64,000 nucleotides of DNA from Stegostoma tigrinum (lineage: Eukaryota), in contig NC_081386.1 in NCBI RefSeq assembly GCF_030684315.1, positions 24,868,827 through 24,932,826 of the forward strand. The letters run 5' to 3'. Below the pieces are notes generated by a model, which saw only the letters and a program-made list of their open reading frames with translations, searched no databases and had not been told where the DNA came from. Of this stretch, positions 1 to 64,000 are shown in pieces. Position 1 is the first letter of the stretch, and every line of letters starts with the position of its first letter. A program made the position numbers and the translations under genes.

Positions 1-480
1 CATATCTGGCCTGAGGATGTTCATCAGATTAATTTTAATTTGTATTTTACAAAACTCCTTGCCCTGAAATTGTAACCTTTTACTTACTGATAAAGCATTA
101 ATTATGCACTGCAGTGGGCTTTGTCTGCTCAGCAACGGATTTCAACTAAAATAAAGAATACAGTAACTTAATACTACTGGCAGGTCCAATCATCCAAAAG
201 AATTTCTTATTATGTAATGGTCATCCTCGTATGATCTACTCTTCATGTTGAGCAGTGACCTTTCTGTTGCTATGGGCAATGTGTGCATTCAAAGAGAATG
301 GTTCCTTTGCTTCTTCATTGCCTTTAGAATTGTTTCTGAAGTTTTCCATGGCAAAATACCAATGCATTTTCATGGACAGGCAAACATTTGAAGTGTCTTA
401 TTCCTCTGGCATCACTGAGAGAGGAAAGGAAACTAATTTAGGGTAAGAATAGTTAAAATTATTAAGCTCAAATAAGGCCG

Positions 481-910
481 CAAGAAATAGGAACAGCAGT
501 ACGCCATATGGCCCCTCACATCTGCTCCACCATTTAATAGAATCATGCCTGACCTGATAACATTCCTCATGACCAAACCTCTACCCTTTATCCATAACCC
601 TTAATTCTCCTACTGATTAAGAAACTATCCATCTCAACCTTAAATACACACGAGGACTCTGCCCCACAGCTCATTGTGCAAGAAAATACAAAGAGTCACA
701 ACCGTGTGAGATGAAAAATTCTTCATTTCAGTCTTAAATTGACATCTGTTTTTTCTGAGACTATACCCTCTGGTCCTTGATTCAACATGAGGGAAACAGC
801 CACTCAGCGTTTAACTCTGTCAAGTCCTTTAAGAATCCCACACATTTCAATGAGAACACCTCTCACTCTTGTAAACTCCAGCGAATAGAATCCAAACTTG
901 TTTAGGATAT
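481..910 (-). mobile_element. Degraded CR1-type LINE 3' fragment
   Basis: The minus-strand ORF 804-1142 ends ...LNKFGFYSLEFTRVRGVLIEMCGILKGLDRV, resembling the CR1 ORF2 C-terminus (LFSLERRRLRGDLIETYKIIRGLDRVD). A CR1-like 3' UTR follows. Confidence 0.65.
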
Positions 911-1584
911 TCTCATTTGATAATTTGATATTTTCTTTGGCGGGGGGAAATGGGCTGGCCACTGGGGTTTTGACTGTTGAAACATATATCTCAGGAGAGG
1001 ACAGTGGAGAGCCTACTGCACCCTGAGTTTGAAAACAAATTATGATCCCAGTTGATGTTACTACTGGAGAAGTCAGATCCCAGACCAAAAGCTGGCTTAA
1101 TAGATCAAATTTATTAACAAGGTGCCTTTCACTGAAACACAAGCACGCAATACATCAAATCCAGTTTCAGCAATAAAATTATGCAAAGTACATTGCTATA
1201 ACAACGAAGAAATTTAGCTTGACGTAATCAGTGCAAGATGAAAAGCTTCAACAAAATAGGTCTTTCTTCAGCAACAGTCAAGCTCTGCACTACTAAGCTG
1301 CTATTTAAAGTATTTAAAGTTAAGGGAGATACATGGTCTGCCATGTCTCAGAAGGACTTTTCTCATGCAATCTATTGCTCTTCACCTCATTAGGTATGCA
1401 ACTGGGCTCTTAAGAGCCTTTCTCGGGGAACTGCATGATTTGAGTTGTGGATGTGCTTGCTATTAGTAGGACCTACCAACATTCATGCATTGGCACCATA
1501 TTTAAGGTCTGGCCACGTACCATTTCAGATGTTACAAGCCAGAAGCTGCCCCTCAAACTGTGCTGGACCAGCTTGTCTCTTCAA

Positions 1585-1795
1585 AATATGGCCCAGATGA
1601 AAGGAAAGCTCTTGAAATCCTTTGCAGACAATAAACTAGAGGTGTGGGTGGATGGATTGATGGAAAGGAGAACATAACTTTCTCCAGCAGACTGTGACAC
1701 CAGACCAAGCTAGCCTGGACCCAAATTGCAGCGCATTGGGTCAGTGCAGTGCTCTAGTTGAAGCAGAATGACTTGCAATGCAGGAAATGGGCAGT
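1585..1795 (+). pseudogene. Decayed Myb/SANT-like domain, probably a PIF/Harbinger transposon relic
   Basis: Broken translation reads KSFADNKLEVWVDGLMERRT...QTKLAWTQIAA..VSAV...QCRKW, which fits the Myb/SANT-like pattern F..E.E.LV..V..R..L....W..IA..VS......QCRKW. Stops and frameshifts are present. Confidence 0.4.
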
Positions 1796-2176
1796 TATCT
1801 CAGTGAAGGCAAGTGTAAGTGCCACCATCTTCTTTTAGGTACCTCACACTCATAGATCTGCATTTCACTCAAAATTTGCCATTACACATACATCTCACCA
1901 ATGTTCATAGACTACAGCTGTCATTATTTCATGCATCATGTGCAATCAATAGTTCTCTTCTACCCCAGCCTCTCAAATGACTAGCTCTTCCTACCGTCAG
2001 TGATTCATTCTCATTCCCTCGGGACATCCCACCACCTCTCCTGTACCTGCATTGCCAGTGACTGCTCTTGCATCCATTGCCATGGTACTGAGTCCCTCCC
2101 TTCATCTCATTGCAGGAAAATTTAATTCACCCACCCTGGATTGACATCTCCATAGATCTACCTAGAATCTAGGGAT

Positions 2177-2660
2177 TCTGGTGACTGATGAACTGATGGC
2201 AGCTGGGAAAATGTTGGCTTATATGCAGGAAATAAGGAGGGGAATAGGGTAGGCAGTAAATGATAGGATAGAGCCCAAAGAGTGAAAAGAGCAGTTGGTT
2301 AGACAAAGGAGTTGATAACGATCTGCCTAGGAAGGTGAATGCTGTTAATGGGGACTGTTAGTGACTAACAATAGGTAGTGCGGAATGGCAGGGTGTGTGA
2401 TAACAAGGCCTGGTGTGTGAAGTAGGGGGCTGGGACATGGGAGAGTTCAGGCCCTAAAATTATTGAACTCGATATTGAGTCCGAAGGGCTGCAAGGTCCC
2501 CAAGTTGAAAATGAGGTGTTGTTCTTTTAGCTTACATTGAGCTTTACTGGAACACTGCAAAAAGATAGATACAAGGATGTTGGCCAGGGAACAGAATGGT
2601 GTGTTAAAGTGGAAGGCAACAGGTAGTTCAGGGTTGTTTTTGTGAGCAGAGTGTAGATGT
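2177..2660 (-). repeat. 484-bp inverted copy of 3851-4334 (Penelope 3' end)
   Basis: Its reverse complement matches 3851-4334 with about 3 mismatches seen by eye. It is flanked by a direct repeat, TACCTAGAATC, at 2159-2169 and 2660-2670. Confidence 0.9.
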
Positions 2661-2859
2661 ACCTAGAATCCCTGACCTTGTTGCACTTGACCTGCGTCAC
2701 TAAGCATAGTTTAATTCTGGACTGCAAGAAGAGGGATCCGCAGATTCTGGAAGGACCAAGTGCCTGATGGACCTGATGGTAAGGGTGAGGACGAGCTCGA
2801 CCAAGTGGAGGACGGTGGTGGTTGGTACGAATGGTTCAGATGTATGCTCCAGGAAGAAG

Positions 2860-4450
2860 CGGAGACTCCTAACACGCTCACCAACTTAATTCCTCTCATT
2901 TTCTTCAGGTCATTGGGGTGGCCATGGATAGCTGCACAGGCCCCAGTTATGCCTGTCTGTTCATGGGGTACATGGAAAATTCCTTGTTTCAGTCTTATTC
3001 CAGGCTCTATCCACAACTCTTTGTCCAATATATCGATGATATCATCTGTGCTGCTTCTGTTCCTCGTCCGGAATTGGAAAAGTTAATTGATTTTGCCTCC
3101 AATTTGCGTTCTGCCCTCACTTTCACCTGGCCTATCTCTGACTCCTCCATTCCCTTCCACTACATCTCTGTTTCCATTTCTGGGGATAGGCTGGCCACTA
3201 ATATCTACTACAAACTCACTGACTCCCACAGCTACCTGGGCTATACATCCTCGCACCCCACTTTCTGTAAAGACTCCATCCCATTCTTGCAGTTCCTCCA
3301 TCTCCATCGTATATGCTCAGAAGATGCTACCTTTGACAAGGGAGTCTCAGAAATGTCCACCTTCTCCTTCAACCAAGGATTCCCCAGCACTGTTGTCGAC
3401 AGTGCCCTCAACTCTTCTGATTGATCTCCAATACTTCCACCCTCACCCCTTTTCATCCCTCCTGCAACAGCGATAGGTTTCACCTTGTCATTACCTACCA
3501 CCCTATCGGCATCCACATCCAGAAGAACATCAGATGTCATTCCTGCCACCTCCAGTAAGATGCCACCGCCAGACACGTATTCCCTCTTCTCCCTTGTCCG
3601 CCTTCTGCTGGGATCGTTCCCTCTGAGGCACCCGGGCCCACTCTTCCTTCACTCCCCACAGCCCCATGGCACCTTTCACCGCAACTGGCAAAGATGTAAC
3701 ACCTGTCCATTTATTTACCTCCTCTCTCCTCACTATCCAAGGACTCAAACCTACCTTCCAGGTGAAGGAACACTTCGCTTTAGCTGCTCACAATGTGGTC
3801 TCTTCTACATTGGGGTAAATGAAACACAGACTGAGTGACGGCCTCTCAGAACATCTACGCTCTGCTCACAAAAACAACCCTGAACTACCTGTTGCCTTCC
3901 ACTTTAACACACCATTCTGTTCCCTGGCCAACATCCTTGTATCTATCTTTTTGCAGTGTTCCAGTAAAGCTCAATGTAAGCTAAAAGAACAACACCTCAT
4001 TTTCAACTTGGGGACCTTGCAGCCCTTCGGACTCAATATCGAGTTCAATAATTTTAGGGCCTGAACTCTCCCATGTCCCAGCCCCCTACTTCACACACCA
4101 GGCCTTGTTATCACACACCCTGCCATTCCACACTACCTATTGTTAGTCACTAACAGTCCCCATTAACAGCATTCACCTTCCTAGGCAGATCGTTATCAAC
4201 TCCTTTGTCTAACCAACTGCTCTTTTCACTCTTTGGGCTCTATCCTATCATTTACTGCCTACCCTATTCCCCTCCTTATTTCCTGCATATAAGCCAACAT
4301 TTTCCCAGCTGCCATCAGTTCTTCAGTCACCAGACCTGAAATGTTAACTTTGATTTTTTCTTCACAGATGCTGCCAGACCTGCTGAGATTCCAGCAACTT
4401 CTGTTTTTGTTCCTGATTTATAGTATCCACAGTCCGTTCCGTTTTTATTT
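2860..4450 (+). mobile_element. Degraded Penelope-like element (RT + GIY-YIG endonuclease fragments, 3' terminal repeat)
   Basis: The RT fragment reads GVAM..GPSYACLFMGY...YIDD (2918-3424). The GIY-YIG fragments read CSQCGLFYIG and HRLSDGLSEHLRS...GLNIEF. Multiple stops and frameshifts are present. Confidence 0.85.
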
Positions 4451-4779
4451 ATGATCAGTTGAATGTCAGTTCTAAACAGTAATGAAAAACTGATGCTAAG
4501 TGCAGAATATTCCTTGTCTTTGCAGCAATAAACTGAAGGACGCATGGTTCTAAGAATTAACATTTTGTTTTGTTTTGCCCAACATTTTTATACATTTCAA
4601 TGGTTTTTGGCACCTCATGATGTAGCACTACGTAGAGCCCACAGCAGTGTCATTGAAAACAGTTGATAATGCCTGTTGCACATTAAAGTCTTTCAGTAAT
4701 CAAAATTTAGTTTCAACCTATCAGAATATGACCAACACAACAAAGTAACCAATTTAATCTTCCACAGGATGTGTAACTG

Positions 4780-5125
4780 ACAAGGCCATTAATTGTTGCT
4801 CATCCCCAGTTGCCCTTGAACTGAATAGCTTGTTAGACCATTTCAGAACTTAGTTAACAGTCAAATACTTTTCTTCAGTTTTGCGGTCACATGTAGATCA
4901 GTCCAGTAGGGTCGGCAGATTTCCTTCCCTACAGGATATGAGATGGGTTTTTGTGCAAATCAAAGACAGTTTCAAGATATTGATATTGGCTTTCAATTTT
5001 AAACATTGGAAATTACATCAGGAACTGTTGTTGGATTTGAACATGTCATCAGGACATTAGACTGGTAAGGCTCATATGCCTCTAGTTTAGTAGACCTGTA
5101 ACATTACAATGATGTCATCATCTCA
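4780..5125. repeat. Shark SINE-like interspersed repeat (related copies about 43195-43620, 43940-44140, 48890-49020, 62865-62950)
   Basis: The motifs ggccagcatttattgcccatccc...gtcacatgtaggccagacc...ttccttcccta recur at several places in the window. Confidence 0.55.
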
Positions 5126-5484
5126 GATCCCACACATCCCACTGGATATGGTTAATCTTGCAAGCATGTTGACTGCCCGATGAATGAGTGAATGGATTGA
5201 ATTTAGAAGGAAAGGACTTCTCTACTCAGGTCTTCTCAGGGCACCTCAGCAGTTCCATGTTCTTGTTTAATGTTTTTTTCATTACAAGTTACCTAATTTG
5301 AGAACAAATTTTGAATAACACTCATATTATGTTCTTCATGATGTAAACACAGAATTTCTCTGCTACCATCTATTCAAAGGACTGCTGTTTTCAAACATAA
5401 GCCAAAAAATGTAAGACTTTGCCAAAAGACAGCCACATGCTGTCTATACAAGAATGTCCCTTACACAATTCAAAAGCATAAATT

Positions 5485-7098
5485 TCAGTGAGTTTTTTGT
5501 TTTCTCTTCCAAGCGATTTTACATAAATTCTTCAATAGTAGGACTGCCACCACTGCAATCATAATGAACAGTGACAGCAGGAAGATCATCACATCTACAC
5601 TATAGTAAATGTACCAGGGGAGTTGGTAAGACTCCGAGCGTAAATGTGCTGCCCCTTTGTGTCGAGCAACATACTCAATCCAGAAAATAGCTCTCTCCAT
5701 CGGAGTCTCGGGTTGGTCTCTGTGCAGTGCAGAGAGTTTTTGCATGTTCTCCCGATAAGAGGTGTTATGTATAACCTCATTCAGTGCCTGCAATAGATCT
5801 GTTGACCGCATGGTTGCAACATTAATCACTTTTGCTGCACCTCGGATTTCAAGTCGGAGTAAATTATCAAACTGGTCAAAAATCAATGGCATTCCAACTA
5901 CTGGCACCCCATGATAGATGGCTTCATAAACTCCATTGGTGCCACCGTGAGCAATAAAGGCTCGTGTCTTTGGGTGCCCGAGTAGATCATTCTGAGGGAT
6001 CCATTTTGCCAGTAGTGTATTATTTCCTATGTTGGGAGGGATATTTCCATCATATCTCCAGATAACTTTCTGAGGTACTTGAGCAAAGGCCTCTGCTATT
6101 TGCATTGTAATATGCATTGGCAAAGAGCTAACAATGGTCCCCAGTGACATGACAATAATCCCATGTTCCCCTGAGGACTGGACAAATTCTGCAAACTCTA
6201 GAGGTAAAGGCTTGGATGGTTTACACTGGAATCCTCCGATATAAACAATATTTGGCATGGTGGGTCTCGGGAATTCAAATGTAAAATCTATTCTCATCAG
6301 CCATACATCTGCCCTTTGAAGAATAGTCTCGATGTGTATGTCTGGGCCCAGATAACGATGGCAGAGTTCATTGTAAATTGGGTGAACAATAAATTCTGTA
6401 ACCCATAGTTGAACATGACTTATGATGACATTTTGTGTTCTTTGGAGAAAACTCATTTTATCTGTCAATCGTGAGCCAAGGATTGGCACATAGGACAGTG
6501 GTGATGGGGCAATTCGAAAATGAGCTTCTCCACTGCTAAGTGAACGAACATTATATACCAAGGGGAGTTTTAAATAATATGCCAGCATTGCACCTGTTGC
6601 AAAAACGGGATCAGTGAGTATTAAGTCAAAGTTTGCACTTCCAAGTCGTTTTAACAAAGTTTTGTTTTCAAAAACTGCAGTGTTAAATTCTTTAGCCCAA
6701 CTATGACACATGTGCAGAAATGCAGACACATCATATTGGAACTTCACAAAAGTCCATAATGTTGATTCATTCTTCATGGCTTCTAGTATATTTTGTACAA
6801 ATTGTGCTATAAATTCTTCATTTGAACTTTGTTTAAGGAATCCTTGCATTTCAACCACAATGGATTGATATAGATCTGGCCTTTCTTTGATGTACCAAGA
6901 TGTTGAGAAAAATAGCACACTGATATCATGACCATGAAGTTTCAGCTCTTCGATTAGAATTTTCATATTGACCCAATGACTACCTTCAATCGGAACAACC
7001 AAAATATTAGCGCCATCGTTAATTGGACATGATAGGATGATAATGATACTCAGAACGTACGCGACCTGGAACCTATTTTTCCATTCAAGACACTCCAT
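5485..7098 (-). CDS. UDP-glucuronosyltransferase with single coding exon (UGT5-like), copy A, 537 aa
   Basis: It has a signal peptide, catalytic His (GSHW), Asp (LTDP), the UGT signature WIPQNDLLGHPKTRAFIAHGGTNGVYEAIYHGVPVVGMPLIFDQ, a C-terminal TM helix and a KxKxx ER-retrieval motif (KQKTH). The ORF is uninterrupted. A splice acceptor (ttttcaacAG, 7123-7124) lies 24 nt upstream of the ATG. Confidence 0.95.
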   Translation of the reverse strand: MECLEWKNRFQVAYVLSIIIILSCPINDGANILVVPIEGSHWVNMKILIEELKLHGHDISVLFFSTSWYIKERPDLYQSIVVEMQGFLKQSSNEEFIAQFVQNILEAMKNESTLWTFVKFQYDVSAFLHMCHSWAKEFNTAVFENKTLLKRLGSANFDLILTDPVFATGAMLAYYLKLPLVYNVRSLSSGEAHFRIAPSPLSYVPILGSRLTDKMSFLQRTQNVIISHVQLWVTEFIVHPIYNELCHRYLGPDIHIETILQRADVWLMRIDFTFEFPRPTMPNIVYIGGFQCKPSKPLPLEFAEFVQSSGEHGIIVMSLGTIVSSLPMHITMQIAEAFAQVPQKVIWRYDGNIPPNIGNNTLLAKWIPQNDLLGHPKTRAFIAHGGTNGVYEAIYHGVPVVGMPLIFDQFDNLLRLEIRGAAKVINVATMRSTDLLQALNEVIHNTSYRENMQKLSALHRDQPETPMERAIFWIEYVARHKGAAHLRSESYQLPWYIYYSVDVMIFLLSLFIMIAVVAVLLLKNLCKIAWKRKQKTH

Positions 7099-9164
7099 GT
7101 TGAGAGCAAATTGCGTCAGATTCTGTTGAAAAGCTCAGAAGAAACACAACATAAATTTAGAAAATATAACATAATATATAGGAGCAGACATAGACTATAA
7201 TGGCCCATAAACTAGCTCTGTCTCTAAATCAGATGGATGAAATATATTAACTCCATTTTTCCCACTAGTTCCCTTGATTTTTAAGTGCCCAAAAGTCTAT
7301 TGATTTCAATCCTGACCATTCTTGATGACTGAAAATCATGAAACTGTATGATAGAGAATTCCTAAGATTCATAACCGTGTATGGAAAGCCTTAACTTCAT
7401 CTGAATAACGGGTGGCTAACCACTTATCTGATGCTATGACCCTGTGTTGCATACCCTCGATAACAGGTTTACATTTCCTTCGGTGGAGAGACCTGAACTA
7501 AACATTGAGTGTGATCTGTCCAATGTAATATAATAATGGCAGCATGTCTTCCTTATTCTTGTATTGCAACTTCCTTCCAAAAAAGTATACTATATCATTT
7601 GCTCAATTGCTTTTGTGCCTGTAGGTTCTTTTTAATGATTTGTATTCTAAGACCCCGAAGCCCCATGAATTGTATTATTTACAATTTCACCTTCTAAAAA
7701 ATATTCTGTTCTCCATACTTCTGCACAAAGTGAATTTTTAGTACAATTATGTCTTTACAGTTCATTGGTTTAATGAAATGTGATCTCTGACTGAATGACA
7801 TCTATAATAACTAAACTTAGGATGCCATAAAGTAGATTGTGATGGACTTGCAGTTGATGAGCAAGGAGCATCCAGTCACAACACAAGATCAGGGAACAGC
7901 AAGTTCTCCAATGCATCAAGGACCAACATTTTCCAGCCCATCTCTTCCAAAATGCAAGTTAGTAAGATATATTGTTATAATTATGGCCCCAGCACTAATC
8001 ACTGTGATACTCCACTAGTTTTAGATTGCCATCTTGAAAATGCTCCCTTCGCTTAACTCTCTATCTTTGATTAGTTTACATACAACAAACATAGAAACAT
8101 ATGAAATAGGGGCAGAAGTAAACTTTTTGTTTCATCAAGCCAACTCCATCATTCAATAAATGATGGCTGATCTGTTAGAGTTTCAAAGTCCCATATTTCC
8201 ATCTGATAACCCTTGATTCCCCTGCCTAACAGGAATCTATCTAACTCTGACTTTAAAATATTTAATGACAACCCTCTCCACAGATATTTCCAAAGTAGCA
8301 CAACTTTCTGGGAGAAAAAATCCTTCTTATCTCAATCATGAAAGGCCAGCCTCCAAATATTTTTATATTAGTCAATAAAATCTTTTTTAAAAGTTTGTCA
8401 AATTTTACTTCAGCCATCTAACTTCTGAGAAACACAACATTGGTATATGTAATCTTCAATCGCAATTTGACCCCTGGAGTTCTGGTATCATTCTTGGTCA
8501 AAGGGCCCATTCAATGGGCTGAAAGGCTTCCATCTGTTCCTAGATCTTATGATCTTATGGCAAATACACATTAATCAAGGCCATTATATCCTTCTGAAGG
8601 TGTGGTGCCCAAAACTGAATGCAGAAAGCCAGGTAATTTGTACTGCTACAGGAAAACTTCTCCGTTCTGATCTGGTTCTCCAGATACAAACACCAACATT
8701 AATCTTTTTAATTATTTCCTGTTCCGGTTTATGACATCTTAAAGTATTATTTTAATTTTAGTTTGTTTTTAAATTAGAATTTTAAAGATACACCTTCCCC
8801 AAATTTTAGGTCATGCAAATCTCTACTGCCTGTTTCTGAACATTTACAAAGTCCTGCTCATCTACCTCTCCTGTGCATACTGTGCTACATTGGTTTTAGT
8901 TGAATAGTGTCTCCGTTTTAAAATTCGTATCATTGTTTTTAAATCTCCTCTCTTTCTTTGTGACAACCTCCACCGTCTGACCTTGATTTCTACTAAAGTG
9001 ACTCAGTGTGAAACTTTGTTTGATCACTCTTGCAATGTGACTTGAGAAGTTTGATTATGCTAAAGATATTATTGTACATAGCTGCTGTTATCAATGTACC
9101 CACACTTCTATGTCTCTTTGGATATCAACTTTCTTAAAGTTTTGACCAGTTAGAAAGTTTTTAG

Positions 9165-9522
9165 AACATAGAACATAGAACATTACAGCACAGTACAGTC
9201 CCTTCGACCCTTGATGTTGTGCCGACCTGTCATACTGACCTCAAGCCCATCTAACCTACACTATTCCATGTACATCCATATGCTTGTCCAATGACGACTT
9301 AAATGTACCTAAAGTTGACGAATCTACTACCGTTGCAGGCAAAGCAATCCATTCCCTTACTACTCTCTGAGTAAAGAAACTACCTCTGACATCTATCCTA
9401 TATCTTTCACCCCTCAATTTAAAGCTATGCCCCCTCGTGCTCGCCATCACCATCCTAGGAAGAAGGCTCTCCCTATCCACCCTATCTAACCCTCTGATTA
9501 TTTTATATGTTTCAATTAAGTC
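9165..9522 (-). mobile_element. 5'-truncated young CR1 LINE (3' end)
   Basis: Nearly identical to 14504-14850. ORF 9256-9480 reads ...TRGHSFKLRGERYRIDVRGSFFTQRVVREW, and a (TTCTATG)-type tail is present. Confidence 0.9.
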
Positions 9523-9799
9523 TTGGATCTATTCTTTCCAGATCCAAAGAGGGAGACCTCACATTTGCTTACGATGAGATCTCTTTGCCACAGTTTGGTC
9601 ATTAATCCATTAACATTTCCCTTCTTAAAATTTCCATCTACTGTTTTACAATGCCACCTATTTTAGTGTCATCAACAAATTGGGGTGTCTGCTACATGCT
9701 GAGTACTTACGAAATATGGTGAATCATTGAGATACCAACACAGAAGCCCAAGGTCATTGGGCACATCTGCCAGTTTGAAAATCTGTCTACTTTCACTGT

Positions 9800-10140
9800 T
9801 ATAGAGTCATAGAGTCATACACCGCGGACACAGGCTTTTGAGTCCAACTTGCCCATGCTGACCAGCTATCTTAAAACTGATCTAGTCCCATTTGCCAGCA
9901 TTTGGCTCAGATCCCTCTAAACCCTTCCTATTCATCTACCCATCCAGATGCCTTTTCAATTTTGTAATTGTACCAGCCTCCATCACCTCCTATAACTTAT
10001 TCCACACATGCACCAACCTCTGCATGAAGAAGTTGCCCCTTACGTCCCTTTTAAATTTTTCCCCTCTCATCCTAAACCTATGCCCTCTAATTTTGGACGC
10101 CCGTACCCTGGACAAAAGCCGTTGGCTGTTCACGCTATCC
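9800..10140 (-). mobile_element. CR1 LINE 3' fragment (older family)
   Basis: ORF 9990-10199 reads KIRGHRFRMRGEKFKRDVRGNFFMQRLVHVWNKL, with a (ctatgact)n tail. Confidence 0.8.
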
Positions 10141-10359
10141 GTTCTCTGTCTCCTGTTACTCAATAAGCCTTTGAAGCAAGACAGTAAACTGCTTTCCATT
10201 CGATTAGCTACAAATTGAGCTCACACTTTTTTAAAGTGCCTCAAATAACACATATGTATTCTCCTCGTCTACTGTTTTCATGGCAACTAAAAAAAATGCG
10301 AAACAAGAAACCAGCTTGGCGAGCGAACCAACCTCAACTAAAAAATAATTCAATCCTTT

Positions 10360-10485
10360 CTGAGGAAGGGTCACCGGACCTGAAACATTAACTCTGTCTT
10401 TTCCAGATGCCGCCAGATGCTGAGCTTTTCCAGCAACTTTGTTTTTGTTCCTGATTTACAGCATCCAGAGTTCTGTCGGTTTTTA
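10360..10485 (+). mobile_element. Short Penelope-derived non-autonomous element with hammerhead-like core
   Basis: CTGAGGA-agggtcaccggacct-GAAAcattaact followed by the shared ccagatgc..cctgatttacagcatc..gttct tail. Confidence 0.7.
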
Positions 10486-10868
10486 CTTAATAATTCAATC
10501 ATGTTTGCCATTACTAGCTGATCCTTTTGAAATCCTTGCTTATTCTCTTTGATCAACTGGAAGTCAGCAAGATGTCAGAATCTGTCTTCTTTATTATAGA
10601 TCCTAGTAACTTTCCATTATACTTTCCTAGCATATAACACTGGTATTCCTCTCTCATCTTCCTTAAATGGTCTACAATATTTTTCAACCTAAAGGTACAG
10701 TTCCTGGATCTAGAGAATTTTGGGAGGTTATTGTTAGCATGTTTGTACTGTTGTACATAAAGAGTCACTGCTACAAATCTAATCCCAACCTATCTTTCTA
10801 TTTTACCTGGAAGATTACTTTTAACTTGTCGTTTATGAAATGTCTTTGTCAAGACGTTACAACTTTTC

Positions 10869-10976
10869 ACTTACCAAACAAATCACGAGTGCAGCAAGCC
10901 TTGTGTTCCCAGCAACTCTGATATTAACTGAAGTAAGAGTGTTGTATTCTAATCCAACCGTTGAGTTCAAAGTCAA
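10869..10976 (-). promoter_or_regulatory. Candidate non-coding first exon and promoter of UGT copy A (GTAAGT donor + DR1/HNF4-like element)
   Basis: The minus-strand donor TTTG|GTAAGT is at 10869-10874 and AGTTCAAAGTCAA is at 10964-10976. Layout and flanking sequence match the module upstream of UGT copy B. Confidence 0.6.
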
Positions 10977-11189
10977 AGTGAATTTTTGATTGTGTAATAT
11001 TAATCCTTGTACAAACTACCTTATCTACTTTGAAATGATTTTACTATCACCATTGGTAACAAAAAATTCAAAAGGATTATTTTCTTTAAGTCATCACTGC
11101 CTTTAGAATTAAACCATAGTTTCCGAATTCCTCTGTGGCTTATTTTCATGAAAGTACCAATACAGCTTAATACAAGAACAAACTTTTTA

Positions 11190-13280
11190 AATACTGAAAA
11201 CAAAAAATACTGGGAATCACAGTGGGTCAGGCAGCATCCATGGAGAGAGAGCAAGCTAACGTTTTGAGTCTAAATGACTCTTCATCAGAGTTGACATGAA
11301 ATGTAGAGGGGGCAGCATTTATGTAATAATATTTGGGTGGAGTGCTTGGGAAGAAAGGGTGTTGAAAGTGCAGATTAATTGATTGGATTGTGAGAATGGC
11401 AGAACAATTGTGTGTACAAGTGCCAAACTGGAAAGTACAGATAGTCCAAGGGCAGTGGGCAGAGGGGAGAGAGGACTGGGTGGCCAAGTGTGCAAAAAGT
11501 AAAGCTAAAAGGGAAGAAATGGGAGCAACTTCACAATCTGAAGGTGTTGAACTCAATATTAAGTCCAGAAGGTTGTAAAGTGTCTAGTCTGAAAATGAAA
11601 CGTTGTTCCTCCAGTTTGTGCTGTGATTTGCCGGAGTATTGCAGAATGTCAATGATGGACAAGTGAATGTGTGAGTAGGATGCTGTGTTAAAATGACCGG
11701 CGACACGAATGTCGGGGTCATGTTTGTGCACAGACTGGAGGTGTTCTGCAAAGTGGTCACCTAGTCAGCATTAGGTTTCTCCAATGTAAAGTAGGCCACA
11801 GTAGGTGCAGCAAATGCAAGACAACAGATTGGAGGAGGTACCGGTAAAATGTTGCTCCACCTAGAAAGACTGTTTAGACTCTTGGATGGTGAGCAGGGAA
11901 GAGGTGAAAGGGCAAGCTCTGCACCTTCTGCAGTTACACAGGAAGGTGTCATGGGAAAGGGACATGGTGTTGGTAATCATCAAGGAATGAACTAGGGTGT
12001 TCCAGAGGGAAACGTCCCTGCAAAATGCAGACAGAGGAGTGAGAAGAAGATGTGACTGGTGGTGGCGTTCTGCTGGACTTGCCTGAAATGGTAAGAATGA
12101 TACTTTGAATACGGAGGCTGGTGGGATGAATAGTGAGGACAAGGGGAACCTGATCACGCTGTTGTGAGTGATGGGAAGGGACAGTGGCAGAAGCATATGT
12201 GATAGGTTTGATGTAGTTGAGGGGCCTGTCAACCACAGTGGTTTTGGAAGAAGGAAACCATGTCAGCAGTGCTGTTTTGGAAGGTGGCATCATCTAAATA
12301 GATATGTCTGGGGTGAAAAATCTGGGAGAATAGGATGGAATCCTTACAGAATGTGGTGTGTGAAGAGCTGTAATGAAAGTATTTATGGGAGTCAGTTTCT
12401 TTGTAGTGAATGGCAGTGGACAGTTTATTCCCCAAAATGGAGACAGAGAGGTCAAGGAAAGGAAGGGAAGTGTTGGAGATGGACCATGTGTAATTTATAG
12501 AGGGGTAGAAATTGGAGGCAATAATTAACAAATCTTTCGAGCGAGAGTGGAAACATAAAGTGGCACCAAAGCAGTCATTGATGTACCAAGAAAAGAGTGT
12601 GGGAAGGGATCACTGTGGGACTGCATTAAGGATTGTTCCACATGCCCCATAAGAGGCAGGAATAACTGGGAACCATGCAGGTGCCCATAACCACTCCTTT
12701 GACTTGGCAGGAGTGAGATGAATTAAAGGAGAAACTTTTCAGTGAGAGAACTAGTTCAGCCAGGTGGAGGAGAGTGGTGATAGATGGGGAGTGTTCAGCT
12801 CTCTGATCAAGCGGAAGAAGCCAAGCACTCTCAGAGCATCCTGGTGGGGAATGGGGGTATAAAAGGATTGGACATCCATGGTGAACAGGAGGCAGGTAGG
12901 GCCAGGGAACTGGAAATTGTCAATATGGTGGAAAGTATCAGAGGAATCGCAATGTATTTGGGCAGGGTCCAGACAAGTACAGAGAGGATGAAGTCAAGGT
13001 GCGAGGAAATGAGCTTGGTGGGACAGGAATGAGCTGACATGATGGACCGACTGGGAAATCCAGTTTATGAATTTTGGGAAAGAGGCAGAAGTGGGCCATC
13101 TGGGGTTGGGAGACTATGAGGTTGGAGTCAGTGGGGTAAGATCTCTGGAGGTAATGAGGTCATTGACAGTCCACGCAACAATATCTTGATGTTCAGATGT
13201 AGGCTATAGCCCAAGGGACGGTAGGAAGAAGTGTCTGAGAGTTGGCTTTGAGCATCTGTAAGGTAAAGATCAGAGTACAA
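11190..13280 (-). mobile_element. Degraded Penelope-like element
   Basis: Minus-strand ORF fragments read SLPFLDLSVSILGNKLSTAIHYKETDSHKY (RT) and HKLEEQRFIFRLDTLQPSGLNIEF (GIY-YIG end). A hammerhead-like terminal repeat lies at about 11250-11290. Confidence 0.8.
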
Positions 13281-13289
13281 TAGTGCCAC

Positions 13290-14290
13290 TCTTTCTCAGC
13301 AGTATAGATGACAAAGTTATTATTGGACCCGAAAGCACAAAATGTGGCAATTTCAATCCTATGAAGTTGATCATCCCTTTCTTACTTGTCAATTCCACCC
13401 AAATAACTTCGCTGGAATTATTCCCAGGCATATCCTCCCTAAGTATAATGGTAATGTTATTCCTAATTCAAAATCACCATTCTCTCTCCTCTCTTGACTC
13501 TTTTCTATCCTTCCTATATCACCGAAACCTTGGAGCATTAAGGTTGGTCTTGTCCATCTCTGAGCCATGTTACTGCAATAGCTGTGATATCCCAGTCCCA
13601 TGTTCCCAACTGTGCCCTGAGTTTATCTGCCTTTTCTGTCCAGCCTCTTGCATTAAAATAAATGCAGTTTTTCAGTCCTACCTCATTCTCTGCTTTGTTC
13701 CAGCCTGCCCTGACTATTTGACTTGCTCCTTTCTCAACTGTACCAGTCTTAGCCTAATCTCTTTTCTCACTATCTCCTCTGGTAACCAACTCCCCTGTTA
13801 CTAGTTTAAATCCTCCTGAGCAACGCTAGCAAGTCTCCCCACCAGTATATTAGTCGCCTCCAAAACAGGTGTAACCCATCCTTCTTATACAGGTCACTTC
13901 TACCCCAGAAGAAATTCCATTGATGCAAAAATATGAATTCTTCTCCCCTGCACCAGCTCCTCAGCCTTGCATTCATCTGCTCTTGTCCTCCTATTCCAAC
14001 CCTCACTTGCTCGTGTCACCATAGGTAATCCAGGTATTATTAATCTCAAGGACCCACATTTTAAATTCCTGCCCAACTTTCCTATATTCTCTCCTCAGAA
14101 TATCACCTTTTTCTCTTCCTATGTCATTGGTTCCAATGTGTACAATAACCTCCTGCTGGTCCCAATCTCCTTTGCCAATATTTTGCACCCTCTCTGAAAT
14201 ATCCTTGTTCCTAGCTAGAGGGAGGCAGTACAGCATTCTAATGTCTTGCTGTCAACCACAGAAAGATCTATCTGTGCCTCTGACTGGAGA
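13290..14290 (-). mobile_element. Degraded CR1 5' fragment (ORF1 esterase, start of ORF2)
   Basis: VIVHIGTNDIGR and DLYKKDGLHL (SGNH esterase motifs), plus endonuclease N-terminal remnants. Confidence 0.75.
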
Positions 14291-14503
14291 GTGCCTTGTC
14301 ATAAACAATAACATTTGGTGTGTGGATCCCCAATAGTGTTATGATTTAGGGCAGGGACCAGGGATAGATTACATTAATATGGGATCAAATTAAAGGTAAA
14401 ATATTCTAGTTCAGGCTAAGGTCAGGAGCTGAATTGACATTGTTCTGATCCCTTTTTGAATTAGGGTTTCATCAGCTTCCTTGTTGGGATTAAGGTTTGG
14501 TTT

Positions 14504-17500
14504 TAGAACATTACAGCACAGTACAGGATCTTCGGCCCTCGATGTTGTGCCGACCTGTCATACCGATCTTAAACCCATCTAACCTACACAATTCCATGTA
14601 CGTCCATATGCTTGTCCAATGACGACTTAAATGTACCTAAAGTTGGCGAATCTACTACCATTGTAGGCAAAGCATTCCATTCCCTTGCTACTCTCTGAGT
14701 AAAGAAACTACCTCTGACATCTGTCCTATATCTTTCACTCCTCAATTTAAAGCTGTGCCCCCTCGTGCTCGCCGTCACCATCCTAGGAAAAAGGCTTTCC
14801 CTATCGACCCTATCTAACCCTCTGATTATTTTATATGTTTCAATTAAGTCACCTCTCAACCTTCTTCTCTCTAATGAAAACAGCCTCAAGTCCCTCAGCC
14901 TTTCCTCGTAAGCCCTTGCCTCCATACCAGGCAACATCCTAGTAAATCTCCTCTGCACCCTTTCCAAAGCTTCCACATCCTTCTTATAATGCGGTGACCA
15001 GAACTGTACACAATACTCCAAGTGCGGCCGCACCAGAGTTTCGTACAGCTGCAGCATAACCTCTTGGTTCCGGAACTCGACCCTCTATTAATAAAAGCTA
15101 AAACACTGTATGCCTTCTTAACAGCCCTGTCAACCTGGGTGGCAACTTTCAAGGATCTGTGTACATGGACACCGAGATCTCTCTGCTCATCTCCACTACT
15201 AAGAATCTTACCATTAGCCCAGTACTTTGCATTCTGGTTACTCCTACCAAAGTTCATCACCTCATACTTGTCTGCATTAAACTCCATTTGCCACCTCTCA
15301 GCCCAGCTCTGCAGCTTATCTATGTCTCTCTGCAACCTACAGCATCCTATGTCACTATCCACAACTCCACCAACCTTAGTGTCGTCTGCAAATTTACTAA
15401 CCCATCCTTCTACGCCCTCATCCAGGTCATTTATAAAAATGACAAACAGCAGTGGGCCCAACACCGACCCTTGTGGTACACCACTAATAACTGGTCTCCA
15501 GGATGAACATTTCCCATCAGCTACCACCCTCTGTCTTCTTTCAGCAAGCCAATTTCCGATCCAAACTGCTATATCTCCACAAATTCAATTCCTCCGCATT
15601 TTGTACAATAGCCTACTGTGGGGAAACTTATCGAACGCCTTGCTGAAATCCATATACACCACATCAACCGGTTTACTCTCAATCTACCTGTTTGGTCACC
15701 TTCTCAAAGAACTCAATAAGGTTTGTGAGGCACGACCTTCCCTTCACAAAACCGTGCTGACTATCCCTAATCAATTTATTCTTTTCTAGATGATTATAAA
15801 TCCTATCCCTTATAACCTCTTCCAACACTTTACCAACAACTGAGGTAAGGCTCACTGGTCTATAATTACCAGGGTTGTCTCTACTCCTCTTCTTGAACAG
15901 GGGAACCACATTTGCTATTCTCCAGTCATCTGGCACTATTCCTGTAGACAATGACGAGTTAAAGATCAATGCCAAAGGCTCAGCAATCTCCTCCCTGGCT
16001 TCCCAGAGGATCCGAGGATAAATCCCATCCGGCCCAGGGGACTTATCTATCTTCACCTTCTGAAGGATTTCTAATACCTCTTCCGTATGAACCTCAATCC
16101 CAGCTAGTCTAGTAGCCTGTATCTCAGTATTCTCCTTGACAACATAGTCGTTTTCTAGACTGAATACTGTTGAAAAATATTCATTTAGCGCTTCCCCTAT
16201 CTCATCTGACTCCACACACAACTTACCACTACTATCCTTGATTGGGCCTAATCTTACTTTCGTCATTCTTTTATTCCTTAAATACCTATAGAAAGCCTTA
16301 GGGTTTACCCTGATCCTATCCGCCAACAACTTCTCATGTCTCCTCCTGGCTCTTCTGAGCTCTCTCTTTAGGTCTTTCCTGGCTACCTCGTGGCCCTCAA
16401 GTGCCCTAACTGAGCCTTCACATCACATCCTAACATAAGCCTTCTTCTTCCTCTTGACCAGAGATTCCACCTACTTCGTAAACCACGGTTCCCGCACTCT
16501 ACAGCTTCCTCCCTGCCTAACAGGTACATATTTATCTAGGGCACACAGGAGCTTTTCCTTGAATAAGCTCCACATTTCTAATGTGCCCATCCCCTGCAGT
16601 TTCCTTCCCCATTCTATGCTCCCTAAATCTTGCCTAATCTCATCGTAATTGCCTTTCCCCCAGCTATAACTCTTGCCCAGTAGTATACACCTATCCCTTT
16701 CCATCACTAAAGTAAACAAAACAGAATTGTGATCGCTATCATCAAAGTGCTCACCTACTTCCAAATCTAACACCTGGCCGGGCTCATTACCCAGTACCAA
16801 ATCTAATGTGGCTTCGCCCCTTGTTGGCCTGTCTACATATTGTGTCAGGAAGCCCTCCTGCACACACTGGACAAAAACTGACCCATCTATAGTACTCAAA
16901 CTATAGTGTTCCCAGTCAATATCTGGAAAATTGAAGTCCCCCATGACAACTACCCTGTCTCCCTCACTCCTATCGAGTATCATCTTTGCTATCCTTTCCT
17001 CTACATCTCTGGATCCATTCAGAGGCCTATAGAAAACTCCCAACAGGGTGACCTCTCCTTTCCTGTTTCTAACCTCAGCCCATACTACCTCAGTTGACGA
17101 GTTTGCAAACATCCTTTCTGCAACTGTAATGCTGTCCTTGACCAACAATGCCACTCTGCCCCTTTTACCATCTTCTCTGTTCTTACTGAAATATCTAAAT
17201 CCCGGAACCTGCAATGACCATTCCTGTCCCTGCTCTATCCATGTCTCCGAAATGGCCACAACATCGAAATCCCAGGTACTAACCCATGCTGCAAGTTCAC
17301 CCACCTTATTCCGGACGCTCCTGGCATTGAAGTAGACACACTTCAATCCAACTTCTTGCTTGCCGGTGCCATCTTGCTTCCCTGAAACTTTATTTCGGAC
17401 CACCCTACTCTCAACCTTTTCTATAGTCGAATTTTGGTGCCCATCCCCCTGCTGAATTAGTGTAAAGCCACCCAAATAGCCTCAGCAAATTTCCCCCCCA

Positions 17501-18710
17501 GGATATCGGTACCTCTCTGGTTCAGGTGAAGACCATCTTGCTTGTAGAGGCCCCACCTACCCCAGAAAGAGCCCCAATTATCCAAGAATCCAAAACTCTC
17601 CCTCCTGCACTATCCCTGTAGCCATGTGTTCAACTCCTCTCTCTCCCTATTCCTCGCCTCACTAGCACATGGCACGGGCAACAAACCAGAGACAACAACT
17701 CTGTTCGTCCAAGCTCTCAGCTTCCATCCTAGCTCCCTGAATTTCTGCCTTAAATCCCCATCTCTCTTCCTACCTATGTTGTTGGTGCCAATGTGGACCA
17801 CGATTTGGGGCTGCTCCCCCTCCCCCTTGAGGATCCCAAAAACACGATCAGAGACACCATGCACCCTGGCACCTGGGAGGCAACACACCAACCGTGAGCC
17901 TCTCTCGTCCCCACAGAACCTCCTATCTGTCCCCCTAACTGTGGAGTCCCCAATGACTAATGCGCTGCTCCTCTTCCCCCTTCCGTTCTGAGCAGCAGGG
18001 ACAGACTCTGTGCCAGAGACCTGTGCCCCTCTGCTTTCCCCTGTTAAGTCGTTCCCCCCCCCCAACAGTATCCAAAATGGTATACTTACTGTTGAAGGGG
18101 ATCGCCACAGGGGATCCCTGCACTGCCTGCCGGTTCCCTTTCCGTCCCCTGACCGTAACCCATCTGCCTTTTTCCTGTACTTGAGGAGTGACTACCTCCC
18201 TGTAACTCCTCTCAATAACCCCCTCTGCCTCCCGAATGATCCGAAGCTCATCCAGCTCCAGCTCCAGTTCCCTAACGTGGTTTTCAAGGAGCTGGAGTTG
18301 GGTGCACTTCCCGCAGATGTAGTCAGCAGGGACACTAGTGGTGACCCTTACCTCCCACATTCTGCAGGAGGAACATTCAACTGCCCTGACCTCCGTTCCC
18401 ATTATTCTAAATTCCCAAAGACTTAAAAAAAAGAATAAAAAATAAACTTGTTACCTTACTAATCAGGCACACAGAACCTTTTTTTTGGTTAGCGGAGGAG
18501 GATGGGTGGGAGACACTACCCGGGTAGTGTTTCGGGTACCGCAACCACACAAATATATTACCTCACTCACTCACCAGTCCCGTGTCGGCTCCTGCTCAGT
18601 GACCCTCCGCCTATTCACGAGGTAAGCTTTTTAACGATTCAAAAACAGTGACTCACCAGCTTCCCAACACGGCCCTGCTCCAAGCTCCCGCTCGCGCTGC
18701 TGCTGCAACC
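14504..18710 (-). mobile_element. Near full-length CR1 LINE with a few frameshifts
   Basis: ORF1 fragments (17610-18402) contain CxxC...CxxC, a coiled coil and the GDSTVR/HIGTNN esterase. ORF2 fragments contain the APE endonuclease (YFNARS, ISETW, MGDFN, SDHN; 16471-17475) and RT (NYRPVSLTS, GVPQGSVLGP, FADD; 14584-16329). Confidence 0.95.
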
Positions 18711-18932
18711 AGCATTATCAAGATATTATAGGGTGTCAGTGGAAATAAAACTGAATATCTTTGATGTTGAGCCAGAGGCAGTTGGTACTGTTGTGGGTGG
18801 CCCTTGTTCAGTTGGTTAATTTATTTAAAATTGATCTTACAGAACTACAGGAAGTTGTTTTTATTGAGTGACGTTAAAAATTCAGGTCAGGATTCTTTGG
18901 TTGAAGCCAGGAGCTTTGTTTTCTGCAGAAAG

Positions 18933-21817
18933 TGTTATGGACCAGGCCAAGTCTTTAAAATATATAATGAAGATAGCCTAGACCCTAACTTTTTTTTCTA
19001 TTTTAAAGGAAAGTGCAAGGTGTTGCATTCCAGATGCAATTTGATTAGTCAAACTACCAGCCTTGGAGCAAAGCACACTTTATTCATGCACTATATTTAA
19101 AACAGAGACTGGCTTGACAAAACTGACACTGAGATACAGACTCTCCTCCAGAAGAAACGCTCTGCCCATCAGACCTTGCTCTCCAGATTTGACGACAAAA
19201 CAGCTAAAGCAGAATACAGAGCTGCATTCAGTACCCTGCAACCCAACTCAGAACGATGCAAAATGACTGGTGGTCAAAACAGGCAGAACAAACACAGCAG
19301 TATGCAGACACTGGCAACACCAGAGCTTTTTATGAGTCTCTGCACATGATGTATGGACCGACCCGCCACCTTCAGGCCCCTTTGCGCTCTGCTGACGGTG
19401 CCAGTTTGCTTACTGACAAAGAAGCAATCATGGAGCGATGGACAGAACACTACGAGAACCGCTTCGCGGACAATCGCCAAGTACAAACAGCGTCCATCGA
19501 GAGAATCCCGCAGCAGGACATCAGATCCGAACTCAACCGTCCACCAACGCTGGATGAGGTTCAATCCGCCATCTCTAAGCTGAAACTCCACAAAACCCCC
19601 CGGTATCGACGGAATCCCTGCAGAAGTATACAAATTAGGAGGAGCTTTGCTACTGAACGAACTCACCAACCTATTTGCACTCTGTTGGGAACAGGGTGAG
19701 GTGCCAGCTGATCTACGTGACTCTGTGATAGTCTCCCTGTATAAGAACAAGGGTGAGAAATCGGACTGTTCGAACTACAGAGGTGTCACTCTGCTGTCTA
19801 CGGCCGGGAAGATTCTCTCCAGAATCCTCTTGGACAGACTGATTCCCGTTATTGTGGAGGATAACCTGACAGAAAGTCAATATGGTTTTAGAGCGAACAG
19901 AGGCACATCCGACATGATCTTCGCACTACGCCAACTTCAGGAGAAGTGCCGTGAGCAGAACATTGGTCCGTACGCGGCATTCATTGTCCTCACCAAAGCC
20001 TTCGATACTGTCAGCCACGACGGTCTATGGAAAATCCTGGGGAATCTCGGATGCCCTCCTAAGTTCTTAACCATCCTACAGCAACTTCATGAAGGTCAGA
20101 GCGGCAAGGTGAAATACAACGGTGACCTATCACACCCGTTGCCCATCAGCAACGGCGTGAAGCAGGGCTGCATCTTGGCACCAATGCTCTTCACCATCTT
20201 CTTCAACATGATGCTGCAGGAAGTGAAGGAGGGCATTACGAACAGCATCTACATTCGCTTCCGCCCAGACGGCAATATCTTCAATCTGCACCGCTTCCTC
20301 GCTCGCATGAAGACAACACGGGAGCCCATCATGGAGCTGCTGTATGCGGACGACTGCGCCCTATTCACGCACACAGAAGACGCGCTACAGACTGCAGTGA
20401 TGCGCTTCTCTGAAGCTGCAAAGGCTTTTGGGCTAACGATCAGTCTGAAGAAGATGGAGATCCTGTACCAGAAGCCACCATACAGTGCATACAACCCACC
20501 TTGAATCTCGATCGACGGCCACCCCCTCAACACGATCGAACACTTCACGTACCTGGGAAGCATAATCTCCAACGATGCTACAGTCACGGGAGACGTCGAC
20601 TATCGCCTTGCGAAAGCAAGTAGCGCCTTCGGGCGACTGTGCAAGTGTGTATGGGGAAACCACTCAATAAGCATGTCGACGGAAATCCAGGTTTACAAGG
20701 CCGCGGTCATCACCACACTGCTCTATGGCTCCGAGGCCTGGGTTCTGTATCGGAAACAGATGCAGCTGCTGGAACGATTCCACCAACGTTGCCTGCGCTC
20801 TATATTGGGCATCACCTGGCAGGACCACGTCTCTAACAACGAAGTGCTGGAAAAGGCCCGGCTCCCCAGCATCGAAGCGGCCCTTCTCCTGAAGCAACTT
20901 CAATGGTTGGGTCACATTTCGCGGATGGACAACACCAGAATACCCAAGACAGTGTTCTTCAGGGAACTCTATGACGGCAAAAGAAACCGCGGTGCCCCAC
21001 GCAAGCGCTACAAGGACCAACTGAAGCAACAGCTGTCTCAGGCTGGCATCGCCTCAACGGAATGGCACAAGCTGGCCTCCTACAGGGACGCATGGCGGAA
21101 GAAAACTACGACAGTGACAGAGCAGTTCGAATGTTCGAGGAGAGCAGCTGCAGAGGACAGACGGAAATGCAGGAAGGAGCCCTCATCTCAAGCCCCGCTA
21201 TCCGGAGCATTCCCCTGCCCGCACTGCCCCAAGATCTGCAGGTCCAGGATAGGACTCTACAGCCACCAATGGTTGTGCCAACGAAATTGCTGACGAATCT
21301 CTTCCCAACTGATCTTTGCAAGCGAAGAATCTGCCTGATGATGGTGATGATGATATTTAAAATACAGCAAAAGAACTGGAATAACTTAACTTTACTGGAA
21401 AATGCTCCAGAACGATTGATTATTTAATGACTAAACAGTAACTGTTCCAATATAGTAAGATCCCATAAGCACACCCTTGATAAAGGCAAAGTCAGTAAAA
21501 TAGATTGTCTGACATGCAAATCTAGCAGCAGGAAGAGATCCTCAGCTTTTAGCTGTAACAGAGAGAGGTGTAAGAGCTTCCACATCCAGCTTCAAGATCC
21601 AAGCAGCAACTGCTTCTGAAACAAAAGAAAATCCTGGCTCTGTGGGCTTTTGATTTGCGCTGCTGCTATTGTTCCAACTTTAAAAAAGAAACCAAGGCCT
21701 CAAAAGCCATTTACTTTAATGGCTTTGAAGCATGCTGCTTGACAACTCTGTCACAATGTTTCTTCATTAAACAAAAGCAGGATAAAATGTATCTCCTAAA
21801 GCCATAGTTTCATCACA
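18933..21817. mobile_element. Solo LTR (about 625 bp, Gypsy-like) split by an RTE insertion
   Basis: It begins TGTTATG (18933) and ends CATCACA (21817). A 4-bp TSD, AAAG, lies at 18929-18932 and 21818-21821. Confidence 0.6.
19103..21352 (+). mobile_element. 5'-truncated RTE (BovB-like) LINE
   Basis: RT motifs are NYRGVTLLS, KAFDTV, GVKQGC and YADD. The C-terminal zinc finger reads CPHCPKICRSRIGLYSH. It has a (TGA)n tail and a 10-bp TSD, ATATTTAAAA, at 19093-19102 and 21353-21362. Confidence 0.92.
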
Positions 21818-21884
21818 AAAGGAAGATGGATCATTGTATATTCCAGGGTTCCTTGGCACATACCATCTAAAAAGTCGTGCAGAA

Positions 21885-22112
21885 GCAAATTACTGCTGAT
21901 ACTGGAATCTGTACTGAAAACAAAAAATGCTGGTGATCACAACAGGTCAGGCCAAATCCATGGAGAGAAAATAAGCTAACGTTTCGAGTCTAGATGACTC
22001 CTCATCAGACCTCTGATGAAAAATCATCTTGAGTCTAAATGTTAGCTTGCTTTCTCTGCATGGATTCTGTCTGACCTGCTGTGATCACCAGCATTTTTTG
22101 TTTGCAGTTCAT
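21885..22112. mobile_element. Palindromic non-autonomous Penelope-derived element with two back-to-back hammerhead cores
   Basis: The inverted arms are centred on ..ctcatcag-acct-ctgatgaa.. (22001-22020). The minus-strand core reads CTGATGA-G-GAGTC-ATCTA-GACTC-GAAACGTT. Confidence 0.75.
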
Positions 22113-22800
22113 CTGAATGTTTTTGTTCCTGATTTACAGCATCCGCAGCTCTTTCATTTTTTATTTAGTATCTGAATGGCCATGTTTGGTCCAGGAAGAA
22201 GTTCCACCTGAATTAGGACCAAAAGAAAATCACATGGCCAACTGGATTTCTGTATTCATCTTGGTTTACATTCTTTGTAACAATAATATTTTATTTGTTA
22301 TAAAACTGTAAGTAGATAAAGGAAATTATTGAACTTGTCTGTTCTGACTATTTTAATCAAAAAATTGTGTTCTGCTGGGATAAATATTATTTGTTGGGTC
22401 AGATCTGGTGACAGATCCATCTCCTGGGAAGTTTAGATTTCTCCAAAATCCACTGGCCAACCCTTCAGTATTCCTCAATCTTTCCTTGTGCTTCTGTTGG
22501 CATTTTCTGAAAGGCCTGCAATGATCCAGATTCCAACAATCCTCCTCGGGGTTCCAGGCTCACCCATGAAAGGAAACATCCACATGAAAAGCATCTAGTT
22601 CAGAAATTTGGCTGATGTGTGATGTCTCAGTCATCTAACATGAAATACTTTTGCCTGATTAAGCCTTGTACTGTGCGCGGGGTGAGAGGGGGGTCCTCAA
22701 TTTACAAACGTCTGACTTTCAAATGCTCATACCTATGAATGCTATCCCATTCATAGGTGTAGTTTTAAAGACCTAACGTACAAACATTTCCTATACTTAC

Positions 22801-23016
22801 AAGATAACAAGGTGCAGAGCTGGATGTACACAGCAGACCAAGCAGGAGCAGGAAAGCTGACGTTTTGGGCCGAGACCCTTCACCATTTTCTGATGAAGGG
22901 TCTAAGCCTGAAATGTCAGCATTCCCGCTCCTAAGATGCTGCTTGGCCTGCTGTGTGCATCCAGCTCTACACCTTGTTAACTCAGATTCTCCAGCATCTG
23001 CCATTCCTATTGTCTC
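22801..23016. mobile_element. Palindromic non-autonomous Penelope-derived element
   Basis: The inverted arms read gataacaaggtgcagagctggatg... and ...catccagctctacaccttgtta. The plus-strand core CTGATGAagggtctaagcctGAAAtgtc is at about 22890. Confidence 0.75.
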
Positions 23017-23619
23017 CTATATTTACAAACTACTTTATTGCATCCTGCGTTGTGTTCCAACTTGCGTACAAATTGACTTGTGAACTGTCTCAAGAATGGA
23101 ACCTATTCACAACCTGGGGACTGCCTGTTTTCAGATTAGTCTGCTGATGATGTGGCTTTTATCACCAAGGTATGCTTTGATCTGTCCCACTAATTTCCTG
23201 CTGCTTTCTGTTCATATATTCTGCATCCCACCTCACCGCACCTCCCTTACCTATAAAAATTGATGTTGCACTGAAGGACCATGTCAAATTGCTCACTGGG
23301 GTAGTTTTACTACTTTCCTCCCTTGGCCTCTTACATTGTAAATTCTCATCTTTGATGAGTAATTTCAATTTCTATCTCAATTCATCTTTCTCCTTGGAAT
23401 TGACTGCCCTTCTTAGTCTCCCCATTGGTACAAATTCCCTTATCCCATATGCACAACCACTCTCTCAACCTTGCCATGTCATGTCACATCTACGCTTTGA
23501 CTGCATCAATCACAGTTAAGGCACCAGAATTATATCCTTTATTGTATGATGCTTCTGTTTGTGCATCGCACACAACTGAACTGTCTTAACTGAAAAGTGA
23601 ACTAGTCCAAATTACACTA

Positions 23620-24210
23620 TCAAAGTCAGACAGTAAGGAAGGTGCATGGGTTGCTTAGCTTTATTGGGCAAATATTGCTGACAAGAGCAGGGATATAATG
23701 CTGGAACGACATAAGACACAGTTTAGGCCACAGCTGGCATATTGAGTACAGTTCTGGTTCCCACAAAACAGGAAGGACATAATTTCTCGAGAGACAATGC
23801 AGAGGAGATGTACAGGAATATTGCCAGAGTTTAAAATTGCAGCTATGAGGAAAGATGAGGAGGCTGAGGGGTGACTTTAGTGAGATGTCCCTAAATAATG
23901 GCGGGGGTTATATTTAGTGGACGCAGAAGAACCAGAGGACACAGACTTAAAGTGATTGGTAGAAGGACGAGAGGGAACGTGAGCAAAATCTCTTTCACCC
24001 AGAATGTAGTGGGTGGCTGGAATTTGATGCCTAGTTTGAATGTTAATATAGAAACATCAACCCATTGAGGAGGAACCTGGATCTACACCTGAAGCATTAT
24101 AATCCACAAGGCCACAGGTCAAGAGCTAGTAAATGGGATTAGAATAGACAGCAGTTTATTCAGCCAGCACCGACACAAAAGAACATATGGCCTCTCTCTG
24201 TGCTGTAATT
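23620..24210 (+). mobile_element. Highly degraded CR1 3' fragment
   Basis: Remnants of RPQLxYxVQFWxP and RRLRGD, then the 3' UTR. Confidence 0.6.
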
Positions 24211-24900
24211 TTCTAGGTGCAATGGAAACATTAGGATGCATGTGTGAAAAAGTCAACCTCTGCATGCTACAATCATGAAAGACAGAAAAACAGATCATGC
24301 TGCAACAATTCTTTATTAATTTTGATGACTATAATTAGCAATGTCAAGGTGGTAAGGGTATCCAGTGCTTGAGCAACAAAGAAATATCAAGCCAGGTAAA
24401 TACCAATTGAACCATTCAGCAGTTCAGGGAATATTTTCCATGATATGGTACGGTTCACTAACTTGCCAGTACATCATTCAAACCAGGGGAACATATGGTA
24501 AAAGGAACCAAAAGTGCTGACAAGCTGACAATGAGTTGTAATGGAAATCATGAGTTTCTGAAAGCAGATGCGAGTAGGGGAGTGACTGCCAGTTATTCCA
24601 AGATGTTTTATATTTACATTTATATTCCTCACCACCTTGTGAATGAATATGATGATTAACTGTGTACAAAATGTGGAAAAACATGAGATTCTTCCTTATA
24701 AAATTTAAGTGTGGCTTGGCCATGTCTATTTCTGCACAAAAAGATTATTTTTGACTTAAGCACTGTGAGATTCGAATACAGGTCATTGTTAAAATTCACG
24801 ATACAATCACGAGAAAGGAAATTTTCCTTCTACATCTAAACTCTCTTATTGTAAAATTGGAAGAACTCAAAGCCCCTCTTCCGATTTGAAAGAATCAACA

Positions 24901-26502
24901 TTACTGAATTTTTTGTTTACTGTTTTGAACAATGCTACAAAGTTTGGTCAACAGTACAACTGTCAGCGCTATAACTATGAGGAACAGTGACAGCAGGAAG
25001 ATCATCACATCTACACAATAGTAAACGTACCAGGGGAGTCGGTAAGACTCTGAGCGTAAATGTGCTGCCCCTTTATGTCGAGCAACATACTCAATCCAGA
25101 AAATAGCTCTCTCCATTGGAGTCTCAGGTTGGTCTCTGTGCAGTGCAGAGAGTTTTTGCATATTCTCCCGATAAGAGGTGTTATGTATAACCTCATTCAG
25201 TGCCTGCAATAGATCTGTTGACCGCATGGTTGCAACATTAATCACTTTTGCTGCACCTCGGATTTCAAGTCGGAGTAAATTATCAAACTGGTCAAAAATC
25301 AATGGCATTCCAACTACTGGCACCCCATGATAGATGGCTTCATAAACTCCATTGGTGCCACCATGGGCAACAAAGACTCGTGTCTTTGGGTGCCCGAGTA
25401 GATCATTCTGAGGGATCCATTTCGCCAGTAGTGTATTATTTCCAATGTTGGGAGGGATTGTTCCGTCATGTCTCCAGATAACTTTCTGAGGTACTTGAGC
25501 AAAGGCCTCTGCTATTTGCATTGTAATATGCATTGGCAAGGAGCTAACAATGGTCCCCAGTGACATGACAATAATCCCATGGTCCCCTGAGGACTGGACA
25601 AACTCTTCAAATTCTAGAGGTAAAGGCTTGGATGGTTTACACTGGAATCCTCCAATATAAACAATATTTGGCATGGTGGGTCTCGGGAATTCAAATATAA
25701 AATCTACTCTCATCAGCAACACATCTGCCCTCAGGAGAACAGTCTCAATGTCTGTATCTGGGCCCAGATAGCGATGGCAGAGATCATTATAAATTGGCTG
25801 AATGAGAAATTTTGAAGTAGTTATCCGAAAAAGATTTAGGAGCAAATTTTGTATTCTTTGCAGAAAACCCATTTTACTTGTAAATTGTGATCCAGTGATT
25901 GGGATATATGAAGGTGGCGATGGGGCAGAGAATAAATGAGCTTCCCCACTGATGAACCATCGAACATTGTACACTAAAGGAATTTTTAAATAATAAGCAA
26001 GCATTGGACCAGTACCAAAAGCAGGATCAGTGAGTACTAAGTCAAAATTTGCATCTTCAAGTTGCCTCAAAACAGCTTTGTTACTGAAAATTGCATTGGT
26101 AAACTCTCCAGCACAACGATGGTATGAATACAAAGCATTCCTAAGCTGATATTGTAGCTGAACAAAGGCCCAAAATGTCAAGCCATTCTTTAAGGCATTC
26201 AAAGTTTTTTGTAGGTATGTTTGTATCAAATTTTCTGTTTTATTTTGGCCAAGGCATTCTTGTAGTTGAACCGTAATAGATTGATATAGATCAGACATCT
26301 CCTTTGTGTACCAGGCTGTGGAGGAATGGAGCACAGTGATGTTGTGTCCATGAAGTTTCAGCTCTTCTATTAATATTCTCATATTAATCCAATGACTTCC
26401 ATCAACAGGAACAACCAAAACATCAACCCCATGGGTAACAGAACAAGACAGAGTAAGAATACATGCAGCCAGTAATCTACATTTCCACCCAGAACACTGC
26501 AT
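24901..26502 (-). CDS. UDP-glucuronosyltransferase with single coding exon (UGT5-like), copy B, 533 aa from ATG 26502
   Basis: It starts MQCSGWKC.. with a signal peptide and has GSHW, LTDP, the full UGT signature, a TM helix and KQKIQ. An acceptor (ttctctgacAG, 26529-26530) lies 26 nt upstream of the ATG, so the longer ORF-track start at 26577 is intronic. Confidence 0.95.
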   Translation of the reverse strand: MQCSGWKCRLLAACILTLSCSVTHGVDVLVVPVDGSHWINMRILIEELKLHGHNITVLHSSTAWYTKEMSDLYQSITVQLQECLGQNKTENLIQTYLQKTLNALKNGLTFWAFVQLQYQLRNALYSYHRCAGEFTNAIFSNKAVLRQLEDANFDLVLTDPAFGTGPMLAYYLKIPLVYNVRWFISGEAHLFSAPSPPSYIPITGSQFTSKMGFLQRIQNLLLNLFRITTSKFLIQPIYNDLCHRYLGPDTDIETVLLRADVLLMRVDFIFEFPRPTMPNIVYIGGFQCKPSKPLPLEFEEFVQSSGDHGIIVMSLGTIVSSLPMHITMQIAEAFAQVPQKVIWRHDGTIPPNIGNNTLLAKWIPQNDLLGHPKTRVFVAHGGTNGVYEAIYHGVPVVGMPLIFDQFDNLLRLEIRGAAKVINVATMRSTDLLQALNEVIHNTSYRENMQKLSALHRDQPETPMERAIFWIEYVARHKGAAHLRSESYRLPWYVYYCVDVMIFLLSLFLIVIALTVVLLTKLCSIVQNSKQKIQ

Positions 26503-27928
26503 GGTGTGAAAAAAATGATATCCAGGTCCTGTCAGAGAATTAAATAGAGGAATTAGTGTTAGGACATAAATTTTCAAAATGATATTTCTGCAGCTTCCAT
26601 CCCCTTAATCTATTCAATACTATGCTTAGACAAAGTTAGATTTGTGACAGCTTTCAGTTGTTAAATCAGAATTCTTAACTCCATACCAATGAATTCTGAG
26701 GAAAGGTCACTCAACCTAAAATGTTAACTCTAATTTCTCTCCACAAATGCTGCCAGACCTGCCGAACTTTCCCAGCAATTTCTATTTTTCTTTTTGATTT
26801 CCAGTGTCTGCAGTTCTTTCAGTTTTTAATGCTGTTGAGTTTGCAGCCTGTGACAAAAATTTAGCAAGTTTTATCAACAGCACCAATAATTTGTATTCCA
26901 TTTATTAATAAATTGCCATAGGAGCACTATAAACCAAAATTTGACACTGAGATATATTTACTGCTTTGGAGCAGATGGCCAAAGAGATAGACTTTCAGAA
27001 ATTACTTAAAGGAGCAAAGAGAGGTAAATGCTTGAGGGAGAGAATGCCACAACTGAGTGCTTATACAGCTACCGATACAGCCAGCAATGGTGGAGCAGTT
27101 AAAATTGGGAGTGTTCAACATTAGAATTACATCAGTGCAAATATCTCCAAGGAATGTTGGATTGGAGTAGAATGGGAAGATAGGGAGGAGTTTAACAAAA
27201 ATGAATGAGAATTATAAAATGGAAGCAACACAGTGTGGAGGTGGAGAAACACAGCAGGCCAGGTAGCCTGAAGAAAGGTCCCAACCCGAAACATCAACTT
27301 TTCTGCTTCTCTGGTGCTGCCTGGCCTGCTGTGTTCCTCCAGCTCCACACTGTGTTATCTCTGACTCCAGCATCAGCAGTTCTTACTATTTCTGAGTGAG
27401 CTATAACCGGACTGTGAAGCCCCCATTTCTGAAGAGGTGTCGCTACCTGAAACATCAACTTTCCTACTTTTCTGATGCTGCCTGGCCTCTGTGTTCACCA
27501 GCTCTACATTGTGTTATTTCTGACTCCAGCAACGGTAGTTCTTACTATTTCTATAAAATTGAGGCATTGCTTATCTAGGAGCCAATGTTAAACAGTGCAT
27601 ATAAAGGTGGTGGGTAAATGGGACTTAGTGAAAATGAGGGCATTGACAGTGGAGTTTTGGATGACCTTCAGTTTATGGATGGTGCAAAGCAGAAAGCTGG
27701 TTAGAGGTGACACGGAAAAATCGAGCCCACAACAAAAACATAGATGAGGGTTCCAACATGGAAGAGCACATAGGCTGTCTTAAAGATGGTATGATGTGTG
27801 ATTGGATGTTCATCTCAAGGTTAAATATGACACCAGGGATGTGAATAGTCTGAGGAAGGTCTCCGGACCTGAAACATTAACTCTCTTTTCTCCTCCACAG
27901 ATGCTGACTTTCGTCTCATGCTTAGTTT

Positions 27929-28153
27929 TGAGCCTAGAACAAATGTTTGCACAACATGACTCTGAATCGAAGCCACTTGGTCACGCCTGTTATCTCATTC
28001 CGCAGTGGCTGGGTCTTATTATGTCATGAAATGCTGTTACCTTTTACTTACAGTTGAACGCCGTAAAAGGTTGTGCGTTGTCGGCGCTTCAAGATTCCCG
28101 GGGAAATGAAATGTTTAGTTTGTGAGAGCAAGAGTTCAAAGTCTAACTGATTT
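27929..28153 (-). promoter_or_regulatory. Duplicated copy (225 bp) of the candidate UGT-B first exon/promoter
   Basis: Direct repeat of 28425-28649, with a GTAAGT donor at 28046-28051 (minus) and DR1 AGTTCAAAGTCTA at 28133-28145. It sits inside a short hammerhead element. Confidence 0.6.
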
Positions 28154-28424
28154 GCCAGCAACTTTGTTTTTGTTCCTGACTTACAGAATCCACAGTTCTT
28201 TTGTTTTTTTTCTGTGAATAGTCTTGTTCAGCCCGATTTTGTGTTGGTGGTGCGTGGGGAAATTACAACCTCATTTGATGGGATTCAGATTTAGGTTTCC
28301 AAGCAAAACAATCAAGGATTTAGGAAGTAATCAATACTCAAAAACATTGGAGAGGAGAAGGAAGTTGGGGACGGGGGTGAAAGAAAAATCTGCAGAGGCA
28401 AGGGCAACAAGGTTTCATTTAAAG

Positions 28425-28649
28425 TGAGCCTAGAACAAATGTTTGCACAACACGACTCTCAATCGAAGCCACTTGGTCACGCCTGTTATCTCATTCTGCA
28501 GTGGCTGGGTCTTATTATGTCATGAAATGCTGTTACCTTTTACTTACCGTTGAACGCCGTAAAAGGTTGTGCGTTGTCAGTACTTCAAGACTCCCGGGGA
28601 AATGAAATGTTTAGTTTATGAGAGCAAGAGTTCAAAGTCTAACTGATTT
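28425..28649 (-). promoter_or_regulatory. Candidate non-coding first exon and promoter of UGT copy B
   Basis: The minus-strand donor ACG|GTAAGT is at 28542-28547, with a FoxA-like TGTTTAGT nearby and DR1 AGTTCAAAGTCTA at 28629-28641. Confidence 0.6.
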
Positions 28650-30043
28650 TGTAATTCTGAACATTTGATTTATTGTTCCTCGAATTGCAAGTCGTCCTGA
28701 CCGTGCATGGCTCAAAGGATAATCTTTATTCTTGACCAGTACTGTTTAGAATGATTATGCCTTGTTTTTCTAAATTGTTACATTTTCGTTTAAATAGCTG
28801 TACATAAAAAATAAGGAGTCGCTGTGGAAATCCAGCCAACAGTAACGGAAACCGCTTGAGACGCTGAATGTCTGTGACTAAAAAGATAAACAAAAACGAG
28901 ACTAAACTGTGATTTATTATCAGAATCTGAAACATTAACTGTTTTTCTCTTTCTACACGTGTGGTTAGATTTGTTGAGTTTTCTCCCCTGAACCTTGGCT
29001 GTTCACCAGATTTCTAGCATCTACAGTGTTTTTCTTTTGATCGTTACGAGGGGACTTGCATAAGAGGTTTTAGGTCCATTCTCCATTCTGGCACAGGGCC
29101 TGATAGTAGCTTTGTGAATGATGGGTTTGAGTTTCCCTACCAACAGCAGATTACACACATGACTTGGCTTCAGAGGTTTTTTTTAAACACTGAGGCATTT
29201 TAACACTTCACAGATGGAGGATGAAGTAGGATCAGAATGTATTTGTCTCTATCAGTTCAGTTCATGAGTTGCTGAGCTATGTCTCTGGGTGTAATTCACA
29301 GCTGACCATGGGGAAACCTGTGTGGAGGAGCTGCAGCTAGGGAGTAATATAACAAGGTGTAGAGCTAATATAACAAGGTGTAGAGCTGGATGAACACAGC
29401 AGTCCAAGCAGCATCAGAGGAGCAGGAAGGTTGAAGTTTGAGGTCTAGACTGGAATGAGTTGCCAGAGGAAGTGGTGGAGGCTGGTACAATTACAACAAT
29501 TAAAAAGCATTTGGATGGGTATGTGAATAGGAAAGGTTTAGAGGGATATGGGCTGAATGCCGGCAAATGGGATTAAATTTATTTAGGAAATCTGATCGGC
29601 ATGGACGATTTGTACCTAAGGGTCTGTTTCTGTGCTGCACAGTTCTATGTCTCTTAACCACTCTCTGCAATGTCCAAAAGCACACTGTTCGACAGCAGTT
29701 AGCAGTAGGCAACAGATAAGACCATAAGATGTAGGAGCAGAATTTGGCCATTCAGCCCACCAGGTATCCTCCACCATTTGAACATGGCTGATGTGTTTCT
29801 TAACCCCATAATCCTTGTCAATTCCTCTGACCTTATCAATCTGCCCCATACAAGAGTAAAATAAACTCTGATAGGTAAGTAACTAGTTCAACTTCTGGCG
29901 ATATTAATCACCACCAATTGAACCAACTACTTTTAGCTGATTAACAGTTAATTGTCAGTTCAATGCTTAGTAACACAATCTACCTTATAGTCATTTGGTA
30001 GTACAGACTTAAGTATTTTTGACAAAAGGCATATTTTGCTGAG

Positions 30044-30188
30044 ATGACAAAGTGTGGAGCTGGATGAACACAGCAGGACAAGCAGCATCTCAGGAGCACA
30101 AAAGCTGACGTTTCGGGCCTAGACCCTTCATCAGATAACTTTGTTATCTTGGATTCTCCAGCATCTGCAGTTCCCATTATCTCTGTTA
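30044..30188 (-). mobile_element. Short Penelope-derived element with intact hammerhead core and 14-bp TSD
   Basis: The TSD CATATTTTGCTGAG is at 30030-30043 and 30189-30202. The core CTGATGA-AGGGTCTAGGCCC-GAAACGTC is at 30107-30134 (minus). Confidence 0.85.
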
Positions 30189-30559
30189 CATATTTTGCTG
30201 AGGCTTTTTAACTTGCACACATCGGAAAATACCAGAGTAAAGGGAAAACAAGATTTGTATTGTATGAGATGAGAGCACTGATTGGTTGGCAAGTGGACTG
30301 TATTGGTCATGGTACTGCCATGAATAATTAACATTAATGTCAGCTGACTGTCAAAGGTTATTTAAATTTTAAACAAAACAGGCTGGCTCTGGTCAAGGCA
30401 TTCTCTAAGAAATGAACTAGAATTGCAGTCACTTGCTTTTAAGTTGAAAATGCATTGTACATGTACATATGTTGGCATACAATGGGGCACTGTGCAATAA
30501 AAGATATAGTTTGCAGCACATGCAAGTGTGTCACATTCTGAGTGTGACTAACAATCATA

Positions 30560-33500
30560 GAGACACCTGATCATGGCCAGAGGGGTCTATCTGCTCAAGC
30601 ATAGATTTCATGTATGTGTCCTGCACATTCTTGGTCAGATCCACTGACATCAAGTCAGTGTTCTTCTCTGACTACTGCCTCCTGCTGGTTGTCTGTCACC
30701 TACAGGATGACCAGTGGGCTGGCAAGGGAATGTGGAAGCTGAATGTGAAACTGTTGACCTCAGAAAACATTGAGGACCTCAAAAGGGATTACACAAGATC
30801 ATGGAGAACCATGAAGCCCCTATTTGAGTCTCCAGCAGACTGGTGGGAGGCAGTCAAAGGGAACATCAAGTGGTTCATTATCCTTAAAGGTGTTCAGAAG
30901 TGAGAGACATGTGAACAAAACTGTCCAAACTCCTGAAAACCATGCAGAACCTTCTCCTCCTGAAGACGATGGGGGTCAATGTCACAGAGGATCTCCAGGA
31001 GGTGAAGAGCCAGCAAGCATTACTTTTTGCCTTCGAGAACTCTAAGATAATCTTCTGATCCAGGATCCACACCCATGGAGCAGGATGAGATGTGTTCGTG
31101 TTCCTTCTTCCAGAAGGTGCACTGGGAAAGCTCTGTGCCCAGCAGCCTGAAGGAAGAAGATGGCTCAGTAATGTTATCTCAGTCTAACATCCAGAGGATC
31201 AGCAGATCCTTTTATGCCAGACTGTATGACATGAAGGTCACGGAGAGTGCAGGCTCCCAGTTGTTCCTGTCCTCTACCACAGAGGCCTAAGACTGCCGCA
31301 TATGGGAGAGGCTGGACAAAGGATGGATGAGCTGACCAAGGCCATCAAGCCCTTAGAAAAGAATAAAACTCCCAGAAGTGATGGCTTAGTGGCCGAGTTG
31401 CTTTCGGCTCTGTGGGACTTGATTGACCAGGGCCTGCTGGTGATGTATGACAGTACGTTTCTGGCAGGTACCATGTGCTAATTCACAAGGAAAAGTATCA
31501 TCACCCTCAGCTACAAGTGGAAGGTGGGGAGGGAGGAAATTGGAAACTGGAAACCAATATCATTGTTGAATGCAGACTACAAAATCCTGTCTAAGGTCAT
31601 CAACAACTGGGTTAGGTCTGCTCTGGGATCAGTGATTCACTCCAACCAAACCTGTGCTGTACAATCTCAGAGAGCCTCATGGTCCTCAGGGATATGATTG
31701 TCTACATGCAGGACAGGGGGATGGACATCTGCCTCGTCAGCTTGGATCTGGAAAAGGCCTTTGACAGGATATCATACACATACATGTGGGACGTGATCCC
31801 TGAAATGAGACTTGGGGAGGGAATCTACAATTGGATCCAACTGCTCTACTCCAACATAGTTAGTGCAGTCTCAATCAATGGGCGGGAATCAGAAAGCCTC
31901 CCATTCAGATCCATTAAGGTCGGCCTGCCTACTCTCTCCTGTCTTGTCTGTGTGTTTTATAGAGCCTATTGCTGAGTCCATCAGGAAGGATGTGAGCCGG
32001 AGAGGGGTGACTATTCCTGGCAGCGGAGGCCTGCAGCTCAAAGCCTCCCTGTACATGGATGACATCACTGTTTTCTGCTCGGATCCACCATCAGTTTGCA
32101 GGCTCCAGATCATCTGTGACCAGTTTGAGCTGGGCTTAGGAGCCAAGGTAAGTCAAGGCAATAGTGAGGCCACGGATAAGACAGTGTGGAGCTGGAGGAA
32201 CAGCAGGCCAGGCATCATCAGAGGAGCAGGAAAGCTGATGTTTTGGATCAAGATCCTTCTTCAGAAAATTGTCCCGACCCGAATCGTCAGCTTTCCTGCT
32301 CCTCTGATGCGGCTTGGCCTGCTGTGGTCCTCCAGCTCCACATTGTGCTATCTCTGACGCCAGCACTGGCAGTTCTTACTATCTCTAAGAGTGAGGCCTT
32401 GTTCTTTGGGAACTGGGCTGACAGTTTCTCATTCACTCGCATCAGGCCAAGTTACCTGAGGGTGCTGGGAATATAGTTTGCAGGGTCCGGGGTGTGCACA
32501 AAATCTTGGGAGGAGTGCATCACAAAAGTGAAGCAAAACCTGGTCCTTTAGGAGGACCGCTCATTCTCCATTGCAGATGACAAGCTGTGAGGGACTCTCT
32601 CTGTTGTTGTATATGGTGCAGGTCTGGCCCATCCCTCAAAACTACGCTTGTTCTGTCACCTGAACCATCGCTCATTTCATCTGGAAACCAAAGATAGTCC
32701 GTGTCTGCAGGGATGCCATGTACAAAACACTGATAAGCTGGGGAATAATGTACCCAACATCGCCCTCAAGCTGATGGTCACCCTTGAGTGTGGCTGCATC
32801 AAGCTGTGTGTAGACCCACAGTATGCAAGCACCAAGTGTCACAACATACTGAGGTTCTGCCTGTTCCCTGTGTTGCAAGGGAAGGGTCTGGCCTTGCTGC
32901 CGTGGAACGCTCCAAGTAGTTGGACTGTTCTGTACTACCTATCCTTCAGAGAAATTTGAAAGAAAAGCACCTTTGACCACAAGGGCATCAGGAAGTGGTC
33001 AGCACATAGCATCCTTGAAACCCTGAGGAAAGAAGAGAGGATGGATCCTGTCATGTGGTTCCCTGAGCAGACTGTCAGAGTCAATTGGCAGAATGCCTCA
33101 TCACCAGAACTTTCTAACAAGCACCAAAGCATCATTTGGCGGGTGGTGAGAAGGTCACTACCTGTGAGATCCTTTATCTATGCCCGGTCAGCCTGCATCA
33201 TCACACACTACCCTTGAAGCAGCTGTGGGGGAGGGAGCGGGGGTGGGGGGGGGCGTGGGGGAGTGGTGTTGAAACTGTCACATATCTCCTGTTAGAATGT
33301 GCCTTTGCAAAGAAGTCTGAAGAAAGATGCAGTGGATTTTGTTGAGGTTGATCCCGAGCGGTTCCATTACGTGGGACTCTGTTCTCTATAGTCTATTCTT
33401 TGGGATGCACATCGAGACAAACATTAACTGTGCCTGGAGGACCATCAATTCAGTGAAAGATGCTCTTTGGTCTGCCCAAAACTTGTTAGCCTTCCAAAAC

Positions 33501-33870
33501 AAGGAGTTGACCATGACTGGGTGTTGCGGTCTGGTATATTCCCGGATTCAGGATGACATGCTGATGGATGCATTAAAGTTTGGGGCACCTGCCACCAAGG
33601 TGCAGTGGAGAAAGTCCATTGTCTGAGGTCTTTCTGCTGAAGCTGAATGGGGGTCCATTCAGTTATCGGACCCTCCCAGTATCTTAAGTATGTGTAATTA
33701 TTAGTGTAGTATGTATAAGAGAGGTCTTTGGATTTTCAGATAATCAAAATTTTATGTTTTGTTTGTTTATTTGATATGCAGCTGTACAGAACAAACAGCA
33801 ATTCTGACAATGTGTACTAACAGAGATTTTGTATGAATTAAGTATTTTTTTTTAATTAAAAAAATCCCAA
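30560..33870 (+). mobile_element. Degraded Tx1/L1-superfamily LINE ORF2
   Basis: Motifs include SD(Y)C...GMWKLNVKLL, WKPISLLNADYKILSK, SLDLEKAFDRI, LYMDD and C-terminal ETVTYLLLECAFAK, with an A-rich tail at about 33840-33866. Confidence 0.85.
32172..32389. mobile_element. Palindromic short element inserted into the Tx1-like LINE
   Basis: It has inverted arms and a TSD, AGTGAGGCC, at 32163-32171 and 32390-32398. Confidence 0.8.
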
Positions 33871-34344
33871 GTTGGTTGTTCACATAATTCTTTGCACACT
33901 CAGCTTTACATAGCAAATTTTGCTCAATCACAGAATCACATCTAATATTTGACATAGTGATGTGAATTTTGGAAGCACAGGCTGAATTTGTGTGCTTGGT
34001 ATCTTGCCTGTTTGAACAGCTGAAGGGATGTACTGCTTGATATGTTCAGCAATGGCACACACATCTTACATATCCAGCATCAAACTGGCACTGAACTTTA
34101 TATAACCCATTACTCATTTATTTGCCAGGCAAATGCCTTTTTGACTTGACGGCAACATCCTGTTAGTGATGTATACCACTTTTGTTGCAACTGCAGAGCA
34201 GTAGCATGAAACAGCAACTTGTTGCTCATAACTTTCCAGATGCCGCATCCGTCCAGTAAATTCTGAGGTAGACCGGGCACTTTTCAGGATCAAATGTACT
34301 GGCCTTAGTCTCATTCATGATTTTGCACTATCGGTAGTGAGAAA

Positions 34345-37300
34345 TAGAGTCATAGAGTGGTACAGCATGGAAACAGCCCCTTCAGTCCAACTTGTACATT
34401 CTGACCAGATATCCTAAATAAATTAAGCCTCATTTGCCAGCATTTGGCCAATATCCCTCTAAACCCTTCCTATTCATGTACCCCTCCAGTTGCCTTTTAA
34501 ATGTTGTAATTGTACCAGCTCCATCACTTCTTCTGACAGCTCATTCCATAAACGCACCACTCTCTGTGTGAAAAGGTTGCCTCTTAGGTCCCTTTGAAAT
34601 CTTTCCCCTCTTACTTTAAACCTATGAGCTCTAGTTTTGGATCCCCTACTCTAGGGAAAATAAAACTTATCTATTCACCCCATCCATGCCCCTCATAATT
34701 TTATAAACCTCTATATCCCAGCCTCTTCAGCCTCTCCCTGTAGCTCAAACACTCCAACCCTGACAAAATCCTTGTAAAACTTTTCTGAACCCTTTCAAGT
34801 TTCATAACGTCCTTCCTATAGCAGGGAGACCAGAACTGCACACAGTATTCCAAAAATAGCCTCACCAATGTTCTGTCCAGCTGCAACATGATGTTCCAAC
34901 TCCTATACTCAATGCAAAGACCAATAAAGACAAACATACCAAACACCTTCTTTGCTATCCAATCTACCTGCAACTCCACATTCAAGGAACCATGAACCTG
35001 CACCCTAAGGTCTCTTTGTTCAGCAACACTCCCCAGGACCTTATCATTAAGTGTACAAGTCTGGCCCTGATTTGCCTTTCCAAAATGCAGCACCTCACAT
35101 TTAAGGTCTAAATTAAACTCCATCTGCCACTCCTCGGTCCATTGGCCCATTTGATCCCATTGTACTCTGAGATAACCTTCTTCACTATCCATTTCAGTAC
35201 CAATTTTAGTGACATCTGTAAACTTACTAACCATCCCTCCTATGTTCACATCCACAACATTTATATAAATGACGAAAAGCAGTGGACTCAGCACCAATCC
35301 TTATGGCACACTGCTGATCACAGGCCTCCAGTCTGAAAAGCAACCCACCACCACCCTCTGCCTTCTACCTTTGAACCAGTTCCGTATCCAAGTAGCTAGC
35401 TCTCCCTGTATTCCATGTGATTTAACCTCATTAACAAGTCTACCATCAGGAACCTTGTCCACATGGATTGCTTCGACTGCTCTGCCTCATCAATCCTCTT
35501 TGTTACTTCTTCAAAAAGAAGGTTGAAGTTAGTGAGACACAATTTCCCGTGCACAAAGCCATGTTGACTATTGCCAATCAGTCCTTGAATTTCCAGTACA
35601 CGTAAATCTTGTCTTTCAGGAGTCCTTCCAACAACTTACTCACTACCGATGTCAGGCTCACAGGTCTATAATTCCCTAGCTTTTACTTACCACCCTTCTT
35701 AAACAGTGGCACCACATCAGCCAACCTCCTGTCTTCTGGCTCCTCACCTGTGGCTATCGATGATAGAAATATCTCAGCAAGGGGGCCAGCAATCACTTCC
35801 CTAGCTTCCCACAGAGTTCTAGGGTATACCTGATCAGGTCCTGGAGATTTATTTATCTTTATGCTTTTCAAGCCATCCAGCAGCTCCTCTTCTGTAATAT
35901 TGACATTTATCAAGATGTTATTTATTTTCCCAAGATTTCTGTTTGCCATATCTTACTCCACAGTAAACAATGATGCCAAATACTTGTTTAGTATCTCCCC
36001 CATCTCCTGCAGTTCCACAGGTAGGCAGCCTTACCGATCTATAAGCAGCCCTATTCTCTCCCCAATTACCCTTTTGTTCTTAATGTGTTTGCAGAATCCC
36101 TTTGCATGCACCTTAACCCTATTTGCCAAAGCTGCCTGATGTTCCCTTTTTACCCTCTTGATTTACCTCTTAAGTATACTCCTAATGCCATTATACTCTT
36201 CTAGGGATTCACTTGACCTCTGCTGCCTATACCTGACATATGCTTCCTTCTTTTTCTTGACCGAAACCTCAATTTCTCTCATCCCTCTACCTGCAAACAT
36301 CCACCCCCCAATCAACTTTTGAAGGTTCCTTCATAATACTGTCAAAGTTGGCTGTCTCCATTATAGAAATTTAACTTTCAGATTCAGCCTATCATTTTCC
36401 ATCAATGTTTTAAAACTAATGGAATAATGGTCACCGGCCCCAGTGTGCTCCCACACTGACACCTCAGTTACCTGCCTTGCCTTATTTTAGGTCAAACTTT
36501 GCACTTTCTCCAATAGGTACATCCAGACACTGAATCAGAAAATTTTCTTGTACACACTTAACAGCATCCAAGCCCTTAACACTACGTCAGTCCCAGTCTA
36601 CGTTTGGAAAGTTAAGATCCCCCACAATAACCATTCCTCACAAATTTGTTTCTCAATTTCTTGCTTACTATTGGGGGCACTGCAATAAAATCCACTTAAG
36701 TTTATCATCCCTTTCTTGTTTCTTAGTTCCGCCCAAATAACTTCACTGGAAGTATTCCCAGGCATATCCTCCCTAAGTATAGCCGTAATGTTATCCGTCA
36801 TCAAAATCACCAATCTCCCTCCTCTCTTGCCCTCCTTTCTATTCTTCCTATAGCATCTATACCTTGGAACATTATCATAGAATCATAGAAACCCGACAGT
36901 GTGGAAACAGGCCATTCAGCCCAACAAGTCCACATCACCCCTCCAAACAGCATCCTGTGCAGACCCATTCCCCTACCCCTGCATTTCCCATGTCTGACCC
37001 ACCTAACCTAAACATCCCTGGGCAATTTAGCACACCTAATCCACCTATCCTGCACATCTTTGGACGCTGGGAGGAAACCAGAGCACCTAGAAGTAACCCA
37101 TGCAGACACAGAGAGAATGTGCAAACTCCACACAGTTTGCTAGCCCAGCGACAACAACAATGCACCATTGCTTCCCCCCTGCCAGTCCTGTCCATCCCTG
37201 AATCACATCTCTGTAATTGCCATGATATCTCAGTCCCAACCATGCCCTGTGTTTATCTGCCTTTCATGTTAGGCTCCTGCATTGAAATATATGCAGTTTA

Positions 37301-37870
37301 ATTGATCAGTCCCACTTCATTCTCTGCTTTGTTCCTGCCTGCCCTGACTGTTTGACTTGCTCCTTTTCCCAACTGTACTAGCCTCAGACTGGTCTCTTTC
37401 CTCACTATCTCCCTGGGTCCCATTCCCGCCCTCACCCCCTTACAAATGTAAATCCTCCCAAGCAGCTCTAGTAAAACTCTCTGCCAATATATTAGTCCCC
37501 TTCCAATTCAGGTGCAATCCATCCTTCTTATGCAAGTCACTTCTACCCCAGGACAGATTCCAACGGTGCAAAAACATGAATTCTACTCCCCTGCCCCAGC
37601 TCCTCAGCCACACATTTATTGGCTGTATCCTCCCACTCCGACCCTCTCTAGTTTGTGACACCAGGAGTAATCTAGATATTACTACCCTCGAGGATCTCCT
37701 TTTTAAATTCCTGCCTAACTTCTCATATTCTCTCCTTAGAATCTCATCCTTTTCTCTTTCTATATTATTAGTTCCAATGTGTACAATGACGTCCTGATGA
37801 TCGCTCTCCCCTTTGAGAATATTCAGCACGCTGTCTAATATATGCTTGATCTCAGTACCAGGGCGGCTAA
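34345..37870 (-). mobile_element. Degraded CR1 LINE (ORF1 esterase to 3' UTR), interrupted by a SINE
   Basis: ORF fragments 34701-35297 (RT), 35683-35949 (KSPGPD), 36598-36813 (endonuclease) and 37440-37829 (HIGTNN, DGLHLN). Confidence 0.88.
36876..37135 (-). mobile_element. HE1/V-SINE fragment
   Basis: V-domain motif GGAGTTTGCACATTCTC...TGCATGGGT and a CR1-like tail. Confidence 0.75.
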
Positions 37871-49952: not shown

Positions 49953-51102
49953 TCGAAAAGGTAGATGTTTGATGAACCAACACAGACACAATGGGCTGAA
50001 ATGCTTTTTCTCATGCTTTTAAAAATTTTATGACTATCTATAAAATGATGGGACTTATTGATTGGTGAGGAGGTGGTAAAGTTCTGATCACAGGGCAGAC
50101 ATAATTCATGGGCCCAGTGCAACTCTGCCTGGCTGGCTGGCCAGCCTCCTGGCTGCACCCACCCTTCCAGCCTGGCAGACCTTCTGGACCTCTGGGGTTG
50201 AGTTATTGGTTTTAGAGGAATGTGCATGCTAGAATCAGAAATATGAACAAAAAGTGCTGGACAAAATTAGTAGGTTTGGCAGCACCTGTAAAGACGGAAA
50301 CAGAGCTAACATTGTGAGTACAGTTTTCTTTGGAAACTGGACTCAACATTAACTGTTTCTAACTCAACAGATGCTCCTAGATGTGTTGAGTTTGTCCAGC
50401 ACTTTGTTTTTCTTCCTGGTTATTGATCTAGTTGCCGTAAGACCTGGGGAAGGCTGCGAACTAAGTTAATGGAAAATTCTAACTGATTGCATGGTGTCAT
50501 CACATTATCATCTGTGTACAATGTTGCAGTCCCATGCCATTAAGCCATCTGAAACTCCAAGGCTATGTATCCTAAGTTTTCCCTCATGTGACTCTTGCTT
50601 CTTTTGTCAATTATTTTTAAATCAATGTCTGTGGTTTTCGTGTTGACCAGTCTATGATTTTGACTTAACGTCTAATGCTAGAAGTCTGAAATAAAAATAG
50701 GAAGTCAAAGGCTGGTTAACCAGCATCGAAAGGGTAAGTTAATATTTCCAGTTGTACACTTCAAATCTCAGATTTATTCAGTCACATTGAAAGATTTGAT
50801 TAGTTACTATGAATGTTGGAATTCAGAAATAAAAACAAAATGCTAGACATATTCAGCAGGTCTAGTAGCATCTGTTGAGAGAAAAACATAGATGCTTCCA
50901 GAACTGCTGCAAATTTCCAGCATTTTCTTTGTTCATCTTGTTTTGTATATGATTTTCTTCTGTAGTAGTTTACTTTTTTGTGGTGCTTTTGTGTCTTTGA
51001 AAGGTCGAAGGAGGCATTCCATGAAATGCAGGTATTTCCATTAAATACTGAAGTAGCTTTTCTTTGAAGGTAGCATTTCATGTTACTTTCATATGAGCCA
51101 AG

Positions 51103-51186
51103 ATGGATCAGAAGATTTTGGATTTGGCAGCAGCTGAGGATTGTCAAGGACTGCTGCAGCTCCTGCAGCGCATGAAAGAACAGGAG
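51103..51186 (+). CDS. FANCI: FANCI coding exon 1 (MDQKILDLAAAEDCQGLLQLLQRMKEQE)
   Basis: Matches the FANCI N-terminus MDQKIL. It has a strong Kozak context (gccaagATGG) and a GTGAG donor. Confidence 0.93.
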
Positions 51187-51870
51187 GTGAGCAACTTACT
51201 TTGTCTTCTGTAATGCAACATTGAGGTCTGTAAAAATGTAATTACTTTCAATAAATCATTTTGAAGTTTAAATAAAATGTTTATAATGTATTGCATTCAA
51301 ATATATTAATTTAGTTTAAAGGAACATGTATCAGAATTTTGTCCTAAACAAAATGCTGGAAATCTATACTAAGAAAAATATACTGGCAATAAGTACCAGG
51401 GCTTACAATATCTATGGAGCCAGTTCAGAGACCCAAAACATTAACTCTGCTTTCTCTTCCAGCAATTTCTCTTTCAGTAACTCTTGCTGAGTATTTTCAG
51501 CATTTTATGGTTTTGTTTCAAAATATTTTCATCTTTTTTGAAACAAGTTTGAATATTATTGAGAAAGTACTTTACTGCCTAGTTTAGTCCCATCTTTTAT
51601 GAACGTAATCCCTCCAGGTTCTGGAAACATTTCAGGGGCTTTTCACAGGCAATCCAGTATGCATGTATAAAAAGTTCCAACTAATTTCTGTTTGTATTTG
51701 TTTCAAAAGGGTTTAATTCCTTATAGAAAAGGAATGTGTACACAAGTGTGAGTTTGTGAATGAGATACTTATGTCAAATTCAGGCTAATATCTACTCTGC
51801 CCCTTGTTTTACTTAGTGTTTAATTAGTTAACAGTCTGAAATTACAATTTGAGTGTTGCTTTTGTTACAG

Positions 51871-51943
51871 ATTGGTGCCCTAATAACACGGTATGCCTTG
51901 AAAGGGAAGGAGACTGGAATGCTCATGAGAGCTATTTTTAAAG
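51871..51943 (+). CDS. FANCI: FANCI coding exon 2 (IGALITRYALKGKETGMLMRAIFK)
   Basis: AG/GT bounded, 73 nt, homologous to KGK..GALLRAIFKG. Confidence 0.92.
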
Positions 51944-52455
51944 GTTGGTGCTCAATTGTAAATAATTTTTGTGTATTACATTCCAGTTTTAGCATGCAGC
52001 AGATTAATGCATTCCATTCATCATCTCATCACCTTGTGTTTGGTTGGAATAAATGCATGTTGATCAGTTTACAGTGTATAGAAAGAAAATATTTATTTTT
52101 CAGCAATGTAATTATTGTAAAATAGTTTTGAAGACAAATGAAAATGGCATCTACTGATTTAAGACCAATGTGTGCACCTACTGAGTAGTAAATAAATGAA
52201 AGAAATATATTTATAGCAATTACCCTTAATCCAGCAATATATGTGCCCTACTGTGAATCAGTTAGCAAATTGTAGACCACAATGTGCTTATTATAAACAG
52301 CACTGAAAGAAGGCTAAATCTGAAGCTATTCCCTGGATTTGAAACAATTGTATGCAATCTCTCTGCAGCACCTGATCCCCCACCTCTTAATGAGTGAATT
52401 CCTAGAAGTTAAGTGCTGATCAAGTATGTCTTGTCCTTTTGTTTCTCCTTTACAG

Positions 52456-52586
52456 GTTCTCCTTGTTTATCAAAAGAAGGGGTTTGTCTGAGGCTTTTTG
52501 TTTACAAACATTGTATGCAATTAGTTGAATCAGGGGACCTACAATCAGATGTGGCAACAGACATGATCGGTTTGCTGATGCTTGAG
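52456..52586 (+). CDS. FANCI: FANCI coding exon 3 (GSPC...QLVESGDLQ...IGLLMLE)
   Basis: AG/GT bounded, 131 nt, frame-consistent. Confidence 0.94.
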
Positions 52587-53824
52587 GTAAATTGTGGCTT
52601 TGCCTGTCTTTATGATCAAGTAAAGTAATGATGCTTGAATTATTTACATTCAGGCATCTTTGTTTATTATCTAGCCCCAGGTCCCATTCCACTCTCCAGC
52701 TCAGAAGCCAGTTCACAAAACAATATCTCTTAGTGCTAAGAAGAGAGATCTGTTATTTAAGGATATAAGATTTTATGTTTGAAATGTAGTCATGTTTTTG
52801 GATTAAGATTCTGCTTTTGCAGCTACACTTTCTATTAATCCCTGAAAATTTACACAGAGTATCACGTAAAGTGATACATTTTTCATGCTGACAATAATTT
52901 GAGAATATTAATGAAATGGAATTTTGTTTTGCTTGTAAAAATAAAAACTTTTGGATGTCCCAGTTGATAATTCTGAGTCTATGTAAGATAATGATCTACA
53001 AAGTAATTGTCCACGAAGTGAATGATTAAAATCCTAAAACACACACATTACAATCGGAGGAATCAAGTAGAATTGTGCCTATGAAAGTATGCTAGAGTTA
53101 TAGTTAGTTCATTGGTAAAGTAAACAAGGCATAATGGTTTCAGAGAAAAGTGCACATTTCTAGTGAGAGAAGGGAATGTGATGAGAAAACTGGGGGAGCG
53201 GTGGAGATCCATCGTGAGTTTATGTTGGCCTGAAAAATGTTTGAATTTAGATTCAATTCTGATTTTTCTTTTAGGTTCTCTTATTGACATTGTTGTTACT
53301 TGCTTACCTATTCTCCATACAGGTATCATTATATAGGGAAGCACTAGAGTCCAAGCTTTCTGTAAAGAGGGCACGAAGGAATTTATAACAAGGGTAAACG
53401 TTTTAAAGTTGGAGTCATTAGAGGATTTAAACCTGATGTTGCTCTGAAAAGACAGTGATGATATCTGAGTTGTACCTGGTGTAGCAAAGGGTATAAATGG
53501 CAGTTTAACAAGTTTGCGAGAGGGAAGACTGGCTTGGAATCCAGTGTAATCATCAAGTGGCTCCATTGAAATGGTAGTAGCAATATTAACTGCTAGTAGA
53601 AAGTTCTTAACATTTCTTGCGTCTGAGTTGCCTTACTGTTGGACAGAATGCCGTACAGCATCATGTTAATTAAATTTTCACGAGTTGTCCTGTGCTTCTG
53701 AGCATAAAGTGTTGATATAAGGATTTAACAATATGAAATTGTGGGTATTGGGGCATAGATAATTTGCAAAATCTAATGTGAACTGTGTACATTATGTGCT
53801 CTGAGTCTGAAGGCTTCTTTTTAG

Positions 53825-53978
53825 GCTCATCAACTCACAGGAGCTGCTGCAGCTGAACTGGCAAGCCTGTATGTGGATGCGATCAAGGGGGGAAGCATTA
53901 TCAACGGCAAATCATTGGATCTTTTTCCTACAATACTTACTGTTTTGGCTTCCCAAGAAAGCCTCGATTATGGTGGCG
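53825..53978 (+). CDS. FANCI: FANCI coding exon 4 (AHQL...NGKSLDLFPTILTVLA...YGG)
   Basis: AG/GT bounded, 154 nt. Confidence 0.93.
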
Positions 53979-54150
53979 GTAAGGAAAATTTAAAGAATAT
54001 TTCATATTTGCTCCTCAGTGCATTTATTGGTGTATATATGTCTTCTTTTTTGAACTTGTTTAAGCAACCTTATCATGTTGGTAATATAGCCTGTGTAAGC
54101 CGTCTGTAACATATAATTTTACATATTTTTGTTTTCTTTCTGTTTACTAG

Positions 54151-54208
54151 GTGACTTGAATGGAGAAGAATACAAGAAGCAACTAATCAACACCCTATGT
54201 TCCAGCAG
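54151..54208 (+). CDS. FANCI: FANCI coding exon 5 (GDLNGEEYKKQLINTLCSS-R), GC donor
   Basis: 58 nt. The donor AG|GCAAGT is required to keep frame with the next exon. Confidence 0.9.
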
Positions 54209-54820
54209 GCAAGTAGCAACATGTTTGACTAATATAAAGTGACATATCATTAGATAGCAATAACTTAGGAAATTCGATCAAAAAGCAATTGTGAACATGA
54301 GAATATCCATGGAACCAAAGGATTTCTTTGGAATTTAAGATTACTTCTTGACAAATTCAGTTGCAGTGCTCTTCTTCCCTATCTCTTCTAAAACTTTGAG
54401 ATCATGTGGAGTACTGTTCTGTGGATGCCAGCATCCACTGATTAAGGTGTCCAATTAATCTGTCCTTATGCCTGTGCTAAAGAGTTAGTGTAGACAGGCT
54501 GTCAAATGATGGAAGTCTGATTCTTTCCTCTCCAACATCTGAGCAAACCTTCTCTAACAGAGGGTCAGTGCGGGCTAATCAGTAATTGCATCAGAACTCC
54601 TTAATTCAGGGTGTTGAGACTAGTTATGGTGCTGCCTAAGTACTGCATGGGCCACAATCAGCTGACTTTACTCAGGTTAGGAATGCCACATGAAAGTCAT
54701 TCTGAAGTAAATTATTCTGCATGTATATTAAGCAAACTTCTCCATTAGATTCCAGCCTACTCTGTACTTCTAGGTACATAATTTTGTTTCTGTTTTTAAG
54801 TACTTTCTTTTATTTTCCAG

Positions 54821-54862
54821 ATGGGATCCAAAATGTGTCATTCACCTCACATCAATGTTTAG
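54821..54862 (+). CDS. FANCI: FANCI coding exon 6 (WDPKCVIHLTSMF-R)
   Basis: AG/GT bounded, 42 nt. Confidence 0.92.
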   Translation: MGSKMCHSPHINV

Positions 54863-54971
54863 GTAAATTTATTTTGATCAGTTCAATGACTAAAAAGGAA
54901 CATTCTGTTGAATTGAATTTCAGGAGATAAAAGTTAAACATGTCCGTTCTTCTTTATTCTCCTCCCTACAG

Positions 54972-55095
54972 GGATGTACCACTGAGTATAGAAGAACTTC
55001 AGTTTGTTATGATGAAAGTGCTGAGAATGTTCCCCAAGTTGGACTTGCAGGAACTGCCTCCACTTGTCTATCAGTTGCTTCTTCTCTCCGCTAAG
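54972..55095 (+). CDS. FANCI: FANCI coding exon 7 (DVPL...[17 protein letters not shown])
   Basis: AG/GT bounded, 124 nt. Confidence 0.94.
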
Positions 55096-55339
55096 GTAAG
55101 GTGAAAGAACCCATATTCTCGTAATGATTTGCAGCAAGACTTGATCATCTTAGAAAACTTACTTTCTTCAGTGTCGAAGATCACATGATGTGGGGCACGG
55201 CTTCAAAGCGATGATTGAAACTTTAATAAATATGGCCTGGCTAAATATTGATGAGAAAGTACAGTTGTTATTCATTGTGCACGATAAAGATTACAGGAAA
55301 GATGTCTACCTCCTAACTTTGTGATTTTTCTTTATATAG

Positions 55340-55425
55340 GGTTGTAAGAAAACTCTTTTAGAAGGGATTGTTACATTCTTCCATCGACAGGATCAGTTGC
55401 AGAAAGAAGAACAGACGGGAACCGA
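55340..55425 (+). CDS. FANCI: FANCI coding exon 8 (GCKKTLLEGIVTFF...EEQTGT-E)
   Basis: AG/GT bounded, 86 nt. Confidence 0.92.
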
Positions 55426-55639
55426 GTGAGTTGTCATTATTATTCATGTGACAGCAAGAGGGCATTACATTGGAGTCTGTTCCTGACCTTGTCTGATAGA
55501 TTTTCGCATGTGGGTAACTTCAGATCATGAATATTCCTTGTCTTTCCGTCACACGTAAATATGCGCCCCTGCTTCTTTCTGTTTTAAAAGTATGTCAGAG
55601 ATTGCAAGATCTGCTATTTACTTGACCCAGTCTGTGTTA

Positions 55640-56444
55640 AGCAGAGGTTCACCTGCACATCTGCCAATGTGGTATACTGCATCCACTGTACCCGGTGCGG
55701 CTTCCTCTACATTGGGGAAACCAAGCGGAGGCTTGGGGACCGCTTTGCAGAACACCTCCGCTCAGTTCGCAACAAACAACTGCACCTCCCAGTCGCGAAC
55801 CATTTCCACTCCCCCTCCCATTCTCTAGATGACATGTCCATCATGGGCCTCCTGCAGTGCCACAATGATGCCACCCGAAGGTTGCAGGAACAGCAACTCA
55901 TATTCCGCCTGGGAACCCTGCAGCCATATGGTATCAATGTGGACTTCACCAGTTTCAAAATCTCCCCTTCCCCCACTGCATCCCTAAACCAGCCCAGTTC
56001 ATCCCCTCCCCCCACTGCACCACACAACCAGCCCAGCTCTTCCCCCCCACCCACTGCATCCCAAAACCAGTCCAACCTGTCTCTGCCTCCCTAACCGGTT
56101 CTTCCTCTCACCCATCCCTTCCTCCCACCCCAAGCCGCACCCCCAGCTACCTACCAACCTCATCCCACCTCCTTGACCTGTCCGTCTTCCCTGGACTGAC
56201 CTATCCCCTCCCTACCTCCCCACCTACACTCTCTCCACCTATCTTCTTTACTCTCCATCTTCGGTCCGCCTCCCCCTCTCTCCCTATTTATTCCAGTTCC
56301 CTCTCCCCATCCCCCTCTCTGATGAAGGGTCTAGGCCCGAAACGTCAGCTTTTGTGCTCCTGAGATGCTGCTTGGCCTGCTGTGTTCATCCAGCCTCACA
56401 TTTTATTATCTTGGAATTCTCCAGCATCTGCAGTTCCCATTATC
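55640..56444 (+). mobile_element. 5'-truncated young Penelope-like element in a FANCI intron
   Basis: GIY-YIG ORF 55669-56094, nearly identical to 41660-42426. A hammerhead core is at 56319-56346 and a TSD, TCTGTGTTA, at 55631-55639 and 56445-56453. Confidence 0.9.
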
Positions 56445-56499
56445 TCTGTGTTACCACTTCTGTTTTTGCACTAAAGTGTGGTCTTTTTTTCATTTAAAG

Positions 56500-56632
56500 G
56501 TCCATGGAGTTGGAGGCTGTAACAGTGCCACAGGACCAGCTTTGTCACATAGAAGGAACAGTTATTCTTCACATCGTGTTTGCTATCAAATTAGACCATG
56601 ATCTGGGCCGTGAACTCATCAGATATCTAAAG
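56500..56632 (+). CDS. FANCI: FANCI coding exon 9 ([34 protein letters not shown])
   Basis: AG/GT bounded, 133 nt. Confidence 0.94.
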
Positions 56633-57760
56633 GTGTGGCAGTGTGTCCAGTTTCTGTCAGCACACATTAACTTGGTTAAAGATTGTTCTGCCAGATAAAC
56701 AAAAGAGATGGAGAAGAGTAAAATAGATGAAATTATTTATGGGATGCTGAAGATAGTATTTAGAAACCTTTAGATTAAAAGTGGAAAGGAAAATTGATGT
56801 CAGGCACTTAGCAATTTTGAAATTCTGGGAAAGGTTAATTTTGTGCAAAGCAGTCTCTTAACGATATTGAAGATTATTAGGAAAAAGAAATGTGTGTCGA
56901 GTAACCAATCTAAAGCTTAGGAATGGGCCAGGTTTGGAAGGATCTGGGCCAGGAGCAGGCAGGTGGAACTTGTTTAGTTTGGGATTATGCTCAGCACGGA
57001 TTGCTTGGACCGAAGGGTTGTTTTCATGCTGTATGACTGTCTGAGAGAAAAGTGAAGAACTTGCAATGCAGCTTTTTTTAAACGTCAAAAATGTGGGCTA
57101 AGTTTTTTTTGTGTTGGTTTTCTGAGATAATGAGCATGTTCTACTTCAGCCAAAAGTGCACATAATTCTGTGCAACGGAGACATGATTTCTGAAAACACC
57201 TGTCCCATTTCTATTAAAAATCAAATTAATCAATGATCATCGTACACATTGACCACTGAAGTCATGAATAAAATACTGCAAAACACTTTGACTGATTTTA
57301 AAAGGTTTTTAAATTAATTGCTTCTGCCATTAAATTTATTGAAGGAGAAATTAATTTGGGTCGTGCCATTTCAATTGTTATATCTAAATAACGTAATTTG
57401 TCATAAAATTGCGTTTGGGCTGTATTGGCAGGTTAATGCTTGGTGCCTTAGTGAGGATAGCTGCAGGTTTAGATAGTTTTCTTTGCTCTGTTTTGTTTGT
57501 GAACCCTGCCAAGTGCAGAGACTTTAATGTCTCAGTCAAATAATGAAATTGGGAGGAGCTGGAGACAATCACATCATGTTGTTTGCTCCAAATTGGTCAC
57601 TCAGGAACCAGTATTGCCATTCCTGGGTGGAGAGGTAATGTATCAGATGGAAAATGTTCAGAGAAGCGGGTATGTTACTCCAAAAATATTACTTATAATT
57701 TATTTTAACCAAACTTAGTTATGAAAATCTTAAATAATCTTAAATTTGCCATTTGTCTAG

Positions 57761-57844
57761 GCTGGAGATGCCGGCCGGGTTCTCTGCTCTTTTAACATTG
57801 CATTGATGCTGTCTGTAGCTAGGATACATCGATTTGAGGAGCAG
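57761..57844 (+). CDS. FANCI: FANCI coding exon 10 (AGDAGRVLCSFNIALMLSVARIHRFEEQ)
   Basis: AG/GT bounded, 84 nt. Confidence 0.92.
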
Positions 57845-59269
57845 GTATGTTTATTTTTCCACCACTTTATTTCATTTAGAATCCCCAAATAGACATGAGT
57901 GGGAGTTGACTGGGAAGATTGTTTACACTGAATCATCATGTCATAAGATACTGTATATTAGATTAGTGATGTGAAGAATAATGTTCATTACTCAAGTGGA
58001 GCGCATCTTGTTCAGATCTAAGTCTCGTGAGTGAATTTTATATACAAATGAAATTTTCCATGGTGGTACTCACTAACTAACAGAATTTTGCCTCAACTAT
58101 TAATGCGTTTTACCCCAGTTTCCATCAGACTGAAGAAATAAAGTTTCTGCTTATTAATCTAGACTCTTGATCCTGCAGATTCTGCATGTCTTAGCCATAT
58201 CTGCAGCTACTTTCCAAGTTAAACCTTCAGCTAAAGTTTGAACTTAAGTTGTTCAGGTTTAGCTATCTTAAACTCTTAAGTTACAACTTTTAATATCATT
58301 AGTTCCACCTTGCTTAAACTTTTAGCTTTTGGTGTGATGCCCTTTGTCTTCATGGATTATTGTGCGAGGTATTCTCATGTCTGAGCAATTTTTGACAACT
58401 AAGTCAATGTTTCAAGGAGGATCTTGGCTCCCAGGCTGCAAGTCTGTTGAGATGGAATTTTTGCTCCAAATAGTGAAGAGCAATAATGGACAATTATGCA
58501 GATGTGAATGTGTTATTCAAGAAATTGCAATTTACAACAATCTTCTTCAATCTTCTGTTTTTTTTTAGTGTGAGATACCATGAGGTTGGGTGCGTTATCA
58601 TTTGGCTCTTGAGGTCTAGGTTTGAATCCAACCCTACTTGAATGGGTGACTAATTAAAATAGTTCACAAATAATAAGAGATGTGTGTGCCCAAGATGGGA
58701 ATATCTCGGGGTGAGTTTATCTGCATTCAGTCCCATGGGCATAGATTTGGATGCTTGTACTACACGTGTTTGTGTGTTAGGAAGCTTCAAATTTTGTTGC
58801 ATGCTGAGGGTAGAGATCTGTGGTTTCTGGGGGACCAGTTGAAAATGTGAACATAACCTCGTGGAGTTCTACAAAATTAGGAAAGAACACATGACAGCAA
58901 ACCATGGCGAAGTCTTTTTACTTAATTATATTAGAAGTGCAATTTCTTGCAGGCCTTTAAAACAAAGTTTAATTTATAACCAAATATGCTGAAAAAGTAC
59001 AAAAGGAATTCCCCTCTTGCCTGGGCGTTGATCTTCTGAGGAAGGTTTCTCCTGAACTTGTGACCTGTCTTTCTTTCAAGTTCTATGTATTGTCAGTTTG
59101 TGGTTATATGTCCCAATGACCAATTTTAAAGACAATTATTATCATGATCGTTGTTTTTATTTCACTGACCTCAGATGTGTTGCCCACATGAATGAAAAAT
59201 AGTTGAACATTAAATTGAAATGTCTGTAGCTGAGTTCTTTTGATGACTTTGAATGATTTACTGTTACAG

Positions 59270-59406
59270 GTATTTGACTTTCTGAAAACTGCAATTATAA
59301 AAAGTTTTAAAGATGGACAGTTTCAGCAAAATTCAAAATTCCTCCAGGATTTGATCCCTGCTCAGTGCAATGTGTCTGAAATGATTTTGGAGACTGTGTC
59401 AAACAG
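59270..59406 (+). CDS. FANCI: FANCI coding exon 11 ([15 protein letters not shown]...SKFLQDL...MILETVSN-S)
   Basis: AG/GT bounded, 137 nt. Confidence 0.94.
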
Positions 59407-59838
59407 GTTTGGACTTATTTTTTCGACTTTAGAGCTTTTGGTGTAGATGCTGACGTGAGCCACTGTTTCACCCTTAACAGGGGAATTTCAGGTATTGTAC
59501 TCCCAATCTAATAAGATGTTATTTTTAAACGTATTTTAAAATCAAAAAGTGGTGTATTGAATGCCATACTGAAATTTCTGCCTCACTAGCCTGTGTTTCA
59601 TAACCTATGTGGTAGAACATTTTGCTGTTTGTTTTTTTAAAAATTGATAATGGAATGGCAGATATTGGGCTTTTTCATTCTAGTAGCTTTGGGCCACTGT
59701 TTTTAATAGTAAAACAAGTGACTAAGTCACTAAAAATTTGTCTAGAAATTCAAAATTTGAATGAAATCTGATATTAGCTTCTGATTTAAGTAAATGATTT
59801 TCACTAAATCTGAAATTTTTCCCTTGTTCACTCTGCAG

Positions 59839-60019
59839 TGTTTTTGGATGGGACCATGTTACCCAATCTCTGGTGCAGTTAGGATTTATATTCATGGATT
59901 CTTTTGGACCAAAGACAGGTCCATTTGGAAAAGTTGCTGAGACTACCCCACATGCAACAAAAACTCCATCTCAACAGACTTGCAGACTGGGAGCCAAGAT
60001 CCTCCTTGAAACGTTCAAA
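59839..60019 (+). CDS. FANCI: FANCI coding exon 12 ([25 protein letters not shown]...ILLETFK)
   Basis: AG/GT bounded, 181 nt. Confidence 0.95.
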
Positions 60020-61086
60020 GTGAGTGTGTGAAATGTGGTTTATTGTGCTCTGTCTTTTACAGAGATCTTCATAACATGAATTACTTTGAGTTCTATCGAT
60101 ATGGCTATAATGAACAGTTGCACAAAAGGAATCAGAATCAGCGCAGTGATTTCTAAATAGTGGAAAGTTTAAAAACATGAAAATGCTGTGGCAGATACCG
60201 AAAATAATTTTAAAAGTCTGATGGATTGTTGGTATTTGTGTCAAGAGGACAGGGAATCATCTTCTTCAATTATTCAAAACTCTTGTTAAACCACACTTGA
60301 AGTACTATGGTAGCTATGAGTATCACACTTCATGAAGCATATGAACCTTGCAGATAGAGTACGGGGTGAGTTCATCAGAATAATTTGTGGACTTTCTGAA
60401 TTAAAATAAGAGGAAGAATTAAGCAAATATGGTTGTATTTCCTGAAATATATGTAGTTCCAGTGCAATTTGATCAAAGCTTTCAAGATATTACAACAGGC
60501 TAAACAGAAAACAAAAATTCTTACTGGTTGGTGAATCTAGGACTAAGAGGCATTGTCAAAGAATTAGAGCCAAACTTTTGAAACGTGAAATTATGAAACT
60601 CTCTTCCAAAAAAGGCAATTGGTGTTAGGTAATTTTTTACTTTAAAAGTGACAATATTGATTACATTGGTTAACAAAAAATTTTAGGGGATTCGGGAAAA
60701 GATGGATTTATGAAATGTCCCATCATCTGTGACCTCATTGAGTGGCAGAAGGGGGATGAATGACCTCTTCCTGTTCCTACATTCATCTTATTTAACCTGC
60801 TTTTACTTTTAGTGTTGTTGGTTGAGGGAGAAATGTTTGAGGGCATTGGGGGAACATCTCCTGTTCTCCATGTACTACTATTAAATCTTTGATATCCACC
60901 TGAGCAACTCAAATAGGCACAAGACTATCCCTGTAATATCTGATCTCGATGATGAATGCTTTTTAATGTGTTTTTCTTTAAGTGCTCTGACTTTATTGTT
61001 TTCCCACCTTGTTTTGAATACCCGGGTGATAGAAAGCAGAATTATTGTTTTTAAAACAATTTTCTTAAAAATTGTTCTTGACCCAG

Positions 61087-61174
61087 GTACATGAGCCGAT
61101 TAGGAGTGAAATCCTCGAGCAAGTTCTGAATAGAGTGGTGACAAAGAGCACGTCACCTATCAATCACTACATTG
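61087..61174 (+). CDS. FANCI: FANCI coding exon 13 ([30 protein letters not shown]), GC donor
   Basis: 88 nt. The donor TG|GCAAGT is required to keep frame. Confidence 0.9.
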
Positions 61175-61631
61175 GCAAGTAGATGTCACATTTAAGCTTG
61201 TGAGAACGAAGGACTAGTTCTGACAATACTGGGCTAGAGTGCAAAGCTTGTTGGTCTCAGAAATTTAACTGTTGGTTGCCATTATTGAGCTATTAAATTT
61301 TCACATGTGAAAGGAAGATTAATTTGACCCTATCCAAGCTGAATTTTATATTTGCGTGTTAGGCCTGTATTTGTCTTTGAACTGCTTCACAGCATTTGAG
61401 AGTACATTGCTAACCTGGTTTTCACTGGCATTCTACATATTTAATCTGTTAATTCCACAAAATTACCTATAACTCAAATTATTTTAAATTTTGTTTAGGA
61501 GTTGGCTGATCTGAATGTACAGATTGCCTATTGCTGTTAATAGTTCATTTTTCTAATGCCCTATCATTTAATCTGATTGCAATAAGGAGCCCTCTGAAGA
61601 AATGTAATTTTTATTTTCAATCCTTTCTCAG

Positions 61632-61762
61632 ACTTGCTTTCAGATATTGTAATCTCTGCACCTCTCATTCTCCTGGATTCTTCCTCCAAAGTGATAGAGG
61701 CATTTGACCACTTGTCCTACTTGCCCCTTAGCACAGTCCAGGGACTTCTAAAGGCAGTGCAG
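61632..61762 (+). CDS. FANCI: FANCI coding exon 14 (LLSDIV...[27 protein letters not shown]); gene continues beyond window
   Basis: AG/GT bounded, 131 nt. Confidence 0.94.
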
Positions 61763-63419
61763 GTAAGATGTTTTGTTGCAGCTGTTTTGACAGCATCCAT
61801 CTTATTGTGAAGCTGTGAATTGTTTCTATGAAGGCTTTGTAATTTCCTAGTCATAATTCAAAACTTGCTATTGTTGCATAATAATTTTGATCCCATTATT
61901 TTAGCTTGGCTTATTTGGTAGTGCTTCTACTTTGAAGTTTGAGTTAACAGTCTAAAGTGACACTTGAAATCAATTGAGGAGGATCTTGCACTGTTGACAG
62001 TGATGTTTTTCAGACATGATGTTGAGCAACCTGCTTTCTCAGTGCTTTAAAGAGCCCATGGCACATCTTCAAGAACATTACAGTTTTTGTTTCAATCTAC
62101 CTTTGCTCAATCACATATAGAACATAGAACAATACAGCGCAGAACAGACCCATCGGCCCTTGATGTTGCGCTGACCTGTGAACTAATCTAAGCCCATCCC
62201 CCTATGTTATGAGGTCTTTCAAAAGATGATGATCTTGGAAACTGTCAGTGCCAATTTTCAAGTTGAGATGAATAAACTAACAAATTATAAGTGCATTAAC
62301 TCATGTATTGCACACCATTGAGTTAAACTTTGGATTGAACTAAACAGCGACTGAAATGAAATGTCAGTTTGGGTTAATATTATTGCTGCGTATTAATAAA
62401 ACTTAGAAACCATCAAATAGAGTTCCATTTTTTCTAAGAAAAGGATACTTGAGCGTCATCATAGTTAGGTCAAATCCTGTATGTTTTAGCAGGAGCCAAT
62501 GCACAGTAATGTGGAACAGAAGGTCTGGCTGTTTTAAACTGATCTGTCTCTGAAAAACAGCAGTCAATTGTAGCACCTTTGCTGCTGTCTCAGTTCAGAT
62601 CAACAAAGCTACAGTGCTACCCTATGGAATGCAAGTTGTGATGAAATTCATTTCTGTGAATCCAATTGTACCAGGGAAACTAGTATTCTTTGTGAAGTAC
62701 GATAATCAGAGTACAGACAGTTCAAGAGTTACTAGGTGGAAGCTTTCAATTCTGCTCAGCAGCAAGGCAGGAGTTATTGCAAAGTTCCACTAATAAATAA
62801 GCACAGCTGAGTATGGGGCATGAAAAGCCCATTTCCTGTCTTTGTTTTTTTTAATTATTCAATTGTGGGACGTGGGTGAAGTTGGCTGGCCAGCATTTAT
62901 TGCCTGTGCCTAGCTGCCCCTGAGAAGGTGGTTGTGAGCTGCTTTCTTGAACTGTGTCAGAAGTCAGACAACACCAGATTGTAGTCAAAACAGGTTTATT
63001 TGAATACACAAGCTTTCGGAGCCTCACAACCTCTCTCACTGAAGGAGGAGTATCAGGCACAGAATTTATAAGTAAAAGTTTGAAGGGTCACACCACGGAT
63101 AAGTATATATTAAACCTGAGATGCTGCTAAAGCTACAATCAGTTAGAAGGCTTTAATTGATTAATTAGTATATGTAAATCCCCAAATTCCTTAACAAGTC
63201 ACTGTCCTGAGACAACTGAAGGTTTTACCAGTGTAAAGAAAAAGGTGACATTTTAGATCAGACAATGCATGTTAGGTGTGAAGCCTTGTTTAGAATCTGT
63301 TTGTGGTTCGGTTTGGAGTCATATCAGCAAAGACACGAATCTATGGGGTGAAATTGTGTGTGTCTGTGTCTGTGTGACCACCTCGGTACAATTGGATCCT
63401 TGGTCGGATCCTCCTGGGT

Positions 63420-64000
63420 AATCCATAACAGGTAAGGGAAGCAAACAACTCCTCCACAACAGTTTTTTGCTTTGACATTCCATAATGTAATTGTCTTCAG
63501 AAACCTGGTAGACACATCCATTAGAGTAGACTCCCTACAGTGTGGAAACAGGCCCTTCGACCCAACAAGTCCACACCGCCCTGTGGAACATCCCACCCAG
63601 ACCCATCCCCCTATAACCCTCACACCCCTGAACACTACGGGCAATTTAGCATGGGCAATCCACCTAGCCTGCACACCTTTGGACTGTGGAAGGAAACCGG
63701 AGGAAACCCACGCAGACACGGGGAGAATGTGCAAACCCCACCCAGACGGTTACCCAAGACTGGAATCGAACCTGGGTCCCTGGCACTGTGAGGCTGCAGT
63801 GCTAACCACTGAGCCACCGTGCTGCCTGTCAAAACACCAGATGGGTTTGTGGATTAATAGTCTAGCGATAATACCACTAGGCCAAATACTGGTTCGTACT
63901 TTTGGTTTTAGGAGGGGACCTACGCGATTCTAATCCATGTAAAAGGTTCTTCAAATACAGGAGTTGGCATCAAAGGTGCTGGTTTTATTACTGCCTGTGC
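63420..64000 (-). mobile_element. Gypsy-type integrase relic interrupted by SINEs
   Basis: The minus strand reads QAVIKPAPLMPTPVFEEPF...VGP.PKTKSTNQYL (63880-64000), then MDVSTRFLKTITLWNVKAK (63460-63522). Confidence 0.7.
63522..63827 (-). mobile_element. Full-length HE1/V-SINE
   Basis: tRNA-derived head with A box TGGCTCAGTGG and B box GGTTCGATTCC, V-domain TTTGCACATTCTCCCCGTGTCTGCGTGGGTTTCCTCCGG, and a CR1-like tail. Confidence 0.9.

Follow-up and report, generated by a model that had tools for sequence, protein, structure and literature searches.

Minimal hammerheads have already been described in the pLTRs of endonuclease-bearing Penelope-like elements (PLEs), and since the motif, its pLTR location and the inverted layout with one tail are all published, their occurrence here is in itself ordinary. 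The published pLTR hammerheads have a type I core with an unpaired base after A9 and a G10.1-C11.1 pair, and their helix III is replaced by palindromic residues. They are mostly single motifs from truncated PLEs, fall into several consensus families per genome, and form opposite-strand pairs 100 to 700 bp apart. The cores analyzed here agree in all these points and differ in abundance (about 116,000 intact cores here, compared with about 4,000 in the coelacanth and about 9,000 in X. tropicalis) and in their stems, with a helix II of 5 bp and a helix I of just 2 to 4 bp. Dimer cleavage of small PLE hammerheads was reportedly described by Lunse et al. in 2017. The PLE-hammerhead files that were searched name no shark and, in the portions covered, describe no 5′ boundary at the core.

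Insertions of endonuclease-bearing (EN+) PLEs, as presented in the covered parts of PMC3846280 and PMC8557442, include head-to-head copies with palindromic junctions, variable target-site duplications (TSDs) and, in inverted-pLTR insertions, a one-sided tail of 30 to 40 bp, as well as partial tandems and solo pLTRs; a CX2-5CxxC linker and a CCHH motif mark the Neptune and Nematis clades. All of these recur here. In the Anolis Poseidon element PAc (Frangieh et al. 2024, PMC11167929, covered in part), a tail some 100 nt beyond the hammerhead is bounded by two internal reverse transcription start sites, cutting and extension take place on both target strands, and the hammerhead lies near the ORF start, for all of which apparent counterparts are described below. 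PAc belongs to the Poseidon clade and its ORF runs from stem II, whereas the N-terminal reading found here begins after the tail; its hammerhead cleavage is protein dependent and dispensable in vitro. The portions of PMC11167929 and PMC8557442 covered treat the PLE integration mode and the role of the hammerhead as open questions.

In the window, the 64-kb stretch of DNA analyzed, the six cores that the initial annotation had singled out as clearest were found intact base by base (CUGANGA, a 5-bp stem II, and GAAA-CG-UH), with C3 at 22008(−), 30134(−), 39451(−), 42336(+), 49948(−), and 56319(+). A minimal-hammerhead descriptor matched the window nine times, compared with a mean of 0.25 (maximum, 1) across 60 Markov shuffles. 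Among the 20 copies proposed, all core bases were present in 7/20 and stem II as well in 6/20, the remaining ones being damaged. Core 43732 keeps every core base with the first stem II pair broken. Among the decayed sites, one core mismatch was found at 10360, 11288(−), 22890, 27268, 27429, and 27850, two at 26696, 32264(−), and 46686, and three at 44941 and 46427; site 4320 is a plus-strand remnant whose core has lost its 5′ half, and at 22013 stem II and GAAA are garbled. The stem II variants GGGUC/GACCC, GGGUC/GGCCC, and GAGUC/GACUC were all recovered. A scan of the window with Rfam gave no hammerhead family at an E value of ≤5; its miRNA-like matches at 27234 and 32217 proved to be the hammerhead-bearing palindromes themselves.

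The elements of the window are collected in Table 1. For the three short units whose TSDs had been named, these were confirmed at 14 bp (30044-30188), 9 bp (32172-32389), and 18 bp (45841-45954). The last is an ORF-less stub, as described, but starts inside loop II and lacks CUGANGA. Head-to-head units with a core on each strand had also been reported; just 21910-22111, part of the family E mini-palindrome, and 22802-23016 come near to this, with one core damaged in both.

Table 1. Hammerhead-bearing and related elements of the window (positions are those of the window)
Feature	Position	Strand	Details
Family D remnant	4315..4448	+	TATA-like sequence upstream; 5′ half of core deleted
Family D solo	10356..10488	+	Begins 4 nt before core 10360; 12-bp TSD
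Family E solo	11192..11290	−	Short end; G12 changed
Mini-palindrome, family E	21881..22111	.	Intact core 21978-22008 in tailed arm (−); garbled core 22013 in short arm (+); TSD not found
Mini-palindrome, family B	22802..23016	.	Short-end arm (−); long-end arm (+) with core 22890; imperfect TSD of ~13 bp
Decayed family D solo	26692..26828	+	Core 26696
Family C unit, retrozyme-like	27227..27552	.	Inverted short arm and two direct units 161 bp apart (27268, 27429); imperfect TSD
Family D solo	27850..28213	+	Begins at core; ~240 bp of foreign sequence inside; 12-bp TSD
Family B stub	29369..29450	−	Begins in stem II; short end beside 21-bp local duplication; absent from the initial annotation
Mini-palindrome, family A	30044..30188	.	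Short-end arm (−) with intact core 30107-30134; tail-only arm (+); 14-bp TSD
Mini-palindrome, family B/C	32172..32389	.	Decayed core (C3 32264) in short-end arm (−); long-end arm (+) from loop II; 9-bp TSD
Head-to-head PLE pair, 3.1 kb	39324..42424	.	15-bp TSD at 39308 and 42427
Left arm of 3.1-kb pair	core 39424-39451	−	Carries long tailed end
Right arm of 3.1-kb pair	core 42336-42363	+	Carries short end
PLE ORF remnant	40756..41940	+	C-terminal RT (YIDD), CX4CxxC linker, GIY-YIG with CCHH; N-terminal part absent
5′-truncated family A copy	43636..43860	+	Core 43732, stem II pair broken; long end
Decayed family D solo	44938..45075	+	Core 44941
Solo family A stub	45841..45954	−	Lacks CUGANGA, beginning in loop II; 18-bp TSD; long end
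Decayed family D solo	46425..46530	+	Core 46427
Family B solo	46686..46812	+	Begins within core; 10-bp TSD
Family D solo	49815..49952	−	Intact core, C3 49948; 4-bp stem I, the window's best; TSD not found
5′-truncated young PLE, family A	55637..56447	+	GIY-YIG remnant; pLTR with core 56319-56346; long tailed 3′ end
TATA-like box TATTTAT	56285..56291	+	34 nt before C3; predicted RNA start ~56315; putative promoter

The density of descriptor matches in the window was 1 per 7.1 kb. Other contigs, sampled over 850 kb, contained 87 matches (1 per 9.8 kb; shuffles gave 0 to 4), and the hammerhead density of the window is ordinary for this genome. Of the 87, 52 had CG-UH, most others being CpG decayed, in agreement with the palindromic ACGU that had been described as replacing helix III. 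Intact cores numbered 116,264 genome-wide. The suggestion of a major ribozyme reservoir holds as a count of motifs whose activity is putative; the copies gave no indication that the core is selected, and stem I measures just 2 bp in the commonest family.

On sequence grounds the cores are the known minimal hammerheads of EN+ PLE pLTRs. The core lies in the pLTR, a repeat found downstream of the RT/GIY-YIG ORF and, where copies are in tandem, ahead of the ORF start as well. The ORF at 40756-41940 has RT followed by GIY-YIG in a single frame (Pfam RVT_1, E = 0.004; GIY-YIG, E = 0.008; both weak and below the curated cutoff), and CNHRKCYTC, CTQC, EH, and NH in its translation correspond to the CX2-5CxxC linker and CCHH of the Neptune and Nematis clades, as defined in the covered part of PMC8557442. 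The pLTRs are direct or inverted, with a one-sided tail and variable TSD, as in EN+ PLEs generally. Genome-wide, 49,704 of 89,060 exact young cores continue directly into PLE upstream or body sequence. PLE-bodied copies exist for families A to D and F; in 1.14 Mb they made up 75/114 of the core-bearing copies of family A, 18/58 of B and C, and 6/43 of D, and by eye 2/5 copies of F were so judged. One old copy (84% identical) has a pLTR followed by the ORF N terminus and RT motifs, with no EN seen. A full-length source was sought through tail-extended loci; all 11 fetched were short tandems, and no intact source was seen among them. The units are collinear with the PLE ORFs and young cores run into the PLE body, which bears out their description as extremely truncated and inverted Penelope insertions. 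The RT/GIY-YIG of the window had been proposed as the mobilizer, a role that the copies concerned cannot fill because they are 5′-truncated remnants.

Inverted pairs formed a continuous size series from 89 bp to 3.1 kb, up to the RT/GIY-YIG-bearing pairs, and the mini-palindromes resembled the 3.1-kb PLE pair of the window in their outward 3′ ends, variable TSD, and combination of a tailed with a short end. The 3′ ends were bimodal, at about +88 to +98 and +125 to +130, and 54/58 pairs combined a long end with a short one (binomial P = 1e-12); the four exceptions were three short-short pairs and one long-long pair. A TSD was present in 49/58 pairs and measured 12 to 20 bp in 46 of these, by a search that allowed one mismatch and overshoots by 1 to 3 nt. 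DNA-transposon MITEs containing the motif by chance would likewise be short and noncoding, with inverted ends and TSDs, but are refuted by the pair data: TSD length is variable, the ends are unequal, and the size series is continuous into PLE pairs. Together with the collinearity with PLE ORFs, this leaves such MITEs with practically no probability, and the variable TSD length supports the view of the initial annotation that these are not DNA MITEs.

Core-to-core palindromes numbered 6,242 genome-wide, the 50 listed showed many types of junction, and the junction pattern of the 30107 palindrome matched only two places in the genome. A few junction types recur at a hot spot, a pattern that independent joining at that place would produce; no internal junction common to many copies, as expected of a self-propagating palindrome family, was found. 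Divergence between the arms of one pair was 2.9%, compared with 7.6% in shuffled pairs (29 pairs), the diagnostic site +82 was concordant between arms in 29/29, and in 12 long pairs 19 rare variants were common to both arms where 0.7 were expected. Because junctions differ between loci and arms share rare variants, each palindrome was likely built anew from one template rather than spread as a MITE-like unit, although gene conversion or two RNAs of one locus could also have supplied the common variants. The counted long/short rule, the apparent sharing of a template by both arms, and the thousands of pLTR-only insertions go beyond the covered parts of the EN+ PLE reports (PMC3846280, PMC8557442).

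For most copies, then, a ribozyme-bearing nonautonomous family, the other possibility raised in the initial annotation, was not supported: junctions differ, the 30107 pattern occurs at two places, and families A to D and F have PLE-bodied copies. It is probable that the short units are 5′-truncated EN+ PLE insertions and that the solos and palindromes of 100 to 230 bp are one-off insertion products, not a separate self-copying family. Most short copies could instead stem from a separate RNA, SINE- or retrozyme-like, with its start at the hammerhead and the PLE protein mobilizing it in trans. Short copies do dominate the old families (37/43 core-bearing copies in D), yet they have subfamily variants in common with long copies and their palindrome junctions are not propagated. 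Non-LTR retrozymes (PMC7229834; bioRxiv 10.64898/2026.07.22.740005; both covered in part) likewise have a type I hammerhead in short pLTR-related units, and relatedness to pLTRs has been reported for them, including one chondrichthyan (same preprint). The rare tandem units seen here match them in size, at 161 bp in the window and about 250 to 600 bp elsewhere, the latter at 11/30 tail-extended loci. Retrozymes are direct tandem repeats, however, whereas the majority of the present units, being solos or head-to-head pairs, cannot give two same-strand cores per transcript; only 11 same-strand neighbors within 700 bp were found among 220 cores, 7 of them of mixed family. Direct tandem units were found at 27268/27429, joined via about 30 nt of PLE 5′ region, and in the small class just mentioned. 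The 161-bp family C junction matches five places, two of them 163 bp apart, and a variant occurs in the sample; against this, mini-tandem junctions differ among the 11 loci, and PLE 5′ sequence follows the tail in just three copies in 1.14 Mb. On this evidence a separate RNA is quite unlikely as the source of most short copies, and a separate nonautonomous family may exist for the tandem units of 250 to 600 bp.

The short copies have a 5′ boundary at the core. Of 97 young arms, 37 start at −5 to +13, none at −44 to −6, and 22 over the whole of −643 to −45, and the match of short copies to the upstream sequence of their family drops to background beyond −4 (A), −3 (B and C), or −5 (D). A TATA-like box lies at −33 to −36 from C3 in four families. 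A start 3 to 5 nt before CUGANGA, about 30 nt behind the box, suggests run-off at an RNA 5′ end. A splice acceptor was discarded as the cause, as short copies have no upstream exon in common; apparent stops at −1 and −88 in an ungapped upstream walk were false (a subfamily variant and an indel) and were left out of the counts. TSD-defined solo starts were found for just 17 of 220 cores. In D. virilis, the Penelope promoter is internal and TATA-less (PMC2377424, covered in part), which would allow transcription of a stub that begins at +1.

The probable origin as one-off insertion products would proceed as follows. The first base of stem I, about 4 nt ahead of CUGANGA and about 30 nt behind the TATA-like box, would be the transcription start. 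The PLE protein would nick both target strands 12 to 19 nt apart, and each nick would prime reverse transcription at its own internal site, the two lying about 92 and 129 nt past C3, as the bimodal ends and the covered part of PMC11167929 suggest. One template would be copied into both cDNAs. When priming occurred in the pLTR at the RNA head, the cDNAs would run off the 5′ end after 95 to 135 nt, and their joining head to head would give a palindrome with a short and a tailed end; a solo would arise where one arm was tiny or lost. A stronger version, held at somewhat less than even confidence, is double target-primed reverse transcription on one RNA with two fixed internal priming sites and an mRNA that begins exactly at stem I; the thousands of stubs would then be run-off cDNAs that map the cap site at −4 and, less strongly, the site of cleavage at +28.

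Alternatively, palindromes might form from PLEs by cDNA fold-back at or near the hammerhead hairpin, with self-copying and resolution at the other end site, in which case the 5′ hot spot would mark a structure and not an RNA start. Many junctions are indeed perfect zero-spacer palindromes, with AG or AGAG additions before CTCT, an extended hairpin that ends at C3 is possible for CUGAUG/CGUCAG, and both arms would come from one template; self-priming has been proposed for rotifer PLE palindromes (PMC3846280, covered in part). However, either arm may reach further 5′, tail-only arms occur, and TSD-flanked solos end at either site, which argues that both sites were primed from target nicks. The boundary also follows the TATA-like spacing in four families, and the anole PLE cuts and extends both target strands in vitro (PMC11167929, covered in part). 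Fold-back as the origin of the palindromes was judged unlikely. The base at −5 is G in 4,821 copies and A or T in 2,302, a ratio of 2.1 compared with 0.36 expected; in 30 loci read, this G was preceded by A in 20, was mostly in an inverted arm, and lay inside the TSD in 2, a context that fits fold-back or microhomology at AG/CT just as well as the copying of a cap. Copies starting at the first base after GUC numbered 981, compared with 349 and 320 at the two adjacent positions, at most an indirect hint of self-cleavage after UH; about 40 of 100 listed belong to a fold-back microhomology class.

Helix II has five pairs in every family, with G10.1-C11.1 and the unpaired base after A9. Pair 4 is U-G in A and U-A in C and D, pair 2 is A-U in E, and pair 5 is A-U in 3/5 F copies, a covariation that rests on few independent changes. 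Helix I, expected to have 4 to 5 bp in minimal PLE hammerheads, has 4 bp in D (third pair in 28/43) and F and just 2 bp in A, B, and C (third pair in 1/114 in A), A being the youngest and commonest family; its second pair is C-G, U-G, or U-A, depending on family, and its first changes from U-A to C-G in 3/5 F copies. Minimum-energy folding gave the full hammerhead in none of six window exemplars; constrained folds omit the downstream pairs, and their energies are not comparable. A type III topology cleaving at the upstream AUC was rejected, as no stem I can be built from the CCCCUCU in between. Family A showed no excess conservation at the core positions (0.89 to 1.0 per position and 0.78 at CpG, in copies that were core selected and hence biased upward). 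The hammerhead would probably be under selection in source elements, cleaving weakly, as a dimer or with help from protein, while genomic stubs would decay neutrally.

A literature search found no shark report and no reading in terms of start sites or twin priming, within a coverage that left most subscription papers and Repbase/Dfam outside; the supplements of bioRxiv 10.64898/2026.07.22.740005 and file 1 of PMC4209133 may list the present families. The possible importance of these elements lies in mechanism, for which the roughly 116,000 intact cores give sharp, countable predictions: two priming sites, each used once per insertion, one template, transcripts that begin at stem I, and a small fraction of ends that coincide with the cleavage site. 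If double priming and an RNA start at stem I are correct, the ribozyme would be a 5′-decapping switch placed right at the mRNA's 5′ end, and in the stubs PLE hammerhead cleavage in vivo would have left its first genomic record.

For the hammerhead motif, positions were numbered from C3 of CUGANGA as 0, which places the predicted cleavage of family A, the youngest, between +27 and +28; the family labels A to F are our own and follow the sequence 3' of the core. The initial annotation's observation was confirmed, and its reading of these elements as a whole was partly supported. Its six clearest cores were all intact, and 12 of its 14 decayed copies were recognizable, with 0 to 3 core mismatches, while those near 4320 and 22013 were only partial. 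The three target-site duplications (TSDs) it named were present (14, 9, and 18 bp), and the copy at 45841-45954 lacked the 5' half of the core. A hammerhead descriptor gave 9 matches in the window versus 0.25 in shuffles (60 shuffles) and 87 in 850 kb of other contigs; the core density of the window is typical for the genome. The young 31-mer had 89,060 exact copies in the 3.2-Gb genome, and a wider pattern found 116,264 intact cores, with 0 control matches for either.

The cores at 39451, 42336, 43732, and 56319 lay at the 3' ends of Penelope-like element (PLE) bodies. In an unselected 1.14-Mb sample (17 initial 50-kb blocks and 6 blocks added later), a PLE body accompanied 75/114 core-bearing copies of family A, 18/58 of B and C together, and 6/43 of D, and PLE upstream sequence adjoined 49,704 of the 89,060 exact cores genome-wide. 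At the other end, the tail continued into a common 5' region in 11 of 30 tail-extended loci, and beyond this region one old copy had an N-terminal reading as well as RT motifs. The core is therefore the hammerhead of the PLE terminal repeat (pLTR) of Cervera and De la Pena, who report that most motifs are single ones from truncated PLEs and also describe opposite-strand pairs (PMC4209133). The domain layout of the window's PLE ORF is that of Neptune/Nematis PLEs (PMC8557442); it lacks the N-terminal part and therefore cannot be the mobilizer that it had been suggested to be. PLE expansion is noted in a whale shark preprint (10.1101/443036). Neither shark PLE hammerheads nor the start-site boundary was the subject of any paper found in an incomplete coverage of the literature, and supplements may list these families. 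Older PLE bodies at 2873-3880(+) and 11724-12733(-) were ~65% identical in DNA and 53% in protein to the young ORF, and 2873-4448 may be a single family D copy. Further pLTR palindromes or stubs, more degraded and lacking a recognizable core, were seen at 50246-50410, 50807-50936, 43355-43441, 44227-44305, and 22118-22154.

A minor, possibly non-autonomous class consisted of tandem mini-units. All 11 tail-extended loci examined (L223-L233) were direct tandems of ~250- to 600-bp units with differing junctions, resembling non-LTR retrozymes (PMC7229834; bioRxiv 10.64898/2026.07.22.740005), which the latter source reports in one chondrichthyan with a mean of 363 bp. The PLE 5' region followed the tail in only 3 copies in the 1.14-Mb sample. 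The junction of the 27268/27429 pair (161 bp) matched five places in the genome, and a variant occurred in the sample. Two family C junctions lay 163 bp apart at G000:C20:58976855-58977042, indicating at least a trimer of the window's 27268-27552 unit. All 11 mini-units kept, past the tail, at least ~95 nt of the PLE 5' region, which may be a cis element needed for mobilization; in one (L230), this region was joined directly to the first base past the predicted cleavage site.

The two UDP-glucuronosyltransferase ORFs of the window (549 and 567 aa between stops) are apparently single-exon paralogues. A stretch at ~2185 was duplicated at ~4301, which suggests a local duplication. RVT_1 matched two ORFs of the LINE-type remnants, which by their motifs are probably CR1-like and RTE-like; the 5S-like sequence is possibly a pseudogene or SINE head.

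Features annotated in the window
Feature	Position	Strand	Details
PLE ORF	40756-41940		RT + CX4CxxC linker + GIY-YIG with CCHH; Pfam scores under cut-off
UDP-glucuronosyltransferase ORF	5485-7134	(-)	uninterrupted; Pfam UDPGT E ~1e-160
UDP-glucuronosyltransferase ORF	24901-26604	(-)	uninterrupted; Pfam UDPGT E ~1e-160
tRNA-Arg(ACG) gene	47586-47660	(-)	
LINE-type RT remnant	14584-18450	(-)	frameshifted
LINE-type RT remnant	34701-37877	(-)	frameshifted
LINE-type RT remnant	19208-21293	(+)	frameshifted
Partial 5S rRNA-like sequence	49375-49480	(+)	Rfam E 0.075, under gathering score

Among 97 young arms (identity of at least 90%, from 228 arms reaching +60), 37 started at -5 to +13 and none at -44 to -6; 22 started within the adjoining 600 nt upstream, 21 beyond the reference, and 17 further downstream. 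Short copies matched their family's upstream sequence no further than -4 (A), -3 (B and C), or -5 (D). PLE-bodied copies of four families carried a TATA-like box at -33 to -36, and the sequences around -4 (CCATTTC, TCAGTTC, and CCTCTCT) fit initiator-type motifs, given the established initiator consensus and the -30 spacing of TATA-like boxes. Transcription would thus begin near -4, and cDNAs whose synthesis is primed within the pLTR that heads the RNA would run off there. Base -5 was G in 4,821 copies versus A/T in 2,302; a copied cap would yield such a G, as known from L1, and fold-back or microhomology fits equally well, as this G mostly belonged to an AG preceding CTCT. The Penelope promoter of D. 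virilis is described as internal and TATA-less (PMC2377424), so a separate non-autonomous RNA could, with lower probability, be the source of the short copies.

Between families, the core was retained and loop II and the following spacer varied, with a few pair-keeping changes in stems I and II and no excess conservation of core bases seen among copies. Stem I had 4 bp in families D and F, where it began at -4, the putative RNA start, and no more than 2 bp in A, B, and C. Copies starting at +28 numbered 981 versus 349 at +27 and 320 at +29, under similarly stringent flank filters; one fold-back microhomology was common to ~40 of the 100 listed. The excess left after this class, roughly twofold against just two controls, is a hint that cleavage may occur at the predicted site. 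Minimal PLE hammerheads are described as cleaving weakly, as dimers or with protein (PMC4209133, PMC11167929), and one of nine Xenopus dimers as cleaving (bioRxiv 10.64898/2026.07.22.740005). A cis dimer is impossible in head-to-head pairs because the two cores sit on opposite strands.

The 3' ends of young arms fell at ~+92 (short) or ~+129 (long, tailed). Of 58 head-to-head pairs, drawn from 234 arms, 54 combined one short and one long end (p 1e-12), the exceptions being three short-short and one long-long. Pairs ranged from 89 bp to 3.1 kb, including the window's 39324-42424 pair and 30044-30188 palindrome, and a TSD was detected in 49, mostly of 13 to 17 bp. Inverted pLTRs with a tail at a single end are already published (PMC3846280, PMC8557442), and for an anole PLE in vitro, the tail was shown to lie between two internal RT start sites, and extension occurred on both target strands (PMC11167929). 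Core-to-core palindromes numbered 6,242 genome-wide; the 50 listed had many junction types, and the junction pattern of 30107 matched two places in the genome. Within-pair arm divergence was 2.9%, versus 7.6% for shuffled pairs (29 pairs), which fits palindromes made anew from a single template per insertion, and rare variants were common to both arms 19 times versus 0.7 expected (12 long pairs). Gene conversion, or two RNAs of the same locus, could also make arms alike.
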